IMG/VR virus record: IMGVR_UViG_3300045988_150584
Direction: 5' to 3' (one strand)
Length of the DNA stretch: 64,000 nucleotides
From: a virus
The translations under genes were made by a program, and so were the position numbers. The first letter of the stretch is position 1; each line of letters opens with the position of its first letter. Below are positions 1 to 64,000 of the stretch, one piece after another. The notes under the pieces were generated by a model that did not search any database, was not told the DNA's origin, and worked only from the letters and a program-made list of their open reading frames with translations.

Positions 1-55
1 ACCCTTAAATTCCGCCGTGAAAGGGCGGTGACTCTACCAATTCGTCCAACGCACC
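1..55 (-). tRNA. tRNA-Glu(UUC), 3' part cut by window edge
   Basis: Reverse complement reads GGTGCGT..CCGCC-CTTTCAC-GGCGG-AATTT-AAGGGT. The anticodon arm matches classical bacterial tRNA-Glu. The T-arm runs off the window. Confidence 0.7.
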
Positions 56-78
56 ATATAAAAGCATAGTATTTCTGA

Positions 79-155
79 TGGTACTCCCAACGAGACTCGA
101 ACTCGTATTGCCGACTTGAGAGGCCGGCTTCCTATACCGATTAGAAGATGGGAGC
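79..155 (-). tRNA. tRNA-Glu(CUC)
   Basis: Manual cloverleaf on the reverse complement: acceptor GCTCCCA/TGGGAGT, anticodon arm CCGGC-CTCTCAA-GTCGG, T-arm ACGAG-TTCGAGT-CTCGT. CCA is encoded. Confidence 0.75.
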
Positions 156-162
156 ATATAAA

Positions 163-237
163 TGGCTGGGGTAGTTGGACTTGAACCAACGATACGAGAG
201 TCAAAGTCCCGTGCCTTAACCACTTGGCTATACCCCA
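163..237 (-). tRNA. tRNA-Gln(UUG)
   Basis: Reverse complement TGGGGTATAGCCAAGTGGTTAAGGC.. with anticodon arm CGGGA-CTTTGAC-TCTCG, T-arm GTTGG-TTCAAGT-CCAAC and acceptor TGGGGTA/TACCCCA. CCA is encoded. Confidence 0.9.
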
Positions 238-246
238 ATATTGATT

Positions 247-323
247 TGGTACGCCAGACAGGACTTGAACCCGTAGCCTAAAGATTAGAAATCTTTTGCT
301 CTATCCGATTGAGCTACTGGCGC
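247..323 (-). tRNA. tRNA-Arg(UCU)
   Basis: Reverse complement GCGCCAGTAGCTCAATCGGATAGAGC.. with anticodon arm AAAGA-TTTCTAA-TCTTT and T-loop GGGTTCAAGTCC. CCA is encoded. Confidence 0.9.
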
Positions 324-326
324 ATA

Positions 327-413
327 TGGTGCTGGCGGTGGGACTTGAACCCACACGGTATCTCTACCAACGGATTTTGAGTCCGTCGCGTCTGCCGATT
401 CCACCACGCCAGC
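327..413 (-). tRNA. tRNA-Leu(CAA)
   Basis: Acceptor GCTGGCG/CGCCAGC, anticodon arm ACGGA-CTCAAAA-TCCGT, long variable arm, T-loop GGGTTCAAGTCCC. CCA is encoded. Confidence 0.9.
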
Positions 414-427
414 ATATTTTAATTGCA

Positions 428-490
428 GAGCGCCTTGTTTGGCTGATCAGTTAAAAGTTGATTCCATAAATAAGGTTGCTGTATGCGCTC
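428..490 (-). repeat. ACAGCAAY hairpin element (copy S9) upstream of tRNA-Leu(CAA)
   Basis: Sense (minus) strand reads GAGCGC-at-ACAGCAAC-...-GCGCTC. The stem differs in sequence from other copies but stays complementary. Confidence 0.5.
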
Positions 491-494
491 TTCG

Positions 495-577
495 TGGTAC
501 GGGCAACAGGAATCGAACCTGCACGGTTGCCCACCAGATCCTAAATCTGGCGCGTCTGCCAGTTCCGCCATACCCGC
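495..577 (-). tRNA. tRNA-Leu(UAG)
   Basis: Acceptor GCGGGTA/TGCCCGT (two G-U pairs), anticodon arm CCAGA-TTTAGGA-TCTGG, long variable arm, T-loop AGGTTCGATTCCT. CCA is encoded. Confidence 0.9.
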
Positions 578-794
578 ATATTTCCCATCGCAATTATATA
601 GCCGTCGCCATATAACAAGAGATGCGACCATCCCATACGACAGGTTATATTCCACTCGGCTCTACATTCACTGACGGGCTGTGGACTACCGTGAGATTAC
701 CAACTCTCAAAAGGCTCGACGATTATTGAATGCCTGCGATCACAGCATTTCTCCAAACCAATTTGTCAAGTAGAGAAGTCACAAATGTTCGGAG

Positions 795-871
795 TGGAGT
801 GGATAGCGGGATTTGAACCCGCACAGTCTGCTTGGAAGGCAGAAATGCTTGCCATTAAACATCATACCCAC
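795..871 (-). tRNA. tRNA-Gly(UCC)
   Basis: Acceptor GTGGGTA/TATCCAC, anticodon arm TCTGC-CTTCCAA-GCAGA, T-arm GCGGG-TTCAAAT-CCCGC. CCA is encoded. Confidence 0.85.
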
Positions 872-922
872 ATAAAGAAGACAATCATTTTTTAGAGTCT
901 TAGTTGTCTTAATAATGACTCG

Positions 923-999
923 TGGTGTCCCGTGACGGAATCGAACCGCCGACCTCCTGCTTGTAAGGCAGATGCTCTAACCTGCTGAGCTAACCGGAC
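923..999 (-). tRNA. tRNA-Val(UAC)
   Basis: GTCCGGTTAGCTCAGCAGGTTAGAGC.., anticodon arm TCTGC-CTTACAA-GCAGG, T-arm GGCGG-TTCGATT-CCGTC. One G-G mismatch in the acceptor stem. CCA is encoded. Confidence 0.85.
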
Positions 1000-1160
1000 A
1001 AATAGGCCAATTCAAGGCATTGGCCTTGCCTCCAACTCTATGCTGTTGAGTCGCAGCAAGGTTTTACTCTAAAACCTTGCAAAAAAGTCATCACTGCCAG
1101 ACATGACGGTTTCATTCCCACTACGGTTTATAGAGTAACCACCTCTTATGTGGACGGGCA

Positions 1161-1235
1161 TGGGGGCGGAGGTTGGATTTGAACCAACGACCACCAGCTT
1201 ATGAGGCTGGTAAGCTACCTCTGCTACACTCCGCT
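1161..1235 (-). tRNA. tRNA with CAU anticodon (Met, fMet or Ile2 not resolved)
   Basis: Anticodon arm CCAGC-CTCATAA-GCTGG, T-arm GTTGG-TTCAAAT-CCAAC. Acceptor has an A1-C72 mismatch. CCA is encoded. Confidence 0.8.
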
Positions 1236-1301
1236 AAATAAAATTGGCGCTGTCATCCATTCAGACAGTCATTAAGTCGCAGTGACGTTGTGACACCAAT
1301 A

Positions 1302-1376
1302 TGGCTGGAACGATAGGACTCGAACCTACAACCCTCCGATTAACAGTCGGATGCTCTACCATTGAGCTACGAACCA
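1302..1376 (-). tRNA. tRNA-Asn(GUU) with two U-U mismatches in the acceptor stem
   Basis: TGGTTCG-TA-GCTC-AATGGTA-GAGC, anticodon arm TCCGA-CTGTTAA-TCGGA, T-arm GTAGG-TTCGAGT-CCTAT. The 3' acceptor strand CGTTCCA leaves positions 4-69 and 5-68 unpaired. Confidence 0.75.
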
Positions 1377-1387
1377 ATATTTTCAAC

Positions 1388-1470
1388 GAGACGCAACATC
1401 ATTTACACTTGATAGATAAAATCCAGCTCATCTTTTATGTATAGAAATTTGAAGTTGCTGTAAGCGTCTC
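1388..1470 (-). repeat. ACAGCAAY hairpin element (copy S10) upstream of tRNA-Asn
   Basis: Sense strand reads GAGACGC-tt-ACAGCAAC-(~60 nt)-GCGTCTC. Confidence 0.5.
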
Positions 1471-1482
1471 TAACAACGGCAA

Positions 1483-1540
1483 GGCACTTATGTACTTTCT
1501 ATTATCCGCAAGAAAATCCTCCAAAGTTGCTGTGTGTGCC
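1483..1540 (-). repeat. ACAGCAAY hairpin element (copy S11)
   Basis: Sense strand reads GGCAC-ac-ACAGCAAC-...-GTGCC, immediately downstream of tRNA-Pro. Confidence 0.45.
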
Positions 1541-1546
1541 TTTTTA

Positions 1547-1623
1547 TGGTCTGAGTAGCTGGTCTCGAACCAGCGGCCTCGTGATCCCAAATCACGCGCT
1601 CTACCTACTGAGCTATACCCAGA
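1547..1623 (-). tRNA. tRNA-Pro(UGG)
   Basis: Acceptor TCTGGGT/ACTCAGA, anticodon arm CGTGA-TTTGGGA-TCACG, T-arm GCTGG-TTCGAGA-CCAGC. CCA is encoded. Confidence 0.9.
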
Positions 1624-1685
1624 TTTACTTTTGAGAGAATCAGTAAAAGCAGCATCGCCACGAGCAGGCTTCTCTCCTGATGCCG

Positions 1686-2100
1686 TGGAGCAGAGGGGAA
1701 TTGAACCCCTGTCCGAAATTCCTACATGAACAAAACATTCTTACGCAATAGATAGCAATTTGCATTTTGTCATAAGACGAGCTGCTTGGTGCTATCAACC
1801 AACTCAGAGCCGCACCAGTCTTGCGACCTCCACCACCTTATTTCTTTTCACAGTAATAAGGAAAACTGCAATGTCAGCCTGATTCTTTATTACCGCAGAT
1901 GCTCACCCAGACTAAAAGTGCATCGTTTAGGCATCCATCAACTGCAATTAAGCAGCAATACCCTCCATAACAGCATACAGAGCGGGATGAATCATAACCA
2001 CAATAGAATCATTGTCATTTCATTTTTGTTTGAGCCTTAGGCGGTCTCCATGCCTGCGTATTTCGTCCTATCAAAACCCCGTCGAACCCATTACTGCCCC
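1686..2100 (-). ncRNA. ssrA: tmRNA (SsrA) embedded in the tRNA array
   Basis: - 5' end GGGGCAGTAATGGGTTCGACGGGG and 3' end GGGGTTCAATTCCCCTCTGCTCCA form a tRNA-like acceptor/T-arm.
- An internal A-rich region is followed by a tag-like ORF ending ..GAG GGT ATT GCT GCT TAA (..EGIAA*), with the stop at 1948-1950.
- The resume codon is not resolved. Confidence 0.85.
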
Positions 2101-2113
2101 ATATTTAATTTTG

Positions 2114-2190
2114 TGGTCGGAGTAGAAAGAGTCGAACTTTCGACCTCACGATTATCAGTCGTGCGCTCTACCTACTGAGCTATACTCCGA
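2114..2190 (-). tRNA. tRNA-Ile(GAU)
   Basis: TCGGAGTATAGCTCAGTAGGTAGAGC, anticodon arm CACGA-CTGATAA-TCGTG, T-loop AAGTTCGACTCTT. CCA is encoded. Confidence 0.9.
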
Positions 2191-2305
2191 GATAAAGCCA
2201 TGCGTCCGTAGAACCTCGTCTGCAGCCGATAGGTTTTTAGCTGGAATAGCAGTCAAGTAATGAGCTGAACCGCACAAACGCCAACATAACCAACATGGCA
2301 CGATC

Positions 2306-2381
2306 TGGTGGAAACAATGAGAATCGAACTCACGACCTCCTGCTTGCAAGGCAGGCGCTCTCCCAGCTGAGCTATGTCCCC
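2306..2381 (-). tRNA. tRNA-Ala(UGC)
   Basis: GGGGACATAGCTCAGCTGGGAGAGC, anticodon arm CCTGC-CTTGCAA-GCAGG. The G3-U70 identity pair is present. CCA is encoded. Confidence 0.9.
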
Positions 2382-2387
2382 ATGTAA

Positions 2388-2412
2388 CCGTCCTCTTTCG
2401 AGGACGGATTTT
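2388..2412. other. GC hairpin between CDS 2426-3232 and the tRNA array
   Basis: ccgtcctc-tttc-gaggacgg. The T-run lies on the plus-strand side only, so its role as terminator of the minus-strand gene is doubtful; it may be a processing site or a barrier. Confidence 0.4.
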
Positions 2413-2425
2413 ATTTGATTTGAGA

Positions 2426-3232
2426 TTAGGAGCTGAAAGCGGGGGCGAGGCCATAGGAATACCCGGCGTTGCCGGAGCCCGCGTAGCCGGTCGCGTACAC
2501 AAAGCAGAAGCCGGAGCTGTTGTTGTAGTACGGAGAACGCAACAGGTTACAGCGACGATTCCCGTCATCATCTTCCTTATAGTAAGGAACATCCTCCTGC
2601 TGATAGTATTCGTACCAATGTCCCTCGCCAGGCATCGAATAAAAACAGCGACCGTACAGTTCTTTCTCACTCTTGAGCCAAACCTTACAAATGCTCTTAA
2701 TAATTTCCTTGCTGCAATCGCCAGCGCTTGTAAGTTTAATAACCGGCTTAATAATTGCCTGCAATTCATCGGAACAAAGCGAGAAGAACTCCGTATCCAG
2801 CCTGCGTCTTACAACAGAAGCTTCATATCCGCCGCGATTCGTACTTTCGTCGTTCCACGACCAGTCCTCGTTATAAACTCTAACCATATCCCAAGAAAGA
2901 GGTGCTTTGCCAGTCCCATCTGCAAGATCATCATGATTAAATCCAATAATCTGCCATACAGCAACGAACCCATTCTTCATGTGGTCTTTCTTCTGTGCGC
3001 CAAGTGCAAACACATCACGCGCCTTACCAGACAATCCGATCTGATTGATTTCGTCCCAAGAAAGATGGTTCAAATCTTTCAAAGGCATCGCAAGCGGCGC
3101 TTTACAAACGGTCTCAACAATATGCTCACTCGTCGAACTATCATCGAAACTAAGAGTTACTGCATCGCCATCGCAAACGATATTCATTGCCGAAAACTTG
3201 CTAAGATCCTTTGTTGCAATTTTGAACTGCAT
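2426..3232 (-). CDS. hypothetical protein with a C-terminal ..LLRSPYY..G..YGLAPAF motif (DUF6273-like)
   Basis: ORF 2426..3241, with ATG (MQFKIATKD) preferred as start. The composition is protein-like, unlike the antisense 283-aa ORF. The C-terminal motif recalls Firmicutes surface and phage proteins. Confidence 0.6.
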   Translation of the reverse strand: MQFKIATKDLSKFSAMNIVCDGDAVTLSFDDSSTSEHIVETVCKAPLAMPLKDLNHLSWDEINQIGLSGKARDVFALGAQKKDHMKNGFVAVWQIIGFNHDDLADGTGKAPLSWDMVRVYNEDWSWNDESTNRGGYEASVVRRRLDTEFFSLCSDELQAIIKPVIKLTSAGDCSKEIIKSICKVWLKSEKELYGRCFYSMPGEGHWYEYYQQEDVPYYKEDDDGNRRCNLLRSPYYNNSSGFCFVYATGYAGSGNAGYSYGLAPAFSS

Positions 3233-3248
3233 AAAACACACCCCGTAA

Positions 3249-3270
3249 AAATTATTTTGCTAATTCCTTA
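3249..3270 (-). promoter_or_regulatory. class-B intercistronic motif copy
   Basis: Reads TAAGGAATTAGCAAAATAATTT on the minus strand, just upstream of CDS 2426-3232. Confidence 0.5.
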
Positions 3271-3913
3271 GAAAGAAAATTCAATACTTGAATCATACCT
3301 ATCATTGAGCCTTCGCTCTACCTCCATTACCTTCTCACAATGTTCAGCCACCAGGGAGATAAGTCTGAGCTTCAAGGAGCGACCTTTAACTTCTTACCCC
3401 AGCCTTACACAGCGAACTGTATTAGGCCAATTCCTGCGCGGGATTGTTTACCCGCAAATTTCACCGTTCGTTCAGAAAATTTGATAGTTTCATACAATTT
3501 CTTTTTCATCATATCGTATTAAAGATCAAACACCAAAACTGTCCTACGGCTACTTTAACCGGCGACTTTCGTTATAGTCGAGTTTCTTCGACATCAAGAC
3601 AGGAGCGCATTGTTGGCATTTCCTCCGGTTGTACTGGTTGCCACACCAGCATCCTTGAGGATTATTCTCCACAGGAGCGTCTATTGCTGCGCCCGAAAGT
3701 TCCGTGCTTTTTGTAGCGATAACTCTTGGCAACACACATTTTCGTTGGCGGTTTCTGCCTTCCAGCAATACATCGCTGCATTACTGCCGCCTGGACAATA
3801 AAAGGTATCCCTCGTAAATCCAGCGGGAACTACTGTGCGTCTCGGAGTGCTGACACACTTTATTCACCGAGTTAATCATAAGCATGATTCAAATATTGAA
3901 TTTTCAAAGATCA
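3271..3913 (-). ncRNA. candidate large structured non-coding RNA (~640 nt ORF-free, flanked by tRNA genes)
   Basis: - No credible ORF in any frame.
- Nested complementary segments on the minus strand, for example GGCGG..CAGC-gatgtatt-GCTG..CCGCC.
- Repeated GCTCCTGT and a GCAGCAAT core.
- Lies inside an RNA-gene cluster. The strand is assumed from context. Confidence 0.35.
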
Positions 3914-3989
3914 TGGAGCTGGCGACAGGACTTGAACCCGCAACCTGATGATTACAAATCACCTGCGCTACCAATTGTGCCACGCCAGC
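3914..3989 (-). tRNA. tRNA-Thr(UGU)
   Basis: Acceptor GCTGGCG/CGCCAGC, anticodon arm GGTGA-TTTGTAA-TCATC, T-arm GCGGG-TTCAAGT-CCTGT. CCA is encoded. Confidence 0.9.
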
Positions 3990-4051
3990 ATATTGTTTAG
4001 CTATGTCCTCTTGTCATTATTGAGTATAGCACATGGGCACATAGTTGTCAA

Positions 4052-4072
4052 TAGGAATTAGCAAAATAATTT
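4052..4072 (+). promoter_or_regulatory. class-B motif copy (no plus-strand gene downstream)
   Basis: TAGGAATTAGCAAAATAATTT, sharing a 20-nt identity with the copy at 61207-61228. Confidence 0.4.
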
Positions 4073-4081
4073 CAGATTTTT

Positions 4082-4157
4082 TGGTGGCTGAGGCTGGGCT
4101 TGAACCAGCGTCTCCGCTTTATGGGAGCGGCAAGAAAACCAGCTTCTCCACTCAGCC
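4082..4157 (-). tRNA. tRNA with CAU anticodon and C33 in the anticodon loop
   Basis: Acceptor GGCTGAG/CTCAGCC, D-arm GAGA..TCTT, anticodon arm CCGCT-CCCATAA-AGCGG (C where U33 is nearly universal), T-arm GCTGG-TTCAAGC-CCAGC. CCA is encoded. Confidence 0.75.
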
Positions 4158-4186
4158 AAATAGGGAGGGGCAAAAGCCCCGTCCCA
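4158..4186 (-). terminator. hairpin downstream of the HU gene
   Basis: Minus strand GGGACGGGGC-TTTT-GCCCCTCCC followed by TATTT. The T-tract is weak. Confidence 0.45.
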
Positions 4187-4189
4187 TAG

Positions 4190-4474
4190 TTACTCTCGAA
4201 TACTTCTTAAAAGTTCTGCTCCGGACTTAAATACGACATTCTGGAACTCTGGAACAACAATGCTTTCTTTCGTTACCGGATGAAGAGCAGGATGTGACTT
4301 GTACTTTTTCACATCAAATGTTCCAAACCCATAAATCGAAACGCGATCTCCATTTCTAAGAGCATTCGCAATTTCATCAAAAATATCGTCAACGATATCC
4401 TTGACCATGTACTTCTTATACGCCTTATTATTCTGAGCAAGCGTATTTACTAAATCTGCTTTATTGATATTCAT
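4190..4474 (-). CDS. HU/IHF-family DNA-binding protein
   Basis: 94 aa, MNINKADLV...SIYGFGTFDVKKYK..VVFKSG. The length is typical and the GFGxF arm motif is present. Confidence 0.9.
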   Translation of the reverse strand: MNINKADLVNTLAQNNKAYKKYMVKDIVDDIFDEIANALRNGDRVSIYGFGTFDVKKYKSHPALHPVTKESIVVPEFQNVVFKSGAELLRSIRE

Positions 4475-5709
4475 GCTAATTTATCGCTCCCTTGTGGGCG
4501 ATAACGAGTCGTATCAAAGTCAATATCGTAAAATGCTTTGACACCATTATAATCACAGACACAAACTAACTGCTGCTGCGCTCCGTAAATGCGCTTTCCA
4601 ACGCAGTAGTCATCCATACCAAGAAAGCTGCCGGCCATAATCGTTTTCACGCCTTGAACACTATCAGTCTTATTGTGATGTAAATGACCTGAAAGAATAG
4701 CGTACACCGGATCTTTTGCCATTGTCTGAAGCGATTGAACTTTCCCAGCAGATCCATCATAATCGCCATGCACACCAAGATAAGTCTTGCCGCGAATATC
4801 AAGCAGATACATCGTATCGTCGATCTTTCTATAATGATCAAACGATACATTCTCGAAAGCTTGTAAACGAGCTTTCAAATACCACTCAACTAAATCGTCA
4901 AGACGCTCATGGATTGAAGCAACATCTTTCTCTTCAAGCCGAGAATGATTTCCAGCAACAGAAGAAAAGTAAACATTCTTAAAGTGATGGCTTAATGTAG
5001 ACAAAAACTCCGCAAGAAGTTCAGATACTCCAACGACCTGTTGAATGACATTTTCTCTGTTCGACACGGCAATAGACTTATGGATATTTCCGCTAATCAA
5101 GTCTCCGTTTGCCCATACATAGCAATTCTCCGCTCCATGCAAAGCGGCAATTTCAAAGATGCGATCCAGATATTCATTAAGAAGCTGCACGCAAACATCA
5201 GAATTATAGTAATTCCAATAATTGTCTACACACGCTCCAAAATGCAAATCATTTAAGCTCACAAGCAAATCGTTTCCGCTTGGTTCAATTACACATGGCA
5301 CATAATCCAACCGTGGAATTACGCCAGAAGTAATTGCCCTCTCAAAAATATCAGAGTTTTCATCCTTGCGAGCCAAGTCGCGCACAACTTTATTAAGAGC
5401 GTTTCTCTGATCAAAAAACCGTTGGCGTTCTTTCTTAAATTCAAGCATCTTCTGCTCAATCTCATCAAGATATGCACTTCCGAGATCCTGCGTTGCCTTC
5501 TGCTTGAAGTATTTCATCACATGATAGCCAGAATACGGTGTTACATTCGCGGCTTTACGAAGACTATCGTAATGGACATCAAGCCCAAGCAGATCAACAA
5601 TATCTGACCATTCTAAGTCAGAAGGGTTCTGCTCAACCTTAATCTCAATCAGCCGTAGGCCATACTCATAATTGTCTTCATTTTCAAGCTGTTTATATTT
5701 TGGATTCAA
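4471..5709 (-). CDS. calcineurin-like metallophosphoesterase (SbcD/Mre11-like nuclease candidate)
   Basis: Motifs DLHFG, GDLISG, GNHS and GHLHH occur in the canonical order. Confidence 0.8.
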   Translation of the reverse strand: MNPKYKQLENEDNYEYGLRLIEIKVEQNPSDLEWSDIVDLLGLDVHYDSLRKAANVTPYSGYHVMKYFKQKATQDLGSAYLDEIEQKMLEFKKERQRFFDQRNALNKVVRDLARKDENSDIFERAITSGVIPRLDYVPCVIEPSGNDLLVSLNDLHFGACVDNYWNYYNSDVCVQLLNEYLDRIFEIAALHGAENCYVWANGDLISGNIHKSIAVSNRENVIQQVVGVSELLAEFLSTLSHHFKNVYFSSVAGNHSRLEEKDVASIHERLDDLVEWYLKARLQAFENVSFDHYRKIDDTMYLLDIRGKTYLGVHGDYDGSAGKVQSLQTMAKDPVYAILSGHLHHNKTDSVQGVKTIMAGSFLGMDDYCVGKRIYGAQQQLVCVCDYNGVKAFYDIDFDTTRYRPQGSDKLA

Positions 5710-5909
5710 TATTCATCCCTCCCATCATCGGGCGGCAACTGAATACTGCGGCGAATTGTCAGAGTAACGCCAACAACGCCGTCCCAGCGTTTTAACAGCT
5801 CTAAGAGGCTGTATGTTCTTACGGAATCAGTATCATATTCTGTGATTGTCATATCACTGGTGTCAATTATGGCATTTTCAAAGCTTTCGCTTTTAACCAC
5901 CATTGACAT
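5706..5909 (-). CDS. hypothetical protein
   Basis: Internal ATG (MSMVVKS..) is preceded by GAGGAAAG. It overlaps the stop of the upstream gene. Confidence 0.5.
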   Translation of the reverse strand: MSMVVKSESFENAIIDTSDMTITEYDTDSVRTYSLLELLKRWDGVVGVTLTIRRSIQLPPDDGRDEY

Positions 5910-6144
5910 TATGCTTTCCTCGCTGCTGAATGATTCGCTTGCGACGAATCTCACGCTCTCGATCAATCCGTGCAACAATTTCGGCGGCGAGATGGTTTGT
6001 ACTCGCAATCGCCCTCATGTTTCCTTCACTCTCTGTTGCGTAGTAATGATGCCGCTTTGAATCCTGCATCATTGTTCGCGTTACCTTGTACTCAGGATAC
6101 AATTCTCTGAGAATACGCGCTTCTTCCTTAGTTACTGGAATCAT
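5893..6144 (-). CDS. hypothetical protein
   Basis: 83-aa ORF, the first gene after the 6145-6436 control region. Confidence 0.5.
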   Translation of the reverse strand: MIPVTKEEARILRELYPEYKVTRTMMQDSKRHHYYATESEGNMRAIASTNHLAAEIVARIDREREIRRKRIIQQRGKHNVNGG

Positions 6145-6274
6145 ATAAAGTCTTCATTCCTTTTCAAAAAAGATGTCTGGGCTGCGGATATCGCACCGCA
6201 GCCATAGACAGGAGAATCCCGAATAGATTAGTAAATACGGTTTTCTTCCCTTAAAGGTCTTTTTCTTTTTGGTT

Positions 6275-6307
6275 GCAAATACTCCGTTGAACAACGGGTA
6301 TTTCGTT
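6275..6307. promoter_or_regulatory. 33-bp direct repeat copy 1 containing a CGTTG-AA-CAACG palindrome
   Basis: gcaaatactccgttgaacaacgggtatttcgtt, repeated at 6342-6374 with one mismatch. Confidence 0.6.
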
Positions 6308-6341
6308 ATATTTGCCAAGCATTATTTGGCATATTTGATAG

Positions 6342-6374
6342 GCAAATACTCCGTTGAACAACGGGTGTTTCGTT
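6342..6374. promoter_or_regulatory. 33-bp direct repeat copy 2 containing a CGTTG-AA-CAACG palindrome
   Basis: gcaaatactccgttgaacaacgggtgtttcgtt. Confidence 0.6.
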
Positions 6375-6411
6375 TTATCAGACTTCAAAATAAAACATGG
6401 GGACATTTTGT

Positions 6412-6431
6412 GCTGTTTAGCTAATTCCTAA
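6412..6431 (-). promoter_or_regulatory. class-B motif copy
   Basis: TTAGGAATTAGCTAAACAGC on the minus strand, directly after the stop of the 898-aa gene. Confidence 0.5.
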
Positions 6432-6436
6432 CAACA

Positions 6437-9133
6437 TCATGCGACGCTCCGCTGACGTCGTTTCTTCTCACGCTCATAATTGCGAATATGGATAGCCTGA
6501 CAGTCATTGCAGCGTTTCTTGTTCTTCACGATGCCGTCTACCTCAAACTCTTTTCCGCAATCAATACACCGCAATTTCTTTTTGCCGAGTGGATGATATC
6601 CAGAGCAATTCGTACACACTTTCTGCTGCGGGGAAAGCGGAACGAAACGCTCTCCGCATTTTTTGCACTGAATAGAGCCATCTGGAATATTTCGCTTGAG
6701 ATTCTCCAGAACGATATCGCCAAAGCACATCCAAAAAACATTTTTCCTACGACTATTCTTGCTATGAAATAGATATTTCACAAGAATGTCGCAAACATCC
6801 AAACGCTCAAGGCCAAGCTCATCGAATTGCTTCAAGATATTATCCCGAATATACGCAAAGTTCGAGTCATCGTCATAAAAGCTAATTGAATAACGATACT
6901 GTTTTTCCACATCATTATACAAATCCGTCACAGGTAATAAAAGTTCAATCTGTTTCATCGGATTACTAAGCATATACTGATATCTGAAGACACCAATATT
7001 CTTCGCGGCAAAAGACATCCGCTTATTAGGGACGATATGTTCAAGCTGGTTTACAACACTATTGTTCGTTCGCTGAACCTGAGATTTTGTTTTCTTTTTA
7101 GCGTGGATAAAAAAATGCGGTGCTTTCATGCTTGTAATTCTCGCAAGACGAGCATTGATTTCATCTGGTCGAGTTGGCTTATACAATGTCTTGGCATAGT
7201 CGATACAAAAGTTGTTCTCCATACAAAGGATTTTAATTGCTTCTATATCAACATCCGCACCGTTCCAAATCTTCGTAATATCATTACTAATAACACCGAT
7301 ATTACCGCCAGTCCATGCGGCGCGAAGCCCTTTGAAGATTTCCTCTGGTGTAATCGTAACAGCGCCGGCTTTTGCCATTTCGTAATATAAAGGAACAACC
7401 CCTTCCATATTGCGCTCAGCAATAGCCACGAGTAAGGAATCTGCGCATACAAGACTTTTATCTCCATCGCAATCAAATTGCAGGATCTTTGAAATTAAGT
7501 CATGGCAGCTCGTATAGATAGCATTTTGAGAAAACCACTTTTTCGTTGCGCTGGTAACAACATTTTTACGAATAGCATGTTCACGATATAGGTGCGGTGA
7601 GCGTAGACAGTCCAATTTACTTACCGTGCGATAAAGGTAACAAGATACCTCTCCATCTGCAAGCAGACCAACAGGACTGCGATTTCCAAGAAACAGCCAT
7701 TCACAAAAAGCATAGAGATCCGGAATCAAGAACATATACTTTGCGCTTAAATCAATCTTTGCCGCTCTCGCCTCAGTAACAAGATTCTTCTTGATTTGCC
7801 GTAGCATCTCTTTTGTGTACGGATCGGAAAGTAATTCCGGATAGATACTAAGACACTCCTGAAAAGCATTCTTATTGCGATACTGTGTAGAAGCTCCGAA
7901 CACATCAAGCATGGTATTCTTATCCGATGCAATTTTAGCAATTTTGTCAATCGTCTTTCCCGCGAGCTGTTCAAGTTCATCGGGACTCAAATCCGTAAGA
8001 GTCTGAAGCATTTGGTAGTTAAGCTTTGCGTCAGGGATAAAATCCTCTTCCTCATTACACTTACCGACAGTGCAGCCATTCGCCAAAAACAAATCAATGT
8101 ATTCCTGCCAACTCGTGTAATACTTGTACATCTTAAATTGACTTTTCGTAAAAATGACCTGAATATCCTCCGCGATTACATCATGTTCAAACCCATAGAT
8201 ATCTGTTACCAAACCATGATTTACAGACGGATCGCGTTCGTTTGCTTCCGAAATAAACTTATCAAACGGGAATACGGCAAGAAGCCCTTTTACCCAAGGA
8301 AGACGAACCATAGTATTCTTTGCATTACAAGAGGGAAGAACCATTCCACAACCATCCGTATGTGTAATCGGAATTTCCATGTCCCTACGCTCTACACTGT
8401 ATGTTTTGTGATCAATAAAATCAACAGTTCCACGAACCATTGTTTCCATATCATCCACAACGATGGTCTTTCTGATATCGAAATCTTCCCACAAATCAGT
8501 TGCGCTATTACACAGTGCAAGATACGCCAGGTACTTATTGATATTGATTCCGCCAAGCTCGTTGATTTTTTGAACGCTCAGTCCACACATAATGGTTTTT
8601 TGATACTTCTCCCAAACTCTTTCCTTAATGAAAACTGTTTTCTTTGTTCTGATCTGCCCAGCAGATGCCGTAAAACAAATATAACGCTCTCCGTTAAAGG
8701 TATATCCGTTTAGGATGAGATCTTCAATTACATCAAAATAATATGTGCGAATAACCATGAAATCGTCATACAGTTTTCCTGTTTCCATGCCGAGTGTTCT
8801 TGTAAGCATCGACTCAAAAACAGAAATCACATTCTTATCAACCACATATTCAGTTCGTAACTCGCGCTGCGAACGGTGTGCTTGAAGAAGCGATACAAGC
8901 TCAGACTTCTTAATCTTAATCATTTGGTTTGTACCACGAATTTCTTTCGCAATCTGTTTTACACGGGAATTATCCATCGCAACAGGAATCGGATCTGACT
9001 TTCCCATGCCATACAATTTACGAAACTGAGACTCAGCTTTCTCCCTGGCTATTTCTCCAGCACATAGCTGCTTAATAATTTCTCGCTCTGATTTTAATTT
9101 CGATTTTGAAGAACAATGCTTATTGATCTCCAC
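6437..9133 (-). CDS. YonO / RdRP-like two-barrel single-subunit RNA polymerase candidate with C-terminal Zn-ribbons
   Basis: - 898 aa, with motifs in the order seen in eukaryotic RdRPs and phage YonO-type enzymes.
- YICFTASAGQIRTKK (SxSQLR-like), THTDGCGMVLPS (DGxGxxS), VRLPWVKGLL (RxxxxKGxL), CLRSPHLYREH (RxPxxH) and QFDCDGDKS (DxDGD metal-binding loop).
- Four CxxC pairs at the C-terminus.
- The GTG start at 9133 is uncertain. The frame stays open and protein-like up to an AAGGAG-N9-ATT at 9211. Confidence 0.7.
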   Translation of the reverse strand: MEINKHCSSKSKLKSEREIIKQLCAGEIAREKAESQFRKLYGMGKSDPIPVAMDNSRVKQIAKEIRGTNQMIKIKKSELVSLLQAHRSQRELRTEYVVDKNVISVFESMLTRTLGMETGKLYDDFMVIRTYYFDVIEDLILNGYTFNGERYICFTASAGQIRTKKTVFIKERVWEKYQKTIMCGLSVQKINELGGININKYLAYLALCNSATDLWEDFDIRKTIVVDDMETMVRGTVDFIDHKTYSVERRDMEIPITHTDGCGMVLPSCNAKNTMVRLPWVKGLLAVFPFDKFISEANERDPSVNHGLVTDIYGFEHDVIAEDIQVIFTKSQFKMYKYYTSWQEYIDLFLANGCTVGKCNEEEDFIPDAKLNYQMLQTLTDLSPDELEQLAGKTIDKIAKIASDKNTMLDVFGASTQYRNKNAFQECLSIYPELLSDPYTKEMLRQIKKNLVTEARAAKIDLSAKYMFLIPDLYAFCEWLFLGNRSPVGLLADGEVSCYLYRTVSKLDCLRSPHLYREHAIRKNVVTSATKKWFSQNAIYTSCHDLISKILQFDCDGDKSLVCADSLLVAIAERNMEGVVPLYYEMAKAGAVTITPEEIFKGLRAAWTGGNIGVISNDITKIWNGADVDIEAIKILCMENNFCIDYAKTLYKPTRPDEINARLARITSMKAPHFFIHAKKKTKSQVQRTNNSVVNQLEHIVPNKRMSFAAKNIGVFRYQYMLSNPMKQIELLLPVTDLYNDVEKQYRYSISFYDDDSNFAYIRDNILKQFDELGLERLDVCDILVKYLFHSKNSRRKNVFWMCFGDIVLENLKRNIPDGSIQCKKCGERFVPLSPQQKVCTNCSGYHPLGKKKLRCIDCGKEFEVDGIVKNKKRCNDCQAIHIRNYEREKKRRQRSVA

Positions 9134-9230
9134 CTCAAGCGCCTTTTCTTCATCAGTATAAAATGCACTCGTATCAAAACTATAAATATGAATTTGCCGA
9201 TCAAGACTAATGGCTAATCACTCCTTGCCG

Positions 9231-9578
9231 TTATTCATTAACCCTTTGTAAATCGCCAGTCCAGAAAAGCCAGCCATCTGGATCTTCTTTCAAGGCAACA
9301 ACTGAGTTCAGCTTTTGAACCGAAGCAGATCTATCATACTGCACAGTAAAGATGTCTCCTGCATGAGTCTCTACAAAATCACGATAGCGCTTAGACAAAC
9401 GCAAATAATCCGGATGTTTCATGATCTGTTCAATATTCAATCGAACCAAATCACCCTCACGCAAATCCTGCGGAGCAGAACCGCGATTCCGCATAGAAAT
9501 GTACATCTCTGCCAAACTATGAGAAATACCCTTCTTCTTTGCCAGACTCCTAAACTTTCTTGTTTGTGATCTGTTCAT
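9231..9578 (-). CDS. hypothetical protein
   Basis: Start MNRSQTRKF follows AGAGG and overlaps the upstream stop (TGATATG). Confidence 0.55.
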   Translation of the reverse strand: MNRSQTRKFRSLAKKKGISHSLAEMYISMRNRGSAPQDLREGDLVRLNIEQIMKHPDYLRLSKRYRDFVETHAGDIFTVQYDRSASVQKLNSVVALKEDPDGWLFWTGDLQRVNE

Positions 9579-9579
9579 A

Positions 9580-10128
9580 TCAACCTCTTGCCGCGATATA
9601 GCTATCAAGCAAATCAAGAATCTCTTCTACAAGAGACACCCAATTCGGATCAATCTTAATTTCATCCTTGTGATTTCGGTAATACTCAGGAGCAGAATCG
9701 CCCTTAACATACCCCATGGCCTGCCAATCACAAATCATTTCCAAATACGCACAGATTTTTGTATCAACATCATAATAGGACATGAAGTCTCCATTACTGT
9801 CAATCCAATACTGCCAGTGATGGTCGTTGATATGATAGTGGCGCTCCCATGCCCGTTCAAAAGCAGCGTCATCAATCACTTCGCCAGCAACAGGATAAAA
9901 ATGCTGACGATATGGCAAAAATTCTTCCTCAGACATCTTACTATCATCGTGATTGCGGATACGCCATTCCATCTCATCAAGAATTTTAGGGCGTTGGAAT
10001 AAATCAATTCCATTTAAGGCATCACGCAATTCCAGCCATGCCTTCTTAATATTTTCCTTGTGCTGAGCAATGTAATTCATATACTCAGTTGTTTTTTCTA
10101 ATAACTCTGTCTTATTAAACTCGTTCAT
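9580..10128 (-). CDS. hypothetical protein with an HDDSK..E motif (DUF5662-like)
   Basis: 182 aa with RNHDDSKMSEEE and His-rich HYHINDHHWQYW. The family assignment is from memory only. Confidence 0.4.
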   Translation of the reverse strand: MNEFNKTELLEKTTEYMNYIAQHKENIKKAWLELRDALNGIDLFQRPKILDEMEWRIRNHDDSKMSEEEFLPYRQHFYPVAGEVIDDAAFERAWERHYHINDHHWQYWIDSNGDFMSYYDVDTKICAYLEMICDWQAMGYVKGDSAPEYYRNHKDEIKIDPNWVSLVEEILDLLDSYIAARG

Positions 10129-10136
10129 ATTTTCTC

Positions 10137-11303
10137 CTATGATCTGTACATCTTTCTAATTCTAATGATATTCTTTCCGAGCAATTCGGCAGCGCGAGTT
10201 ACTTCTTCGACCGTCGTATTCCATCCAAACGAAACTCTAATTGTAGATTTTGCCTGCGTATAATTCCGACCAATAGCTCTCAAAACATGACTCGGCTCTA
10301 AACTGCCAGCAGAGCAAGCAGAAGCAGCAGAAATACATACACCGTCCGAATTCATCAGATGAAGAATAGCCTCAGATTCAACATCATTTATGGTGATACT
10401 CAAAATACTGCTTAGCTGATACGATTTCTCATAATGCTCATTGATTCTAATTCCCTCATCGCATACAGAGTACAGCTCTTTCAAAAATGCTTCCCGTAGC
10501 ACTAATGCGTCACGAGAAAATTCGTTTGGCGTTGAAAACTTTGCTGCAGTACCAAGCGCCACAATACCCGCTACATTCTCTGTGCCAGCTCTCACACCAA
10601 ATTCTTGCCCACCACCATATATAATCGGTTCAATATGCTTTTTAAGGCCACCGCGAACATACAAAGCTCCAACACCAATTGGCGCACCGAACTTATGCCC
10701 ACTAATAGACAGCATATCAACGCCGCAAGAATTCACATTGACATCAATATGACCAACTGCCTGCACTGCATCCGTATGAAATACCGCGCCATAATAATTA
10801 CAAAGATCTGCAATGCTTTTTACATCCTGAATAACACCAATCTCGTTATTCACCCACATGACAGACACAAGACCCACATTGTCTTCTTTGAGATATTTTT
10901 CAAGCTCAAATAAATCAACCTGTCCATATGTATCAACAGAAAGCGGCTTTACAACTATTCCAAGGCGCGTCAGTAAATTGCGTTGGTTCAAAATGGCATG
11001 ATGCTCAATTTTACTAACAAGCATTACATTATGGTTCGTTGCATTTAGAGCAGATGCCATTCCGATAAGCGCCAGATTATCCGACTCAGATCCGCCAGAA
11101 GTAAAAATAATCTCATCTGGGCTATCCGCGCCAATTAGCTTAGACACATCATAACGAGCTTGATAAATGGCTTGATGTGCTTGCCGGCCAGCAGAATGAA
11201 GAGAACTTGGATTTCCGCATTTCCCAACACCATACCAATAGTCCAGAGCTTCACGCACAGGCGGTCGAACGCTCGTTGTCGCTGCATGATCTAAATAAAT
11301 CAT
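10137..11303 (-). CDS. cysteine desulfurase (NifS/IscS-type, class V aminotransferase)
   Basis: MIYLDHAATT.., SGGSESDNLAL, SISGHKFGAPIGVGALYV (PLP-binding lysine), and C-terminal ..SAASACSAGS (catalytic Cys loop). The start follows AAGGAG. Confidence 0.85.
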   Translation of the reverse strand: MIYLDHAATTSVRPPVREALDYWYGVGKCGNPSSLHSAGRQAHQAIYQARYDVSKLIGADSPDEIIFTSGGSESDNLALIGMASALNATNHNVMLVSKIEHHAILNQRNLLTRLGIVVKPLSVDTYGQVDLFELEKYLKEDNVGLVSVMWVNNEIGVIQDVKSIADLCNYYGAVFHTDAVQAVGHIDVNVNSCGVDMLSISGHKFGAPIGVGALYVRGGLKKHIEPIIYGGGQEFGVRAGTENVAGIVALGTAAKFSTPNEFSRDALVLREAFLKELYSVCDEGIRINEHYEKSYQLSSILSITINDVESEAILHLMNSDGVCISAASACSAGSLEPSHVLRAIGRNYTQAKSTIRVSFGWNTTVEEVTRAAELLGKNIIRIRKMYRS

Positions 11304-11383
11304 CTTTTTCTCCTTTATGGGTGGACGGGCTTTGCCCGTCCGCGCCATGCTATCATAAAAATTACACACTAACATTTGAATTG

Positions 11384-11560
11384 TTAGTATATGTCATTCA
11401 CACACTCCGAAAAATAAGCATGTTGATTTTCTTGTAAGATGCTTTCGTAATACGGAATATCTTCCGATTGCTCAATAGGAGTAAAATCATCACATCTTTT
11501 ATCACATAAACACTTGTCAGACCAATAGCATCCATGACAAGTCAAAGCATTGTCGTTCAT
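11384..11560 (-). CDS. small Cys-rich protein (58 aa)
   Basis: ATGA overlap with the upstream stop. Sequence MNDNALTCHGCYWSDKCLCDKRCDDF.. falls below the track's size cutoff. Confidence 0.45.
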   Translation of the reverse strand: MNDNALTCHGCYWSDKCLCDKRCDDFTPIEQSEDIPYYESILQENQHAYFSECVNDIY

Positions 11561-11889
11561 ATTTCATTGTTCCTTTCCTCTGTCACATGCGCATCATCTC
11601 CTAACATCTCCAATCTTTTTAACCTGCCCTTTTCAAGACGCGCTTTGGAGGCGGCAATCTGTGCCTCCGTCATAACTACTTTCTTTTTTGGTTTTACTTT
11701 GAACCATTCTGCTGGAATATGAGCAATCAAACTTCCATCCGGATTCACATGCCGAATCTCCACCTCATCTGGATACTGCTCTTTAAGCTTCCATATCTGA
11801 TTGATCCACTTCGTTTCACTACTAAAAAATGTTGCAATCTTTTCTCCAGCAACATGATCAATAGCTGTTTCTCTAATATCACCCGTCAT
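11557..11889 (-). CDS. hypothetical protein
   Basis: ORF 11557..11898. The ATG (MTGDIRE) after AGGTGA is preferred. Confidence 0.5.
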   Translation of the reverse strand: MTGDIRETAIDHVAGEKIATFFSSETKWINQIWKLKEQYPDEVEIRHVNPDGSLIAHIPAEWFKVKPKKKVVMTEAQIAASKARLEKGRLKRLEMLGDDAHVTEERNNEI

Positions 11890-12088
11890 GTGCTTCACCT
11901 ATATATTCCAGTAGAAATTCTTTGATTTTCCTTTGACACTGAACTTCTGGTTTGGCCGAAAAACTCTGAATCGCACAGCACTTTCCACCACAAACAACAT
12001 CGCACAATGTAAAAATCGGAATTGCAGCCAAAAGACAGGAAACATCGTCTATATCAACTAAATTCTTATTTTTGTTTTCCATTGTCAT
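11879..12088 (-). CDS. hypothetical protein (Cys-rich)
   Basis: 69-aa ORF packed between its neighbours with short overlaps. Confidence 0.45.
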   Translation of the reverse strand: MTMENKNKNLVDIDDVSCLLAAIPIFTLCDVVCGGKCCAIQSFSAKPEVQCQRKIKEFLLEYIGEAHDG

Positions 12089-12638
12089 CCTCTACATAAA
12101 CACATCGGTCAAAATCAAAAACCCAAACAAAAGGATTCTGTTCCCACCCGATCTTAGCTCGTTTCTTCTCTGATAAACCACTGTTCCATTTAGACGCAAA
12201 GGCAAGCTTAGGCGATAAAACACCTGGCAACCAAATACCCTCTCGTTCGATATCATCAAGTGAAATATCATGTAATCGTTCTACGCGAACATCTGTGATT
12301 CTTATAAAATTCCTTGCAGCATCATTTGGCATTTGAACAGACGGTTTCCAGTTGAACAAAAGGTAGCCTTGCGGCGGATCTCTGTCCAAACGATACACAT
12401 ACTTGCCATCAATCATTGCCCATGTTTCTTTTAGAGCAAGAATATCTCCCTTTTCGTATGGCGGCTTAATGACCTTGCGCTCTTCTTCTACATCTTTGGC
12501 ATCCAATAAAAATCCCGCTTCGGTCATTTCTCCACCTAAGATATCTTGCTTATTCATGGCAATGCGAAAACAATGCTTTTCATTTTCAACGATTTGTCTC
12601 AACGCATCGCCATTAAGCCTTATGTACTTCACACTCAT
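12066..12638 (-). CDS. hypothetical protein, ASCH/PUA-like fold suspected
   Basis: MSVKYIRL...WKPSVQMPNDAARNFIRITDVRVERLHDISLDDIEREG resembles phage ASCH-type proteins. This rests on sequence pattern only. Confidence 0.4.
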   Translation of the reverse strand: MSVKYIRLNGDALRQIVENEKHCFRIAMNKQDILGGEMTEAGFLLDAKDVEEERKVIKPPYEKGDILALKETWAMIDGKYVYRLDRDPPQGYLLFNWKPSVQMPNDAARNFIRITDVRVERLHDISLDDIEREGIWLPGVLSPKLAFASKWNSGLSEKKRAKIGWEQNPFVWVFDFDRCVYVEDDNGKQK

Positions 12639-12658
12639 ATTCGCACCCTGATTCCTCC

Positions 12659-13249
12659 TTATACATGAGTCCATATCTGACCACTGACTATTTTAGAAAT
12701 TAGATTCGCAGATACTCCGTATTGATTTGCTAATTCCTTTCTGTTGCACCTTACACCAGAACCTCTTGGCACATAGTTCATGCGAATTTCTCGCACATCG
12801 TCCTCGGTCAGCTTCGACATACCATTACAGCTTCCAGCATAAGCGCCAAGGTGTGACAGATATCCGAGTTGTGCCGGCACATCATAGTCAATCAATTCAA
12901 GATCAACAGCATGAAAATAATTTTCCTGCCTTGTACACCATTCAAGGTTATCCACCCAATTGTGCTGCTTGCAACCGTCAATATGATTGACAATCTCATA
13001 CCCGATGGGGTTCGGAATAAAAGTCTCAGCAACACACCGATGTATCCTCACATTAAGCCGATGTCCAAACACAGAAATGCAAACCTGCTGATATCCGCCA
13101 GCACCATAACCGCAAGAGTAGAGCTTTCCAGTAATGGCACTTCGTATTCTGCCGAAAGTAGACACCTCAAACCGCCATGAGTAGTCAACGCCCTGATATA
13201 TAGCACCGTGCCATACTTCGTTATCAAAATCCCGAAACACCACAATCAC
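12659..13249 (-). CDS. HNH homing endonuclease (NUMOD4 + HNH_3 type)
   Basis: FEVSTFGRIRS, HRCVAETFIPNP, VNHIDGCKQHNWVDNLEWCTRQEN, and a C-terminal HTH-like tail. Confidence 0.85.
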   Translation of the reverse strand: MIVVFRDFDNEVWHGAIYQGVDYSWRFEVSTFGRIRSAITGKLYSCGYGAGGYQQVCISVFGHRLNVRIHRCVAETFIPNPIGYEIVNHIDGCKQHNWVDNLEWCTRQENYFHAVDLELIDYDVPAQLGYLSHLGAYAGSCNGMSKLTEDDVREIRMNYVPRGSGVRCNRKELANQYGVSANLISKIVSGQIWTHV

Positions 13250-13258
13250 TCCCCAATA

Positions 13259-13501
13259 TTATTGCACCAGAATCTTATCCGCTACGGAGTCGTAATATCG
13301 CGTCCAAAGATGTTGAATGAGGGCTTTTCTATGCGGCTGTTCCAAACGATCAAGCACATCAAGTAGCTCTTTAATTGCCGTGTCATTCTTCTCAACGATA
13401 CTCAAAACACGCCACACTTCGATTCCAAATTCGTTTCCGTAATTCTTTTGCAGTTCAGCCGGCAAAGTCTGCTTAGCAACTCGTTCACTAATATTACCCA
13501 T
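13259..13501 (-). CDS. hypothetical protein
   Basis: ATG (MGNISERV) overlaps the upstream stop by 8 nt. Confidence 0.45.
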   Translation of the reverse strand: MGNISERVAKQTLPAELQKNYGNEFGIEVWRVLSIVEKNDTAIKELLDVLDRLEQPHRKALIQHLWTRYYDSVADKILVQ

Positions 13502-13763
13502 TGGTTTCACCAGAGTCTTTCGGAGTAAAACCATTGCAATTACGCAGCCATATAGGATCGAAATTGACAGGCCACATGAACCAGCCGCTCACAACACCAT
13601 GCTTCTCAGCACGAATGTCCAGCTTTGCAGCTTGAAGAAAATTTGCCGACTCAAACATTGAAAATAAATTTGTATCGTTTCCAGGATAGTGACAACAGCT
13701 ATGCGCGTCGCCTGGGACATCACCTCTGTATTTGCACTTATAACACATTCCTAATTCATACAT
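13494..13763 (-). CDS. hypothetical Cys-rich protein
   Basis: 89 aa, CYKCKYRGDVPGDAHSCCHYPG. Confidence 0.5.
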   Translation of the reverse strand: MYELGMCYKCKYRGDVPGDAHSCCHYPGNDTNLFSMFESANFLQAAKLDIRAEKHGVVSGWFMWPVNFDPIWLRNCNGFTPKDSGETNG

Positions 13764-14040
13764 GATCTTTCACCTCACGAGAAGATTGCCTAAGCCGCTC
13801 AATAGCCCTACGCAATCTTAAATTTTCTTTTTCAAGCTCGTGAAGCTGAACATCATAACTGACAACAGATCCCGCAAGCTCCATATTTTGCTCTATCAGG
13901 TCTTCAGCTCTGGTACGAACCAAAGCAACAAAGACACACGCATTACAATCTTCATCCCACCACGCACACTGTTCACCAATACACTTTGATCCAACGCCGC
14001 CCCTGATAGAAGCAAGTGGGCAATATTTCTCATTTTCCAC
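13756..14040 (-). CDS. hypothetical protein (Cys cluster plus coiled coil)
   Basis: ORF 13756..14058. The GTG after GGGAGG is preferred. Confidence 0.45.
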   Translation of the reverse strand: MENEKYCPLASIRGGVGSKCIGEQCAWWDEDCNACVFVALVRTRAEDLIEQNMELAGSVVSYDVQLHELEKENLRLRRAIERLRQSSREVKDHV

Positions 14041-14042
14041 GC

Positions 14043-14498
14043 TTAATAAACCTCCCACTTATAATCAAAACAGCGCCGATAGCCACCTTTGCCAGCACCA
14101 CCGACCTTTCCTCTCCGGATCAGACGATTTGAATAATTGCGGTAATACTTCTTAGCTTTTGAATTCTTAGGATAGACGATATAAGCACCTTTGCGATGCC
14201 AGATATCACGCACATAGCATCCTTCAATAGCCCGCATCAAATCATTGCGCTTTTTCACGCGCATTTTTCTTCGATACACCTTACCAGTCTTGCGCTTTCC
14301 GGTTCGTTCAAAATTATCTTTCTGGCAGAAAGCATCCCCACAATACCCACCAACAAAGAAAGGAAAATCAACCTTATCACACCCGCAATGGTCATACTGA
14401 AAAACACCAGCCTCATCAGCGTTGCGATATCTTCTTTCCACATCTTCTGAAATAGGGCATTCGTCACAGCAGAAATAGGCAGATCCAACATCAATCAT
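14043..14498 (-). CDS. hypothetical protein (Cys-rich N-terminus, basic C-terminus)
   Basis: 151-aa ORF, tightly packed. Confidence 0.5.
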   Translation of the reverse strand: MIDVGSAYFCCDECPISEDVERRYRNADEAGVFQYDHCGCDKVDFPFFVGGYCGDAFCQKDNFERTGKRKTGKVYRRKMRVKKRNDLMRAIEGCYVRDIWHRKGAYIVYPKNSKAKKYYRNYSNRLIRRGKVGGAGKGGYRRCFDYKWEVY

Positions 14499-14942
14499 TC
14501 AACTCACCTCAGCATCGTAATTGCTCCTACGGACTCTCTTTACCATAGCAAAACCATCATCAGTTAGCTTCTTCTCATAACCATAGCGTGTCAGCGCCCG
14601 CTCGTAAAAACGAAACCGACGATGATCCTCACCGTAAACAACGATCTTTGTCTCAAATGTCTCTGATAGAAAGACTTCATTCTCAAATTCGAGAAGTTTA
14701 TCTCTACACCAGATAAGAGCCTCAGCGCCGCAGCGTCCAGTGTACTTCAAAGAAATATTGTTATCCTTGGTCTGATCGAAATAGCCATTTAAGGCTTTCT
14801 TTTTGTCTGCCACCGCAAATACGACATGATACTCGACGGATCTTGACCGGTAGAAGCGATAGAACGCGACCATACAATACTGCCCGTTTGAGAGCCTATG
14901 TCGCTCGTAGTAGCACTCGTTTTCACTGTTCCATGTCATCAT
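14499..14942 (-). CDS. hypothetical protein
   Basis: Start MMTWNSENE overlaps the end of the small membrane ORF. Confidence 0.5.
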   Translation of the reverse strand: MMTWNSENECYYERHRLSNGQYCMVAFYRFYRSRSVEYHVVFAVADKKKALNGYFDQTKDNNISLKYTGRCGAEALIWCRDKLLEFENEVFLSETFETKIVVYGEDHRRFRFYERALTRYGYEKKLTDDGFAMVKRVRRSNYDAEVS

Positions 14943-15099
14943 CTTGATTCTGCGAATGGCAACGTGGGAACGGGCAATTATCACAATCAGTACCGTCGCA
15001 ACGCCCGCCGTCATTTCTAAGTGCGCGAACAATCACATAGCAAATAGCGAAAATAGCAAAAATCAGACCAATAAGAGTCAGTACGTCATCAATTTTCAT
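14923..15099 (-). CDS. small membrane protein with a Cys-rich tail (FeoB-associated Cys-rich-like)
   Basis: MKIDDVLTLIGLIFAIFAICYVIVRALRNDGGRCDGTDCDNCPFPRC.. (58 aa). The ATG directly follows a class-B motif with no SD. Confidence 0.45.
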   Translation of the reverse strand: MKIDDVLTLIGLIFAIFAICYVIVRALRNDGGRCDGTDCDNCPFPRCHSQNQDDDMEQ

Positions 15100-15119
15100 A
15101 TGGTTTAGCTAATTCCTTT
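15098..15119 (-). promoter_or_regulatory. class-B motif copy overlapping a stop codon
   Basis: AAAGGAATTAGCTAAACCATAT. It encodes the ..KGIS* end of the NTPase gene and abuts the next ATG. Confidence 0.5.
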
Positions 15120-16343
15120 ACTCGTTTTTTCAATCCACTCCGTAAGCAAATCCCTCATACGCTTACTTGGCAGATATAAGCTGATTTCTTCACCGTTTCT
15201 AATTGCAGAACGCCAGATCCACTGAATCATAGTTGACAACGCATAATGGTCGTTATCAAAAATTACACCCTTACTCGCGTAATAGTGAACGATATCGCCA
15301 TTCGCAAAAAGATTGATTGGGTAGGCCAACGCCCGACAGTGACTAAATTGGTTGGTTGCCTTTGCATTAAAGACTACCGATGAGTTCCAATAGCCTTTTC
15401 CTCTGATTCGTCCCCAATACTCCTTGTAAGTACCGCACATTCGCTCTTGTGCCGGAATATCACCGCTTCGCTTTTGAAAGTAGTTCATTAAATTGCGGCG
15501 AACCTGATTCACACCATCTGTTTTTGACTTGTACCAGTTCATAGAAAGCGCGTGTTTCATATCGCCAACGCTATTGATTCGCTGACCGTCATCAATATGA
15601 ATCATGTCTTTCAGACGATACACATAATCCGGAACATACTCCGGTTTGTCAGAAAAGATATATCCTCCGCCCTCAGTGCGACGAATGCCGATATTCACAT
15701 ACGGAATGTTGTTGATCTGCATAAACAGATCCATTTCTGAGTTTTTGAACAGATAGGTAAGCACAAACACATCTTCAACAGCTTCCAGCAGCTCTTTTGA
15801 GAAGAGCCAGTACCACACATTTCCGTTCTGCTTTGATTTGTTATAAACCAGTGGTCTTGATGCCATGAGTCGAAACATATGGGAAAATACGCCGCCCTCA
15901 TATGGCTTATCAGTTCTGCGGTATTCGTCCGGAGCAGCCTCATAAACATAGCCGGCATCAATGGCAAGCTGGATATCAGAATAAGCAATCTGCTTATCCG
16001 CCTGCAGCACGGTCACTTCTTCATCAATGATGATGCAGTATCCATTTTCTTTTAGGAGCTGGATCGTCTCTTGGGTATAGTACATAAGACACTGATGTGT
16101 CGATGTAATATTGCGCCCCTGTCGGATCAGCCCCAATGTGTGCATCGCCTTAGAAAAGAAATATTCGGGGAGTCTGTCACTCGGCTCAACAAAATCTGCT
16201 TGAGGGCAGTTGTTCTTAATTCTTTCCGCTTCTGGGAGGTACGGAGTGATATAGAGAAACTTCTTTTCCGGATGAGCATTGATATAGCCAATCGTCGCGC
16301 TGGTCTTTCCGCTGCCCATAATAGCATCACATACTCTGACCAT
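15105..16343 (-). CDS. P-loop NTPase, helicase-like
   Basis: Walker A AIMGSGKTS and Walker B/DExx IIIDEEVTV. 412 aa. Confidence 0.6.
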   Translation of the reverse strand: MVRVCDAIMGSGKTSATIGYINAHPEKKFLYITPYLPEAERIKNNCPQADFVEPSDRLPEYFFSKAMHTLGLIRQGRNITSTHQCLMYYTQETIQLLKENGYCIIIDEEVTVLQADKQIAYSDIQLAIDAGYVYEAAPDEYRRTDKPYEGGVFSHMFRLMASRPLVYNKSKQNGNVWYWLFSKELLEAVEDVFVLTYLFKNSEMDLFMQINNIPYVNIGIRRTEGGGYIFSDKPEYVPDYVYRLKDMIHIDDGQRINSVGDMKHALSMNWYKSKTDGVNQVRRNLMNYFQKRSGDIPAQERMCGTYKEYWGRIRGKGYWNSSVVFNAKATNQFSHCRALAYPINLFANGDIVHYYASKGVIFDNDHYALSTMIQWIWRSAIRNGEEISLYLPSKRMRDLLTEWIEKTSKGIS

Positions 16344-16674
16344 CTTCGTCTACCTCATCATCAAAGCCTTCTTCAAAATAGTCACAGTATGTTTCATCTG
16401 GAACGCAATACGAATACGGCTCCCAGAAACTCACACGATCTACGGAAATATAATCAACCGAAGCATCCTCTCCATAGCGGACTTTCAAACAAACCGGAAT
16501 ACCCAGACGATTTCTGATAATGGACTCTACAACGCCGGCCTGCTGCGAAGAAGCGGCTTCAACATAGCAGCCCTTATGAACATTGTCAATCAGATTCCGA
16601 TAAGAGTAGGTGGACATTTCGTGGCTTTCCAGCTTCATGACATCTTCGTATGCGGGTTGTGTTTTACGTCTCAT
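16327..16674 (-). CDS. hypothetical acidic protein
   Basis: 115-aa ORF, the first gene after the intergenic region that carries a CGTTGTTCAACG site. Confidence 0.5.
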   Translation of the reverse strand: MRRKTQPAYEDVMKLESHEMSTYSYRNLIDNVHKGCYVEAASSQQAGVVESIIRNRLGIPVCLKVRYGEDASVDYISVDRVSFWEPYSYCVPDETYCDYFEEGFDDEVDEDGQSM

Positions 16675-16745
16675 TTTCAGCCTCCAAAGTCATCCGATTT
16701 TCCGCGTTTTCGACCGAGTTGGTCGAAAATAAAGAAATTTACATG

Positions 16746-16778
16746 GCAAACATACCGTTGTTCAACGCATTTCTTGTG
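16746..16778. promoter_or_regulatory. third copy of the 33-bp operator-like element (CGTTG-TT-CAACG)
   Basis: ggcaaacataccgttgttcaacgcatttcttg aligns with the 6275 and 6342 repeats. Confidence 0.5.
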
Positions 16779-16833
16779 TCCGTACCCCTTAATACCGGAC
16801 AAATCTTTTTTGTTTGTAGCAATGGAATAATCA

Positions 16834-17580
16834 TCACCCTACGAAATCCTGGTCTGAGACCACATTGATGCACATGTTTTTGTAGAGAGCTTTGTCCTCT
16901 TCATCGGTAATGCCAAGGTAACGCAAAGTCACTTCTGGAGAACTATGCCCAAATGCTCTTTGTAACATGGTGATGTCCAAATTTGCTTTTTCGCTATTGT
17001 ACTTGTATTGATGCCATCCCCATGTCTTACGGCAGGTATGAGTCCCGATATTCTGCTTCAATCCGCAAGCTGCCGCTGCTTCTTTCAGAACCTTACGGAA
17101 AGTACCGACCTGAATAGCACCACCTTCTCTTGATGGAAAAAGATATCCTTCTGAGTGTAGATACGCACCTTTGATTGGAAATGCCCACTCAAGAGCATCC
17201 TTACAAGCAGCATTCAGAAAAACAGTTCTATGCTTCTTTGTTTTGCTCTGGTAGATGTCGATTCCGTCTGAGGTATCTTCTTCATCCTCAATCAGCCTTA
17301 CAGAACCATCAGGAGAGAATACCTGGTTCATCTTCAAATCCAAAAGTTCATTTGCTCTTAATCCGAGATTGATGCCTAAGGTGAATGCAAGTACATACTT
17401 GTTATTCTTATGCTCGTACAACCAATTCGCCATAGCAATAATATCCTTATGAGTCTTGATAGGATATACGGTTTGACGTTCACCAGTCTTGCAGTTGTTG
17501 GGTTTCTTCTTGCCAAGTAGCTTCTCAATCTCTGGGTGTAAGGTGATTTGTAGGATCGTACCTTCGGTAGACTGAGTCAT
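16834..17580 (-). CDS. tyrosine recombinase / phage integrase
   Basis: GINLGLRANELLDLK (box I Arg), HTCRKTWG (HxxR), GHSSPEVTLRYLG (catalytic Tyr region). The start MTQSTEG follows AAGGAG. Confidence 0.9.
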   Translation of the reverse strand: MTQSTEGTILQITLHPEIEKLLGKKKPNNCKTGERQTVYPIKTHKDIIAMANWLYEHKNNKYVLAFTLGINLGLRANELLDLKMNQVFSPDGSVRLIEDEEDTSDGIDIYQSKTKKHRTVFLNAACKDALEWAFPIKGAYLHSEGYLFPSREGGAIQVGTFRKVLKEAAAACGLKQNIGTHTCRKTWGWHQYKYNSEKANLDITMLQRAFGHSSPEVTLRYLGITDEEDKALYKNMCINVVSDQDFVG

Positions 17581-17596
17581 ATTCATCACTCCTTGC

Positions 17597-17617
17597 ATAT
17601 TGTTTAGCTAATTCTTT
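17597..17617 (-). promoter_or_regulatory. class-B motif copy immediately 5' of the integrase RBS
   Basis: AAAGAATTAGCTAAACAATAT followed by GCAAGGAG. Confidence 0.5.
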
Positions 17618-17623
17618 AGAAGC

Positions 17624-17645
17624 AGAAAAAGCGTTGTTCAACGAA
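17624..17645. promoter_or_regulatory. CGTTG-TT-CAACG palindrome upstream of the integrase
   Basis: aaaagcgttgttcaacgaacaa. Confidence 0.5.
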
Positions 17646-17706
17646 CAATCTTTACATAAGATATTATACCACAAATCGGTCTGAAGTCAATAAAAATCGG
17701 AAAGAA

Positions 17707-17727
17707 AATATTGTTTAGTCAATTCCG
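17707..17727 (-). promoter_or_regulatory. class-B motif copy (variant)
   Basis: CGGAATTGACTAAACAATATT. Confidence 0.4.
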
Positions 17728-17751
17728 TTCATTTGCAAATTCGATAGAAAT

Positions 17752-18050
17752 GCGTTGATTAAGGCATATTCCGTAGCATAAAATTATAAAAATGTATTTT
17801 TATGTGTTGATCTAAAGACGAAGATCCAGCGTTGATTAAGGCATTCTTCCGAAGACAAGTCTGTAGCAGAAGATATTTATATTTGTAAGGGAATATATCG
17901 TTGATGAACGGTGTGTTTGAGAGATGGTGTTTGGTGAAAAAGATAGAGGCGTGGAGAAGAGGGTACAAAGCCAAATTTTTGGCGTTGCTAAAGTCGTGAA
18001 AATGTAAACCCACCCCCCCTATGCAGATAGCAAAATAGGCGTTGATCTCC
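17752..18050. repeat. iteron array (five GCGTTGAT-type repeats), putative replication origin or regulator binding array
   Basis: gcgttgattaaggcat at 17752 and 17829, tcgttgatgaacgg at 17898, gcgttgcta at 17982, gcgttgatctcc at 39-50 of 18xxx (18039). Spacing is 55-85 bp in a non-coding region. Confidence 0.55.
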
Positions 18051-18120
18051 GTTAGTTCCGCATACTCCACAAAAGCGGAATCGAAAAAGGCGGTGTTTCT
18101 GCTGCCGTTCATGTCTGCCG

Positions 18121-18545
18121 GTGCGGGGCTGGCTCTGGCGGTTGATCTGCTGGGCGTTCGGTGAGACGGGGAGAAAAGCGGCGTTTTACTGTCGTTTTCT
18201 CTTCGTTCCCTCTCTTTTTCCGCTCTTCTTCTCTCTGTCTCTGCCCGTCTCCGCTCATGGTCTACAGTGCCGCGCTTCTGGCTCTTCTGGCTCTGGCTCG
18301 ATCTCTGCGGCTCTGGTGGGGCTGGTTGTCTGCTGGCGGTCTTGTCTCCGCTGCTGCCGTGCTGGCTCTGGTTCTTCTGGCGTGTCCGCTTCTGGGCTTG
18401 ATCTCTGGGCGGCTCTGCCGTTGGTGCTGTCTCCGTGTCTCTCTCCGTCTGTCTCCGCTTTGGGGCTGGTGCTTCGTCCGCTCTGGTGCTGTCTGGGCGT
18501 GTCCAGGCGTTCCCGTGTCCAGTGCTGCGGCTCTGGTGGGGCTGG
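18121..18545. other. strand-asymmetric, nearly A-free (plus strand) GT/C-rich tract
   Basis: By manual count there are only 8 A in 18181-18540 (360 nt). Motifs GGCTCTGG, CTGGTGGGGCTGG and TCTCCG recur. All six frames are open simply because stop codons cannot form. Confidence 0.8.
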
Positions 18546-18681
18546 CGCTGGGAGACGATGCAGGCCAAAAGGATATGGCATAATGCACAATTCTGTAAGG
18601 CTGTATTTGTATGATGTGCTAATAGCATATTGCACAAAAAGATGCTGTTTTTAGCTTGCTATTTTTACATTTTGTCAAGGT

Positions 18682-18701
18682 GTTATTTAGCTATTTCCTA
18701 T
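18682..18701 (-). promoter_or_regulatory. class-B-like element abutting a sigma70-type promoter
   Basis: Plus strand gttatttagctatttcctat. It pairs with the near-identical arrangement at 37789-37836. Confidence 0.45.
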
Positions 18702-18729
18702 TGCAAATTCCGCTTTTGTGTGGTATAAT
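18701..18729 (+). promoter_or_regulatory. sigma70-like promoter for the rightward block
   Basis: TTGCAA-17 nt-TATAAT with a TGg extended -10. Confidence 0.6.
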
Positions 18730-18790
18730 CCTTAATGTAAGGTAAAGGAAACGAGATCGACGGCGGCGGGTGCGCCGCTGCTGGACGATC

Positions 18791-18812
18791 TAAGGAAGTA
18801 GTTAAATAATAT
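18791..18812 (+). promoter_or_regulatory. class-B motif copy directly 5' of an RBS
   Basis: TAAGGAAGTAGTTAAATAATAT followed by GGAGG. Confidence 0.5.
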
Positions 18813-18825
18813 GGAGGTAAACATC

Positions 18826-19173
18826 ATGAATAAGCTGTCCGCCCTCGTCCCTCTGAAAAGCAAGATCACCGTCTACGTTCCCGCTACGGTATCCGTAGAT
18901 CAGGAGATCGACAACGCCGCATACATTGAGCGCGTCGCGCGTACTCTGTCCGCCTGTTTCGGTGGTGCTACGGCTTCGCCGGTTCGCGGTTATTGGGTCT
19001 CCGATTCTGGCGAGCTGGTGAAAGAATCTACAACGATGGTTTTTGCGTACTGCTCCACGGCTGACGCTGAAAAGTATATTGATGATGTCGTTTCCCTCTG
19101 CTACGAGCTGAAGCGCGAAATGGGGCAAGAAGCGATTGCCCTTGAATACAACGGCGAAATGTATTTCATCTGA
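18826..19173 (+). CDS. hypothetical protein
   Basis: MNKLSALVPLKS.., GGAGG 8 nt upstream. A GC-rich hairpin follows at 19186-19214. Confidence 0.6.
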   Translation: MNKLSALVPLKSKITVYVPATVSVDQEIDNAAYIERVARTLSACFGGATASPVRGYWVSDSGELVKESTTMVFAYCSTADAEKYIDDVVSLCYELKREMGQEAIALEYNGEMYFI

Positions 19174-19219
19174 TCGAGTATAACAGCGGCGGCGGGTTCA
19201 TTCCCGCCGCGCCGGTAAA

Positions 19220-19525
19220 ATGAAAGCGGGGTTTGAAATGAAAGCAACGAGAAAGCAAATCAAGGCAGCAAACGAGATCGCGGCACGGTTTAGCGGATGG
19301 CACGAGCCGCACGAGATCGCGGCGATGTATGACGAGCTGGAGAAGATCGGCGTTTCTACTGGCTGCATCACAAACCGGCAGGACTTCCCGAATCTTGGAT
19401 GCTGGCAAGGCCATTGCGAGTGGTATATAAACGGCGAGGAAGTGGAAAACAGCGTTTTTGTGTACTCCGTCTATGAAGGGAATCCGAATATCACGCGCAA
19501 CGATTACAACATTTACTTTTCTTGA
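19220..19525 (+). CDS. hypothetical protein
   Basis: 101-aa ORF. The start could be 19238. Confidence 0.5.
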   Translation: MKAGFEMKATRKQIKAANEIAARFSGWHEPHEIAAMYDELEKIGVSTGCITNRQDFPNLGCWQGHCEWYINGEEVENSVFVYSVYEGNPNITRNDYNIYFS

Positions 19526-19640
19526 AATCCCGCCTGATGATGGTTAGATGGTGACTAACCGAAACGGCCACGGCTGGCCGTCGTGGGAAACCGAAATTAA
19601 AACGCGCTGCGGCGCTGGTCAATGAAATGAGGTAAACGAA

Positions 19641-20423
19641 ATGAAAAAGTACAATGTCAAGTCGATCATGTCCCGCGCCTGGGCTATCTATCACGAAACC
19701 GACAAAGGCGATGGCCTGCGCCCTGTGTTCTCTCTCTGTCTGGCTATGGCGTGGGAGGACGCAAAGAACACGCCGGAAAACATCCTGCACCAGTGGGCGG
19801 CGATGGATACCAAAGCGCAGATCAACATGCTGACGGCTAACATCAAGAAGGCAGCAAAGAACGAGATCGGATACAGCACGGAAGATCACTATGCAGAGTT
19901 TAACGAGACTGTTGCATGGTTCTTGAATCATCACGGGATCGACGGTCTTGTAAATGAGGCTTGGGTAAAGCTGGCGGAACGGCTGGATGCTGACTATCTG
20001 GACAAGCTCAACGCAAAACGCGCCGCATCTGGTAAGGTCAATATTTCTCTGGTGGCTCTGGTGTATCGTAGCGCAAAGGATGCAATCCGCGCCGTATATC
20101 GTGACGATATCAAGCACGGACGCGCTCGCGTTCACGAGATCACCGACAAGAACGGCGAAAGCCGCGACTATCTGGACACGATGGCAAGCACCGGCAAGGA
20201 TGAGACGGCAAGCACCGCAACGCTGCGCGTAGCGCTGGAACAGTTTGTAAACAGCCGCGACGAGATCGACCGCATGATTATTGAATGCAAGTGCGACAAT
20301 TACACGGAACGCGAGATCGCGGAAGTTGTCGGAATCAATCGCGCCGCCGTCCATAAGCGCATTGACAAGATGCGCGAGGCTCTGCGGAATATCGGCCTTA
20401 CACCTGCGGAAGCTGTGGCGTAA
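19641..20423 (+). CDS. sigma-factor-like protein (region 4 HTH at the C-terminus)
   Basis: C-terminal NYTEREIAEVVGINRAAVHKRIDKMREAL is a typical sigma70 region 4.2 HTH. The upstream segment VALVYRSAKDAIRAVYRDDIKH is region-2-like. The N-terminal ~100 aa are unrelated. Confidence 0.6.
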   Translation: MKKYNVKSIMSRAWAIYHETDKGDGLRPVFSLCLAMAWEDAKNTPENILHQWAAMDTKAQINMLTANIKKAAKNEIGYSTEDHYAEFNETVAWFLNHHGIDGLVNEAWVKLAERLDADYLDKLNAKRAASGKVNISLVALVYRSAKDAIRAVYRDDIKHGRARVHEITDKNGESRDYLDTMASTGKDETASTATLRVALEQFVNSRDEIDRMIIECKCDNYTEREIAEVVGINRAAVHKRIDKMREALRNIGLTPAEAVA

Positions 20424-20442
20424 GGAAGTAGTTAAACAGTAT
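20421..20442 (+). promoter_or_regulatory. class-B motif copy overlapping the sigma-like gene's stop
   Basis: TAAGGAAGTAGTTAAACAGTAT. The first 16 nt are identical to the copy at 18791. Confidence 0.45.
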
Positions 20443-20534
20443 GAGCGCCGCTCCGGTAGGAGCTGGGGAGGCTGCTCTGAAAAAATCTTGAACGACGGTA
20501 AGCAAACGGCGGGAACGCTTGGAGGGTGTAGCGG

Positions 20535-20822
20535 ATGGATGCAAACAAAGCTTTTCAGATGGTTGAAAAAGCCTTTTCAGATAAGCGGCTTGTATTGGTA
20601 ACGGATGGAACGGTAACGCGCCGCGTGGTATCTGTTGGACTGGCGGAAAAGCTCTACATTCACACGGAGGCGGGCGGATGGGTGGAGATCAAGCGGAGCT
20701 TTTGCGGTCTGACTTTGGACGGCTGGGGCTTGCTGGATACGGCGGAAGGCTTGCTTATTGCGCCTGAATGGTGGATTGAAAACGGAACGGATGACGGGAA
20801 CGGAGGAAAAGAAAATGTATGA
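20535..20822 (+). CDS. hypothetical protein
   Basis: GGAGGG RBS. 95 aa. Confidence 0.55.
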   Translation: MDANKAFQMVEKAFSDKRLVLVTDGTVTRRVVSVGLAEKLYIHTEAGGWVEIKRSFCGLTLDGWGLLDTAEGLLIAPEWWIENGTDDGNGGKENV

Positions 20823-21030
20823 GCGGAGACGGAGAAGATCAAAGACGCGCTCGCAAGTGATGCTGCAGCAGCGTTTGATGGGGCTTTTGCTGGTGGTGCT
20901 GTCCGTGGTGATGCTGATTGTTTGCGCACATGGAACGACGATAGAAGATCGTGACGGAACGGGCGCTCTTATGGTGCTGCCGATGGGCTTGTATCTCATC
21001 TTTACAAAAAATATCTGCATCTACTGGTAA
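20815..21030 (+). CDS. small membrane protein
   Basis: MYERRRRRSKTRSQ.. followed by a hydrophobic segment LLLVVLSVVMLIV. GGAGG RBS. Confidence 0.55.
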   Translation: MYERRRRRSKTRSQVMLQQRLMGLLLVVLSVVMLIVCAHGTTIEDRDGTGALMVLPMGLYLIFTKNICIYW

Positions 21031-21074
21031 GCAAGCGGAAAATCTGGCGGGTAGATATAACAGGAGGATGAAAC

Positions 21075-21299
21075 ATGCAAAGCTTTACACAAACGGAAAT
21101 CAAATGGATGATCGGAGCGCTTCAAGAAAAAGCGCGAGCGTATCATGAAGCCGCTCGCATGGCGGATAACGCGGACAATAGCAATAATTCTTTGGATGGT
21201 TCGTTGTACCGTCTGCGGGAGGAACAGTTTGACGCGATGGCCTGCAAGCTCCAGAAGGTGCTGGACGGCAAGAGCAGGCGCGTAGAAATCACATTGTAA
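21075..21299 (+). CDS. hypothetical protein
   Basis: AGGAGG RBS. 74 aa. Confidence 0.55.
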   Translation: MQSFTQTEIKWMIGALQEKARAYHEAARMADNADNSNNSLDGSLYRLREEQFDAMACKLQKVLDGKSRRVEITL

Positions 21300-21317
21300 A
21301 TAAATGGAGGTAACATT

Positions 21318-21734
21318 ATGCCGAGCGTAACTCGTGAGCAGGTCAACAAGTGGAGCGCGAAACTTCAAAACGGTTTTCGGTTCGATATCCAGCGCTATGT
21401 TATTTGGGGTGAGAAGCAGATCAAGAAGTCTATCGAGCTGGCGGATGGTCGGATTCTGACTGCTGAAATTCACTTCCGCGACGCGCGGGACGGATACAAG
21501 TACATCGGAAACGAGGCTTGTATCTCTCTGGCAATCTGGACGCGCTGCGAAAACAGCGACATGATGAAATCGGAGGGCATGGGATATCACGAGGTTCTGG
21601 GCGCGGTTCAGCCGAAAAAGAGCTATGCGGATCTCGTCAAGCTGTCCGCCGTCATGGATGAGCCGAAGATCATGGAGATGATGAACGCGCACATGAACGC
21701 CTTAAATAATCCGTGGGTTCTCGGAGGTCGATAA
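21318..21734 (+). CDS. hypothetical protein
   Basis: GGAGG RBS. 138 aa. Confidence 0.6.
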   Translation: MPSVTREQVNKWSAKLQNGFRFDIQRYVIWGEKQIKKSIELADGRILTAEIHFRDARDGYKYIGNEACISLAIWTRCENSDMMKSEGMGYHEVLGAVQPKKSYADLVKLSAVMDEPKIMEMMNAHMNALNNPWVLGGR

Positions 21735-21737
21735 CTC

Positions 21738-22136
21738 ATGCAGCGGAAAGAGTTTGAAAACAGAATCAAAAATCTTTTGCCGAAAGCGGCGGATGATGTC
21801 GTGGAGTCCTGGGCGGCATATGCGACGGAGTTAGACCATTACGGAACGGAAGTAACGGCGGATTTTTACGACAAGAATTATATAGCGCTGCTGCTTGTCA
21901 AACAGCGCCACGGCGAAGAGATCGCAACGCAGCTTTTCAATTTTGGCAAGTGCTTTACATTCAACTATTTTGAGCTACAAGGCGCGGCGGAAAAGCTGGA
22001 AGCCGGCTGGTCGTTGGATGAAACCGTGAAATATACGGTTGAAAATGGCTGCGATGCTGTACCGGAGGAACAGAAAGCATTCTGGGATGCGCTGACGGCA
22101 TTTTGGGAGGAAGAAAACAAAGAAAATCTTTCGTGA
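21738..22136 (+). CDS. hypothetical protein
   Basis: GGAGG RBS. 132 aa. Confidence 0.6.
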   Translation: MQRKEFENRIKNLLPKAADDVVESWAAYATELDHYGTEVTADFYDKNYIALLLVKQRHGEEIATQLFNFGKCFTFNYFELQGAAEKLEAGWSLDETVKYTVENGCDAVPEEQKAFWDALTAFWEEENKENLS

Positions 22137-22138
22137 AA

Positions 22139-22173
22139 GTAAGCAAATCCATTTTTCCACTGGTAGATACAAT
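22139..22173 (+). promoter_or_regulatory. class-A bipartite motif (copy 1)
   Basis: GTAAGCAAA-N14-GGTAGATACAAT. The offset between blocks is 23 nt, as in all other copies. Confidence 0.7.
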
Positions 22174-22210
22174 AGGAACGCTAAAAATAAAATGGAGGTT
22201 GAAGCGTCGG

Positions 22211-22387
22211 ATGAAACGGAACAGAAAAGCAACGCATATCCAGTGGGATGTTGACGAGCTGGAAGATTTGGAACTGCTGCCAACGGAAATTGATATTCCG
22301 GACGATATGACGGATATGGAGGAAATTTCCGACTATATCACAGATCAAACAGGTTTTTGTCATAACGGATTCATTGTGGAGGATTGA
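22211..22387 (+). CDS. small acidic protein
   Basis: MKRNRKATHIQWDVDELEDLE.. GGAGG is upstream. Confidence 0.5.
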   Translation: MKRNRKATHIQWDVDELEDLELLPTEIDIPDDMTDMEEISDYITDQTGFCHNGFIVED

Positions 22388-22390
22388 ATC

Positions 22391-22984
22391 ATGTCGATCA
22401 TGAAAATGTATGTCGAGGAATATCTTGCTGCCGAGCAGGTTGCAGAAAACCGCTATATCATTCATCTATCTAACGGAAAAGAGATCGAGGTTACAGAGCA
22501 TCCCGTGCATAACGGAAACATGTGGGACTGGAAAATTGATTCTCAGGTGTTTGACACGGATGACTACGCGCTGAATTATCTGAAAAAGCTTGTAGCAGAG
22601 AAGCAACGAGCGAAGCGCGAGGCGGAACGGACGCAGCGTGAGGCGGAAGAAGCTGCTTATGTAAAAGAGCGGAACGAAGCGGCACAAAAGAAAGTCGCGC
22701 AGGCCATCGAAACTTTGAAAAGCGGCGGATGTTTGGTTAATTTTGATGTTGAAATCTTCAAAAGCCGCTATCATAGTAGCTCGTACAGCATTTTCAATTA
22801 TCTGGCGCGTCAATATGGTGTAAAAATCCCAATTAAAACGCAAGGCTGGATCAATAGCAGTCTGCTGGATATCACGGTCAAAGATGGAAAGATGAGCGGC
22901 GGACATATGAGCGGGAAAAATCAATCGACCGTCATTTACAAGTATATGAATCAGTTGATCGAAGCAGTTGGAAAGGATGTGTGA
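22391..22984 (+). CDS. hypothetical protein
   Basis: GGAGG RBS. 197 aa with a central charged coiled-coil segment. Confidence 0.6.
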   Translation: MSIMKMYVEEYLAAEQVAENRYIIHLSNGKEIEVTEHPVHNGNMWDWKIDSQVFDTDDYALNYLKKLVAEKQRAKREAERTQREAEEAAYVKERNEAAQKKVAQAIETLKSGGCLVNFDVEIFKSRYHSSSYSIFNYLARQYGVKIPIKTQGWINSSLLDITVKDGKMSGGHMSGKNQSTVIYKYMNQLIEAVGKDV

Positions 22985-22988
22985 CTAA

Positions 22989-23261
22989 ATGGAAAGTCGC
23001 ATTAAAATCAAAGCTACAGTATCAGAAATGAGAGAGTTTTTTGAGAAAGATAGCGGTGTGCGTTATTATGAGATTAAAGATAAGCGCTACACGCAGGCGG
23101 AATTGGACGCCATGTCTAATGAAAAATACAATAGCGAGGTGTTTACATTTTCCGTTATCTATCGGTACATGGAGTTAGAAAAACCGCTGACCGGCGCATT
23201 TACCATTGAAGGGCTGACGAAAAAGATGGATGCGCTCAGAAAAGCCCATCATCTGCTATGA
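22989..23261 (+). CDS. hypothetical protein
   Basis: 90-aa ORF. Confidence 0.5.
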   Translation: MESRIKIKATVSEMREFFEKDSGVRYYEIKDKRYTQAELDAMSNEKYNSEVFTFSVIYRYMELEKPLTGAFTIEGLTKKMDALRKAHHLL

Positions 23262-23470
23262 AAAATTATATTGTATCACAAGATAGAAAGACTGGTTTAT
23301 GGTACGCACATATGAGAGGATACCAGCATGTCCCCGTCTCTGGCAGCTTTTCTGAAAAGCGCCGCGATGCAGCCGAATATGCGAAAATGTATAACGGACT
23401 TCCGCATAAGGTGGATGAGATCGAGCGGAAAAGAAGAGAAGCGTTTGAGAAAGAAATGGAAAAAGCCTGA
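23258..23470 (+). CDS. hypothetical protein
   Basis: 70-aa ORF overlapping the upstream stop. Confidence 0.5.
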   Translation: MKNYIVSQDRKTGLWYAHMRGYQHVPVSGSFSEKRRDAAEYAKMYNGLPHKVDEIERKRREAFEKEMEKA

Positions 23471-23491
23471 GATATTCTCAGGCTTTTTTTT
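23464..23491 (+). terminator. rho-independent terminator
   Basis: agcctgag-atatt-ctcaggct followed by T8. Confidence 0.8.
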
Positions 23492-23499
23492 GTTGCTCG

Positions 23500-23534
23500 G
23501 TAAGCAAAATCAAGTTTTTATCGGTAGTTATAGT
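23500..23534 (+). promoter_or_regulatory. class-A bipartite motif (copy 2), pointing into a minus-strand gene
   Basis: GTAAGCAAA-N14-GGTAGTTATAGT. The only downstream plus-strand ORF is a 23-codon one. Confidence 0.65.
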
Positions 23535-24025
23535 GTGGAGGCAAAGCGCCGCTTGAAATCGACATGCTGGCGTTCAAAGCAAGAGCAGATATCAGATCGC
23601 AGGCCGGTTTTCTTTCGATTGAAAAATCGGTTTAGTGTGTTTGTGATTTGCTTTTGGCTTGCCTCTGCAACGAAAAACTGTTCGGACTCATAGCCGCTTT
23701 TCGTTATATAGTTGATCTGGAAAACGATGATCGGCTTGCTGCGCGATGTTTTCAGACCGATATATGTATGGCAGTCGGAAATGATGTTTCCAAATGTGTC
23801 CGAATGAGTTGCTTGCATTTTCTGCATCTCTTTAACGGTGTAGCAGGTCTCCAGTGCGTCGTTGATGATGTATTGCTGGATGACCTGCGGAAGATCGCCG
23901 GTATACGGAAGCAGAATTTTGTCGTGGTATGCGCTGATAAACTGGATATCACGGAAAGAGATTTGCAAGGCTGCTTTTAACGGGCGAATGCGGAGAGCGA
24001 GATCGCATTTTGTATTGTTATTCAT
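23528..24025 (-). CDS. hypothetical protein on the opposite strand to its neighbours
   Basis: MNNNTKCDLALRIRPL.. after AAGGAG. 165 aa. Confidence 0.6.
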   Translation of the reverse strand: MNNNTKCDLALRIRPLKAALQISFRDIQFISAYHDKILLPYTGDLPQVIQQYIINDALETCYTVKEMQKMQATHSDTFGNIISDCHTYIGLKTSRSKPIIVFQINYITKSGYESEQFFVAEASQKQITNTLNRFFNRKKTGLRSDICSCFERQHVDFKRRFASTL

Positions 24026-24215
24026 TTGTTGTACGCTCCTTTCATGCTCTAATAATAGCACAAAAACGGCGAAAACTCAAGCAAAATGCACATTTTTATG
24101 ATGATTTTGTACGATTTATTGTATATTTTGCACAATGAATATTAGTGGATAAAATTCGGTGTTTTATCCATGAACAGCAGCTACAAATGTTGAAAGGTCT
24201 GGAGGAAGATACTGA

Positions 24216-24665
24216 ATGACTTCGTTTGATGGAGATAAAAAGATCGAAACGAAATATACTGCGGAATTTGTCACGGATAAAAAGGACTATGCCTATATTA
24301 TCGGTGGTCGTTATAACGATGGTGAGCCGTGGGAGAAATATCAGAAAAAAGAGTTTGATGACCTGGACAAAGCGCTGGAGTTTTATATGCGCGGTCTTGT
24401 GGACGATTCCTTTTTAGATATCAAGCTTTTTGAGCAGATTTTTGTAGATGGTGTTTGTCAAAGAGAGTCGTTTATCGAGCCGCCGAATACACTGCGCTTT
24501 TATCTCCGTACTACGGTCAATAAAGAGCTGGAGAAAGAAATCCGCTCTTTGCGTGAGAAAAATGAGCGATTGAATGAGGTCGGAGAGCTGATGCGCGAGT
24601 TTGTTCGCATGTATCATATGGAAGATCGTCTCAATGAGTTTATCAAAGAAAAATCAAAAATTTAG
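24216..24665 (+). CDS. hypothetical protein
   Basis: GGAGG RBS. 149 aa. Confidence 0.6.
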   Translation: MTSFDGDKKIETKYTAEFVTDKKDYAYIIGGRYNDGEPWEKYQKKEFDDLDKALEFYMRGLVDDSFLDIKLFEQIFVDGVCQRESFIEPPNTLRFYLRTTVNKELEKEIRSLREKNERLNEVGELMREFVRMYHMEDRLNEFIKEKSKI

Positions 24666-24699
24666 TAAGCAACCGCTCCGTTTGGAGGGTAGTTGTAAT
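24665..24699 (+). promoter_or_regulatory. class-A bipartite motif (copy 3)
   Basis: GTAAGCAAC-N14-GGTAGTTGTAAT. Confidence 0.65.
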
Positions 24700-24732
24700 A
24701 GGGAAACCTAAAAATTAAAGGAGGATTCAAAA

Positions 24733-24978
24733 ATGTCTGTCAATCTCAACAAGTCTGGTCTCGGTAAGTTTGCTGGTATGCGCGGTACAATTTTCAAGTC
24801 GGAGATCGCCGCTGCCAAGCCCAGTAAGCAGATCGTCGGTAAGGGTATCGGCAAGGGCTGTAACTATCCGATGGATTCCGATGCGGAGTTTGAGAAGCGC
24901 CTGCGCCGCTATGAGCGTAAGAAGCAGGCCGAGGAAGCTGCTGCCGCTGCTGCGGCGGCTGGTACGATGGAGGCGTGA
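24733..24978 (+). CDS. hypothetical protein (Ala-rich C-terminus)
   Basis: The leader AAGGAGGATTCAAAAATG is identical to that of the gene at 26689. Confidence 0.55.
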   Translation: MSVNLNKSGLGKFAGMRGTIFKSEIAAAKPSKQIVGKGIGKGCNYPMDSDAEFEKRLRRYERKKQAEEAAAAAAAAGTMEA

Positions 24979-24981
24979 GAT

Positions 24982-25293
24982 ATGTTTAATGGCAAGCCTG
25001 TCTGGAAGCAGGACGATTTCACATATGAAGCTGTAAAGGTTGGTGACTATGTGGAGCAGGCAATCGTAGATGCTGTAATGGATTGTGTGCCGCCCGCTTG
25101 TATGCGGGCAGACTGCTCCCAGATGGGCGAGCCTTATTCTACCAGGATGGATGAAAAGACCGGCAGATGGAGAGACACTTACGAAACTTTCCGTAAGGTC
25201 GGTGGCGAGTGGCCTAATGGCATTTGGGAGTATTGCGGTCACTGTTTCAGAGGTGAAACGGTTGAGCGTGGAATCGAGCCGTATCATATCTGA
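24982..25293 (+). CDS. hypothetical protein
   Basis: GGAGG RBS. 103 aa. Confidence 0.55.
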   Translation: MFNGKPVWKQDDFTYEAVKVGDYVEQAIVDAVMDCVPPACMRADCSQMGEPYSTRMDEKTGRWRDTYETFRKVGGEWPNGIWEYCGHCFRGETVERGIEPYHI

Positions 25294-25309
25294 GATGAGA
25301 GGTGTATGT

Positions 25310-25525
25310 ATGAATGATATCGAAAAGATCAATGTAGCTCCCGATAGTTATTTCCAGCATATTGTAAAGCCGTGTTTGCTGGATTTGCGCAATCGCAAGG
25401 ACGATGCAAAGACGGATATGGAGCGCGGATATTACGAAGATCGCTATGCTGCACAAGCGAAAGACTTCGCGGAGGCGCTACATATTTCTGCGGAGGCGCT
25501 GGATGAATTGATCGGAGGTGTTTGA
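25310..25525 (+). CDS. hypothetical protein
   Basis: MNDIEKINVAPDSY.. after GAGAGG. Confidence 0.5.
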   Translation: MNDIEKINVAPDSYFQHIVKPCLLDLRNRKDDAKTDMERGYYEDRYAAQAKDFAEALHISAEALDELIGGV

Positions 25526-25610
25526 AATGAAGAAGATCATCGGCTAAAAGCAGCGCAGTTTTGGAATGGTGTCTGCGAAATCAAAAACCATACCCCATTT
25601 TTTTCGTTTT

Positions 25611-26117
25611 ATGAGTAAGCAAAACTCAGCTTTTGAGGGTAGATATAATAGGAGGTGTTTTATACATAAAACTTGTAAGATTTGTGGTCGTTCTTTTGAC
25701 GATGAGAACTGTGAGGGCGTTGTTGTCAACGAAGGTACGGATAACGAATATTTTGTTTGCGAGGATTGTGTTCCGGATGAATGCAACAATGGGCATATTA
25801 TTTCCTGCGAAAATTGTGGTTCGTATTTTACTCCTGATAGGCTGCACGATGAGCATATCGGGGGCTTTACTTTTACCGAATGTCCGGCCTGTGGGAAAGA
25901 TGTAGTGGAATGCGTATCACGAGAAGAGTTTGAGGAAGAGCATTTTCTTTCTAAATACTCTGTCATTGTCAGAATGGGCAATTATTCCCGTGGATATGTA
26001 ATTTCTGCGCAGAATCCCGCTGACATGATAAAAAAGTTGATGCGCCGTGCTGAGCTTTGCTCCGCCGCTGAGATCTCATATTCCGAAATTCTTATGGATG
26101 AGGATGTGATAAAATGA
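25611..26117 (+). CDS. Zn-ribbon protein, start codon unresolved
   Basis: CKICG..CEDC..CENCG..CPACG. The ATG at 25611 has no RBS and would read through the class-A motif. A perfect AGGAGG at 25650-25655 is followed 6 nt later by an in-frame ATA at 25662. Confidence 0.55.
   Translation: MSKQNSAFEGRYNRRCFIHKTCKICGRSFDDENCEGVVVNEGTDNEYFVCEDCVPDECNNGHIISCENCGSYFTPDRLHDEHIGGFTFTECPACGKDVVECVSREEFEEEHFLSKYSVIVRMGNYSRGYVISAQNPADMIKKLMRRAELCSAAEISYSEILMDEDVIK
25615..25649 (+). promoter_or_regulatory. class-A bipartite motif (copy 4)
   Basis: GTAAGCAAA-N14-GGTAGATATAAT, directly followed by AGGAGG. Confidence 0.7.
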
Positions 26118-26350
26118 GCGCTTTTACACTGAGAAATAAAATCGAAGAGTCAAAATCAATGTATTTAGAGCGTCGCGGAAAGCTTGATTGGCAGTGGACG
26201 GACGAGGGACTTCCTTATGCAATCATGGACTATCATAGCTGCGTCGGTTCGGTTTTGGATTTTACGGAAGATGACTGGCAGGCCGCTGAGGAAAATGGAT
26301 TTTCTCGTGATGAAGTCATTGCTTTATGCGAAGATCGTGAGGATGAATAA
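26114..26350 (+). CDS. hypothetical acidic protein
   Basis: 78 aa, overlapping the upstream stop. Confidence 0.5.
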   Translation: MSAFTLRNKIEESKSMYLERRGKLDWQWTDEGLPYAIMDYHSCVGSVLDFTEDDWQAAEENGFSRDEVIALCEDREDE

Positions 26351-26587
26351 ATGACAGAAAAAGATATTGTGAATGTGCTGTATCGTGACGGATATCACGC
26401 TGCGGCAAAGCTGATCGAAAAGAAGTCTGAGACCATCGAAAGCAGAAAATCTCTGATGCTGTGGAAAGATGATTTTACCAGTGAAAACAAGTGGAAATCC
26501 CTTTGTGCGGCTCTTGATGTTCCGGAAGATACAGTCACGCTGGAGCTGAAATGCAATGTTGTTGCAGCATTTCCATATAAAAAATAA
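26351..26587 (+). CDS. hypothetical protein
   Basis: 78 aa. Confidence 0.5.
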   Translation: MTEKDIVNVLYRDGYHAAAKLIEKKSETIESRKSLMLWKDDFTSENKWKSLCAALDVPEDTVTLELKCNVVAAFPYKK

Positions 26588-26599
26588 TTTCAACGGCTG

Positions 26600-26634
26600 G
26601 TGTGCAAAGACGAAATTTTAGGGGTAGATATAAT
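26600..26634 (+). promoter_or_regulatory. class-A bipartite motif (copy 5, weaker first block)
   Basis: GTGTGCAAA-N14-GGTAGATATAAT. Confidence 0.6.
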
Positions 26635-26688
26635 AGAAAGCCCAAAACAATCATCACAACTACTTTCTACTTTAAGGAGGATTCAAAA

Positions 26689-27615
26689 ATGGCAGCAAAT
26701 GTCGAAACTATGTTTTATGTGCGTGAAAAGCCCTGGCACGGTCTGGGGGTTGAGGTTCAGGAGGCGTTGAATAGCGCTGATGCGCTGAAAATGGCTGGTC
26801 TTGATTGGGAGGTCAAGCAGAGAAACATTCAGGTCTGCGGCGGTGCGAAGATCGAGAATTATAAGGCGAATGTCCGTAGCACAGATGGTCGTGTGCTTGG
26901 AGTTGTCTCTGACCGCTATCAGATCGTGCAGAATAGGGACGCTTTTAGCTTTACCGATGAGCTGATCGGCGGCGATGTCCGCTATGAAACTGCTGGCAGC
27001 TTGCAGAATGGCAAGAAGATTTGGCTGCTGGCAAAGATGCCTGAGCGCGAGGTCGTTGGTGATAAAGTCGAGCCGTACCTTTGTTTCTCGAATACGCACG
27101 ACGGAAGCGGTTCTATCCGTGTCTGCATGACCCCGATTCGTGTTGTCTGCAATAACACTTTGAATCTTGCGCTGAATAGCGCGAAGCGTCAGTGGGCAAC
27201 AAAGCATGTCGGCAATATCGACGAGAAGATGCAGGAAGCGCGTATGTGTCTCCAGCTTGCGGATGCCTACATGGATGAGCTTGCTGTTTGCGCAGATCGT
27301 CTTGCAAATACGACAATCACCGATGAACAGCTTGATAAGCTGCTTGACGAGATGTTCCCTGTTGACGATGACGATACCGAGCGCAAGAAGAACAGCGTGA
27401 AAAAGGCAAAGGACGAGTTCATGATCTGCTATTTCCGTCCGGATATTATGAAGTTCCTTAATACCGGCTGGGGCGTTGTGAATGCTATGAGCGATATGAT
27501 TTCGCATTCTGCACCGCGCCGTCAGACTGGCAGTTACCGTGAAAACAACTGGAACAGAATCATGGATGGTCACAAGATGCTCGACCGCATGACAGAGCTT
27601 GTTTGCGCACGATAA
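26689..27615 (+). CDS. DUF932-family protein (phage/plasmid-like, TIGR03299 type)
   Basis: MAANVETMFYVREKPWHGLG.., DRYQIVQNRDAFSFTDELIG, CMTPIRVVCNNTL. Confidence 0.75.
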   Translation: MAANVETMFYVREKPWHGLGVEVQEALNSADALKMAGLDWEVKQRNIQVCGGAKIENYKANVRSTDGRVLGVVSDRYQIVQNRDAFSFTDELIGGDVRYETAGSLQNGKKIWLLAKMPEREVVGDKVEPYLCFSNTHDGSGSIRVCMTPIRVVCNNTLNLALNSAKRQWATKHVGNIDEKMQEARMCLQLADAYMDELAVCADRLANTTITDEQLDKLLDEMFPVDDDDTERKKNSVKKAKDEFMICYFRPDIMKFLNTGWGVVNAMSDMISHSAPRRQTGSYRENNWNRIMDGHKMLDRMTELVCAR

Positions 27616-27625
27616 ACAGTGATTG

Positions 27626-27653
27626 AGAGCCGCCCGTTCGGGCGGCTCTTTTC
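27626..27653 (+). terminator. rho-independent terminator
   Basis: agagccgccc-gttc-gggcggctct followed by tttcg. Confidence 0.7.
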
Positions 27654-27668
27654 GTAAAGGGGTGTAAT

Positions 27669-27860
27669 ATGGAAGAAAATCGCGTTGTCTGGTTCAAAAC
27701 ATGTTTAGATGCAATTCCGGATAGCTGCAAAAATTGCGCCTGTCACTGGTGCTATCTTCCGTTGAAAAAGCGGAAGTGGGGTTATTCTGATGAGTTGAAA
27801 AAGAAATACTTGACTCAGCGGCACGAAGATTGTCCGCTGCATTTGGAGGTTATGAAATGA
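27669..27860 (+). CDS. small Cys-rich protein
   Basis: 63 aa, CKNCACHWC. Confidence 0.5.
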   Translation: MEENRVVWFKTCLDAIPDSCKNCACHWCYLPLKKRKWGYSDELKKKYLTQRHEDCPLHLEVMK

Positions 27861-28294
27861 AACTTTTCCTTTTGATTCACGAACAGGATACAGATGCCGC
27901 TTGGGGTTCGTCTGTCGATCTTTTTTCGACGCTGGAAGCAGCGCAGGCCAAGATGAAAACGGTTTATGAGAAGACCGTCGAAAGTTGGGATTTCGATATT
28001 GAAAATCAAACGGACGATTATTGCTGCGAGTTTTCCGATATGGATGCCTCTATTCGAGACGGTTCTGATGTTGAGACGTGGCGTATTGAAGAAAAAGAGC
28101 TTGATATCAATATCGCTGTCAAGGTTCATGGCGGGATGGTGCAAGCGGTGTATTCCGATGCTGATGTCGGTGTCGAGGTTTATGATCTTGACTCTTCTGA
28201 TTTTGCGGAGGAAAGCGAGCTGACCGAAACGGAGTGGCGTGAGCGCGAGCTTGACGAGCAGATTGCTCAGCCTGGTTGGAGAGCTGTATGGTAA
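27857..28294 (+). CDS. acidic hypothetical protein
   Basis: MKLFLLIHEQDTDAAWG.., strongly acidic. ATGAAATGA overlap with the upstream gene. Confidence 0.55.
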   Translation: MKLFLLIHEQDTDAAWGSSVDLFSTLEAAQAKMKTVYEKTVESWDFDIENQTDDYCCEFSDMDASIRDGSDVETWRIEEKELDINIAVKVHGGMVQAVYSDADVGVEVYDLDSSDFAEESELTETEWRERELDEQIAQPGWRAVW

Positions 28295-28369
28295 AACTGT
28301 CCTGATGAGTCTTTGGAAAGTAAGACGAAACTGCCCTATTGGGCAGTCGGCAGAAAAAATTATATTCTG

Positions 28370-28404
28370 GTGGGCAAAAGCCCATTTGAATGGGTAGATA
28401 TAAT
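28370..28404 (+). promoter_or_regulatory. class-A bipartite motif (copy 6, weaker first block)
   Basis: GTGGGCAAA-N14-GGTAGATATAAT followed by AGGAGG. Confidence 0.6.
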
Positions 28405-28417
28405 AGGAGGCGATAAT

Positions 28418-28951
28418 GTGTCGATGCCAAATTTTAATACGATGAGAAATTTTCCTCTCTATGTGAGAGATTTCATTTCTGAGGTTGATTATTGTCCAGC
28501 TTGCAATACATATGGAGAAGATGGTGTGTGTCCGATTTGCGGCGCAGCTACGGAGCGAAAAGCATATCTGGACGAGGTGGCAGCGTTTGAGTTTGAGGAA
28601 GAGATGGAGACACGGTTAAATGACGCAAATGCAAAGCTTGAATTTCATTCTATTTCAACTATTGGTGGAAAATATTATGGGGTTCAGTTTTATGTGGAGG
28701 AAAAGCATGACCCGAATGAGTATGATAATGACGATTGCCATTACTATTTTGATGTGTGCCGTAGCGTAGCGATTCGCCGGTATAACAGTGAGATCAATAA
28801 GATCAATCGAATTTTGAAAATGCTTGCGAAAGAATATGGGTTCGATGAGGTCTATTGTTCTGCTGTATTTGGAAACGGTGAAGCTATTTACACAAAGGTG
28901 GAAAACACACAGCGAGCGCGTATTGTTCGCGCCATAAAAGAAATTGCGTAA
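28418..28951 (+). CDS. hypothetical protein with an N-terminal Zn-ribbon
   Basis: GTG 8 nt after AGGAGG (the ATG at 28424 is an alternative). CPACN..CPICG. Confidence 0.55.
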   Translation: MSMPNFNTMRNFPLYVRDFISEVDYCPACNTYGEDGVCPICGAATERKAYLDEVAAFEFEEEMETRLNDANAKLEFHSISTIGGKYYGVQFYVEEKHDPNEYDNDDCHYYFDVCRSVAIRRYNSEINKINRILKMLAKEYGFDEVYCSAVFGNGEAIYTKVENTQRARIVRAIKEIA

Positions 28952-28964
28952 TGGAGGAGTTACG

Positions 28965-29186
28965 ATGAAATCAAAATGTCTGACTTATACCGTGGAGCTT
29001 ACACGAGAAGAAATAGACACTGTAACGACAGCGTTAAATAGCGAGTACAAATTCCTGAAAGAAAAATATGCAAATGCGCGTCAGCAGAATGCTGCGGAGG
29101 TATATGAACGAATGGATGAGGCGCGTACCTTGCGGAACGATTTTGCAAGGCTCATCGGTGTGACTTTTATGGGCGAAGATGCCTAA
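28965..29186 (+). CDS. hypothetical protein
   Basis: MKSKCLTY.. after GGAGG. Confidence 0.5.
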   Translation: MKSKCLTYTVELTREEIDTVTTALNSEYKFLKEKYANARQQNAAEVYERMDEARTLRNDFARLIGVTFMGEDA

Positions 29187-29233
29187 ACGATTCTTGAAGA
29201 AAAACGGAAATGATGATATAATGCGGAGGTAAC

Positions 29234-29701
29234 ATGAACGGAAACAAGGTGATTCGAGTGACTTTTGGTGAACGGATTGAACAGGCTAAGAAAAAAGCTG
29301 AGGAAGAATATCAGGAGAAGCTGGAGCGTTCAAAGCAGTCTGATGTCGATGTAAGAGATTTTTTTGATGACGAAGAGCTTGACCGTATTCTTTCAGATAA
29401 TGAGTTCTTCAATGGAAGAGTTGCCGATTTGCCGAAGATGCAGCGATATGAAAAGTTAAAGCTTGCGGCTCAGTGGATGAACGATCATAGCATGGAGGTC
29501 GTTTGTGTTGACATTGACAAGCCGTCTCAGTCCAGACCGAATGTGGTCGTTTCGATGGAGTTGCGACGTCTCTCTTCCCTTCGTGGACGCGAGTTAAAAA
29601 TCTTTTCTGCAATGAACGTACTGGCAGACACCGTATTTTTGAGCGGCCTGAAAGATGAAGCTATTCGTTTCAGCTTTGGGATTGAGAGCCTCTGGCAGTA
29701 A
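29234..29701 (+). CDS. hypothetical protein
   Basis: GGAGG RBS. 155 aa. Confidence 0.55.
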   Translation: MNGNKVIRVTFGERIEQAKKKAEEEYQEKLERSKQSDVDVRDFFDDEELDRILSDNEFFNGRVADLPKMQRYEKLKLAAQWMNDHSMEVVCVDIDKPSQSRPNVVVSMELRRLSSLRGRELKIFSAMNVLADTVFLSGLKDEAIRFSFGIESLWQ

Positions 29702-29711
29702 GGAGAAGTAT

Positions 29712-29918
29712 ATGAAAGTCCTATATCCGTGGAAAATGGTTGGCAGATATGCTGATGGTGAAGAGATCGAGGTCGGCGGCTTTGACGAAGAAGATTGCAT
29801 GACACGTCTGATTTCCATGATAGATAAGCATGGCGATTTAGTCTGGTATTCCGGTGTTTCCGATGAGGACTATGTGGCTGGTGAGTATATCGGACGAGAA
29901 AACTTTATCTACGATTAA
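29712..29918 (+). CDS. hypothetical protein
   Basis: MKVLYPWKMVG.. after AGGAG. Confidence 0.5.
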   Translation: MKVLYPWKMVGRYADGEEIEVGGFDEEDCMTRLISMIDKHGDLVWYSGVSDEDYVAGEYIGRENFIYD

Positions 29919-29935
29919 CTGAATATAACGACGAA

Positions 29936-29967
29936 AGACGCTGGAAAAACCAGCGTCTTTTTTTTTG
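29936..29967 (+). terminator. rho-independent terminator
   Basis: aagacgctgg-aaaaa-ccagcgtctt followed by a T-run. Confidence 0.8.
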
Positions 29968-29974
29968 TGCCTTA

Positions 29975-30009
29975 GTGAGCAAATGGAATTTTTACAAGGT
30001 GGTTGTAGT
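29975..30009 (+). promoter_or_regulatory. class-A bipartite motif (copy 7, degenerate)
   Basis: GTGAGCAAA-N14-GGTGGTTGTAGT. Confidence 0.5.
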
Positions 30010-30046
30010 GAAGAGATTATTTGAAATACGAAAGGGTGTTTTTTTT

Positions 30047-30697
30047 ATGACTATCAGACATGATCGTTCTTATCTGCCGGCTGATATTGATTGGCTGATT
30101 GAAAACGGATATGCCGAAGAGGATCTTCATAGCCTGCGTTTTCAGATTAGCGTTGCCGATATGAGCATCGAAGATGCTAATACTTTCATGCACGGCGTTA
30201 TGGACGCTATTGCAAAGGAGTTTGTTTGTTTCCAGTATGATAAGGAGCTGGAAAAGAAATATCGTTTTGACAGCACCGATTGGGATTTGTTCTTTTGGTG
30301 CAATTCTCTCTATATGACGCGGCGTATCCATTCTGATGACGATAGAGACCTTACTTACTTTACGCTTATATTTAACAAGTGTCATACGCCGAAGAAACGG
30401 GCTGAGATTGGCAGCGGCGTTCTTGCTCTGATGATAAAGCGCTTTATGGACTATGACGCGCTGGATATTGCAGTCCAGTTTGCCGTTGCGTGGAATAAGG
30501 ATAAGCTGGAATCCGACGCAAAGACCATCGCAGAAAAGCTTGATGGAAAGCGACTGACCTATAACGGATTTGACGGACGGATTGTGCGGCGTGGCGGAAA
30601 GGCGTACTTCATGAAGAAGTATGCGAAAAACATCGGATATTCGATTGATGCGGTTGAGCTGGTTCGGTTTGCGAAAAAGGATGGAGGTCTGGAATGA
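30047..30697 (+). CDS. hypothetical protein
   Basis: MTIRHDRSYL.., 216 aa. Confidence 0.55.
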   Translation: MTIRHDRSYLPADIDWLIENGYAEEDLHSLRFQISVADMSIEDANTFMHGVMDAIAKEFVCFQYDKELEKKYRFDSTDWDLFFWCNSLYMTRRIHSDDDRDLTYFTLIFNKCHTPKKRAEIGSGVLALMIKRFMDYDALDIAVQFAVAWNKDKLESDAKTIAEKLDGKRLTYNGFDGRIVRRGGKAYFMKKYAKNIGYSIDAVELVRFAKKDGGLE

Positions 30698-31056
30698 GAT
30701 ATTTTAGTACGCAGCGCCCGCTTACTCCTGGCGCTTTTCCAAAGCCGTCCGATAACAGGGTAATTGCGGTTGAAAACTTCGACACATACGATGGGCGGAT
30801 GTTTTGTCCTGCGGTCAGTCGGCTGGCGTATGGATATGTTGACTATGAAAAACCTCTGACGGAAGAACAGTCATCTGATTATGAGCTGATTCCACAGAAG
30901 TTCCCGCAGTATGTCAAAACATACGATGGCTATATCGGTGTTCTGATCGGTTTGGAATACGGCGAATTTCCAATCTATCGTTTTCCAGGCGGCGAGCGGG
31001 TTGCAGATCAGTACGAGATTGAGACTGGCAGTAATGCCCGCTCCGATCTTGAATGA
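30694..31056 (+). CDS. hypothetical protein
   Basis: GGAGG RBS. 120 aa. Confidence 0.55.
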   Translation: MRYFSTQRPLTPGAFPKPSDNRVIAVENFDTYDGRMFCPAVSRLAYGYVDYEKPLTEEQSSDYELIPQKFPQYVKTYDGYIGVLIGLEYGEFPIYRFPGGERVADQYEIETGSNARSDLE

Positions 31057-31076
31057 AAACATAGGAGGTATGAACA

Positions 31077-31211
31077 TTGGCTGTACTGTGTTTTGTTTTT
31101 TTGGTAGTCAAGCTGACTTATGATGGTTGTAAAACGGCGTATGCAAAATGGTACGCGGAAAACTGTAACCCGTACCGTGCATATCGTCAGGCAGTGAATG
31201 AGAACAGATGA
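31077..31211 (+). CDS. possible small membrane-anchored protein (44 aa, TTG start)
   Basis: AGGAGG-N9-TTG, then AVLCFVFLVVKL hydrophobic N-terminus. Below the track's size cutoff. Confidence 0.3.
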   Translation: MAVLCFVFLVVKLTYDGCKTAYAKWYAENCNPYRAYRQAVNENR

Positions 31212-31223
31212 TGGAGGTCATAT

Positions 31224-32138
31224 ATGAGCTTACTTGATAAGTTTAACAGTATTGAGGTAAAGGCGGATACTCGTATTTCGGAGCGTGATCGTGAGTTTTG
31301 CATGGCCTATCATGAGGCTTATGTCAAGGGTCGTGCTGCGTTGAAGTCCTTGCGTCAGTTAGTTGAGGAATATTTGAATGATCAGCAGTCGATCATTTCT
31401 CGCGTTGTCCCAAAAGATGAGATGTACGATAGGTCGTTTTTCCTTGGGGACAGCGTACATGTCCATGATATCACAAGTTGTTTGCGTAACGCACACCATG
31501 TCCTCATTAGCGCCCTTGTTTCCTATTTCGAGAGAACATATAAGGTTTCGTTGGAGGCAAGCGAAATTGAAGAAGTCCTTCTTCCGAAAGAGCCAGATCG
31601 TTATGCGTCGTATAACAGCGCTGAATACAAAGAATATTACGAAGCGGTGGAAAGCACGGAGCTGAAGTACGAAGACATTCTCGACCAAATTTTCATTCAG
31701 CTTGGCGGTTTCTCGTTCCAGGAAAAGGCGCTGAACGAGCTGAAGCAGAAAGCTCACGATGCTGCATGGAACAGATATTACGGGAACAAGTGTTATGAAC
31801 AGAAAAAGGCTGTCATTTCCTTTGCTCACTATGCTTGCAGCTTTGATAGCTGGCATGAAGAGTATTATCACGGCGAGCATAAGATTCAGCTTACTGACGG
31901 AATGAAAAATGTCATTCGCGCCCTTGCATATTTTGAGTGCGGCACTGCGGACAACATTCCTTGGACGCTCAATACTCTGCTTGGATACCAGTGGAGAACT
32001 TACAACACGGAAATGCAGCTTGGCTTGGAAAAGCTGAAGAGTATCAAGTGTTTCAAAAACGGTCGCGTGGATGTTCGCTTTACCAGCGAGGCATTCGCCC
32101 GTGAGTTTGCAGAGATGTTTCTTGGAAATGAACTTTAA
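31224..32138 (+). CDS. hypothetical protein
   Basis: GGAGG RBS. 304 aa. Confidence 0.6.
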   Translation: MSLLDKFNSIEVKADTRISERDREFCMAYHEAYVKGRAALKSLRQLVEEYLNDQQSIISRVVPKDEMYDRSFFLGDSVHVHDITSCLRNAHHVLISALVSYFERTYKVSLEASEIEEVLLPKEPDRYASYNSAEYKEYYEAVESTELKYEDILDQIFIQLGGFSFQEKALNELKQKAHDAAWNRYYGNKCYEQKKAVISFAHYACSFDSWHEEYYHGEHKIQLTDGMKNVIRALAYFECGTADNIPWTLNTLLGYQWRTYNTEMQLGLEKLKSIKCFKNGRVDVRFTSEAFAREFAEMFLGNEL

Positions 32139-32150
32139 TGGAGGTGCGTT

Positions 32151-32345
32151 ATGACAAAGCAAGAACGGCTTATTGTATCGGCTTATACCGGTGTGTTGAT
32201 GTGTGACTTTTCGGAGTTTCAGATTTATGTGGAACAGCTTTTACAGCGACCGGTTTTCACACATGAGCTTGCAATGGCAGATGTGTGGCAAGAGATCAAG
32301 GAAAAATCTAAACCGGCGTTTCTGGCGCTATGTCAGGATGAATAG
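32151..32345 (+). CDS. hypothetical protein
   Basis: GGAGG RBS. 64 aa. Confidence 0.5.
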   Translation: MTKQERLIVSAYTGVLMCDFSEFQIYVEQLLQRPVFTHELAMADVWQEIKEKSKPAFLALCQDE

Positions 32346-32354
32346 GAGGCATAT

Positions 32355-32630
32355 ATGGGAAAGTGCATTACAAGTTGTGGGAAGGACAAAGCTCGTTGCT
32401 GTACAGATGATTGTTTTCTCCGTGTTGCAGAAGGTAGCCGCCTGAGAGATTTGAAGTACAACAATATTGCGTGTTTCTGTAGCGGATTGTCCGTCTATGA
32501 TGACGGAAAAGAGGTTGCCTGCGGTTTTATCGGAGAGGTTCTTCGTTCCGTTGCACATCTGGCGGATCGTGAGATTGAGAGCTGCAACACATTTTTCGAT
32601 ATGTTTGTGATTCGTCTTAAAAAGAAGTAA
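32355..32630 (+). CDS. hypothetical Cys-rich protein
   Basis: AGGAGG RBS. 91 aa. Confidence 0.5.
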   Translation: MGKCITSCGKDKARCCTDDCFLRVAEGSRLRDLKYNNIACFCSGLSVYDDGKEVACGFIGEVLRSVAHLADREIESCNTFFDMFVIRLKKK

Positions 32631-32661
32631 GCAAATCAATATACCAGTTGGTAGTTATAGT
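32627..32661 (+). promoter_or_regulatory. class-A bipartite motif (copy 8)
   Basis: GTAAGCAAA-N14-GGTAGTTATAGT. The first block extends to GAAGTAAGCAAATCAATAT, which resembles class B. Confidence 0.7.
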
Positions 32662-32677
32662 GTATTGGAGGTGTAGC

Positions 32678-35600
32678 ATGAAATACAAATATTTAGGTCA
32701 GTCGATTCCGCAAGATAGCCGTCGTGAATTAAATAATAAGATCCTTTATCTTGTAGATAACGATTTGGCTGAGTCTTCTGGTATTACCTGCGAGGATATC
32801 TATAACGCTTACACTGGTGATGGTGGATTGCACGGTCTGCACTATTCTGATTACAACAGCTATTCCGAATACTCCAGCGCAAAGAAAGAAATTGAAAACG
32901 GTCAATTTTTCACACTGGATAGCGTATGCAAGTTTATCATGGATTGTCTCTCGTTGAGCAATCAGGATGTCTTTGCAGATCTGACATGTGGGATGGGCAA
33001 TTTTTTCAATTACGCGCCGATGGAGACAAACGCTTATGGTTGCGAATTGGATGCGAAAGCTTATAAGGTTGCACATTATCTATATCCAAAAGCAAATTTG
33101 ACCTGTGGAGATATTCGCAGTTATGAACCTGGTATCAAGCTGGACTATGTTGTTGGGAATCCGCCTTTCAATCTTCGTTGGTGGGTGGATGGCGCACAGA
33201 TTCTTTCTCAGCTTTACTATTGCCAGAAAGCCGCAGCTTTGCTAAAGCCTATGGGCATTATGGCGCTTGTTGTGCCGAAATCATTTCTGGCAGATGATTT
33301 TAGTGACGGCGGATTGGTTAAGGAGATGGAAAATCATTTTAGTTTCCTTGGTCAGTTTATGCTTCGCGCAGATACCTTTGCATCAACGGGCGTTGCCGAT
33401 TATGAGACAAAGGTACAGTTTTGGCAGCGAAATAGCGATATGGATAGCTGGAAACGGAATCCATACTCCACAGAGATGACGATGCAAGTGGATTGTATGA
33501 ACGCAACTATGGTCAGAAAAGTTCGTGAACAGATCGTAGCGGATGCTCAGGCAGTATTCGTGAAAAATCGTTCGCATATTTTACTGGAACTCGCAAGAGA
33601 TCACGATTCATCTGCTGAGTTTTTGTACAAAGTGAAGAAATACCTATATACAATTAAAACGCACCCAAATCTCAAAGAAAAATACACGAAATGCTGTGAA
33701 TATCTTAACCGTTATTATACGGAGAAGCAGCCTGAAAGTATGTCTTATGAAGAGTGGTGTCGCGTCCGCTTGACGGAGGCAAAAGTATTAGCTTATTTGC
33801 GGAATGTCGTAAAGCATCAGCATCCCGCTCAGTACGAAGATAAGATTTGTCTTGTAAAGCGGGACTATGATCTTGTGTATAAGGCATATAGCCCCAAAAT
33901 GGCGCGTCAATTATCGGATGGGATGAAAACGCCTACTCCGATTTATGATATTGCCATCAGCGAAGAAGATACGGAGCGGTATGGAAGATACGCTCGGCTT
34001 CTGCGTCGTAAACAGCACGAATACGGTGTTGAACAGCAAAAGTTTTCTGAAATGATTGAAGATACCGACATTAAGTCGTGGTTGGATGGTTTTGTTCTGC
34101 ATGACGAAGAAAATGAAGAAGATATTATGCTGAACGATTTGCAAAAACACGACATCAATCTTGTTCTACAAAAGCGATATGCTCTTTTGCAGTGGGAACA
34201 GGGCTGCGGTAAGACACTTGCCGGTATTGCTATCGGTCGTTATAGGATGGAACAGCAGAATGCGTTTTGCACATTTGTTGTCTCTTCTGCAATCTCAATA
34301 AAGAATACCTGGGATGTTATGCTCCCTAATTTCGGAGTCAGATATGTCATGGTGAACAGGCTCGTTGATCTTGACAAGGTGCAGCGTGGAGATTTTGTCC
34401 TCATTACACTGAACAAGCTTGGCAAATATCGTAAGCAAGTAAAGCGCTGGGTAAGGATTCATAATCAAAATATCGCACTTTGCTTTGATGAGAGCGACGA
34501 GATGACGAATCCATCCAGTTTACGCACGAAGTCTGTGCTGGACTGCTTTCGCCGCTGCCGTTTTAAGCTTGAGATGACTGGTACAAGTACACGGAATAAT
34601 ATCAGCGAGTTTGCACCGCAGTTGGAATTGGCCTATAACAATTCGTTCAACATGATTTCCTGGTGCAATACGATTTATCATTATGATCGAGCCAGCAAGA
34701 AAGACGGCGTTGAAGAAGGTCTCCATGTATACGGGAATCCGTATTATGGACAGCCTATCCCCGCATATCACAAGGGGTATAACCTTTTTGCAGATTCTCA
34801 CCTTCCGGAAAAGATCACGGTCTTTGGCGTTGGACAGAGAACGCAGGATATTTATAATGCGGACGAACTGGATAACATTCTTTCCAGATTTGTGATTACA
34901 CGGACGCTGGAAGAAATCTCTGGCAGAGATATCAAGCGTATCCACCAAGTCCCCGTTCGTTTTACGGAAAGCGAACGCGCGGTTTATACCAAAGCGATTG
35001 AAGAGTTTCATGTCATGCGTAGCAATTATTTTGCTTCGACTGGAAATTCTCGCAAGGATTCCATGATGCGACTTATTCAGCAAATTACGCTATTGCTCAG
35101 GATCAGCGCAGCTCCTAATACAATTCGTGAGTATGACGGAGGTTTGCCGACGAAAATTGCAAAAGTGATTGAGATGCTGCAGAGCATGGACGGCGAGATC
35201 GTAGCTGTCGGTGTACGGCACAAGGTTGTTGTTGATGCTTATGCAAAGGCAATTCGAGAAATCATGCCAGACAGACCTTTGTTTGTCGTTACTGGATCTA
35301 CTACTACGCTTGCAAAGCGTAGAGCATTGCGTAAGATCTTAAAAGAAAGCAAGAATGGAATCTTACTTTGTACGCAGCAAAGCTTGCCAAGTTCTGTGAG
35401 CTTTGAATATGTGGATAAGGTAATAATTCCTGAGCTGCACTACAACAATTCTCGGATGAGCCAGTTTTATATGCGCTTTATTCGTTTTACTTCTGAGCGG
35501 ATGAAAGATATCTATTTTGTTACCTATCTTGGAAGCATTGAGTCGAACCAGATGCAGATGGTGCTTGCCAAGGAAAAGATCAATATGTTCATGCGAGGGA

Positions 35601-35731
35601 AAGATACCGACTTGGATGAAATCTATAATCGGTTTGGTGTGGACTATAATCTTCTGTCTGCTCTGATGTCACGCGAGATGGATGAGAACGGGAAGTTCCA
35701 TATCCGGTGGGGTGAACAAGAAATTGCATGA
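32678..35731 (+). CDS. N6-adenine DNA methyltransferase fused to an SNF2/DEAD-like helicase
   Basis: N-terminus: DLTCGMGNFF (SAM motif I) and VVGNPPFNLRW (NPPF motif IV). Centre and C-terminus: LLQWEQGCGKTLAGIAI (Walker A), CFDESDEM (DExx) and a helicase C-like region. 1017 aa. Confidence 0.85.
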   Translation: MKYKYLGQSIPQDSRRELNNKILYLVDNDLAESSGITCEDIYNAYTGDGGLHGLHYSDYNSYSEYSSAKKEIENGQFFTLDSVCKFIMDCLSLSNQDVFADLTCGMGNFFNYAPMETNAYGCELDAKAYKVAHYLYPKANLTCGDIRSYEPGIKLDYVVGNPPFNLRWWVDGAQILSQLYYCQKAAALLKPMGIMALVVPKSFLADDFSDGGLVKEMENHFSFLGQFMLRADTFASTGVADYETKVQFWQRNSDMDSWKRNPYSTEMTMQVDCMNATMVRKVREQIVADAQAVFVKNRSHILLELARDHDSSAEFLYKVKKYLYTIKTHPNLKEKYTKCCEYLNRYYTEKQPESMSYEEWCRVRLTEAKVLAYLRNVVKHQHPAQYEDKICLVKRDYDLVYKAYSPKMARQLSDGMKTPTPIYDIAISEEDTERYGRYARLLRRKQHEYGVEQQKFSEMIEDTDIKSWLDGFVLHDEENEEDIMLNDLQKHDINLVLQKRYALLQWEQGCGKTLAGIAIGRYRMEQQNAFCTFVVSSAISIKNTWDVMLPNFGVRYVMVNRLVDLDKVQRGDFVLITLNKLGKYRKQVKRWVRIHNQNIALCFDESDEMTNPSSLRTKSVLDCFRRCRFKLEMTGTSTRNNISEFAPQLELAYNNSFNMISWCNTIYHYDRASKKDGVEEGLHVYGNPYYGQPIPAYHKGYNLFADSHLPEKITVFGVGQRTQDIYNADELDNILSRFVITRTLEEISGRDIKRIHQVPVRFTESERAVYTKAIEEFHVMRSNYFASTGNSRKDSMMRLIQQITLLLRISAAPNTIREYDGGLPTKIAKVIEMLQSMDGEIVAVGVRHKVVVDAYAKAIREIMPDRPLFVVTGSTTTLAKRRALRKILKESKNGILLCTQQSLPSSVSFEYVDKVIIPELHYNNSRMSQFYMRFIRFTSERMKDIYFVTYLGSIESNQMQMVLAKEKINMFMRGKDTDLDEIYNRFGVDYNLLSALMSREMDENGKFHIRWGEQEIA

Positions 35732-35735
35732 TGCG

Positions 35736-35770
35736 GTAAGCAAACGCAATATCTTGTGGGTAAATATATC
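35736..35770 (+). promoter_or_regulatory. class-A bipartite motif (copy 9, variant second block)
   Basis: GTAAGCAAA-N14-GGTAAATATATC. Confidence 0.55.
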
Positions 35771-35799
35771 AGAGGACACAAAAAGTCTTTTATCTTAGC

Positions 35800-35821
35800 A
35801 AAGGAGTTAGCAAATCAATAT
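35800..35821 (+). promoter_or_regulatory. class-B motif copy
   Basis: AAAGGAGTTAGCAAATCAATAT followed by TGGAGG. Confidence 0.45.
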
Positions 35822-35969
35822 TGGAGGTGTCATATGGGCTACTCTTTTATCCATCGTCGGCAGATACAATAGCGGAAGCGCATAAGGAATTGGCAAAAGA
35901 GCTGGAAGCGTCAAGAAAGATCGAATAAAATAAGCCTCCCCAAAACGGGGAGGCGGAAAGAGAGCATAT

Positions 35970-36173
35970 ATGGAAGAGACTTTCGTAAGAATGTGCAAGG
36001 TAAATGGTGTAACGCAGCGATTGAAAGATTTCTGGACGGTTTCTGTGAAGGATGGAAAATATGTGATATCAGCTAATGGGCAACCGATTTGTCATGGCGC
36101 TGTTCAACTCGGACAGACATGCGAAGCTATACTTCGTGAGTGCTGCGGCGGAGTATTCAGTAAAGTTAGTTAG
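35970..36173 (+). CDS. hypothetical protein
   Basis: 67 aa. Converges on the ImmA-like gene with an 8-nt overlap. Confidence 0.45.
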   Translation: MEETFVRMCKVNGVTQRLKDFWTVSVKDGKYVISANGQPICHGAVQLGQTCEAILRECCGGVFSKVS

Positions 36174-36780
36174 TAACTCTTTTCTGAAGGTATACACGAC
36201 GCATATCATTCTCCCAGGCGGTTTTTCGATGATATCTTGTCCATTTCACATATTCAGACCAGCGGTGTTCAGATGCTTCTTTGGATAGGCCAAATACGCG
36301 CTTGATATCTGATGGAGATTCAATTCTGAGTACCTCATACAGTGGCATAGGGCAAAGTAATGTGGCTGCAAATTGATCTGCTTCTGCTTCAAATTCCGGA
36401 GCAGTGAGGTTGTTAAAACCGTTTTCTGCAAGCATCGGTTCTGCGACCAGCGGAAGATGTTTTAGGATGACATGTCCAAGCTCATGTGCTTTTGTCCATA
36501 ATCTTCTCCCATCAACATTGTTATCGGCACAATCTTCATTCCACAGGATAAGATAACGGTCGTTTGCAATGTCATAGTGCGTACAGCCAGACTTGCTTTC
36601 ACACAGAATGATTACATCCCGAACGGTACACTGGTTGATTGCAGCAAACTCCTGATAGGTCAGCGCTCTACAGTTTGGTAACTGCGCAAGGATATCGCAG
36701 GTACAGATCGGGAATGAGATGCTGCCCATTCCCCTGTACACTTGCAATACTTGATTGTATATGTAAGGATATCTAATCAC
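36166..36780 (-). CDS. ImmA/IrrE-family zinc metallopeptidase
   Basis: HELGHVILKH (HEXXH). Sits immediately downstream of an XRE repressor. GTG start after GGAGG. Confidence 0.85.
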   Translation of the reverse strand: MIRYPYIYNQVLQVYRGMGSISFPICTCDILAQLPNCRALTYQEFAAINQCTVRDVIILCESKSGCTHYDIANDRYLILWNEDCADNNVDGRRLWTKAHELGHVILKHLPLVAEPMLAENGFNNLTAPEFEAEADQFAATLLCPMPLYEVLRIESPSDIKRVFGLSKEASEHRWSEYVKWTRYHRKTAWENDMRRVYLQKRVTN

Positions 36781-36836
36781 GGATATATACCTCCAGTGGG
36801 ATGTAGTATATCATATTCGGTGTCCAATAAAGCGGA

Positions 36837-37184
36837 CTAATTCTCGTCCTTAAAGGCATATTCAAAGCCCAGTCGGATCATTTTCATCATTTTTTCACGA
36901 TCTTGTGCTGACATTTTTGATTTTGCCCGCTGCAAGGAGACAAAATCATCATCCGATAGCAGTTCTTCCGCAGATGACGGAATGTCTGATAGTCCGATCA
37001 AGTAATCAGATGAAACGCCAAAGTATTTTGCGATGATCTTAACCTTATCAATAGACGGTGAAGTGTTTGTTTTCCATTTGCGGATTAAGGATGTCCCGAT
37101 TCCGAGATCTTCTTCCAATTTTGCCATAGTGATCCCGCGCTCAGCGCAAAGCTCCTTTATTCTAAGATACAAAATTGATTCCAT
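36837..37184 (-). CDS. XRE/Cro-CI family HTH repressor (ImmR-like)
   Basis: LRIKELCAERGITMAKLEEDLGIGTSLIRKWKTNTSPSIDKVKIIAKYFGVSSDYLIG. The start MESILYL follows GGAGG. Confidence 0.9.
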   Translation of the reverse strand: MESILYLRIKELCAERGITMAKLEEDLGIGTSLIRKWKTNTSPSIDKVKIIAKYFGVSSDYLIGLSDIPSSAEELLSDDDFVSLQRAKSKMSAQDREKMMKMIRLGFEYAFKDEN

Positions 37185-37226
37185 GTGGTTGTCCTCCAAT
37201 GCAGATAATATTTTCACGCTTTTCTA

Positions 37227-37255
37227 TTGACAGCGATAAGATATTCTGCTATACT
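37227..37255 (+). promoter_or_regulatory. sigma70-type rightward promoter of the switch
   Basis: TTGACA-17 nt-TATACT. It overlaps operator CGATAAGATATT (37234-37245). Confidence 0.7.
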
Positions 37256-37264
37256 GCGTAGTGT

Positions 37265-37280
37265 CGATAAGATATTATCG
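37265..37280. promoter_or_regulatory. palindromic operator
   Basis: CGATAA-GATA-TTATCG, located between the two predicted transcription start sites. Confidence 0.6.
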
Positions 37281-37291
37281 CTATGGTTGAA

Positions 37292-37320
37292 ATTATAGAC
37301 CATATTTTCACGGTTGTCAA
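37292..37320 (-). promoter_or_regulatory. sigma70-type leftward promoter for the repressor operon
   Basis: Minus strand TTGACA-17 nt-TATAAT, facing the rightward promoter. Confidence 0.7.
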
Positions 37321-37353
37321 CATGATAATCAATATTGGAGGGTGTGTATCAGG

Positions 37354-37797
37354 ATGAATGTATTAAACGGTTCAGAGCAGTATGAGATGAGAGCAGAGGA
37401 TTTTGGTATGGAGAGCGCACAGCCCGATAAGATCGTCCTCCCGTATCTTGGGATGTTATGGGGAGATTTTCTTTTGGATATTATGAACGCTGTATCTCGA
37501 AAGATGGCGCTTCCTCATGACGCATTATATGAGCAGCTTGTAAAACAAGTTTCTGCTGTATTCTCTTTTAATATTCAGCCGGCGCAAATTCGTATTATTG
37601 CCTATGTTGATGTATTCCCGTTTGACGGAACATCGTTTCGTGATCGAGTTTTTGTTCAGGCCAGTAATGATGAAATCGCCTCTGTGTTGGACAGGTTTTT
37701 TCAATGTGGTTGTTGTGGATTAGAAGATGACTATTCTACATATTATCACGAAAAATATATGGCGTGGCGCGAAGCAAAAAAAATAAAACTTATTTAG
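37354..37797 (+). CDS. hypothetical protein (first rightward gene of the switch)
   Basis: MNVLNGSEQYEM.. after GGAGGG. 147 aa. Confidence 0.55.
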   Translation: MNVLNGSEQYEMRAEDFGMESAQPDKIVLPYLGMLWGDFLLDIMNAVSRKMALPHDALYEQLVKQVSAVFSFNIQPAQIRIIAYVDVFPFDGTSFRDRVFVQASNDEIASVLDRFFQCGCCGLEDDYSTYYHEKYMAWREAKKIKLI

Positions 37798-37836
37798 CAA
37801 TTTCCTATTGACAAACGGCTTCCGCTGCGCTATACT
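37789..37836 (+). promoter_or_regulatory. class-B-like element plus sigma70-type promoter
   Basis: cttatttagcaatttcctaTTGACA-17 nt-TATACT. The architecture is near-identical to 18682-18729. Confidence 0.65.
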
Positions 37837-37890
37837 ATCACTTGTAAGGAGCAAGTTAAACAACTTATAATTTGAATAGGAGGGTGGCGC

Positions 37891-38850
37891 GTGGATAACA
37901 GTAGTTACCGTAGCCAGTATATCGCCTCTGATACTGCAAAGGTATCTGAACAATCCGCAAATGCGGTAATTGCATTTTGGAGGCGTGTTGCAAAGGCAGA
38001 GGGTGAAATCGGAAAGAGTCTGGAAGATGGGTATTCAAGAGCAGAATACATCGAACTGATCTCAAAGTTGAATATCACAAGCCCCAATGTCCTGCTTCCT
38101 ACAAAAAGCCGAATCGGAAAGTATTTGAAGTGGCTGCGAGAAAAAGGCGTTCTTGAAAAAGAGTATGTCGATAATCTTTATGCCGTTCGATACAATGCGA
38201 TTAACGCAAATCATGTTTACGACAGCAAGTATTTCAAAGATTTTGAGTCGTTACAATCTGCGATTGAATCTACCTTGTGGGCTGCTGAGAAAGTTGATGA
38301 TAGTGTCTTTGCTCTTCAAATCTCCGCAATTTACTTTGCGTGGCTTGGTTTACACATCGAAGAGGCACTTCAAATCAAGAAAGATGATATTAAAGATGAT
38401 TGTGTAAAAATTGGAGATCGAACCATCATTCCAAACAGTACGATTATGGCGTATCTTTGTGATTACCGTGATGCGGTTGACTACGAGTCTCAGGCAAAGG
38501 GTGTCATTCGTTTGAAGTATATAAACTCCGAATGGCTGTTTCGCACCGCCCGCTCGACGCATGTGGATGTACCTAAGGTAATGAGGATCTTCATTCGTAA
38601 CTTCGGTTTGGCCGGCAATGAAGAAGCAAATATCTTTAATTATGATAAGGTGTACTGGTCTGGCATATTCAGCCGTGCGCATGAATACGAGCAGGAAAAC
38701 GGTGAGATTGAGGCTGGTAACATCCCACTTCTTGAAAAACTATTTAATGAAAAGTATCCGTCTGTTTCTGTAGCGCATAAGCGTTTGCACGAATATCAAG
38801 GTTTCAAGCAGCATTTCTTTTCTGATAGCGCCTCCAACGAGGAAGCTTAA
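37891..38850 (+). CDS. integrase-like protein lacking the canonical catalytic Arg/His/Tyr pattern
   Basis: GTG start after AGGAGGG. AWLGLHIEEALQIKKDDI resembles recombinase box I but has His in place of Arg. No HxxR motif was seen. Confidence 0.4.
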   Translation: MDNSSYRSQYIASDTAKVSEQSANAVIAFWRRVAKAEGEIGKSLEDGYSRAEYIELISKLNITSPNVLLPTKSRIGKYLKWLREKGVLEKEYVDNLYAVRYNAINANHVYDSKYFKDFESLQSAIESTLWAAEKVDDSVFALQISAIYFAWLGLHIEEALQIKKDDIKDDCVKIGDRTIIPNSTIMAYLCDYRDAVDYESQAKGVIRLKYINSEWLFRTARSTHVDVPKVMRIFIRNFGLAGNEEANIFNYDKVYWSGIFSRAHEYEQENGEIEAGNIPLLEKLFNEKYPSVSVAHKRLHEYQGFKQHFFSDSASNEEA

Positions 38851-38875
38851 AAGGCGAAAAGCCTTTTAGGTTTTA
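38851..38875 (+). terminator. weak hairpin terminator
   Basis: aaggc-gaaaa-gcctt followed by tt..tttt. Confidence 0.4.
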
Positions 38876-38876
38876 C

Positions 38877-38898
38877 ATAGGAATTAGCTAAACAAGAT
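38877..38898 (+). promoter_or_regulatory. class-B motif copy
   Basis: ATAGGAATTAGCTAAACAAGAT. Confidence 0.45.
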
Positions 38899-38970
38899 AT
38901 GTCCGAATAGTTTCCGGTGAAACGCAGTTGAGAGCAGGTTCAACTCCTGAGCGGATACAAAGCTAATCTT

Positions 38971-39249
38971 ATGAACGAGAGAGGGGTGATGCGATTGGTT
39001 GGGTGTCAGTATTGCAAGAAAGCTCGTGCTTTCTGGGCTTACGATAGCCACGGAAGTCCTCACGGAAGCTATCAGAACGCACATATTGAGGTTGGAACGA
39101 ATATCTTCCACGATACCGCTGGGCGGCAAATGCGCATTCGTTACTGTCCTATGTGCGGAAGATCTCTGCTGGATACCTCAGATGCGGGGGGGGTAACACA
39201 AGTGTTGTTTCCATTTTTGCAGCCCCGAAATCGTCTCGCCGTATCCTAA
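38971..39249 (+). CDS. Zn-ribbon protein whose C-terminus depends on a G8 tract
   Basis: CQYCKK...CPMCG. G8 lies at 39186-39193; with G7 the protein would stop right after the tract. The start may be 38989. Confidence 0.5.
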   Translation: MNERGVMRLVGCQYCKKARAFWAYDSHGSPHGSYQNAHIEVGTNIFHDTAGRQMRIRYCPMCGRSLLDTSDAGGVTQVLFPFLQPRNRLAVS

Positions 39250-39262
39250 CTTAAATTAAGGA

Positions 39263-39511
39263 GTGTATGAAATGGCTAACAAGCGAAACGACAGCGGTTA
39301 CTTCTGGGTTGATAAGGCTTTGACCTGTAACGGCTGTAAGTTCCTCAACTTTTACAAGTGCGGTTGCCGACGCAACCAAGAGCCTGGAAAGGTTCGTCCG
39401 CTTTCGTCCTATACCAATGGCGATGATTATGTCGCGGTTCTCAAGCCGACGGACTGCGATTATCAGAAAGAGCAGAAGCCGCAGGTCAAGGATGATAAGG
39501 AGAACGAGTAA
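39263..39511 (+). CDS. hypothetical protein
   Basis: AAGGAG RBS. 82 aa. Confidence 0.55.
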   Translation: MYEMANKRNDSGYFWVDKALTCNGCKFLNFYKCGCRRNQEPGKVRPLSSYTNGDDYVAVLKPTDCDYQKEQKPQVKDDKENE

Positions 39512-39681
39512 TGCCCATATTTGTTCTTCTCGTGTTTGTGGGCGCAGCTCTTTTGTGGCTGCTACTATCCTTTGGGTTTATCCCTATCGGTAAGTTATCC
39601 AACAGACTTCTGAAAGATGCTTCCGATGCAATGTCAAAGGATGAAAAAGATGAAAAAATTGAAGATAAGGAAGAAAAATAA
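39511..39681 (+). CDS. small membrane protein (56 aa)
   Basis: TAATG overlap. MPIFVLLVFVGAALLWLLLSFGFIPIG.. with an acidic tail. Below the track's size cutoff. Confidence 0.5.
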   Translation: MPIFVLLVFVGAALLWLLLSFGFIPIGKLSNRLLKDASDAMSKDEKDEKIEDKEEK

Positions 39682-39684
39682 CCT

Positions 39685-40584
39685 ATGAGAAAGAATGGTT
39701 TTGTTGGTGCTATCGTTTTGGCGATCATCATTTTTGGCGGCGTGATTCTCGGTTTTAGCTGCACATCGCGTGTCCCTACCGGTTATGTTGGAGTCGTTTA
39801 TAATATGAACGGCGGCGTTGATGGTGAGGTTCTGAGTCAGGGCTGGCATCTTGTAGCGCCTACAAAGAAAGTAACCACCTATTCTATCGGTTTGGAGCAG
39901 TCCTACCTTACAAGCGAAGAAAAGGGCGATTCTCCGAACGATGAGAGCTTTTCCATTCCGACGTCCGATGGCAAGACTGTCCGTGTAAATCTTGAGTTCT
40001 CTTACAGATTTGACGAAGAGCGTGTTGCTGAAACATTTACGACTTTCAAGGGCAAGTCTGGCGAACAGATCAAGGATACATTTATCAAGCCTAAGATTAT
40101 CGCTTGGACACAGGAAGTCTCCGCCAATTACCCAGTCACGGATATCTTCGGTGACAAGCGCACGGAGATCAACGCCGAGTTGGACACCTATTTGCGCGAC
40201 AAGTTTGATAAGTATGGCATTATTATCGACACGGTAAACTTCACCGATATCAGCGTAGACGATGAAACCGCCGCCGCGATTCAGAAGAAGGTCACTGCGC
40301 AGCAGGAACTTGAACTGGCTAATATCGAAGCTCAGACTGCCAAGGTTCAGGCCGAAAAGGATCGTCAGGTTGCTGAGATCAACGCTGAGAAGCAGATCAT
40401 TGATGCAAATGCAAAGGCTGAGGTAACGCGCATCGAAGCGGAGGCAGAAGCTCAGGCGAACCGTGAGATTGCAGCATCCCTTACCCCGAATCTGATTGAG
40501 AAGATCAAGTACGAGCGCTGGGACGGTGAGCTTCCTACCGTATCTGGTTCTGGAGCAATCGTCAGCATTGACGGCGTTGACTGA
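39685..40584 (+). CDS. SPFH/band-7 (stomatin-prohibitin-like) membrane protein
   Basis: N-terminal TM segment, then GYVGVVYNMNGGVDGEVLSQGWHLVAP.., followed by an Ala/Glu-rich coiled coil. Confidence 0.8.
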   Translation: MRKNGFVGAIVLAIIIFGGVILGFSCTSRVPTGYVGVVYNMNGGVDGEVLSQGWHLVAPTKKVTTYSIGLEQSYLTSEEKGDSPNDESFSIPTSDGKTVRVNLEFSYRFDEERVAETFTTFKGKSGEQIKDTFIKPKIIAWTQEVSANYPVTDIFGDKRTEINAELDTYLRDKFDKYGIIIDTVNFTDISVDDETAAAIQKKVTAQQELELANIEAQTAKVQAEKDRQVAEINAEKQIIDANAKAEVTRIEAEAEAQANREIAASLTPNLIEKIKYERWDGELPTVSGSGAIVSIDGVD

Positions 40585-40597
40585 TCGGAGGCCGTGA

Positions 40598-40882
40598 ATG
40601 AAGAATAAGGTTCGTGATATCCTTGCGGATAAGAAAGTGAAGCTACAAGAATTGACTGCACAGGCAGAAGCGGCGGTTGATCTTGTAACGAGAACAATTT
40701 CTGGTTTGGAGCTTGTCAACCAAGAAATTGATGATACGGTTGCAGAAATTGACAAGTATTCTGCTGAGCTTGCGTGTACGCGACAGGCGCTCAGCAAGAA
40801 TCGTACACACAATACTGCACTCATTGCAAATTTTGCAAAACTTCTGGAAGTTCCGGAAACAGAAAGTCAGCCAGTAGCCTAA
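40598..40882 (+). CDS. coiled-coil protein
   Basis: 94 aa. Confidence 0.5.
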   Translation: MKNKVRDILADKKVKLQELTAQAEAAVDLVTRTISGLELVNQEIDDTVAEIDKYSAELACTRQALSKNRTHNTALIANFAKLLEVPETESQPVA

Positions 40883-40894
40883 TAGCTACTTGTA

Positions 40895-40950
40895 ACGACG
40901 CGAACAGCAATTTTCTTACATATATTTGGGTTATATCGTACATGCGTCGT
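40895..40950 (+). repeat. ACAGCAAT hairpin element (copy S1)
   Basis: ACGACGC-ga-ACAGCAAT-(32 nt)-GCGTCGT. Confidence 0.5.
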
Positions 40951-40978
40951 GTGAAATAAAACTTGGAGGAATGATGTC

Positions 40979-41158
40979 GTGAAGCTGAAGTTCAATGTTG
41001 GTGATCGTGTTTTTGATAAGAAGTACGGTCATGGTGTGGTTCAGAGAGTTGATGCTGGAAACAGCGAGTTCCCGTATCTTATCTTCTATGAAGATGGTAC
41101 GAAGATCTGGTATAAGGCAAAGGGTGTAACTCTTGCCCCTGCGGAACAGCAGGATTAA
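40979..41158 (+). CDS. small protein (59 aa, GTG start)
   Basis: GGAGG-N9-GTG. VKLKFNVGDRVFDKKYGHGVVQRV.. is SH3/Tudor-like. Below the track's size cutoff. Confidence 0.45.
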   Translation: MKLKFNVGDRVFDKKYGHGVVQRVDAGNSEFPYLIFYEDGTKIWYKAKGVTLAPAEQQD

Positions 41159-41170
41159 GTAAGTTAAAAA

Positions 41171-41223
41171 GACGCAAACAGCAATCTAATAAAATCAAAC
41201 TTGAAATTTGACAGGTAAGCGTC
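41171..41223 (+). repeat. ACAGCAAT hairpin element (copy S2) upstream of tRNA-Ser
   Basis: GACGC-aa-ACAGCAAT-(33 nt)-GCGTC. Confidence 0.5.
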
Positions 41224-41237
41224 TTGTGGTGTGATAT

Positions 41238-41328
41238 GGAGTAGTAATCCTAATTGGTAAGGAAGTAGTTTGCTAAACTACCAGTAATCGGGAACGATGT
41301 GCAGGTTCGAGTCCTGTCTACTCTGCCA
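41238..41328 (+). tRNA. tRNA-Ser(GCU)
   Basis: Acceptor GGAGTAG/CTACTCT, anticodon arm GTAGT-TTGCTAA-ACTAC, long variable arm, T-arm GCAGG-TTCGAGT-CCTGT. CCA is encoded. Confidence 0.85.
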
Positions 41329-41490
41329 ACAAAAGCAAGTAGACAAAGAGAAAGTCTGTTCGCAATCGAAGCCGGCAATCATTGATTATTTTGTCCGCTT
41401 TCTTCACGGTAACTGCATGGCAGTAGTGCGAATACAAAACAGATTGGGTTCTGTTGTATGGGAGTGTGGCCTATACCTTGCTTGATATAT

Positions 41491-41577
41491 GCTGATGTGA
41501 TGGAACTGGCATACATGGGGGACTTAAAATCCCCCGCCGATTGTGGATTATGGGTTCGACTCCCATCATCAGCACCA
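41491..41577 (+). tRNA. tRNA-Leu(UAA)
   Basis: Acceptor GCTGATG/CATCAGC, anticodon arm GGGGA-CTTAAAA-TCCCC, long variable arm, T-loop GGGTTCGACTCCC. CCA is encoded. Confidence 0.85.
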
Positions 41578-41659
41578 GCCGTTGTGATGATCGGCTTTCA
41601 TCTCCTTCTTTGTGTGACGGTGGGACAGACCACTACTGCCGTGTAAGTGCGGCATAAAT

Positions 41660-41771
41660 GAGAGCGTCTGGATGACAGCTTTAAGGTGTATCGAACGGCG
41701 GACACCTACAGCAATGTTCTTTAAGAAAACTGGAATTTTTCTGCTTACGGGTTCGATTCCCGTAGCTCTCA
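41660..41771 (+). ncRNA. tRNA-like RNA P3 (good acceptor and T-arm, no canonical D or anticodon arms)
   Basis: Acceptor GAGAGCG/AGCTCTC and T-arm ACGGG-TTCGATT-CCCGT. The interior contains hairpin AGGTGT..ACACCT followed by ACAGCAATGTT, plus two CTTTAAG heptamers. Confidence 0.45.
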
Positions 41772-41841
41772 AGAGCCGTTAAATAATCTTCTCGAACTGG
41801 TGAGCAATTCACAACTTCTCTGGGAAGATGTAATAAGAAAT

Positions 41842-41952
41842 GCAGAGGTAGCTCAGTCGGTAGAGCATCAGACAAAAAATGTGCTAAGCATTAGCGCTAA
41901 CAGCAATGTTAAAGGAATCCGAGTGTCGGAGGTTCAAGTCCTCCCCTCTGCG
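41842..41952 (+). ncRNA. tRNA gene P4 with a ~38-nt insertion in the anticodon loop (body Phe/Lys-like)
   Basis: - Perfect acceptor GCAGAGG/CCTCTGC.
- Canonical D-arm TAGCTCAGTCGGTAGAGC and T-arm GGAGG-TTCAAGT-CCTCC.
- Anticodon stem TCAGA/TCCGA encloses CAAAAAATGTGCTAAGCATTAGCGCTAACAGCAATGTTAAAGGAA. Confidence 0.6.
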
Positions 41953-41959
41953 TCTATAT

Positions 41960-42031
41960 TCGTGCGTAACATCTGCGAAAGTACACCGTGGATGCGATTG
42001 GTATATGTCAGTTCGATTCTGACCGCACGAG
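41960..42031 (+). ncRNA. tRNA-like RNA P7 (normal length, non-canonical core)
   Basis: Acceptor TCGTGCG/CGCACGA and T-arm GTCAG-TTCGATT-CTGAC. I could not fold the 40-nt interior into D and anticodon arms. Confidence 0.4.
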
Positions 42032-42110
42032 CCTATGCGGTGTCTCACTGAAATAAATGTGGTGTGGGTGAGTAAAATCAGGGCTGTTGAAGAACTTGTA
42101 TCGTAGCGCT

Positions 42111-42180
42111 GCGGTGCATGGAACGTCTGGCAGAAGCAGTTTTACAATACAGAGCTGTTCGAGTCAGCTCCACCGCCCCA
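42111..42180 (+). ncRNA. tRNA-like RNA P8 (short, non-canonical core)
   Basis: Acceptor GCGGTGC/CCACCGC (6 of 7 paired), T-arm AGCTG-TTCGAGT-CAGCT, CCA encoded. No 5-7-5 anticodon arm was found. Confidence 0.4.
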
Positions 42181-42183
42181 AAT

Positions 42184-42298
42184 GCCAGGGTAGCTCAATC
42201 GGTAGAGCGCGTAATAACGCGACTTGTTAAGCCGCTTGCAGCAAATTTCTTTTGGTCTGTTAAACCCGTGGTTGCAGGTTCGATTCCTGCCCCTGGCT
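42184..42298 (+). ncRNA. tRNA gene P5 (Asn-like CTGTTAA loop) with a ~44-nt insertion between the D-arm and the anticodon region
   Basis: Acceptor GCCAGGG/CCCTGGC, D-arm TAGCTCAATCGGTAGAGC, T-arm GCAGG-TTCGATT-CCTGC. The insertion carries GCAGCAAAT, and only a 3-bp GGT/ACC stem flanks CTGTTAA. Confidence 0.5.
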
Positions 42299-42384
42299 CA
42301 ACGTGAATGACTGCTTAAACCATTCTAAACCGACACGACAAAAGGGCAGAAATGGTGACAGCTCGGAGAGACGAGCATCTATAT

Positions 42385-42502
42385 ACGGCAGTGGTGAAGC
42401 GGTAACACAGCAGCCATACAAATGCGAAAAGTGGATTTTCGCTAACAGCTATTTCACAATCCAAGCTGCCAATCGTAGGTTCGATTCCTACCTGCCGTTC
42501 CA
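42385..42502 (+). ncRNA. tRNA gene P6 with a ~43-nt insertion in the anticodon loop
   Basis: Perfect acceptor ACGGCAG/CTGCCGT. Anticodon stem GCAGC/GCTGC encloses CATACAAATGCGAAAAGTGGATTTTCGCTAACAGCTATTTCACAATCCAA. T-arm GTAGG-TTCGATT-CCTAC. CCA is encoded. Confidence 0.6.
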
Positions 42503-42562
42503 CGGGTATAGAGTTGACTTTTCCGTTCAAACAGCCCCTTATAAAGTTGGTAGTAACGGTAT

Positions 42563-42626
42563 GAGACGCACACAGCAATTTGTAAGTAAAGTATTTAGCC
42601 TGATAAGCGGATTTCTTTTGCGTCTC
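42563..42626 (+). repeat. ACAGCAAT hairpin element (copy S8) closing the RNA cluster
   Basis: GAGACGC-ac-ACAGCAAT-(40 nt)-GCGTCTC. Confidence 0.5.
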
Positions 42627-42691
42627 GCCCCTCCTTTAAGACACAGACAGCATCGAATGTGAAATGGTGTCTTGAAGGCTATTTCAAACAA

Positions 42692-42712
42692 AAAGAAATT
42701 AGTTAAACAATT
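42692..42712 (+). promoter_or_regulatory. class-B motif copy directly 5' of an RBS
   Basis: AAAGAAATTAGTTAAACAATT followed by CAAGGAGG. Confidence 0.5.
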
Positions 42713-42728
42713 CAAGGAGGAAGAAAGT

Positions 42729-44273
42729 ATGAATGGTTTTATGTCTGCTATGAAAAGCACTTTGAACGATGAGTTCAATGTTTCTGTTACCGAAAACGGT
42801 GCTGTTGGCTATCGTACTACCGGCAAGGAACTATTGGATCTCAACTTTGCCGTTGCATCTCTTCGTAAGGCATCTCCGAGCGATATTGCAAACCGCTTCG
42901 TCAGAGCGTTTTTCGAGGATAAGATTACGGCAATGAAATGGCTGTTCTTTGCGCGTGATGTTCGTGGTGGTCTTGGCGAGCGTCGTTTGTTCCGCATCGT
43001 GTTTCAGCGTATGGCGGAGGAAAATCCGGAATACATCATTCCGCTGATTTCCCTTGTGCCTGAGTATGGACGCTATGACGATTTGTGGTGTTTGCTCGAT
43101 ACAAAGCTTGCACCTAATGTGCTGAACATCATTGCGCAGCAGCTCCGCGATGACATTCAGAATTTGAGCGATGGCAATAGTATTTCTCTTCTCGCAAAGT
43201 GGCTTCCGTCTGCGAATGCTCATTCCGCTGACGCAAAGCGTTATGCTAAGCAGATCTACAAGTTTATGGGCATTTCTGAGCGCGACTACCGTAAGGTGCT
43301 GTCCAAGCTGCGTTCTAAGCTGGATATCGTGGAGAAGAAAATGTCCGAAAAGCGTTGGGATGAGATTGCGTATGAAGCTGTCCCGTCTCGTGCAAATCTG
43401 ATTTACAACTCCGCATTCCTTCGTAACGACGAAGATCGCCGCCGCGATTTCCTGTCCCGTTTGGAAAAGGGCGAAACGAAAATCAATGCGTCTACGCTTT
43501 TCCCGCATGACATTGTTGCAAAGTATAGCGATGGCTGGCGTGGCCTGAAGCCTACGGATAAAACACTGGAAGCTCTTTGGAACGCACTTCCCGATACCGT
43601 AAACGGATGCGGCAATACCATCGTCGTTGCGGATGGCAGCGGCAGTATGACCGTGAATGTCGGTGGCAGCAATGTTACCGCACTGGCTGTTGCAAATGCA
43701 CTTGCGATTTATTTCGCAGAGCGTTCCTCTGGTCAGTTCAAGGACAATTACATTACATTTTCTGAGCATCCTCAGCTCGTCGATTTGAGTAAGGGCAAGA
43801 ATCTCCGCGAGAAGATTCAGATTGCGCTTAAACACAGCGAGGTAGCAAACACAAATATCGAAGCGGTGTTTGACCTTATCTTGACTACGGCAAAGAAAAA
43901 CAACATGGGACAGAGCGATCTTCCTGCAAATATCCTTATTATCTCCGATATGGAGTTTGACTACTGCGCAACATCGAATGGTGGAAGCAGATATAATCGT
44001 GGTCGCGTTGATTCTCGTCTGTTTGACAAGATTGCAAAGCGCTATGAGGATGCTGGGTATAAACTGCCAAGGCTCGTGTTCTGGAACGTGAATAGCCGCA
44101 CGAATACCATCCCTATTAAGGAAAACGAGATGGGAGTTGCGCTTGTAAGCGGTTTTAGTCCGAACATCGCAAAGATGGTGATGAGTGGTCAAACTGATCC
44201 GTATGAGTGTCTGCTTGAAACGCTGAACTCTGATCGCTATAAGCCTATCGGTGACGCTCTGGAAAATCAGTAA
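42729..44273 (+). CDS. DUF2828-family protein with a vWA/MIDAS-like domain
   Basis: N-terminus VTENGAVGYRTTGKELLDLNF.., GRYDDLW, and VVADGSGSM (DxSxS MIDAS-like). 514 aa. Family recalled from memory of plant and phage DUF2828 proteins. Confidence 0.65.
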   Translation: MNGFMSAMKSTLNDEFNVSVTENGAVGYRTTGKELLDLNFAVASLRKASPSDIANRFVRAFFEDKITAMKWLFFARDVRGGLGERRLFRIVFQRMAEENPEYIIPLISLVPEYGRYDDLWCLLDTKLAPNVLNIIAQQLRDDIQNLSDGNSISLLAKWLPSANAHSADAKRYAKQIYKFMGISERDYRKVLSKLRSKLDIVEKKMSEKRWDEIAYEAVPSRANLIYNSAFLRNDEDRRRDFLSRLEKGETKINASTLFPHDIVAKYSDGWRGLKPTDKTLEALWNALPDTVNGCGNTIVVADGSGSMTVNVGGSNVTALAVANALAIYFAERSSGQFKDNYITFSEHPQLVDLSKGKNLREKIQIALKHSEVANTNIEAVFDLILTTAKKNNMGQSDLPANILIISDMEFDYCATSNGGSRYNRGRVDSRLFDKIAKRYEDAGYKLPRLVFWNVNSRTNTIPIKENEMGVALVSGFSPNIAKMVMSGQTDPYECLLETLNSDRYKPIGDALENQ

Positions 44274-44288
44274 AACTCCAACCCAAAA

Positions 44289-44323
44289 GTAAGCAAACCA
44301 CGAAATAAGTGGGTAGTTAAAGT
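44289..44323 (+). promoter_or_regulatory. class-A bipartite motif (copy 10)
   Basis: GTAAGCAAA-N14-GGTAGTTAAAGT, followed immediately by GC hairpin gggcggcgg-acac-ccgccgccc (44325-44346). Confidence 0.65.
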
Positions 44324-44371
44324 AGGGCGGCGGACACCCGCCGCCCTATCATTATATCCGGAGGTTCGTTT

Positions 44372-44656
44372 ATGGACTTGGTTACAAAATATATTATGAC
44401 GCATTCTGATGGTCGCCGTCATCCTATTTGCGGCTCTGCTATTGCTGCTGCATTTTGTGTGTCGAGCGTTGAAGTGAGACGGCTTGTAAACGCCGCCCGT
44501 ACAAATGGTGATCCGATTTGTTCCAGTGGGCGTGGATACTACATTGCAAAGGACAAAGATGAAATCCAGAAAACAATCGAGTCTCTACAAGGTCGCATCG
44601 CTGGCATGAGTAATGCTGTGTCCGGACTGCAGCAGTATATGGAAGGAGCATTCTGA
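44372..44656 (+). CDS. winged-helix-like DNA-binding protein (putative)
   Basis: 94 aa, ..GSAIAAAFCVSSVEVRRLVNAARTNGDPICSSGRGYYIA.. The assignment rests on pattern only. Confidence 0.4.
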   Translation: MDLVTKYIMTHSDGRRHPICGSAIAAAFCVSSVEVRRLVNAARTNGDPICSSGRGYYIAKDKDEIQKTIESLQGRIAGMSNAVSGLQQYMEGAF

Positions 44657-44967
44657 TGCCAGATGTTGTTATGACGAATCATAGTGTGAAGCGAACAAAA
44701 GAAAGAATTGGACTAAGCAAGAAAATCGCAGATAAGAACGCGCAGAGAGCGCTTGAATACGGTGTTACGCACTCTGAGGCAAAAGGTGGCTTATGTCGGT
44801 ATCTTGATAAACTGTATCTGTCGAATGGTAATGCAAATAATGTTCGCGTTTATCACAGATATGTATATCTCTTTCGTGGGAACACGCTTTTGACAATCAT
44901 TCCATTACCAAACAAATTCTATGCTCTGGCGGACAAACTTCAAAAGCAGAAAGGCGAAATAGAATGA
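44656..44967 (+). CDS. hypothetical protein
   Basis: 103 aa, with a start/stop overlap. Confidence 0.5.
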   Translation: MPDVVMTNHSVKRTKERIGLSKKIADKNAQRALEYGVTHSEAKGGLCRYLDKLYLSNGNANNVRVYHRYVYLFRGNTLLTIIPLPNKFYALADKLQKQKGEIE

Positions 44968-45920
44968 GAATTGTAAAAACACATACTGGAAAAATTTATG
45001 TTGATAAGGATAAGAAACTGGAATTTTTAACGGTTGGCGACTATGGCAAGGAAAACAATATTAAAGCAAGTTTTCTTGGTTTGAACAAAGAAATCAACGG
45101 TGTTCAACATCATACGGTTGACCTGGCGGATAAGTGGGTTGCTACTATCAGCACTCAGAAAGGTTGTCCGATGAATTGCCAGTTTTGTGATTGCCCGAAG
45201 TATGGATTTCACGGAAATGTATCTCGTGAGGAACTGGCTTATGAAATTGAGACAATTCTTGCAAACGAACGAGTAACACATACTAATCGTTTCAATGTTC
45301 ACTTTGCTCGCATGGGTGAGCCTACATTCAACGATGCCGTTCTTCCGTTTGCTGAATTTGATTTGAAGCCGCTGGTTAAGCGGTTTATTACGGCAGATAC
45401 AATTCATCCTGTTGTTTCAACTATGCTTCCGAAAGCAAATGCCAATTTGAAGTCATTCATCATGGAATGGTGTCGCATTAAGAACAGTGTGTACAGTGGA
45501 GAAGCTGGTCTGCAATTTAGCATCAATTCGACGAATCAGGCGCAGCGTAATGAACAGTTTAACGGAAAGAGCTTATCCTTATCAGAAATTTCAAGTCTCG
45601 CATCTAAGCTTCCTACGCCGGTCGGTAGAAAATACACATTGAATTTTGCGGTAACGGCTGACACGATTTTGGATGCGGTGGAGCTTGGGAAGCTGTTCGA
45701 TAAGGAAAAGTTTATCGTAAAAATTACGCCGATTCACCAGACAAATGCAGCCATTAAGAATGGATTTGATGTGACCACGGAATATACTGACTACGATGTT
45801 TACCGCAAGTTTGAAGATCCACTTGTTGCTGCTGGATGGGATGTCATTGTGTTCGTACCGAGCGAGGAAGAAGATAGCGACCGTATTACTTGCGGGAATG
45901 CCTTAATTTCAGATAAGTGA
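44964..45920 (+). CDS. RlmN/Cfr-like radical SAM RNA methyltransferase
   Basis: STQKGCPMNCQFCDCP (CxxxCxxC), FARMGEPTFN (MGMGEP-like), and C-terminal DRITCGNAL (second catalytic Cys, CGQL-like). Confidence 0.65.
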   Translation: MRIVKTHTGKIYVDKDKKLEFLTVGDYGKENNIKASFLGLNKEINGVQHHTVDLADKWVATISTQKGCPMNCQFCDCPKYGFHGNVSREELAYEIETILANERVTHTNRFNVHFARMGEPTFNDAVLPFAEFDLKPLVKRFITADTIHPVVSTMLPKANANLKSFIMEWCRIKNSVYSGEAGLQFSINSTNQAQRNEQFNGKSLSLSEISSLASKLPTPVGRKYTLNFAVTADTILDAVELGKLFDKEKFIVKITPIHQTNAAIKNGFDVTTEYTDYDVYRKFEDPLVAAGWDVIVFVPSEEEDSDRITCGNALISDK

Positions 45921-45928
45921 GGTGCAGG

Positions 45929-46336
45929 ATGTACAAGCACTACGAAAACATTACAAGAGAAGTTTTGGATACAATAAAGGTTGGAGATTTGGTCAGAGTA
46001 AACGATTGGACGAGTCCAATGCTTGTGAAAGCGGTATCTAAGAATTTCTTTGTGATGACTTGTAAGAAAGGCGAAGATACATATTACTCTGTGTGTTCAA
46101 AACTGCCGTGGGACGGTATTCGTCACAATGCTATGGTTGGCGGCATGTTCCATTGTGGATGTGATGATTGGATTTTCGGGACGCCGCTTGGAATTAGAGA
46201 CGAAAACATCTACCAGTTTAATGATCCGGAGTTAAATAGGTTGTATCTACAAGAGTTTGAGGATGGTAAAACGCACATTTCTGAACGAAATGGAGCTGCT
46301 ATCTATGATTTGTATGTAGAGCGCTGTGATGACTAA
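45929..46336 (+). CDS. hypothetical protein
   Basis: MYKHYENITREV.. after GAGGTG. Confidence 0.5.
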   Translation: MYKHYENITREVLDTIKVGDLVRVNDWTSPMLVKAVSKNFFVMTCKKGEDTYYSVCSKLPWDGIRHNAMVGGMFHCGCDDWIFGTPLGIRDENIYQFNDPELNRLYLQEFEDGKTHISERNGAAIYDLYVERCDD

Positions 46337-46350
46337 GGAGGTTATGCAAG

Positions 46351-46626
46351 ATGGTTGTAAGTCTACGCGAAATAGTGATGTCGCATGAAAAGATTTATTC
46401 GCTGCTCTATTCTCCGTGTAGAATCGAGAGTGACCCGATTGAAAAGCAGATTGTAGAAATTAGTACGAAGTCTCTGCGTTGGTCGGATGATGGGACGATG
46501 TTTGTCTATGTCTGGGGTTGGCCTGGGCCGGACTTTAACAGATATTCTGCAAAGACATACGGAAAAGGCTGGGCATTTACAAAACAGGAAATCATTGATG
46601 CCTGGGAGAGCGAGAATAGGAAGTAG
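46351..46626 (+). CDS. hypothetical protein
   Basis: AAGGAGG RBS. 91 aa. The stop TAG lies inside a class-B motif. Confidence 0.5.
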   Translation: MVVSLREIVMSHEKIYSLLYSPCRIESDPIEKQIVEISTKSLRWSDDGTMFVYVWGWPGPDFNRYSAKTYGKGWAFTKQEIIDAWESENRK

Positions 46627-46637
46627 CAAATCAATCC
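46616..46637 (+). promoter_or_regulatory. class-B motif copy overlapping a stop codon
   Basis: ATAGGAAGTAGCAAATCAATCC. Confidence 0.4.
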
Positions 46638-46729
46638 TATGTACAGTTCATTTCTTAAAATAATTCACTGAAAAACACAGAGTTTTTCGTTGCAAGCAAG
46701 CGCAACTAATGATTGGAGTGTAATTTGCC

Positions 46730-47110
46730 ATGCCCCTTAAAACACCTGAATCACAGCGACGAATGGCTGAAATGCAGCACATGAGAGACTGTGGATTTAC
46801 TTTGCAGCAAATCGGAGATCAATATGGAATAAGCCGAGAGCGAGTTCGTCAGATTGTAAATAACATTCACAAGAAAAAGCGTACTTGTGGTGTGAAAAAT
46901 ATCTGCTATCCAAATTTCAAAAAATGGGCGCTTGATAATGGGTATTCCACTTTAACAAAGCTTGCTAATGATATGGATATGTGTTCATCTCTTGTTAGAA
47001 GTCTTCTGATCAAGGGTGAACCCCCTACAAAGCGCTCCATTAGGAAGATAACTGAATTCACTGGAATGTCTGCGGATGAAGTATTTTATCTACCGGATGT
47101 TGCAGCGTAA
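46730..47110 (+). CDS. sigma70 region-4-type HTH protein
   Basis: GFTLQQIGDQYGISRERVRQIVNNI. Confidence 0.6.
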   Translation: MPLKTPESQRRMAEMQHMRDCGFTLQQIGDQYGISRERVRQIVNNIHKKKRTCGVKNICYPNFKKWALDNGYSTLTKLANDMDMCSSLVRSLLIKGEPPTKRSIRKITEFTGMSADEVFYLPDVAA

Positions 47111-47116
47111 AGATTG

Positions 47117-47151
47117 GTAAGCAAATTGTTATTACGATGGGTAGTTATAAC
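47117..47151 (+). promoter_or_regulatory. class-A bipartite motif (copy 11)
   Basis: GTAAGCAAA-N14-GGTAGTTATAAC. Confidence 0.65.
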
Positions 47152-47168
47152 GAAAGGGGTGTGGTTGC

Positions 47169-47480
47169 ATGAATGGTCTTGGTGAGGCTGTGATGATAAC
47201 ATGGGCTGAATATGGTCTAAAAATCGAAAATACGAGTGAAACAGCAGAATCACTTGTGATTTATGTTTCTGTCCCAGAGCATAGTTACAAAAGAAATGCC
47301 AGAGGCTCTGAAATGGCTGCTATGGATCTTGCAAAACGATTTAAGACCGTAATGACGGAGATGGGCGTTAAGCGTTTGACCGTTAAAGCCCGCGTTCGTG
47401 CTGGTGAATACTGGACGAAAGAAATGGCTGATAGCGCCAATATCGAGATGCGAAAAAACATCTTTGGAAGTCAATATTAA
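47169..47480 (+). CDS. hypothetical protein
   Basis: 103 aa. Confidence 0.5.
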   Translation: MNGLGEAVMITWAEYGLKIENTSETAESLVIYVSVPEHSYKRNARGSEMAAMDLAKRFKTVMTEMGVKRLTVKARVRAGEYWTKEMADSANIEMRKNIFGSQY

Positions 47481-47494
47481 GGAGGGTGTAATAG

Positions 47495-48574
47495 GTGATT
47501 AAGAAGGTTGATCGGAAAAATCGGTTTGTAGCAATGTTTAATCCTACAACTGGCTTCTATGCTCGTAGTGGTGTGATTGATGAGAATGGGCATGACACCG
47601 GCGTAGATCCGTTTATGACAGCATTCCCAGAGCTGATTGATGTCGGTGTGATGGGTCATTGTGTCCACGGAGCAAGCGGTCTTTGCTTTAAGTCTGGCGT
47701 TCAGTGTTATCAGAACGGACTAAAGACAAAAGAACCAAATATGACGCTTGAAAATTTCAAACGCATTGTTGATGAATGTAGGGGTAAAACATTCCAGCTC
47801 GCGCTTGGTGGTCGTGGTGATGTTGACCAGCACGAAAATTTTGCTGAGATTTTGCAGTATTGCAGGGAAAACAATATCGTGCCGAATTTCACTTCTTCAG
47901 GGCTTGGCTTTACAGATGAGATTGTAGATCTGTGTAAAAGATACTGTGGTGCAGTAGCAATCTCCTGGTATCGCCAGAAGCATACATACCGTGCGATTCA
48001 GATGCTTTTGGATGCTGGCGTAAAAACGAACATTCATTATGTTCTTGGAAACAATTCCATTGAAGAAGCAATTATGCGGCTAAAAAATAATGGTTTTCCT
48101 GCTGGCATTAACGCAGTGATTTTCCTTCTTCACAAACCCGTTGGACTCGGCAGCGAAGAGAATGTTTTGCAGATGGATAACCCGCTCGTAAGACAGTTCT
48201 TTGAGATTGTGGATATGCAGAAATTCAATTTCAAAATTGGCTTCGATTCATGTTCTATTCCAGCCGTTTTGAATCTGACTCACAATATCGACCACGATAG
48301 TATTGATACTTGCGAGGGCGGCAGATGGAGCATGTATATCACAAGCGACATGAAAGCTTTGCCCTGTAGTTTCGATAATCAAGAGCTGCGTTGGGCATTT
48401 GATATTAGCAATTCCAGTATCGAAGAAGCTTGGAATAGTCCGCAGTTTGAAAGATTTAGAAGTCATTTCAGAAATTCTTGCCCGAATTGTCAGTGCCAAC
48501 ACGCTTGTATGGGCGGTTGTCCGATTCGTCCGCAAGTAGTTTTGTGCGATAGGGCGGAAAAGGAGCTGTATTAA
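47495..48574 (+). CDS. radical SAM/SPASM-like protein with an atypical N-terminal Cys pattern
   Basis: C-terminal CPNCQCQHACMGGCP is SPASM-like. The N-terminal GHCVHGASGLCFKSGVQCY is not the canonical CxxxCxxC. GTG start after AAGGAGGG. Confidence 0.5.
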   Translation: MIKKVDRKNRFVAMFNPTTGFYARSGVIDENGHDTGVDPFMTAFPELIDVGVMGHCVHGASGLCFKSGVQCYQNGLKTKEPNMTLENFKRIVDECRGKTFQLALGGRGDVDQHENFAEILQYCRENNIVPNFTSSGLGFTDEIVDLCKRYCGAVAISWYRQKHTYRAIQMLLDAGVKTNIHYVLGNNSIEEAIMRLKNNGFPAGINAVIFLLHKPVGLGSEENVLQMDNPLVRQFFEIVDMQKFNFKIGFDSCSIPAVLNLTHNIDHDSIDTCEGGRWSMYITSDMKALPCSFDNQELRWAFDISNSSIEEAWNSPQFERFRSHFRNSCPNCQCQHACMGGCPIRPQVVLCDRAEKELY

Positions 48575-48763
48575 ATGAGAGATCCGAAGCGAATCCGAAA
48601 ATTCTGCAATGAGCTTGCAGATTTATGGGAGAGCAAATGTCCAGATTTGAGATTTGGTCAAATAATGGCTTATGTTTCAAGCAAATGTGGAGATTCATTT
48701 TATACGGAAGATGAAGAACTGATGAATCAACTAAAGAAAATATTTGAACGAGGTACAGTATGA
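48575..48763 (+). CDS. hypothetical protein
   Basis: 62 aa. Confidence 0.45.
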   Translation: MRDPKRIRKFCNELADLWESKCPDLRFGQIMAYVSSKCGDSFYTEDEELMNQLKKIFERGTV

Positions 48764-49311
48764 AAAATAAAACTACATGGATTATCGTTGGCATTGTTTT
48801 TGCCGTTATCATTCTGATTGTTGGCGTTTTTGCCGGTGCAAACAACAAAGCGGTATTTTTGGAAGAGCAGATTAACGGCGCTCAGGCCAATATCAATATT
48901 GCTGAAAAGCGTCGTGTTGATTTGGTTTATAACCTTGTGGATGCGGTACGGGCATATCAGGATTATGAGGGCAAAACGCTTGAGGCTATCACTGCTGCCA
49001 GATCCAGTGTAAGCAATGGTGATATTGATGAAGCAAAGGTGTCTATCAACGCTGTGGCAGAAGCGTATCCGGAGCTGAAAGCAAATGAAAACTATCAGCA
49101 GCTTATGAATGAGCTTGCTATGACAGAAAACCAGATCGCACAGTATCGCAATAATTATAATGAGCAGGTTCGAGCATATAACAAGATGATCCGGTCGTTC
49201 CCAAACAATGTCATTCTGAGCATTCTTGGATATGAGCGAATTGAAACGACCTATACTGACTATGGTGCGCCGGTCGATGCACCGCAGAATCTCTTTGATA
49301 ATGGTAATTAA
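48760..49311 (+). CDS. lemA: LemA-family membrane protein
   Basis: N-terminal TM segment, then ..RRVDLVYNLVDAVRAYQDYEGKTLEAITAARS.., ELKANENYQQLMNEL.., RNNYNEQVRAYN. Confidence 0.85.
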   Translation: MKNKTTWIIVGIVFAVIILIVGVFAGANNKAVFLEEQINGAQANINIAEKRRVDLVYNLVDAVRAYQDYEGKTLEAITAARSSVSNGDIDEAKVSINAVAEAYPELKANENYQQLMNELAMTENQIAQYRNNYNEQVRAYNKMIRSFPNNVILSILGYERIETTYTDYGAPVDAPQNLFDNGN

Positions 49312-50056
49312 AAAACGAGAACTGCTTTTCAGCATAATTATTGTCTGTGTCCTACTTTGCCTTGGCTTATTTATAAGCGGAAAGATTTCGTATGGAGCGG
49401 CGCAAACAGCGGAGAAGTATGCAACCGCAACGATTATTGAGGATCATTCGCAATTCCGGTACGGTATGAATACTGACTTCGGCAATGTGTTGCTGTATGG
49501 AGAGCTGAGTACGGATTCACCTGTGACTTTCGATGAGATTGGCAATGGTTATATTTACATTGAGAAAGTTCGTGAGGATTACACAAGACATACCAGAACC
49601 GTTACAAAGAAAGACAGCAATGGCAATACATACACAGAAACAGAGGTCTACTACTCATGGGACTATGTTTCCAGTGAACATCTTGCTACGGATACGATTG
49701 TGTTTTTGGATGAACCATTTTCATATGGCACAATTACTTTGCCAGTGCGACGTCTGAACTTGGCTGATGCAGGTGTTGAAAAGCAGCGATGGAACTATAT
49801 CTATAAGAACAGCGATACAAGATACTATTACAATGTAACAGATGTATCTCTTGTCGGGACTGTCTTTGCAACATTGAGTGACGGGACAATAAAGAACGCT
49901 TCTTCTTTATACGAAAACGATACTCCAACGGAAGTAATTGAATCCGTACAACAGTCGGAAACGCTTTATTTGATTTTCTTTTGGCTGGCTTGGGTGGTTT
50001 TTATGGTCGGCTGTGTTTATGGATTTTTGTATTTAGAAAATCGTTGGCTCGATTGA
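49301..50056 (+). CDS. membrane protein partner of LemA
   Basis: N- and C-terminal hydrophobic segments. Overlaps the lemA stop. Confidence 0.55.
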   Translation: MVIKKRELLFSIIIVCVLLCLGLFISGKISYGAAQTAEKYATATIIEDHSQFRYGMNTDFGNVLLYGELSTDSPVTFDEIGNGYIYIEKVREDYTRHTRTVTKKDSNGNTYTETEVYYSWDYVSSEHLATDTIVFLDEPFSYGTITLPVRRLNLADAGVEKQRWNYIYKNSDTRYYYNVTDVSLVGTVFATLSDGTIKNASSLYENDTPTEVIESVQQSETLYLIFFWLAWVVFMVGCVYGFLYLENRWLD

Positions 50057-50075
50057 ATATCAGAAAGGCAATGAC

Positions 50076-50282
50076 ATGAACCTATATGCTGTTTTTGCAG
50101 ATTATAGAAAGAACAATGAGCATAGATATCCGTATTATGTTTGTGCAAATTCTATTCGTGAGGCTCGAACAAAATTTCAAGATAAAATATCTTGGCTTAC
50201 GATATTAAAGATCGAGCCTGTAACGGATAAAGAGCTGTGTCATAGAATTTTCAGCAATCCATTGGGGTACATTTTCTTTTGA
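50076..50282 (+). CDS. hypothetical protein
   Basis: 68 aa. Confidence 0.45.
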   Translation: MNLYAVFADYRKNNEHRYPYYVCANSIREARTKFQDKISWLTILKIEPVTDKELCHRIFSNPLGYIFF

Positions 50283-50301
50283 TTTGTTTTGGAGGGGCAA
50301 A

Positions 50302-50913
50302 ATGATTATTGAAGACAAGCGATATGAGATTGATGAAGTTTTTCATATGATCGGAGAAGAGTATTTATCTCTTGACACGGATAAAGGGAAGAAAAACTCG
50401 GATATCGTAGTGGACGGGTTTCGCGTTCATCCGATTTCGCTCCGTTATATGACTTTCTATCAGAAAGGTACTGCATGTGCATATTGCGGAAAAGTCGGAA
50501 CGCATTTTAAGCTTTGTGGCGATCCAGATTCGCATCGTAGACATTTCAACTTGTTTGCAGATGACGGCTCTCTGATTACGAAGGATCATATTGTTCCTAA
50601 AAGCAAAAGCGGAAAAGATTGCGTTTCTAACATGCAGCCGATGTGCAAAGCGTGTAATACAGAGAAAGGTAACTATCATCCTGAAATTAAAGTTGATTAC
50701 ATCGCAGCATTAAATCAGAGAACGGGTAACACTTCCCTTTTTAGAACAATTAACAAAGCGGCATATCATGTTATTTCGGCGCATTTGCGTCCACCCAAGA
50801 AAGACAAGGATCTTATCATTAACACCTCGATCAATGCGGTACTTGCAATTCAGAATGCCATCAAAACTGGCTGTTCGTATTGCGGATACACATGGTCGAT
50901 TGAGCAGCGATAA
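50302..50913 (+). CDS. HNH endonuclease
   Basis: CAYCG.., ITKDHIVPKSKSGKDCVSNMQPMCKACNTEKGN. Confidence 0.85.
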   Translation: MIIEDKRYEIDEVFHMIGEEYLSLDTDKGKKNSDIVVDGFRVHPISLRYMTFYQKGTACAYCGKVGTHFKLCGDPDSHRRHFNLFADDGSLITKDHIVPKSKSGKDCVSNMQPMCKACNTEKGNYHPEIKVDYIAALNQRTGNTSLFRTINKAAYHVISAHLRPPKKDKDLIINTSINAVLAIQNAIKTGCSYCGYTWSIEQR

Positions 50914-50932
50914 GGAGCTTGTTAAATAATAT
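50911..50932 (+). promoter_or_regulatory. class-B motif copy overlapping a stop codon, 5' of an RBS
   Basis: TAAGGAGCTTGTTAAATAATAT followed by CAAGGAG. Confidence 0.45.
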
Positions 50933-50946
50933 CAAGGAGTGAAAAT

Positions 50947-51462
50947 ATGAAAGTTAGACGCGATTTTGTAACGAACAGTAGCTCCAGCAGTTTTATTATC
51001 GCTTTTGCGGATAAGGCTGATGGTCTACAACAGATTGACGATCTCAGACACAGATACGGCTCTGATTATGTCGATCAGCTCTTGAAGGATTTCTCAAACA
51101 GCGAACCGATCTCTCATGACAAAATCAGAGAGCGCTTTGAGGATGAGTTTGAGTGTGAGGCAAGCTACGTTCTCAGTTATGGCGATGATGGTTGGTGGTC
51201 TGATGATAAACCGACCTTTAGAAAAAAGTGGGAGGAAGCTCATCCTGGCGCAACTGGTGCTGACTTCTATAATTCTCCGGAGCGGAAAGCCGCTATCAAA
51301 GAGTATGTAGAAAATGCTTTCAAGAAGTTGTTTAACGACATTGGTTCTGCTCCATATCTGGTTGAGCTTGAATATGAAGACCATACGGATATTGGCAGTG
51401 CGTTAGAACACGATATTCTTCCAAACTGTGATTTTACGGTACGTGGTTTTAGTCATCATTAA
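50947..51462 (+). CDS. paralog 1 of the DFVTNSSSSS[FY]-motif family
   Basis: MKVRRDFVTNSSSSSFIIAF.. 171 aa. Confidence 0.6.
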   Translation: MKVRRDFVTNSSSSSFIIAFADKADGLQQIDDLRHRYGSDYVDQLLKDFSNSEPISHDKIRERFEDEFECEASYVLSYGDDGWWSDDKPTFRKKWEEAHPGATGADFYNSPERKAAIKEYVENAFKKLFNDIGSAPYLVELEYEDHTDIGSALEHDILPNCDFTVRGFSHH

Positions 51463-51476
51463 AAGGAGGACACGAT

Positions 51477-52037
51477 TTGAAATTTCGCAAAGATTTTGTG
51501 ACCAATTCCAGTAGCTCCAGCTATACATGTGATATTTGTGGCGCAACGGAATCTGGCTGGGATATTAGTTTAGAAGAGGCCGGCATGGTTGAATGCGTAA
51601 ATGGGCATACGATCTGCAATGATGAGCTGCTTGAGATTCCGCGCAAAGAGCTGATTAAAAAGATTCTGGAATCTGGTTACGAGACTGAAAGTGAAGAAGA
51701 GCTGAATAGTCAGCACGACGATGATTCACTTCTCGATATCTTCTGGGATCAGGCAGACAATCGTTATGCTGCTCCGGAAGAGTTTTGTCCGATTTGCCAG
51801 TTTATCGAGTATTCGCAGCACGATCTTGGAAAGTATCTTGAAAAAGAGTACAAGGTTTCCCGCAGTGATGTGTTCGCAAAGGTGAAAGCGGTGAATAAGC
51901 GCCGCAAGAAGCTATACGACAGCGAATATGTGACAGAGGTATGTAAGCAGTTCGATCTTAATCCTGTCGATATTGTAGCTGGTCTGAAGAAGAGATTCGT
52001 TACCTACCGTGCATTCAGCGACTATATTCGGAGGTAA
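51477..52037 (+). CDS. paralog 2 of the DFVTNSSSSS[FY]-motif family (with a Zn-ribbon insertion)
   Basis: TTG start after AGGAGG. KFRKDFVTNSSSSSYTCDICG..CPICQ. Confidence 0.6.
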   Translation: MKFRKDFVTNSSSSSYTCDICGATESGWDISLEEAGMVECVNGHTICNDELLEIPRKELIKKILESGYETESEEELNSQHDDDSLLDIFWDQADNRYAAPEEFCPICQFIEYSQHDLGKYLEKEYKVSRSDVFAKVKAVNKRRKKLYDSEYVTEVCKQFDLNPVDIVAGLKKRFVTYRAFSDYIRR

Positions 52038-52042
52038 TTGAA

Positions 52043-52477
52043 ATGAAAATTAGAGAAGATTTTGTAACGAATAGTAGTAGCTCAAGCTATGTTATCGCCT
52101 ATAAAGCGTCTCCAAACTTCGATGAAGAGACTATTCAGCGCTATCCGATTCTGAAAGGGTTTACCACTGTTTTAGAAAGCGTTTTGCTTGCCGCAAATGA
52201 TTATGGTGACACGACAGAGGGCGAGCAGATTAAAACCATTGAGGAACTGGATAAGTATTTTGTTGGATGCTATGGATATGGGGAGATCAATACGCTTCCA
52301 CGCATCTTGGATGATGACCATTATCTAAAAGAACATTATGATAAGTGTTCTAAGCTGTTAAACGATGGTTATAACATCGTTTTCAAGCAGGTCGATTATA
52401 ACGATAGCACTTTTGATTCTATCATTCGCAACCTGGCAAACACAGATGGCATTGTCCAGATTATTGCTGATGAATAA
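52043..52477 (+). CDS. paralog 3 of the DFVTNSSSSS[FY]-motif family
   Basis: MKIREDFVTNSSSSSYVIAY.. 144 aa. Confidence 0.6.
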   Translation: MKIREDFVTNSSSSSYVIAYKASPNFDEETIQRYPILKGFTTVLESVLLAANDYGDTTEGEQIKTIEELDKYFVGCYGYGEINTLPRILDDDHYLKEHYDKCSKLLNDGYNIVFKQVDYNDSTFDSIIRNLANTDGIVQIIADE

Positions 52478-52490
52478 TTGGAGGTAAACC

Positions 52491-53930
52491 ATGTACGCAG
52501 CATATGTAACTCGTATTAAGAATTTGCGCAAACATTCAAACGCGGATCGACTTCTCTGCGGTGAATGTTTTGGCAATACGGTAATTGTGGGCTTGGATAC
52601 AAAGCCAGAAGAGCTGGGTGTCTATTTCCCCGTAGATGGCAAGCTTGGCACTGAGTATGCGGTGAAGAACGACCTGCTTCGCCGTAAGGATGAGAACGGT
52701 AAGCCTGCTGGTGGTTATCTCGATCCTGAAAAGCGTAATATTAAGGCGTTGAAGCTTCGTGGCGAAAAGAGCGATGGCTTGTTTATGCCATTGTCCAGTT
52801 TGAGTGGGTTCACAGATATTGCAAAGCTCCGTGATGGCGATGTAATTACCATTTTGAATGGTGTTACAATTTGTGAGAAGTATATCCCCCATCGTAAGAA
52901 GAGTACCATTATGGTTGGGGGGGGTAGGACTCGTAAGCATCACGATCCTGTTGCTCCGCTCTTTGCGGAACATGCTGACACGGAACAGCTCGCATATAAC
53001 CTCAGCGCATTTCACCCAGGCGATCTTGTTGAGATTACTTTGAAAATGCACGGCACATCTCAGCGAACCGGATATCTACCAATGCTTAAAGGATATAAGA
53101 AGACATTGCTTGATAAGCTCCTACATCGCATTGGTTCTCCGATTTATAATTGGGGATATGTAACTGGTACTCGTCGTGTTGTCTTGGATGATTTTGACGG
53201 TGGCTTTTATGGTAGCAATGCTTTCCGTGAACAGCATAGCAAGGTTTTTGAAGGTAAGCTGCATAAGGGCGAAACCGTGTACTATGAAGTCGTTGGCTTT
53301 ACGCAAGACAAGCAGCCTATTATGGCATCTTGCGACAATAAAAAAGTCGGTGATAAGGAATTTGTTAAACAATACGGCGAAAAGACAGTGTTTAGCTATG
53401 GTTGCTATCCAGACGGTGTAAAGGAAGTAACAAATCCGAAAATTACACACGCAACAGTAATGATTGGCGATACCTCTTTTACAGCAAATGAGATTACGGA
53501 ATATGAATCTGCTCCGCAGTCTGATTTCTATGTGTATCGAATGACAATGACAAATGAGGATGGCGATGTTGTTGAATACACACCAGACTTTATGCGTTAT
53601 CGTTGTGAACAGATGGGCGTTAAGTGTGTTCCGCTATTTGCTCGATTCATTATTCCGGATTACATTCAGCTTCCTGATGCTGTTGGGTCTCCGATGGCTG
53701 TCAATGCTGGCGAATATGTCAAGGAAATTGCTGAAAACTTCTATGATGGTGCAGACCCGATTGGTAAGTCGCATGTCCGCGAGGGCGTTGTTTGCCGTAT
53801 CGTAAACCGCCCAAAGTTTACAGCATATAAGCACAAGAATTTTGCATTCAAGGTGCTTGAGGGAATTGTAAAGGATGTTGCGTCTGCTCCGGACATGGAA
53901 GAAGCGCAAGATGATGTAAGCGTTGCATAA
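52491..53930 (+). CDS. ATP-dependent RNA ligase (Rnl2/Rnl5-like, N-terminal OB module)
   Basis: N-terminus YVTRIKNLRKHSNADRLLCGECFGNTVIVG (DRB0094-type OB). Nucleotidyl-lysine motif EITLKMHGTS (KxHGT). An in-frame G8 tract at 52917-52924 encodes GGG. Confidence 0.8.
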   Translation: MYAAYVTRIKNLRKHSNADRLLCGECFGNTVIVGLDTKPEELGVYFPVDGKLGTEYAVKNDLLRRKDENGKPAGGYLDPEKRNIKALKLRGEKSDGLFMPLSSLSGFTDIAKLRDGDVITILNGVTICEKYIPHRKKSTIMVGGGRTRKHHDPVAPLFAEHADTEQLAYNLSAFHPGDLVEITLKMHGTSQRTGYLPMLKGYKKTLLDKLLHRIGSPIYNWGYVTGTRRVVLDDFDGGFYGSNAFREQHSKVFEGKLHKGETVYYEVVGFTQDKQPIMASCDNKKVGDKEFVKQYGEKTVFSYGCYPDGVKEVTNPKITHATVMIGDTSFTANEITEYESAPQSDFYVYRMTMTNEDGDVVEYTPDFMRYRCEQMGVKCVPLFARFIIPDYIQLPDAVGSPMAVNAGEYVKEIAENFYDGADPIGKSHVREGVVCRIVNRPKFTAYKHKNFAFKVLEGIVKDVASAPDMEEAQDDVSVA

Positions 53931-54050
53931 CGACATTACGCATCTTATCCATCAATGTCGAACGGTGTGCTGGAATATATACGGATTTGGTAGCTCCAGC
54001 ACACTGCCGACATATTGTCAGAGATTGTATTTTGAAAGAGAGGTGCTGTG

Positions 54051-54872
54051 ATGAGTGACAGAGAAAAGATTATGAAGCGGCTTTCTGAACACCTCGAAGC
54101 AGTAAGAGACAAACACCCTGAGTGGGTTGGTATTTTTCTTCAAGGTTCACAAAACTACAACTTAGATTATGAGGGCAGCGATATTGATTCCAAGCTGATC
54201 GTCCTCCCTTCGTTTGAAGATTTTGTTTTGAACAAGAGACCGTATAGCTACACACACATCATGGAAAACGATGAACATGTAGATGTTAAGGATATTCGTC
54301 TGATGCTCGATTGCTTCAAAAAGCAGAATGTAAATTTTGTTGAGATTCTTTTTACCCCGTACCGTATCTTGAATCCAAAGTACGAAGCTTTGTTTCAGCC
54401 GATTCTTGATATTGCAGAGAGAGTCGGTCGATATAACAACTATGCTGCATTGAACTGCATGGTCGGAATGGCGCTTGAAAAGCAAAAGGCATTGTGCCAC
54501 CCATATCCTGCAACAAAAGACAAGATTGATAAGTACGGTTTCGACAGCAAACAGTATCATCATATCGAGCGTCTTTATGAGTTCATGCAGCGTTGGCTTA
54601 ATGGCGAGCCATATCGTGATTGCCTCATTTCTAAGCAGAGAGAACGTCTTAGAGAAATCAAGCTTTATATTAACTGCGATCTTACAACGGCGCAGGCCAA
54701 TTCGGACAGAATTGTATCTGAGATGAAGTCAATCAAGGACACTTATATGCAGCAGAATCCTGTCGTGATAGATCGTGAGGTTGATTCAGTTTTCAATAAG
54801 GTTTTGCTTGATTTATTTAAGTTTAATTTCCAGTGTGAGATTGGTAACGGCTCGCCTAATAAAAAGGAGTAA
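54051..54872 (+). CDS. Pol-beta-superfamily nucleotidyltransferase
   Basis: GIFLQGSQNYNLDYEGSDIDSKLIV (GS..x..DxD). Confidence 0.6.
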   Translation: MSDREKIMKRLSEHLEAVRDKHPEWVGIFLQGSQNYNLDYEGSDIDSKLIVLPSFEDFVLNKRPYSYTHIMENDEHVDVKDIRLMLDCFKKQNVNFVEILFTPYRILNPKYEALFQPILDIAERVGRYNNYAALNCMVGMALEKQKALCHPYPATKDKIDKYGFDSKQYHHIERLYEFMQRWLNGEPYRDCLISKQRERLREIKLYINCDLTTAQANSDRIVSEMKSIKDTYMQQNPVVIDREVDSVFNKVLLDLFKFNFQCEIGNGSPNKKE

Positions 54873-54876
54873 GAAT

Positions 54877-55791
54877 ATGTCTATCTTTTTTATGATGGTA
54901 GGTCTTCCGTACAGCGGAAAATCTGTTTATGCGGAGGGGCTGCGAGAGAAGTTCGGTGCAGAGATTCATTCCAGCGATGCAATTCGAGCAGAGATCCTTG
55001 GAGATGTACAGGATCAGACAAACAATCAGATTGTTTTTGATACTCTGCACAAGCGAGTAATTTCTGATTTGTCTGCTGGTAAAAATGTAATTTACGATGC
55101 GACGAATATCAATTACAAGCGGCGTATTGATATGCTGAATCGCTTGTCGAAGGTGAAGTGTCAGAAAGTCTGTATCGTTATGGCGACACCTTTTCACGAA
55201 TGTGAAGAGCGTAGCAAGCATCGTGAGCGGGTTGTCCCACACGAGGTTCTTGTGCGTATGTATAAGAATTTCTGGCTTCCGTATTGGTATGAGGGGTGGG
55301 ACGCAATCGAGCTTGTTTATCCAGATAATTTTGAGCCGTACAGTGTAAGTGATTTATTTAATCGTGATGGAGGGCTGAATAGCTTTGAGCAGGACAATCC
55401 ACATCATACTTTCACGGTTGGGCATCATTGTATCGCTACATATGGGCTTGTTTCTGATGGAAGCACAGAGCTTCAGGAGGCTGCTCTTCTTCATGATATC
55501 GGAAAGCCTTTCACAAAAAGCTTTGTGAATAGCAAGGGCGAAACAACAGAGATTGCTCATTATTATGAACATCAGCATGTTTCCGCCTATGATAGCTTAT
55601 TCTACTCAAATCCGAGTTTGAATCGGCTGTATATCGCAAATATCATCCAGTGGCATATGCGTCCGTTTGAGCTTGAACGAGACCCCCATTCTGGCAAAGC
55701 GCAGAAGCGGTTCAAAAAGCTTGTCGGCAATAAGCTTTATTCAGATGTGATGAAGCTTCATGCCGCTGATATCGAAGCAAAAGGAACTTGA
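54877..55791 (+). CDS. polynucleotide kinase (P-loop) fused to an HD phosphohydrolase
   Basis: MMVGLPYSGKS (Walker A), YDATNINYKRR, and C-terminal HH..LLHDIGKP (HD). Confidence 0.75.
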   Translation: MSIFFMMVGLPYSGKSVYAEGLREKFGAEIHSSDAIRAEILGDVQDQTNNQIVFDTLHKRVISDLSAGKNVIYDATNINYKRRIDMLNRLSKVKCQKVCIVMATPFHECEERSKHRERVVPHEVLVRMYKNFWLPYWYEGWDAIELVYPDNFEPYSVSDLFNRDGGLNSFEQDNPHHTFTVGHHCIATYGLVSDGSTELQEAALLHDIGKPFTKSFVNSKGETTEIAHYYEHQHVSAYDSLFYSNPSLNRLYIANIIQWHMRPFELERDPHSGKAQKRFKKLVGNKLYSDVMKLHAADIEAKGT

Positions 55792-56752
55792 TAAACAATA
55801 CAAAGTGGGTGTTTGGCATTTACAGTAAAGAAGACTTAGATGTAATGCAGTCATGGGATTTGCAGCGAAAAATTCAAGTGACTACAACTCGTATCATTGA
55901 GTGGTATGAGCATTTCGGCGGAAGCGTTTATGTTGCTTTTTCTGGTGGTAAAGATAGTACGGTTTTGCTTGATATCGTTCGCCGTATTTACCCAGATGTG
56001 CCGGCTGTATTTTGTGACACTGGCTTGGAATTTCCGGAAATCCGAGAGTTTGTTAAGCAGCATGATAATGTTGTGATTCTGCGACCTGAGATGAATTTCA
56101 GAAAGGTCATCGAAACATACGGATATCCAGTTGTCTCAAAAAGAGTTGCCGACACTGTAGAATATGGCAGTAAGCCAGGTTCTTATCGGTGGAAAGAGCT
56201 TCACGGAGAGATTATCCGTAGCAATGGTACTCCGTCGGAGTTTAACTGCGAAAAGTGGCGCTATCTTCTGGACGCCCCATTTAAGGTTTCTTCTCGTTGC
56301 TGCAATATTATGAAGAAGAAGCCGCTGAAGAAGTATTTCAAAGAAACTGGTCGCGTTCCCATTATTGCAACTATGGCAGACGAGAGCCGATCTCGTCGAT
56401 CTACATGGATGAGACAGGGTTGTAATGCTTTTAGTAAGAAATCTCCAAGTTCTCAGCCGATGTCTTTCTGGACAGAAAATGATGTTCTTGAGTATTTGCA
56501 CACCTACAATATTCCCTACGCCTCCGTTTACGGTGAGATCATACCTTGTGGGGGGGGTGGACAACGACAGGTGAAAGAAGAACTGGTTGTGTCTTTTGCG
56601 CATTTGGCGCTCATCTGGAGAAGTCCCCGAACCGTTTCCAGCGATTAAAGGAAACGCATCCTAAGCTATGGGAATATTGTATGAAGCCTTGGAGTGAACA
56701 TGGCTTAGGTATGCGAACAGTATTAGAGTACATTGGTATTCCGTGTGAATAG
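55788..56752 (+). pseudogene. PP-loop 'PAPS reductase'-family gene #1, reading frame broken at a G8 tract
   Basis: VAFSGGKDSTVLLD (PP-loop). After G8 at 56550-56557 the conserved C-terminus (..TGERRTGCVFCAFG..) continues in another frame. G9 or G6 would restore it. Confidence 0.75.
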
Positions 56753-56768
56753 AAAGTGAGTTTTTGTA

Positions 56769-58078
56769 ATGCAACCAATTTTCAAAGAATACGCTCATTT
56801 CTTACATGATAATGGGTGTGATATATCTTGGTTTCAAGAAAGAACATATTGGTTGGATCACAACATTGTAAAAGCGTTCACGAGGGGGGGGGCAGCGGTT
56901 AGTTTCGCTATATAAGATTGTTGTTTCTGACGATCTTACCGTTGCTCTTACAAAACACAAACAAAATGTTGATGGTCTGCAATTTGAATCTTGGGACGAA
57001 ACTATCGCGCGTTTCAGACCGCATCTTGAAAGTATTGAGCATGATAGCATCGCTCTTCTTCGACAGTATGGAATTGGGACAGAGCGGAAAATAGTCAATA
57101 CAAATTCTACTGGCAAAGACAGTATGGTTGTTACACATCTTGCAAAAAAAGCAGGATTAAATTTTGAAACATATTTCAATGTTACAACCTTGGATGTTGC
57201 TGAAAGTAATTGTATGGCAAAACGGAATGGATTCAAACACATTCTGCCCAATCCGGAGTATGGTGGATTTTATAAGTACATCCAACGCTATGATGGGGGG
57301 GGGCAACCAAATGATACCAAGTAGATTGAATCGCTTCTGCTGCAATTATTTTAAGGAAAGTCCGACAATTGGCTATTTTCCTGATGATGAGCCTCTGATT
57401 TTCTTATTTGGAATGCGGAATCAAGAATCAGTTCGCCGGTCTGGTTATAAGGACATATGGAAAAACGAAAAGTGGGGCGAACGCGACTGGATCGCTCTTC
57501 TTCCAATTCGTCAATGGTCTGAGTTTGATGTCTGGCTTTATATTTTGTCGGAAGATATTGAGATCAACGACAAGTATAGATACGGATATGATCGCGTTGG
57601 ATGTGGTATTGCTTGTCCGAATTATACAAAGTATACATGGGTTCTTGATAAATACTGGTATCCATATTTGTTTAATCGGTGGAGAAATATCTTACGGAAC
57701 GACTTTATCAACAATAACAAGTGGCTCATTATGAATTGCACCGTCGATGAGTATGTGACAAAAGCATGGACTGGCGGTGTATATCGTGACGAGCCGACAG
57801 AAGATGTTATTTCTGAATTTTCTCAGTATTCTGGGCTGGATATATCAATTGCAAGAAAGTATTTTAATCGCTATTGCGCAAATGGATGTATTAACAAGCG
57901 CCGTCAGCCTCTTCGGATCAAAGATAGAAATGCTCTTGCCATGAATATGAAAATGTTTGGAAGAAATATAAATCATTTTTTGTGCAAGAAATGCCTTATG
58001 AAAGAATTTGGTTGGAACAAATCTCAATGGGACGAAAAAGTCAGCGAATTCAAAGCGCAAGGCTGTCAATTATTTTGA
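56769..58078 (+). pseudogene. PP-loop 'PAPS reductase'-family gene #2, frame broken at two G9 tracts
   Basis: NSTGKDSMVV (PP-loop variant), ..RLNRFCCNYFKESP.., ..GCGIACPNY.. G9 tracts lie at 56884-56892 and 57295-57303. G8 at each would give one continuous ORF. Confidence 0.7.
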
Positions 58079-58099
58079 AAAGAAATTAGTTAAATAACT
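58079..58099 (+). promoter_or_regulatory. class-B motif copy 5' of an RBS
   Basis: AAAGAAATTAGTTAAATAACT followed by CAAAGGAG. Confidence 0.45.
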
Positions 58100-58117
58100 C
58101 AAAGGAGAACACAGTAT

Positions 58118-58639
58118 ATGAAGATGGACAAAGTTGCTGGCAGTGGGAATGACGAATTCTACACGCCAGAGTATGCAATTACACCTATTGCAAAGTATCT
58201 TGCACCCCCCCCCGCCGTAATTTGGTGTCCGTTTGATACGGAAGACAGTTTGTTTGTGAAGCATTTTAGAGCTGCTGGGTATACAGTTTTGGCAACACAT
58301 ATTTGTAATGGTCAGGACTTTTTTACTATGGAGACTCCAAACTGTGACTACATCATTAGTAATCCTCCATATTCACTTAAAGGTGATGTTATTGACCGCC
58401 TGTTTGAAATCGGAAAACCGTTTGCAATGCTTGTTGGCGTTGTTGGATTGTTTGAAAGCCAACATCGGTTTAACCTTTTCAAGTCACATGAATTTGAAAT
58501 TATGTATTTGAATAAGCGCGTTTCATACTTTAAGGACTATGCAGAGCAAAAACCGTCGCTTAATCCTCCGTTTAGTAGCGTCTATATTTGTAGCAAAATG
58601 CTTCCAAGAACCATTGTATTTGAAGAAATCGACAAATAA
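58118..58639 (+). CDS. N6-adenine DNA methyltransferase (small Dam-like, NPPY)
   Basis: DEFYTPEYA.., IISNPPYSLKG. An in-frame C9 tract at 58205-58213 encodes PPP. Confidence 0.75.
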   Translation: MKMDKVAGSGNDEFYTPEYAITPIAKYLAPPPAVIWCPFDTEDSLFVKHFRAAGYTVLATHICNGQDFFTMETPNCDYIISNPPYSLKGDVIDRLFEIGKPFAMLVGVVGLFESQHRFNLFKSHEFEIMYLNKRVSYFKDYAEQKPSLNPPFSSVYICSKMLPRTIVFEEIDK

Positions 58640-58651
58640 TAGGAGTTTTCA

Positions 58652-59533
58652 ATGAGATATACTACTTCCCTTTTCTGCGAGTTCGATAAGTACGCAGCAG
58701 AAAGCTATTGTGCGGTTCATGACACAGCTCCGGAGCTAAATATTGGTGATATTACAAAGGCAGATGAGAAGTCTGTACCTGATTTCAACACCATGTTTGG
58801 CGGATCTCCGTGTCAGGACTTCTCTATCGCAGGGAAACAGGGGGGGGCTGCATGGACATGTAAAAACTGCGGTCATACATATAACCCCCTTGAAGCCCAT
58901 TACACAGAGCGAGATAAATGCCCGAATTGCGGTTCGACTAAGATTGAGAAAACACGCTCGTCTCTTTTGGTTGAATGGCTGCGCTTCCTTCGGGAGAAAA
59001 AGCCTCGTTTTGCTATCTATGAAAATGTCAAGAACATTGTAGGCGCTCGTTTTAGACCGACATTCGATCTGTTTGTTAAAGAGCTTGAGGACTACGGTTA
59101 CAATGTTCACTGGCAAGTATTAAATGCGAAAAATTATGGTATTCCTCAGAATCGAGAGCGTGTCTATTGTGTTATCATTCGTAAAGATTTGGATAACGGA
59201 AAGTTCAAATTCCCAGAGCCTATTCCGCTTAAACATACGCTTGCCGATATGTTAGAAACCGATGTCGATGAAAAATACTATCTCAGTGACGAGAAAGTAG
59301 CTGCAATGATTACCCCCCCCCGCAGCGAATCAGTAAAACAATCCGAGTTGGAGGAAGAAATTCAGCCGACAGACAACATCAATGGGACTTGGTTGCAGAA
59401 AACACATGGAGTCCGATTGAGTAACAAAGGCAACAAGTTTGATGGATATAGTGATATTGCTCTAACTCTTCTTGCGAGAGACTATAAGGGTTTTGGCAAT
59501 CAGCAAATGACAGGAGTAATGGAAATTGACTGA
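58652..59533 (+). CDS. C5-cytosine DNA methyltransferase, N-terminal catalytic part plus first TRD
   Basis: GGSPCQDFSIAGK (motif IV), YENVKNIV (VI), QNRERVY (VIII), TLLARDYKG. A Zn-ribbon insertion is present. In-frame G8 (58840-58847) and C9 (59313-59321) tracts. Confidence 0.8.
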   Translation: MRYTTSLFCEFDKYAAESYCAVHDTAPELNIGDITKADEKSVPDFNTMFGGSPCQDFSIAGKQGGAAWTCKNCGHTYNPLEAHYTERDKCPNCGSTKIEKTRSSLLVEWLRFLREKKPRFAIYENVKNIVGARFRPTFDLFVKELEDYGYNVHWQVLNAKNYGIPQNRERVYCVIIRKDLDNGKFKFPEPIPLKHTLADMLETDVDEKYYLSDEKVAAMITPPRSESVKQSELEEEIQPTDNINGTWLQKTHGVRLSNKGNKFDGYSDIALTLLARDYKGFGNQQMTGVMEID

Positions 59534-59648
59534 TAAAATTATTCAAGTTGGGAACTGGACGCAAGGTGCAAAACGCGAGAATCCGCAAAGAGGTCGAGTA
59601 TACGATCCGTCAGGAATTGCACCATCCCTCACCTGTATGGGGGGGTAA
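59526..59648 (+). pseudogene. TRD fragment of the C5-methyltransferase locus ending at a G7 tract
   Basis: ..QRGRVYDPSGIAPSLTCMGGG*. G7 lies at 59639-59645, and one G fewer continues as GGNLQPFIIV.. Confidence 0.5.
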
Positions 59649-59698
59649 TCTTCAGCCGTTTATAATCGTCCGTAATGAACATGTTGAGTTAGAAAGTA

Positions 59699-60775
59699 GT
59701 GCTGATGAAGAGTAGCGTTTTAATTCCCGCAGCAATTCACGGTCGTTATTCTGACAATGGTAGTATTGTGCAGCGATTAGAGCTTAGGCCAGATAAATGC
59801 ACGAATACGCTTACCTCTGTACAGAAGGACAATATTATAGTGGAATGCTGCATTGATATCCGTTTCTCCACTGAACGGAGTGAAGATGTGAAAGAAAACA
59901 ATATGCCAGTCAATGTTGGAAATGTAAATCCGTCTGGGCATGGAATGAACGGTACGGTCTACGACGCAGATGGCGTTTCTCCGACATTAACGACGAATAA
60001 AGGAGAGGGCGTAAAAATCCGCATTAAATCACCTACGCCCTTACACCAGACAATTATCTATGATGACTACAATAGGAGGATCAAGTCGGATCAGACTTGT
60101 ATAGGAACAGTTATGCCAAATTTCAAAAATGACGCTCCTGGCAATGGAACTAAGCTGATTGAAGTAAGTCCTACACCAGAGGATAAAATCACAATGCTTG
60201 GCGGCTTGCAAAAGCACCAGACTCCGAGAGACGATGGTATCTGCCCATGCGTAAATAGCGCTGCCGGTATGGGTGGTGGGCAAACGCCTATTGCAATGCG
60301 CCCAGGTTTTCGGGTAAGAAAACTCACGCCGAAAGAGTGTTGGCGTTTGATGGGTTTTGACGATGAGGATTTTGAAAAAGCACGCGATGCTATGAACGAG
60401 AATATTTATAATGGTAACGACCGTTCCAGTTCGCAGCTCTATAAGCAGGCCGGTAATAGTATTGTCGTAGATGTCCTTCAGCATATTATGGAGAATCTAT
60501 ATGACGCTATGCCATATCTGTTTGACGATATGTCTGTTGGATCGTTCTTCAGCGGTATTGGCGCTTTTGAAAAAGCTCTATCGCGGCTTGATACAAGGCT
60601 GAGCGAGAATACTCAGAATGGTTCTTCCGCCGAACTTACACAGATTGGATATATCAACGATTATAATGGAGACGCAAATCGTGTATATGATGGCGCTGCC
60701 ATTGCCCGTGCCTTGAAAGCCGAGGCGGGGGGGGCGGAGCAAAGACCGGATGGTACAGTGTCAATGCTTCGTTAA
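59699..60775 (+). CDS. C5-methyltransferase continuation: further TRDs plus motifs IX/X
   Basis: RLELRPDKCTNTLTSVQKDN, NGTVYDADGVSPTLTT, RKLTPKECWRLMGF, QLYKQAGNSIVV (motif X), then FFSGIGAFEKAL (motif I-like). The frame ends 41 nt after G8 at 60727-60734. Confidence 0.65.
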   Translation: MLMKSSVLIPAAIHGRYSDNGSIVQRLELRPDKCTNTLTSVQKDNIIVECCIDIRFSTERSEDVKENNMPVNVGNVNPSGHGMNGTVYDADGVSPTLTTNKGEGVKIRIKSPTPLHQTIIYDDYNRRIKSDQTCIGTVMPNFKNDAPGNGTKLIEVSPTPEDKITMLGGLQKHQTPRDDGICPCVNSAAGMGGGQTPIAMRPGFRVRKLTPKECWRLMGFDDEDFEKARDAMNENIYNGNDRSSSQLYKQAGNSIVVDVLQHIMENLYDAMPYLFDDMSVGSFFSGIGAFEKALSRLDTRLSENTQNGSSAELTQIGYINDYNGDANRVYDGAAIARALKAEAGGAEQRPDGTVSMLR

Positions 60776-60776
60776 A

Positions 60777-60920
60777 GTGATTGGAAGAATAATTCCAGAT
60801 AGCAAGAAGCTTCACCAAAATCAGGAAGTGTATGATACGGATTCGTGTAGCGGCGGAGGGCTTTCGCCTACGATTAAAGCCACGCACTACAAAGATCCAC
60901 CCAAAATTGAGGTGCAGTAG
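60777..60920 (+). pseudogene. TRD-like fragment
   Basis: ..QEVYDTDSCSGGGLSPTIKATHYKDPPKI.., in a different frame from the preceding ORF. Confidence 0.45.
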
Positions 60921-61123
60921 TGGAAACAGTCAGAATTAAGCAAGCCACAAAACAGGGTTTTATTGAGTGCGTCGTGGGGGGGGCTGTCGATCTCTCCTAT
61001 CCAAACTCAAAAACAAGGCGTGGTCGAGTACAAGAGGGCGGAACGATCTGCCCGACAATTACAGCACAGAATACCGGCATCTGCCTTATTGAAAAAGCAG
61101 ATTATTCCCGCAAATCCACTTGA
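60920..61123 (+). CDS. TRD-like ORF (GTG start)
   Basis: KQATKQGFIE..SKTRRGRVQEGGTICPTITAQ. An in-frame G8 tract lies at 60976-60983. Confidence 0.45.
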   Translation: METVRIKQATKQGFIECVVGGAVDLSYPNSKTRRGRVQEGGTICPTITAQNTGICLIEKADYSRKST

Positions 61124-61150
61124 CAGATAGCGTCAAGCGTGTTATTATAT

Positions 61151-61172
61151 AGAGGAAATAGCTAAACAATAT
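61151..61172 (+). promoter_or_regulatory. class-B motif copy
   Basis: AGAGGAAATAGCTAAACAATAT. Confidence 0.45.
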
Positions 61173-61206
61173 CGGAATGGCATGTAGCCATCCGTTTGGT
61201 TCTTTC

Positions 61207-61228
61207 AAAGGAATTAGCAAAATAATTT
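61207..61228 (+). promoter_or_regulatory. class-B motif copy 5' of an RBS
   Basis: AAAGGAATTAGCAAAATAATTT followed by ATTAAAGGAG. Confidence 0.5.
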
Positions 61229-61246
61229 ATTAAAGGAGTTCAGTTT

Positions 61247-61708
61247 ATGGAAAAGCGAATGGTTTCTTATCCGTATCCGAGTCAGAACATTGTTAGTAGC
61301 ATTTTGGATGATGTATTGCGTTCTGTCAGCGCTGCGAGCGTTCCCGCAAATCGTCCTACTGCTATGACGGCGGTTCACCAGCCGGCGCAGGTCATCTTTA
61401 ATCCTCCTGCCACGATTGTGTATTGGAGAGATGGTACTAAGACGGTCGTGCGCTGCGACAACGACGAGTTCTCTGAGGAATTCGGCTTTGCGATGGCCTG
61501 TATGCGCAAGATCTTCGGTACTCGAAATGCGTTTAAGGCGCAGTTCAAGAACGCATACCGCCCTTATCTGAAAAAGAAAAAGGAAAAGCATACCGATAGC
61601 TGTGAGGTCAAGCATTCCGATGCTCCCATCTCTTTGGATAAGATGCTGCGTGATTTTGCTGGAGATGACAGCGTTGGTGTCGCTATTGGATTTAAGCCCA
61701 AGGAGTAA
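61247..61708 (+). CDS. hypothetical protein
   Basis: AAGGAG RBS. 153 aa. ATIVYWRDGTKTVVRCDNDEF is a recurrent phage motif. Confidence 0.55.
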   Translation: MEKRMVSYPYPSQNIVSSILDDVLRSVSAASVPANRPTAMTAVHQPAQVIFNPPATIVYWRDGTKTVVRCDNDEFSEEFGFAMACMRKIFGTRNAFKAQFKNAYRPYLKKKKEKHTDSCEVKHSDAPISLDKMLRDFAGDDSVGVAIGFKPKE

Positions 61709-61739
61709 TCCTTATTTCGTATGTGTTGAGTGCGGCTGT

Positions 61740-61964
61740 GTGTTTCAAGAGCCAAAGCATTATATCGAAACGCATGGTCTCGACACTCCACCATATGAGC
61801 ATTTTACAGTTTGTCCTCATTGCGGCGGAGCGTTTGTAGAAGCACATCGTTGTGATTGCTGCGGTGAATTTATTACCGCCGATTACATTGTGGTTCAAGA
61901 TGGAAAACGCTATTGCGAAGAGTGCTATTCTATTCGGAACATTGAGGATGATTTAGCTGCATAA
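61740..61964 (+). CDS. Zn-ribbon protein, start unresolved
   Basis: CVECG..CPHCG..CDCCG..CEEC. There is no in-frame ATG near the AAGGAG at 61700. The GTG at 61740 is the first canonical start. Confidence 0.45.
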   Translation: MFQEPKHYIETHGLDTPPYEHFTVCPHCGGAFVEAHRCDCCGEFITADYIVVQDGKRYCEECYSIRNIEDDLAA

Positions 61965-61978
61965 ACGGAGGTTTTAAT

Positions 61979-62578
61979 TTGATTAGCGATAAGTTGGGAC
62001 AATCATTGAAAGAGGAATTTCTTTTGATTTGCAAGAGAGATATTTGTCGAGATGGAATCGAAGAACTGTTAGGATGGGTAGAAGAAAGTGATTTCTTTTA
62101 TGCTCCAGCAAGTACAAGATTTCACGGCAATTACAAATATGGTCTGTTAGAGCATTCTTTGAATGTTTACAAAGCCTTAAAGGAACTTGTTAAGCAACAC
62201 GAAGAGGTTGAGGTATCCGATGAGACGCTTGCAATTTCTGCACTATTTCACGATATTTGCAAGGCAAACTTATATGTCGTAGGGAGCAGAAATGTTAAGG
62301 ATGAGCAGACGGGCCAATGGCACAAGGAAGCAATTTATAAGCATGATGACCAGTTTCCTATTGGTCATGGCGAAAAGTCTGTGATTATTTTGCTTCGGCA
62401 TATGGCTCTCACAGACGATGAAATTTATGCGATTCGCTTCCATATGGGCGGATTTGATTCCGCCGTCAAAGGCGGAGATGGAAGTATCAGCAAAGCTTAC
62501 GAACTTTGCCCGCTTGCGGTGTTACTCCATCTTGCAGATATGACCGCAAGTTATCTTATGGAGGATCGTAATGCCTGA
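61979..62578 (+). CDS. HD-domain phosphohydrolase
   Basis: TTG start after GGAGG. FHGNY.., LFHDICKAN, IGHGEKS. Confidence 0.7.
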   Translation: MISDKLGQSLKEEFLLICKRDICRDGIEELLGWVEESDFFYAPASTRFHGNYKYGLLEHSLNVYKALKELVKQHEEVEVSDETLAISALFHDICKANLYVVGSRNVKDEQTGQWHKEAIYKHDDQFPIGHGEKSVIILLRHMALTDDEIYAIRFHMGGFDSAVKGGDGSISKAYELCPLAVLLHLADMTASYLMEDRNA

Positions 62579-63335
62579 TGAAGCAAATTTGAATCTGGTA
62601 CAGAAACTTGCGAAGATCCGCGAAATGGTGGAGGTTCTTCGCAAGAATAAATCCGGATTTAACTACAAGTATGTTACGGAAGATGAGATTCTGGCGCGTG
62701 TGGCTGCCGGCATGAAGAAATACGGTGTGTCGCTGCAGCCAAGTATTGTTCCTGGCACACTTTCTGTAACGCCTGTCAGTTACACAAAAACAAAGAATAC
62801 AAAGTCTGGCGATCAGCTCAAAGAGGAAATCAACGAAACGCTTGTTCATGCAGAACTTACTTTTACTTGGGTAAACTGCGATGATGTAAATGATACTCTC
62901 GTTGTTCCGTGGGCATTGGTTGGACAGCAGGGCGACGCAAGCCAAGCTTTTGGTAGCGGCCTGACATATGCAAATCGTTATTTTATGCTGAAATTCTTCC
63001 AAATCGCAACACCGGACGATGATCCGGACAATTGGCGGAGCAAGAAGGAAGAGGCGGAACAGGAAGCTGAAATGGCTATTGTTCGTCCAATCATCACAAA
63101 GATTGACGATCATGTCAAAACATATCTGAATGCAAATGAAAATGAAGCCGGTGCGAGAAAGGCGCTTATTGAGGTTGTTAAAAAGTATGTCAAAGATGGC
63201 AATAAGCCAACTGCCGACTACATGAATTACCTCACAGATCCCACGGTCGCAGGAGAGCTTCTTGAAGAGCTTCAAAAGCAATTTCCAGTTGGAACAAAGA
63301 AAAAGTCAGTAGCAAAGAAAGAAGGTAATGCGTAA
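62571..63335 (+). CDS. erf: ERF-family single-strand annealing protein
   Basis: LVQKLAKIREMVEVLRKNKSGFNYKYVTEDEILARV.., SQAFGSGLTYANRYFMLKFFQI. Confidence 0.85.
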   Translation: MPDEANLNLVQKLAKIREMVEVLRKNKSGFNYKYVTEDEILARVAAGMKKYGVSLQPSIVPGTLSVTPVSYTKTKNTKSGDQLKEEINETLVHAELTFTWVNCDDVNDTLVVPWALVGQQGDASQAFGSGLTYANRYFMLKFFQIATPDDDPDNWRSKKEEAEQEAEMAIVRPIITKIDDHVKTYLNANENEAGARKALIEVVKKYVKDGNKPTADYMNYLTDPTVAGELLEELQKQFPVGTKKKSVAKKEGNA

Positions 63336-63769
63336 TGGGATTTCGTGAAGGTGCATTTGCTACGGTTTGGGAGATCACAAATCAGGGAGATACCTTCTCT
63401 AAGGTAAGAGTGTCCACAAGCCGTAAAGATAAGAAGACGGATGAATATGTAACCGACTTTAACGGATTCGTCAGTCTGATTGGCGAGGCGAACAAAAAGT
63501 TAGGTCTCATTGAGCGTTCTTTGGATGAAGATGGTCGGTGCAGAATCAAGCTTGGTGCTTGTGATGTCTCTAATCGCTACGATAAGGACGCAGGCCGCGA
63601 GTTTGTAAACTATACGCTGTTCGATTTCGAGATGCCTGATGGGAGCGGAGCTGATGCCGCAGAAGCTCCTAAGGAAAAGAAAACTCCAAAGGGCGGGAAA
63701 AAGCAGAAAGCAAAGCCGTCTGCTCTGACCGAAGAAGAGTCTGATGAAGACGAAGAACTCCCGTTTTAA
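63335..63769 (+). CDS. ssb: single-stranded DNA-binding protein (OB fold with an acidic tail)
   Basis: The N-terminus is OB-like. The C-terminal tail EEESDEDEELPF is SSB-type. Confidence 0.75.
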   Translation: MGFREGAFATVWEITNQGDTFSKVRVSTSRKDKKTDEYVTDFNGFVSLIGEANKKLGLIERSLDEDGRCRIKLGACDVSNRYDKDAGREFVNYTLFDFEMPDGSGADAAEAPKEKKTPKGGKKQKAKPSALTEEESDEDEELPF

Positions 63770-63824
63770 GTCGCTTCGATGAATGCGGTGATGCACTATT
63801 CGATACGATTTAATCATCGAAGAT

Positions 63825-64000
63825 ATGACTTGGAGTTATTCAAGAGTAGCATCATTTGATGATTGCCCGTATAAGTGGTTTCTTTCCTATTTATATCGGG
63901 ATGAAAATGGACATTCTCTGAAAAAGAAAAGTGGCTTTTTTGCAGAATTCGGAAGCTACATGCACAAGATTTTGCAGATGTACTTGAGTGGTCTACTGGA
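63825..64000 (+). CDS. PD-(D/E)XK (Cas4/RecB-like) nuclease, 3' end beyond the window
   Basis: MTWSYSRVASFDDCPYKWFLSYLY.. is typical of the N-terminus of phage RecB-family exonucleases. Confidence 0.6.
   Translation, partial: MTWSYSRVASFDDCPYKWFLSYLYRDENGHSLKKKSGFFAEFGSYMHKILQMYLSGLL

What the first reader, a model, noticed from the sequence alone, without database searches (positions are those of the whole stretch)
3249..61228. ~20-bp intercistronic motif (A/T)AGGAAnTAG(C/T)nAAAnAAT(A/T)T, about 18 copies on both strands, usually stop codon to motif to RBS
Copies lie at 3249(-), 4052, 6412(-), 15098(-), 17597(-), 17707(-), 18682(-), 18791, 20421, 35800, 37789(-), 38877, 42692, 46616, 50911, 58079, 61151 and 61207. 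They share a GGAAnTAGnnAAA core.
- Several overlap the stop codon of the upstream gene (TAA or TAG is part of the motif).
- Most end 0-8 nt before the next Shine-Dalgarno, which is too close for a sigma70 promoter.
- At 15098 the next ATG follows with no SD at all.
- The core overlaps the first block of the class-A motif ((T)AAGCAAA).
- Two inverted copies sit exactly upstream of the -35 of two near-identical TTG(A/C)(C/A)A-17-TATA(A/C)T promoters (18701 and 37808).

Possible roles are a phage-RNAP promoter, an RNA processing or translational-coupling signal, or a binding site for one regulator that coordinates both strands.
Basis: seen in the sequence. Interest (0 to 1): 0.7.

Follow-up and report, generated by a model that had tools for sequence, protein, structure and literature searches.

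The report
Repressor-box repeats in SPbeta-like gut phage
A real 23-24 bp sequence repeated about 25 times through this large phage genome is most likely the docking site of the phage's integrase-shaped master repressor, as in Bacillus phages SPbeta and phi3T. That makes it a new example of a recently described control system, not a new kind of signal.

Summary
All 18 listed copies exist, and a matrix built from them finds 7 more (25 in total; shuffles give about 1 weak hit). Consensus is nAAAGGAATTAGCTAAACAATAT, about 24 bits, asymmetric, with no RNA fold.

- 22 of 25 copies point the same way as the local genes.
- 22 of 25 lie outside coding sequence.
- About 10 end 0-4 nt before a Shine-Dalgarno.
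- The four best host-type promoters outside an ImmR-type switch are each bracketed by two copies.

The window is an SPbeta-like temperate phage. It carries a YonO-type RNA polymerase, HU, 16 tRNAs, tmRNA and ROOL RNA.

ORF 37891-38850 folds like the SPbeta/phi3T repressor MrpR/YopR/SroF (Foldseek E 1.6e-9). That family binds 24-26 bp asymmetric boxes as monomers. I scanned phi3T for its published box and found 25 copies, all co-oriented with genes. Seven abut a Shine-Dalgarno, about seven abut a -35, and one sits just after sroF. This is the same layout as here.

The SroF-like gene with its bracketing copies is conserved in diverged relatives, and the motif shifts in concert within each lineage.

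Best reading: operator set of an SroF/MrpR-like repressor (about 0.6). Rivals: YonO-type promoter (about 0.17), another DNA-binding protein (about 0.12), an RNA-level signal (about 0.08). It is a new member of a known kind.

The parts
3248..3271 (-). motif copy (subtype GCAAAATAATTT). Lies 17 nt after the ROOL RNA end. An SD follows 3 nt later and the ATG of the DUF6273 gene is at motif position 36.
   Evidence: 31.0 bits
Starts about +5 of the 4051(-) promoter. Its last base is +1 of tRNA-Thr.
   Evidence: 24.2 bits with a matrix that excludes it. The same abutment is seen in relatives L016 and L041.
4050..4073 (+). reversed copy. Its 5' end abuts the -35 (TTGACA) of the leftward tRNA-Thr promoter.
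   Evidence: Conserved in all lineages.
6409..6432 (-). motif copy 5 nt after the stop of the YonO-like RNAP gene. Present only in close relatives.
12718..12741 (-). motif copy inside an HNH-endonuclease ORF, 79 nt before the next gene
   Evidence: 28.7 bits
15097..15120 (-). motif copy that overlaps the upstream stop codon. The next ORF starts at the ATG in motif positions 18-20, with no SD.
17596..17619 (-). motif copy downstream of the 17690(-) promoter. An SD follows 3 nt later, then the integrase-family gene.
17707..17730 (-). direct copy 16 nt upstream of the -35 of the 17690(-) promoter
18679..18702 (-). reversed copy abutting the -35 (TTGCAA) of the rightward early promoter
18790..18813 (+). 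direct copy 60 nt after the -10 of the 18701 promoter. The SD follows with 0 nt gap.
20420..20443 (+). direct copy overlapping the stop codon of the sigma-like ORF
32620..32643 (+). weak copy overlapping the upstream stop codon, before the methylase-helicase gene
   Evidence: 18.8 bits, borderline
35799..35822 (+). direct copy after the helicase gene. An SD follows 1 nt later.
37786..37809 (-). reversed copy abutting the -35 (TTGACA) of the promoter of the SroF/MrpR-like gene
   Evidence: Conserved in L190, L196, L202 and L204.
37844..37867 (+). direct copy at about +1 of that promoter, before the SD and GTG of the SroF/MrpR-like gene
   Evidence: 17.3 bits. Position conserved in relatives.
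38876..38899 (+). direct copy 26 nt after the stop of the SroF/MrpR-like gene, followed by conserved non-coding sequence
   Evidence: phi3T has a box 33 nt after sroF.
42691..42714 (+). direct copy. The SD follows with 0 nt gap, then the TROVE/vWA-like gene.
46615..46638 (+). direct copy overlapping the upstream stop codon
50910..50933 (+). direct copy overlapping the upstream stop codon. An SD follows 1 nt later.
53353..53376 (+). copy inside the RNA-ligase ORF
   Evidence: 28.3 bits
55779..55802 (+). copy spanning the upstream stop codon
   Evidence: 22.2 bits
58078..58101 (+). direct copy starting at the upstream stop codon. An SD follows 1 nt later.
61150..61173 (+). direct copy, first of a tandem pair
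61206..61229 (+). direct copy (subtype GCAAAATAATTT). An SD follows 4 nt later.
62178..62201 (+). weak copy inside an ORF
   Evidence: 17.2 bits, borderline
37891..38850 (+). gene for the proposed binder: a 319-aa integrase-fold protein, structural homologue of SPbeta MrpR/YopR and phi3T SroF
   Evidence: Pfam MrpR_N_CB E 1.3e-4. AF2 model pLDDT 87.9. Foldseek hits 8bj6, 8bpz and 8a0a at E 1.6e-9 to 9e-9, and 9rd5 at 3e-7.
4023..4051 (-). sigma-A-type promoter TTGACA-17-TATACT (TG), bracketed by copies 4054(+) and 4008(-)
17663..17690 (-). sigma-A-type promoter TTGACT-16-TATAAT (TG), bracketed by copies 17726(-) and 17615(-)
18701..18729 (+). sigma-A-type promoter TTGCAA-17-TATAAT (TG), bracketed by copies 18698(-) and 18794(+)
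37808..37836 (+). sigma-A-type promoter TTGACA-17-TATACT of the SroF-like gene, bracketed by copies 37805(-) and 37848(+)

Best explanation
The motif is the operator ('box') of the phage's master repressor, the 319-aa integrase-fold protein encoded at 37891-38850. This protein is a distant homologue of SPbeta MrpR/YopR and phi3T SroF.

Proposed mechanism, inferred by analogy:
- One repressor monomer clamps around each 23-24 bp asymmetric box.
- Pairs of boxes bracket the host-type (sigma-A) promoters and shut off initiation. These promoters include the repressor's own, the early rightward promoter, the leftward promoter and the tRNA/ROOL promoter.
- Single co-oriented boxes wedged between genes (stop codon, box, Shine-Dalgarno) act as internal roadblocks. 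They keep the long operons silent in the lysogen, much like mycobacteriophage stoperators.

Shown here: the motif statistics, the layout, the fold of the protein, conservation in relatives, and the identical layout of the experimentally defined phi3T box.

Inferred: that this protein binds this motif, and that binding represses.
For: 1. The motif is real, long and asymmetric: 24.5 bits over about 23 positions, and the central TTAGCTAA palindrome is not maintained in variants.
2. The window is SPbeta-like. It has a YonO-type RNAP 47% identical to YonO, plus HU and yonJ-like exonuclease in synteny.
3. ORF 37891-38850 gives a confident model (pLDDT 87.9). Its best PDB matches are YopR/MrpR (E 1.6e-9) and DNA-bound phi3T SroF. 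There is also a weak Pfam MrpR_N_CB hit.
4. Published work shows that SroF binds as a monomer and reads 24 of 26 bp of an asymmetric box present at many sites across the phage genome (bioRxiv 10.1101/2025.11.27.690993). MrpR ChAP-seq peaks coincide with the repeated SPBRE element (PMC10516654).
5. My scan of phi3T with its published box gives 25 copies against 0-1 in shuffles. All are co-oriented with local genes. Seven end 0-4 nt before an SD, about seven abut a -35, pairs bracket promoters (58066/58155 and 120952/121039), and one lies 33 nt after sroF. SPbeta SPBRE copies show the same features at yonX, yopM and yopV. This matches the window point by point, including the SD adjacency that first suggested a promoter.
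6. The four best intergenic sigma-A-type promoters outside the ImmR-type switch are each bracketed by two copies.
7. The arrangement [reversed copy]-promoter-[direct copy]-SD-gene-stop-[direct copy] around the SroF-like gene is conserved in lineages where that protein is only 47-54% identical; the most divergent lineage (L208, 45%) keeps the direct copy but no reversed copy was detected.
8. Direct copies change in concert within each lineage (GCTAAACAATAT / GTTAATCAATCT / TAACTAAACAAT / TAAyTAATTCATTTT), as expected for sites read by one co-evolving protein.
Against: - There is no binding data. The assignment rests on homology and on layout.
- The box sequence is unrelated to the SPBRE or to the phi3T box, although those two also differ from each other.
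- Copy density is twice that of phi3T and about five times that of SPbeta. Most copies in 40-64 kb have no recognisable sigma-A promoter nearby.
- At -35-abutting sites the window copies are reversed, whereas in phi3T they are direct.
- The reversed 'subtype A' copies did not co-vary with the direct copies in the L017 lineage.
- Three features are at least as naturally explained by a transcript 5' end at the motif's 3' edge: two SD-less ORFs that start at motif positions 18-20, tRNA-Thr +1 abutting the motif, and conserved non-coding sequence starting right after two copies.
- No Sar antirepressor or arbitrium homologue was found.
Confidence: 0.6

Rival explanations
1. The motif is the promoter of the phage's own YonO-type single-chain RNA polymerase (gene 6437-9133, minus strand). 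It would have a T7-like layout: about 20 conserved bp upstream and the start site at the motif's 3' edge. That would give mRNAs whose 5' end sits just before the Shine-Dalgarno, a few leaderless mRNAs, and a tRNA with almost no leader.
For: - A YonO-type RNAP is encoded in the window, and its promoter sequence has never been defined (PMC5467207).
- Copies are co-oriented with genes, at a T7-like density of 25 per 64 kb.
- An SD follows 0-4 nt after about 10 copies.
- SD-less ORFs start at motif positions 18-20 in the window (15116-) and in L017 (4904+).
- tRNA-Thr +1 abuts the motif in three lineages.
- The 40-64 kb region has no good sigma-A promoter.
- The motif varies in concert between lineages.
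Against: - In SPbeta, YonO drives a single late operon from one start site.
- A different element (paired palindromes followed by cTTTAAGGGAgA) is conserved just downstream of every yonO-like gene. It occurs once in the window, at 6255(-).
- The SPbeta P_YonO primer window does contain TAAACAATAT. That 10-mer is not conserved in an 86%-identical relative or in B. pumilus, whereas TCGGATAATAGTCATTTATGAGGGT is.
- Two of the three reversed copies would fire antisense into tRNA-Met and late genes, or into an ORF.
- The same SD-adjacent layout exists for the phi3T box, which is a proven repressor site.
Confidence: 0.17
2. The motif is bound by a different phage DNA-binding protein. Candidates are the early sigma70/ECF-like protein (19641-20423), the HU homologue (4190-4474) or the 248-aa tyrosine recombinase (16834-17580). 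That protein would act as activator, architectural factor or recombination site.
For: - All three proteins are encoded in the window.
- GGAAT resembles ECF -35 elements (own knowledge).
- Copies sit next to the genes for the sigma-like protein and the recombinase.
- The reversed copies centred near -47 are in a classical activator position.
Against: - The conserved block is too short and too close to the SD to hold both a -35 and a -10. No conserved -10 follows at 16-17 bp, so a sigma-type start would fall inside or after the SD.
- The motif has no dyad or two-arm recombination-site structure.
- HU-family specificity for a 23-bp asymmetric site is unusual (own knowledge).
Confidence: 0.12
3. 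The motif works in the mRNA as an unstructured leader element next to the ribosome-binding site. It could be a translational operator or enhancer, or an endonuclease processing site that uncouples cistrons. It would be comparable in position to the start-associated sequences of Cluster K mycobacteriophages.
For: - Orientation is strictly sense for 22 of 25 copies.
- The motif lies 0-4 nt from the SD even where there is free upstream space (42695, 18794, 61210, 3267).
- It abuts the tRNA 5' end.
- The window encodes an RNA ligase and a TROVE-like RNA-binding protein.
Against: - Three near-identical copies lie reversed and abut -35 hexamers, where they would not be transcribed in sense.
- Several copies are far from any start codon (6428, 38880, 61154, 17726).
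- Folds differ between copies and z-scores range from -0.75 to +1.8, so there is no shared structure.
- Variants show no compensatory pattern.
Confidence: 0.08

Closest known systems
SroF (MrpR/YopR) repressor and its boxes (SPBRE) in Bacillus phages SPbeta and phi3T
   Same: - Integrase-fold repressor: the top Foldseek hits of the window protein belong to this family.
- Long asymmetric box of about 24 bp.
- Many copies spread over the genome, all co-oriented with genes.
- Pairs of boxes bracket sigma-A promoters.
- Copies end right before Shine-Dalgarno sequences.
- One box lies just after the repressor gene.
- The phage backbone carries YonO-type RNAP, HU and exonuclease.
   Different: - The box sequence is unrelated.
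- The protein is only about 15% identical in structural alignment, and the Pfam hit is below threshold.
- The host is probably a gut Clostridia member (Oscillospiraceae-like), not Bacillus.
- Copy density is higher.
- Copies that abut a -35 are reversed.
- No Sar antirepressor or arbitrium genes are detected. An ImmR/ImmA-type module sits next to the gene instead.
Stoperators of Cluster A mycobacteriophages (L5 gp71 type)
   Same: A monomeric repressor binds more than 20 asymmetric sites. These lie in promoters and in short intergenic gaps, and their orientation tracks the direction of transcription (PMC9283540).
   Different: The sites are 13-mers read by an HTH-plus-stirrup protein, not a 23-24-mer read by an integrase fold. 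The phages and hosts are unrelated. An elongation block has not been shown for any SroF-type protein.
Promoters of single-subunit phage RNA polymerases (T7 class), and the undefined YonO promoter
   Same: A roughly 20-bp conserved, oriented sequence repeated between genes at about one per 2.5 kb, in a phage that encodes its own RNAP.
   Different: YonO is a two-barrel enzyme unrelated to T7 RNAP. The only mapped YonO start site lies in a region whose conserved block does not resemble this motif. No transcript 5' ends are known here.
Start-associated sequences (SAS) of Cluster K mycobacteriophages
   Different: The SAS includes the ribosome-binding site itself and is 13 bp long. The present motif precedes the SD. 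It also occurs reversed at promoters, next to a tRNA, and away from genes.

Membership tests
SroF/MrpR repressor-operator system (SPbeta-like phages) | Repressor with tyrosine-recombinase (CB + CAT) fold | tested here: met
   AF2 model pLDDT 87.9. Foldseek top hits are YopR/MrpR 8bj6, 8bpz and 8a0a (E 1.6e-9 to 9e-9) and SroF-DNA 9rd5 (3e-7), ahead of XerA, lambda Int and Cre. Pfam MrpR_N_CB E 1.3e-4 is below the curated cut-off.
SroF/MrpR repressor-operator system (SPbeta-like phages) | Loss of recombinase catalytic residues (no catalytic tyrosine) | not tested
   Active-site positions were not mapped onto the model. Pairwise BLAST to YopR is too weak for residue-level calls.
SroF/MrpR repressor-operator system (SPbeta-like phages) | Operator is a long (24-26 bp), asymmetric, non-palindromic box | tested here: met
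   24.5 bits spread over about 23 positions with no dyad symmetry. Compare with the 26-bp phi3T box.
SroF/MrpR repressor-operator system (SPbeta-like phages) | Many boxes across the genome, at early sigma-A promoters, co-oriented with genes | tested here: met
   25 copies, 22 co-oriented. Four promoters are bracketed. The same layout was measured in phi3T (25 boxes) and SPbeta (11 SPBRE).
SroF/MrpR repressor-operator system (SPbeta-like phages) | The repressor physically binds the box and represses | not testable with these tools
   Needs EMSA or footprinting, ChIP and reporter assays.
SroF/MrpR repressor-operator system (SPbeta-like phages) | Sar-type antirepressor and arbitrium (AimR/AimP) partners | tested here: not met
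   tblastn of phi3T Sar and SPbeta AimR against the window gives nothing below E = 0.5. Only this 64-kb window was searched, and these proteins are small and fast-evolving.
Stoperators (Cluster A mycobacteriophages) | Asymmetric sites in short intergenic gaps, with orientation correlated to transcription | tested here: met
   Definition taken from PMC9283540.
Stoperators (Cluster A mycobacteriophages) | L5 gp71-type HTH repressor and a 13-bp site | tested here: not met
   The site is 23-24 bp. The candidate binder has an integrase fold. No gp71 homologue was searched for specifically.
Stoperators (Cluster A mycobacteriophages) | Orientation-dependent block of elongation | not testable with these tools
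   Requires reporter assays.
Phage-RNAP (YonO-type) promoter | Cognate phage RNAP is encoded | tested here: met
   Pfam RdRP PF05183 E 6.6e-15, phrog_8308, and 47% identity to YonO.
Phage-RNAP (YonO-type) promoter | Primary transcripts start at a fixed position of the motif | not testable with these tools
   No RNA data are available. Indirect hints only: SD-less ATG at positions 18-20 and tRNA +1 at position 20.
Phage-RNAP (YonO-type) promoter | Resemblance to the region of the one mapped YonO start site (SPbeta), conserved among relatives | tested here: not met
   TAAACAATAT lies in the primer-extension window but is lost in L087 (86% RNAP identity) and L086. The conserved block is a different sequence. 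The exact start coordinate 2225998 could not be mapped.

The most novel reading that the evidence does not exclude
The motif could be the long-sought promoter class of YonO-type single-chain two-barrel RNA polymerases, used here genome-wide rather than for one late operon, with starts at the motif's 3' edge. A hybrid version is also possible: the SroF-type box doubles as the initiation or 5'-end-defining site. That would explain why boxes in the window, phi3T and SPbeta so often end exactly at the Shine-Dalgarno, a feature no published model accounts for.
Probability: 0.17. Interest if true: 0.75.

Novelty: new member of a known kind. Interest (0 to 1): 0.45.

Why it matters
If the assignment holds, the SroF/MrpR system was described only in 2023-2025 and only in Bacillus SPbeta-family phages. 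This result would extend it to uncultivated gut-type phages of Clostridia, with a new box sequence and a stoperator-like density.

It also exposes a shared and so far unexplained design rule: boxes end at the Shine-Dalgarno or at the -35, in the window, in phi3T and in SPbeta alike.

Finally, it gives a ready-made, testable repressor/box pair. It also separates this motif from a second conserved element, next to every yonO gene, that is a better candidate for the still-undefined YonO promoter.

Tried and rejected
1. SPbeta P_YonO link. The primer-extension window of PMC5467207 contains TAAACAATAT, the only copy on the late strand. I rejected it as support because it is not conserved in L087 or L086. 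I also could not map coordinate 2225998. B. subtilis 168 was not among the genome-contig hits, YonO itself was not returned by the protein search, and no coordinates were found in supplements.
2. The full motif matrix has no meaningful hit in SPbeta, nor in relatives whose RNAP is 55% identical or less.
3. Sigma-A promoter reading of the motif. There is no consistent -35 upstream, and any -10 inside the motif would place the start within or after the SD.
4. ECF-sigma reading. No conserved element follows at 16-17 bp.
5. Covariation test of motif against RNAP and against the SroF-like protein. All lineages co-diverge, so the test is not discriminating.
6. Megablast of 20 kb of the window against phage records gave no match.
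7. The apparent repeated 8-mers upstream of SDs in the Oscillibacter locus L106 were an artefact of overlapping regex matches.
8. RNA structure around six copies showed nothing.

Full report
**What is there.**
- The core GGAANTAGNNAAA with at most 1 mismatch occurs 25 times, against 5.6 +/- 2.4 in dinucleotide shuffles.
It recovers 25 sites at 14 bits or more. Shuffled sequence gives on average 1.4 sites at 10 bits or more and a mean maximum of 12.2 bits.
- Seven copies are new. 4008(-), 12737(-), 53357(+) and 55783(+) score 22-29 bits. 32624(+), 37848(+) and 62182(+) score 17-19 bits and are borderline.
- The consensus is nAAAGGAATTAGCTAAACAATAT. A recurrent subtype is GGAATTAGCAAAATAATTT. 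The internal palindrome TTAGCTAA is not preserved in variants.

**Layout.**
- Genes run leftward below about 18.7 kb and rightward above it. 22 of 25 copies have the strand of the local genes.
- 22 of 25 copies lie outside ORF bodies, although only 16.5% of the window is non-coding.
- Several copies contain or abut the upstream stop codon.
- About ten copies end 0-4 nt before a Shine-Dalgarno, with the start codon at motif positions 33-38. This holds even where there is free space upstream.
- One ORF (15116-) starts at the ATG formed by motif positions 18-20, without an SD. An unrelated SD-less ORF does the same in relative L017.
- Copy 4008(-) ends exactly at +1 of tRNA-Thr. The same is true in relatives L016 and L041.
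- The three reversed copies (4054+, 18698-, 37805-) each abut the -35 hexamer of a strong host-type promoter with their 5' end (CCTA|TTGACA). Each of those promoters has a direct copy downstream.
- A fourth strong promoter, 17690(-), is bracketed by two direct copies.
- The remaining consensus promoters form a divergent pair at an ImmR/ImmA-like module.
- Between 40 and 60 kb there is no good sigma-A-type promoter.

**What the window is.** It is a large temperate-type phage.
- RNA genes: 16 tRNAs, a tmRNA and a ROOL RNA.
- Polymerase: an 898-aa protein of the eukaryotic-RdRP-like two-barrel family. It is 47% identical to SPbeta YonO and 51% identical to the Clostridium phage D-1873 homologue.
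- Synteny: HU and a yonJ-like exonuclease lie alongside, as in SPbeta.
- Relatives: close and graded relatives are abundant in IMG/VR. Among the genomes returned by a YonO-seeded search of genome contigs, the nearest polymerase is 64% identical, in Oscillibacter/Oscillospiraceae MAGs.

**Is it the YonO promoter?** This was my first idea. The YonO promoter is explicitly undefined in the literature (PMC5467207).
- I located the published primer-extension primers in SPbeta and found TAAACAATAT between them. This is the 3' half of the window motif and the only copy on the late strand.
- Phylogenetic footprinting removed this support. In a relative with 86% identical YonO, and in B. pumilus, that 10-mer is not conserved. 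The block TCGGATAATAGTCATTTATGAGGGT is conserved.
- That block belongs to an element found just downstream of every yonO-like gene examined. The genes examined were in SPbeta, D-1873, Perkons, the window and its IMG/VR relatives.
- The element is a pair of lineage-specific palindromes followed by cTTTAAGGGAgA. It occurs once in the window, at 6255(-).
- By homology, this element is the better candidate for the YonO start region, not the 25-copy motif.
- I could not map the published coordinate exactly.

**The repressor link.**
- ORF 37891-38850 (319 aa) has a weak Pfam hit to the MrpR N-terminal domain.
- With an alignment of 22 homologues it gives a confident model (pLDDT 87.9).
- Its best PDB matches are SPbeta YopR/MrpR (E 1.6e-9 to 9e-9) and phi3T SroF bound to DNA (E 3e-7). 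These rank ahead of true recombinases.
- MrpR ChAP-seq peaks coincide with the repeated SPBRE element (PMC10516654).
- A 2025 preprint shows that SroF binds as a monomer and reads 24 of 26 bp of an asymmetric box present at many genomic sites (10.1101/2025.11.27.690993).
- A box of that length and asymmetry is exactly what the window motif looks like.

**The phi3T comparison.** I scanned phi3T with its published box.
- There are 25 copies at 6 mismatches or fewer, against 0-1 in shuffles.
- All are co-oriented with local genes.
- Seven end 0-4 nt before an SD.
- About seven abut a -35-like hexamer.
- Pairs 87-89 bp apart bracket promoters.
- One box lies 33 nt after the sroF stop.

SPbeta's SPBRE copies behave the same way at yonX, yopM and yopV. 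So the features that most suggested a promoter or an RNA signal are all properties of an experimentally defined repressor box in the sister phages. These features are orientation, SD adjacency and intercistronic packing. The window also has a copy 26 nt after the stop of its SroF-like gene.

**Relatives.**
- The motif is present wherever the polymerase is 70% identical or more.
- Direct copies carry lineage-specific, concerted changes. In the most divergent lineage the motif reads GGrrTTAAyTAATTCATTTT.
- SroF-like genes at 47-54% identity keep the [reversed copy]-promoter-[direct copy]-SD-gene-stop-[direct copy] arrangement; in the 45% lineage (L208) only the direct copy before the gene was detected.
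- All candidate trans factors co-diverge, so covariation does not single one out.
- One discordant detail: the reversed subtype-A copies stay GCAAAATWATTT even where the direct copies have shifted.

**Other candidates.**
- ORF 19641-20423 is a divergent sigma70/ECF-like protein. It matches TIGR02937 at E 2.7e-8, below the cut-off, and PDB profile hits cover region 4 only.
- The motif cannot hold a -35 and a -10 at sigma spacing. Any sigma-type start would fall within or after the SD.
- RNA folding of six copies shows no shared structure, with z-scores from -0.75 to +1.8.

**Verdict.** The motif is real and functional.
- Most likely (about 0.6): it is the operator set of an SroF/MrpR-like master repressor. 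Promoter-bracketing pairs would block initiation, and intercistronic copies would act like stoperators (PMC9283540).
- A YonO-type promoter remains possible (about 0.17). It would be the more novel outcome.
- Another DNA-binding protein (about 0.12) and an RNA-level role (about 0.08) are less likely.
- Binding and repression are inferred, not shown.

Noticed in passing
window 6145-6436 (-), with the element at about 6255(-); palindromes at 6283-6298 and 6350-6365: Downstream of the YonO-like RNAP gene lie two copies of CCCGTTGTTCAACGG, then cTTTAAGGGAAGA. An equivalent arrangement (lineage-specific palindrome pair plus TAAGGGAgA) follows the yonO gene in the IMG/VR relatives examined; SPbeta, D-1873 and Perkons share the TAAGGGAgA block there. 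The related block TCGGATAATAGTCATTTATGAGGGT is the only part of the published SPbeta P_YonO window conserved as far as B. pumilus. It is a candidate YonO promoter or leader.
   Followed up: partly
window 3288-3895 (-): A full-length ROOL RNA (RF03087, 400 bits) lies between tRNA-Thr and motif copy 3267(-). It sits in what is probably the start of the late or tRNA transcription unit.
   Followed up: no
window 41842-41952, 42184-42298, 42385-42499 (+): Three Rfam tRNA matches of 111-115 nt were not called by ARAGORN. They may be intron-containing or otherwise unusual tRNA genes. They lie next to tRNA-Ser and tRNA-Leu.
   Followed up: no
window 17750-18650: The strand-switch region carries GCGTTGATTAAGGCAT iterons (17752, 17829, 17982) and a 450-bp CT/G-rich degenerate repeat tract (about 18090-18560). 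It looks like a replication origin or another protein-loading region.
   Followed up: partly
window 36166-37797: An ImmA-like (Peptidase_M78) and ImmR/RstR-like repressor pair lies on the minus strand, with consensus divergent promoters at 37320(-) and 37227(+). The rightward promoter drives a 147-aa ORF with no family match, directly upstream of the SroF-like gene. That ORF could be an antirepressor, given that no Sar homologue was found.
   Followed up: partly
window 19641-20423 (+): An early gene encodes a divergent sigma70/ECF-like protein. Matches are to TIGR02937 and phrog_1740, and only region 4 matches solved sigma factors. Its promoters are unknown and are not the motif studied here.
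   Followed up: partly
loci L218-L220 (phi3T KY030782.1) and L001-L003 (SPbeta): The published phi3T SroF box has 25 genomic copies, all co-oriented with genes. Many end exactly at an SD or at a -35, and one lies just after sroF. SPBRE shows the same pattern at yonX, yopM and yopV. I did not find the SD adjacency mentioned in the papers I read.
   Followed up: yes
window 1685-2100 (-) and 79-4157 (-): A phage-borne tmRNA gene sits within an array of 14 tRNA genes. The window also encodes an RNA ligase (52491-53930) and a TROVE/vWA-like RNA-binding protein (42729-44273).
   Followed up: no
locus L087 (NZ_JBHVTC010000023.1, labelled Streptomyces sp.): This contig carries an SPbeta-like prophage segment whose YonO is 86% identical to the B. 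subtilis protein. It is probably Bacillus contamination in a Streptomyces assembly.
   Followed up: no

Follow-up and report, generated by a model that had tools for sequence, protein, structure and literature searches.

The stretch of the minus strand between positions 3278 and 3905 of the window (the whole 64,000-nucleotide piece of viral DNA analysed here) is almost certainly the gene for a ROOL RNA, residing in the tRNA/tmRNA island of an SPbeta-like element. Our reading as a whole, which we hold to be very probable, is of a ROOL that is co-transcribed with phage tRNAs, cut out of their transcript and able to assemble itself into a closed RNA cage. Both this individual RNA and its clade are new whilst the RNA family is a known one; a new class of RNA is not supported. 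The features on which the reading draws are collected in Table 1.

Table 1. Features of the ROOL locus, in window coordinates; 'ROOL nt' counts along the RNA and relatives are given by locus number.
Feature	Position	Strand	Basis or remark
ATTTTGCTAATTCCT copy abutting the promoter -35	4053–4067	-	kept in L035, L112 and L125; one mismatch in L050 and L092
Predicted sigma-70-like promoter, TTGACA-17 nt-TATACT, TG before the -10	4023–4051	-	11/12 consensus matches
tRNA-Thr(UGU), encoded CCA	3914–3989	-	3' end lies 8 nt from the P1 stalk and 18 nt from the Rfam match
ROOL with lineage-specific P1 extension	3278–3905	-	duplex prediction, minimum-free-energy (MFE) fold, relatives
ROOL RNA	3288–3895	-	end-to-end RF03087 match, 608 nt
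P1 stalk, ~32 bp, nearly perfect	5' strand 3905–3874; 3' strand 3306–3278	-	duplex prediction
B1-like candidate UCAG, P2a hairpin loop, ROOL nt 43–46	3850–3853	-	putative partner CUGA 3472–3475
B4 5' partner, hairpin-loop GGCA, ROOL nt 254–257	3639–3642	-	equivalent to env-120 G307–A310 (GGUA)
B4 3' partner UGCC, ROOL nt 278–281	3615–3618	-	complementary to GGCA
B2 GAAA tetraloop, ROOL nt 310–313	3583–3586	-	nearly invariant A309 G310 A311 A312 A313
AU-rich variable linker, ~ROOL nt 352–418	3478–3544	-	insert relative to model; columns ~460–530 unalignable among relatives
CUGA in invariant UCUGAA (T420–A425), ROOL nt 421–424, just 3' of linker	3472–3475	-	alignment
B5 A-rich loop GUAAACAAU	3443–3451	-	mapped from env-120
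B6 loop UCGCU, ROOL nt 514–518, self-complementary GC	3378–3382	-	equivalent to L18, between half-shells

Scanning the whole window against Rfam 15 returns a complete, P1-closed match to the ROOL model (RF03087) in which all 574 model positions (1–574) are covered; its score of 400 bits compares with a gathering cut-off of 99.1, and its E-value of 2.6e-92 becomes 4e-94 when the scan is confined to a 1-kb region. The RNA is 608 nt long (628 nt when its stalk is counted), as against a family mean of 581 nt. ROOL is the sole large RNA matched anywhere in the window at gathering thresholds; GOLLD, OLE, RNase P and the group I/II introns give no match there at gathering score, and none at E ≤ 1 when positions 3100–4100 are rescanned against Rfam with permissive filters—a search that, besides ROOL and tRNA-Thr, gave a single chance-level snoRNA match (SNORD97; 20.4 bits, E 0.89), which we dismiss as chance.

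The original prediction had placed a large structured non-coding RNA on this strand, possibly ROOL or GOLLD and possibly of a new class, and had named the Rfam models with which to search for it. The full-length match bears out the RNA and settles on ROOL; GOLLD is left with no Rfam match at E ≤ 1 in 3100–4100, and the idea of a new class is not supported. We accordingly regard it as exceedingly improbable that the stretch encodes some other or new large RNA (GOLLD, OLE, RNase P or a group I/II intron) or small proteins, even though GOLLD shares the tRNA-island and phage context, and mechanical open reading frames (ORFs) of 90 and 72 amino acids are present. These two, the longest internal ORFs (the first on the plus and the second on the minus strand, both with a TTG start), are stop-broken or frame-split in relatives at 74–78% nucleotide identity, and we therefore reject them as coding. 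The gap was correctly described as ORF-free, since the interval between tRNA-Thr(UGU) and the minus-strand ORF that starts at 3241 holds mechanical ORFs only; its proposed limits, 3271 and 3913, are nearly exact once the P1 extension, which widens the element to 3278–3905, is counted.

Other details of that prediction fared unevenly. The minus strand is structure-rich, as claimed, with 3278–3905 folding to -207.5 kcal/mol (z = -5.7 relative to shuffles) and the plus strand of the same interval to -161.1 kcal/mol (z = -2.6). The motif GGCGG..CAGC-N8-GCTG..CCGCC exists in one copy at 3747–3791 and is reproduced in 0/100 shuffles, but the nested helices read from it give way to two adjacent hairpins of the ROOL consensus, GGCAGUAAUGCA-GCGA-UGUAUUGCUGG and GGCAG-AAA-CCGCC. 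Likewise, the 'repeated' GCTCCTGT does occur twice on the minus strand (3599–3606 and 3671–3678), but at a level expected by chance (37/100 shuffles, 64 kb) and in unrelated parts of the fold, and we attach no meaning to it. The proposed core GCAGCAAT (3683–3690) continues into CAAUAGACG, which is partly invariant in 28/28 relatives and among the most conserved stretches of ROOL. The 'class-B motif' said to border the gap is most likely ATTTTGCTAATTCCT at 3254–3268, a repeated intergenic motif of this genome with 18 matches against 4 expected.

In its motifs the window copy is a typical member of the family as described by Weinberg et al. (2017, PMC5737381; RF03087), sharing the GGAUAC loop, CAAUAGACG, the GAAA tetraloop, UAUAAC and AAGUAGCC, in addition to UCUGAA, GGUGAAA, GGUAAGAAG and GCUCAGACUU; it also shares the AU-rich variable linker and the location in a phage or prophage tRNA island. 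GOLLD resembles ROOL in being a large, ornate phage/prophage RNA found beside tRNAs, and in forming an RNA-only cage (a 14-mer for GOLLD) with a disordered internal linker, but the two are unrelated in both sequence and secondary structure; moreover, the GOLLD linker sometimes holds tRNAs, whereas a tRNA scan finds none inside the linker of the window ROOL.

To place the RNA among its relatives, 120 viral contigs were fetched with a degenerate pattern taken from a conserved ROOL motif, a 15-base pattern for which, by rough estimate, chance matches are possible in so large a collection; only 71 of the 120 have a blastn match to the window ROOL. Among the relatives, L069 (IMGVR_UViG_3300045988_150831) has an RNA that is 100% identical to the window copy, and two more are 99.5–99.8% identical, followed by a clade of about ten relatives at 74–79% identity and by further clades at 47–55%. 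All of the loci scanned with Rfam (36/36) carry ROOL, complete copies scoring 290–406 bits and two that run off the edge of their loci 197 and 294 bits.

We then projected the consensus structure of the window row (153 pairs) onto a MAFFT alignment of 28 sequences, whose members are 47–99% identical to the window copy. Standard pairs fill 75.6% of cells, as against 59.0% in column shuffles (0/500 of which reach the observed value), and sliding the 3' partners by 1–3 columns drops pairing to 37–48% (maximum 47.8%); in this alignment 119/153 pairs show changes on both sides. The ROOL fold is thus maintained across relatives by covariation, and the check on conservation and covariation that the original prediction had proposed gives a strong result. 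Of the retained consensus pairs, 129/153 are canonical in the window sequence as aligned, and most of the remainder become so once the register of one long-range helix is moved by 1 nt. The apparent weakness of this helix comes from the model alignment, which in the window has slipped by 1 nt: after the shift, GUUAUC/GGUAAU, UACAA/UUGUG and AGC/GCU pair cleanly.

The base of the RNA is closed by a long helix, P1, in which GAAAAUUCAAUAUUUGAAUCAUGCUUAUGAUUA is predicted to pair with CAAUGAUAGGUAUGAUUCAAGUAUUGAAUUUUC. In this lineage P1 reaches 10 bp past the ends of the Rfam match; the first six model positions, unpaired in the Rfam consensus, are paired in the window ROOL, as are the additional 10 nt on each side, and the unconstrained MFE fold is also closed by a stalk of ~32 bp. 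In five relatives (L012, L035, L042, L104 and L110) the stalk is just as long and is built from different sequences on both strands; as these two-sided changes preserve pairing, the long stalk is under selection. In the group containing L120, L064 and L103, the ROOL directly abuts tRNAs and the P1 helices are shorter.

RNase III sites in rRNA operons are formed by the sequences that flank 16S and 23S rRNA. The arrangement proposed for the window ROOL has a similar look—a long, near-perfect duplex of flanking sequence around a large structured RNA co-transcribed with tRNAs—though the likeness is an analogy only and, unlike the rRNA stalks, ROOLs that directly abut tRNAs lack a long stalk. On the strength of its length and perfection, and with the rRNA processing stalks as the analogy, the ~32-bp helix may be put forward as a candidate RNase III-type processing site, a proposal that we make tentatively and would not favour over its absence.

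Turning to the surroundings of the gene, positions 79–4157 hold 15 tRNA genes and a tmRNA, all on the minus strand. tRNA-Thr precedes ROOL by 18–25 nt in 14/17 of the complete closest loci (chosen by similarity only, several being near-duplicates of each other), and does so too in the chromosome of Clostridiales bacterium CCNA10. Elsewhere among the ROOL clades the 5' end of the match adjoins or is overlapped by other tRNAs (Met, Trp, Asn, Gln, Ser, Ile and more), and a further tRNA often begins 0–40 nt from the 3' end. Across Rfam-confirmed loci a tRNA is found upstream in 30/34, a proportion biased by the second batch of loci having been picked partly for having tRNAs; across all pattern-matched loci the figures are 44/103 upstream and 47/102 downstream, diluted by loci that the pattern may have matched by chance.

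About 30 nt upstream of tRNA-Thr sits the predicted promoter (4051–4023), which ranks first among the sigma-70-like sites of the first 6 kb; promoter-like sites as a whole, called by consensus match only, number 13 in that 6 kb as against 11.6 expected. Both the -35 (TTGACA) and the TATA core within the -10 are kept in the aligned sequences of L035, L092, L112 and L125/CCNA10, and the adjoining ATTTTGCTAATTCCT motif is conserved in the CCNA10 chromosome too. Together, the adjacency of tRNAs and the conserved promoter support co-transcription with tRNAs and release by tRNA-end maturation, and we consider it likely that ROOL shares a transcript with tRNA-Thr, in keeping with the suggestion already made by Weinberg et al. 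(PMC5737381) that ROOLs are co-transcribed with tRNAs. A perfect 20-nt inverted repeat (3249–3268/4053–4072) surrounds tRNA-Thr and ROOL, and was weighed as the boundary of a cassette or as another stalk for processing; it is probably incidental, given that relatives have a diverged downstream copy or none and that the motif is a common intergenic element.

The downstream side of the unit is less sharply marked, with no terminator-like site predicted after ROOL on the minus strand, and this bears on two alternatives. The first would make the locus a decaying or silent remnant, an untranscribed spacer that resembles the family. Such a spacer would hardly be expected to match the model over its full length with a score inside the range of complete relatives, to keep its pairs through compensatory substitutions within its own clade at 74–79% identity, or to lie downstream of a strong, conserved predicted promoter; for these reasons we judge a silent remnant very unlikely. 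The second would make ROOL a long, structured 5' leader regulating the same-strand gene that follows (3241–2426, a DUF6273 gene), the start of which lies only 47 nt past the Rfam match with no predicted terminator between. Relatives L042, L104, L092 and L072, however, have no room for this ORF, their next tRNA following 39–117 nt after ROOL, and in other clades ROOL has tRNAs on either side; DUF6273, for its part, is a family to which Pfam assigns no known function. With tRNAs directly after ROOL and no room for the gene in several relatives, a DUF6273 leader is, to our minds, highly improbable, less credible even than a remnant.

We thus return to a ROOL made and released along with its neighbouring tRNAs, for which the following route may be envisaged. 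Transcription of ROOL and tRNA-Thr would start at the sigma-70-like promoter, with read-through from the upstream tRNA-Met possibly also contributing; maturation of the 3' end of tRNA-Thr would free ROOL from the precursor, and an extra cut of RNase III type might be made in the closing stalk, this being the weakest step of the scheme. The released RNA would then take on the family architecture, a fold that the model match and covariation show, and eight copies could close, protein-free, into a D4 cage of the kind formed by its homologue env-120.

The last of these steps can be examined against the structure of the ROOL env-120, solved as a closed D4 homo-octamer 280 Å across with the variable linker disordered inside the cage (Kretsch et al. 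2025, PMC12286853, PDB 9MDS), for which the residues of the inter-subunit bridges B1–B6 are listed (PMC12286853, main text and Supplementary Table 2). The env-120 sequence was taken from the text of Supplementary Table 4, in which 9 nt are missing (650 of 659), and its residues were placed by regional offsets, verified on ~100 of the residues listed, and by a MAFFT alignment with the 28 ROOLs rather than by structural alignment; the window ROOL is ~43% identical to env-120 by alignment to this imperfect copy.

Clearest of the contacts is B4, a kissing loop of four Watson–Crick pairs described as highly conserved (PMC12286853). Its two partners are GGCA:UGCC in the window, GGUA:UACC in env-120, GAGA:UCUC in the clade of L120 and GGU:ACC in L042; complementarity has therefore been preserved by two-sided changes across clades, a pattern hard to explain unless selection acts on the inter-subunit contact. 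The GAAA tetraloop of the window is equivalent to the env-120 loop from which A366 reaches the neighbouring chain to dock there (B2), and the B5 and B6 elements are present as well, the conservation of L18 (B6) among the fetched loci being partly forced by a search pattern that included this motif.

The remaining two bridges are harder to recognise. For B1, UCAG:CUGA offers a 4-bp complementarity, shifted in register with respect to AAUC:GAUU of env-120, and in other clades the B1 pairs covary (GUCAU:AUGAC, AUCAU:AUGAU and CCAU:AUGG). P7, stated not always to be conserved in ROOL (PMC12286853), is reduced in the window to GCUCC-UGU-GGAG, a short 4-bp hairpin that has no bulge; the B3 'daisy chain', which runs from the P7 loop to the P7 bulge of the next chain, is doubtful here as P7 is minimal and the bulge absent. 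With the residues of B2, B4, B5 and B6 present, and those of B4 compensated, homology nevertheless makes it likely that the window ROOL would assemble into an octameric RNA cage.

Could the cage seen in vitro be something other than the active form, the RNA being a genuine ROOL that acts as a monomer or within a protein complex, for instance in the role of a ribozyme or scaffold? Before the structures appeared, sophisticated biochemistry had been read from the size and conservation of ROOL (PMC5737381), B1 and B3 cannot be clearly made out in the window copy, and the ROOL literature consulted for comparison reports no cage in vivo. Against this stand the persistence of the env-120 octamer at 12.5–50 nM and up to 55 °C (PMC12286853), the covariation of the B4 kissing loop across clades, that of the window included, and the finding that no protein gene accompanies ROOL consistently across the examined loci, where the neighbours are tRNAs. 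We find a monomer or protein complex unlikely, and prefer the self-assembling cage.

As to the element itself, an ORF of 898 amino acids (6437–9133) encodes a single-subunit RNA polymerase of YonO type, matching Pfam RdRP and 47% identical to its counterparts in SPbeta/phi3T and 51% to that of Clostridium phage D-1873; other large ORFs match phage families (PHROG). Searches of 50,697 GenBank phage records, by blastn in distant mode with the region and by megablast with 20 kb of flanking genome, returned nothing, indicating that there is no close sequenced isolate at the DNA level. When one genome per species was scanned, ROOLs of the same clade were found in Clostridia, namely Coprococcus, Lachnospiraceae, Oscillospiraceae and Hominifimenecus. 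Closest among the genomes scanned is the complete chromosome of CCNA10, which is 70.6% identical across window 1981–8851 and 78% identical over ROOL, with the same gene order of tRNA-Met, tRNA-Thr, ROOL, ORF, tRNA-Ala and tRNA-Ile. From the polymerase, the phage-family ORFs, the Clostridia ROOLs and the synteny with CCNA10, we conclude that gut Clostridia are the hosts of the element, a large temperate phage or prophage of SPbeta-like type. The plus strand of the window carries, ~38–50 kb from ROOL, an RNA-ligase-like gene and a candidate Ro-like/Y-RNA-like module.

Compared with known ROOLs, then, the window RNA stands apart in the length of P1, in its minimal P7 and the shifted register of its B1-type pairing, and in its setting: a Clostridia host, gut or rumen-type samples and an SPbeta-like element that encodes an RNA polymerase of YonO type. 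What it does there can be guessed only from context. Our tentative suggestion is of an accessory phage RNA that, by enclosing or sequestering a macromolecule, might support or protect the machinery of translation and tRNAs while infection proceeds. A more elaborate version, in which tRNA-Thr and ROOL would form one processing cassette excised by host tRNA-maturation enzymes and RNase III, the cage then working with the phage tRNAs, the tmRNA, the RNA-ligase-like gene and the candidate Ro/Y-RNA-like module against defences that cut tRNAs or stall translation, strikes us as a long shot; by way of example, such a cage could shelter phage tRNAs, or trap a host nuclease or ribosomal component.

Beyond the transcription unit, the stalk, the covariation of B4 and the synteny with CCNA10, the annotation of this ROOL is routine. 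Those four features are where its interest lies, ROOL being among the very few natural RNAs reported to form a closed cage without protein. The B4 kissing-loop covariation across clades provides independent support for selection on a quaternary contact; the clear unit of conserved promoter, tRNA-Thr and ROOL with its long stalk makes biogenesis directly testable; and as CCNA10 is a cultured, completely sequenced bacterium carrying a close, syntenic relative of the element, it would offer a genetic system in which the function of ROOL can be tested.

The phage-borne tmRNA of the RNA island, the minus-strand cluster of tRNA genes that also holds the large RNA ROOL, is likewise found downstream of ROOL in related viral contigs (L035, L050, L087, L092, L099, L102, L104, L042 and L005); the tag peptide assigned to it by ARAGORN, AVDGCLNDALLVWVSICGNKESG, is not a typical one and could be a mis-call. 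In four relatives (L042, L104, L092 and L072) a tRNA lies just 39–117 nt after ROOL, leaving no space for the DUF6273 ORF seen here; this ORF thus seems to have been inserted into the island. The GC-rich hairpin between this ORF and tRNA-Ala is terminator-like on the plus strand only, as judged by a terminator scan. As a separate observation, two distant ROOL-bearing contigs (L049 and L103) carry a RAGATH-21 RNA a few hundred nucleotides upstream of ROOL.

Together, tRNA-Thr and ROOL are flanked by a perfect 20-nt inverted repeat (3249–3268, plus strand; 4053–4072, minus strand), each arm of which carries a copy of the motif ATTTTGCTAATTCCT. Pairing between the two arms is probably incidental, because the downstream copy is absent or diverged in relatives. 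Allowing up to three mismatches, the motif has 18 matches in the window versus 4.0 expected (0/100 shuffles), and it is probably this intergenic repeat that the original prediction labelled a ‘class-B motif’ at the border of the ORF-free gap. Three copies (4053, 18685 and 37792) abut the -35 of predicted strong sigma-70-like promoters; the remainder are mostly reversed, as AGGAATTAGCtAAAc-AAT-ATG, immediately 5' of gene starts. Candidate roles for the motif are those of operator, promoter element and leader.

At the scale of the whole element, the sign of the GC skew switches at about 17000–19000, where local GC content rises to 52%; left of this point most long ORFs are on the minus strand, and right of it most are on the plus strand. 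By sequence comparison the element is SPbeta-like, its marker being a YonO-type RNA polymerase with 47–51% identity to proteins of the SPbeta-family and Clostridium phage D-1873.

Features of the window and, where named, of other contigs
Feature	Position	Strand	Match or setting
tmRNA, phage-borne	1683-2100	-	86.7 bits; within tRNA array
Hairpin CCGTCCTCTTTCGAGGACGG, GC-rich, palindromic	2388-2407		between DUF6273 ORF and tRNA-Ala
DUF6273 ORF	2426-3241	-	between ROOL and tRNA-Ala
Motif ATTTTGCTAATTCCT	3254-3268	+	intergenic repeat
Motif ATTTTGCTAATTCCT	4053-4067	-	intergenic repeat
Motif ATTTTGCTAATTCCT, further copies	6415, 12724, 15103, 17602, 18685, 35885, 37792, 38879, 61209 and others		
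YonO-type single-subunit RNA polymerase	6437-9133	-	phrog_8308, Pfam RdRP
tRNA-like elements, three in tandem	41842-41952, 42184-42298, 42385-42499	+	Rfam tRNA, 48-52 bits
DUF2828/DUF7788/vWA protein, 533 aa	42672-44273	+	PHROG ‘RNA-binding protein’
RNA-ligase-like gene and radical SAM/SPASM genes	52491-53930, 44964-45920, 47495-48574	+	same arm as candidate Ro/Y-RNA-like module
RAGATH-21 RNA	L049 3488-3563	-	87-90 bits (range over both contigs)
RAGATH-21 RNA	L103 7836-7912	-	87-90 bits (range over both contigs)

Three tRNA-like elements, detected by the Rfam tRNA model and not called by ARAGORN, stand in tandem on the plus strand, the anticodon loop of each being replaced by a 44-nt insert. 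Directly downstream is the ORF of the DUF2828/DUF7788/vWA protein; we take this protein and the elements to resemble a Ro-like protein and tRNA-mimicking Y RNAs (compare bacterial Ro60 and YrlA Y RNAs), and by this analogy the stretch as a whole looks like a candidate module of that kind. Taken with the radical SAM/SPASM genes and the RNA-ligase-like gene (a phrog_968 match, with a weak match to Pfam RNA_ligase), the candidate module could form part of an RNA repair or modification set.
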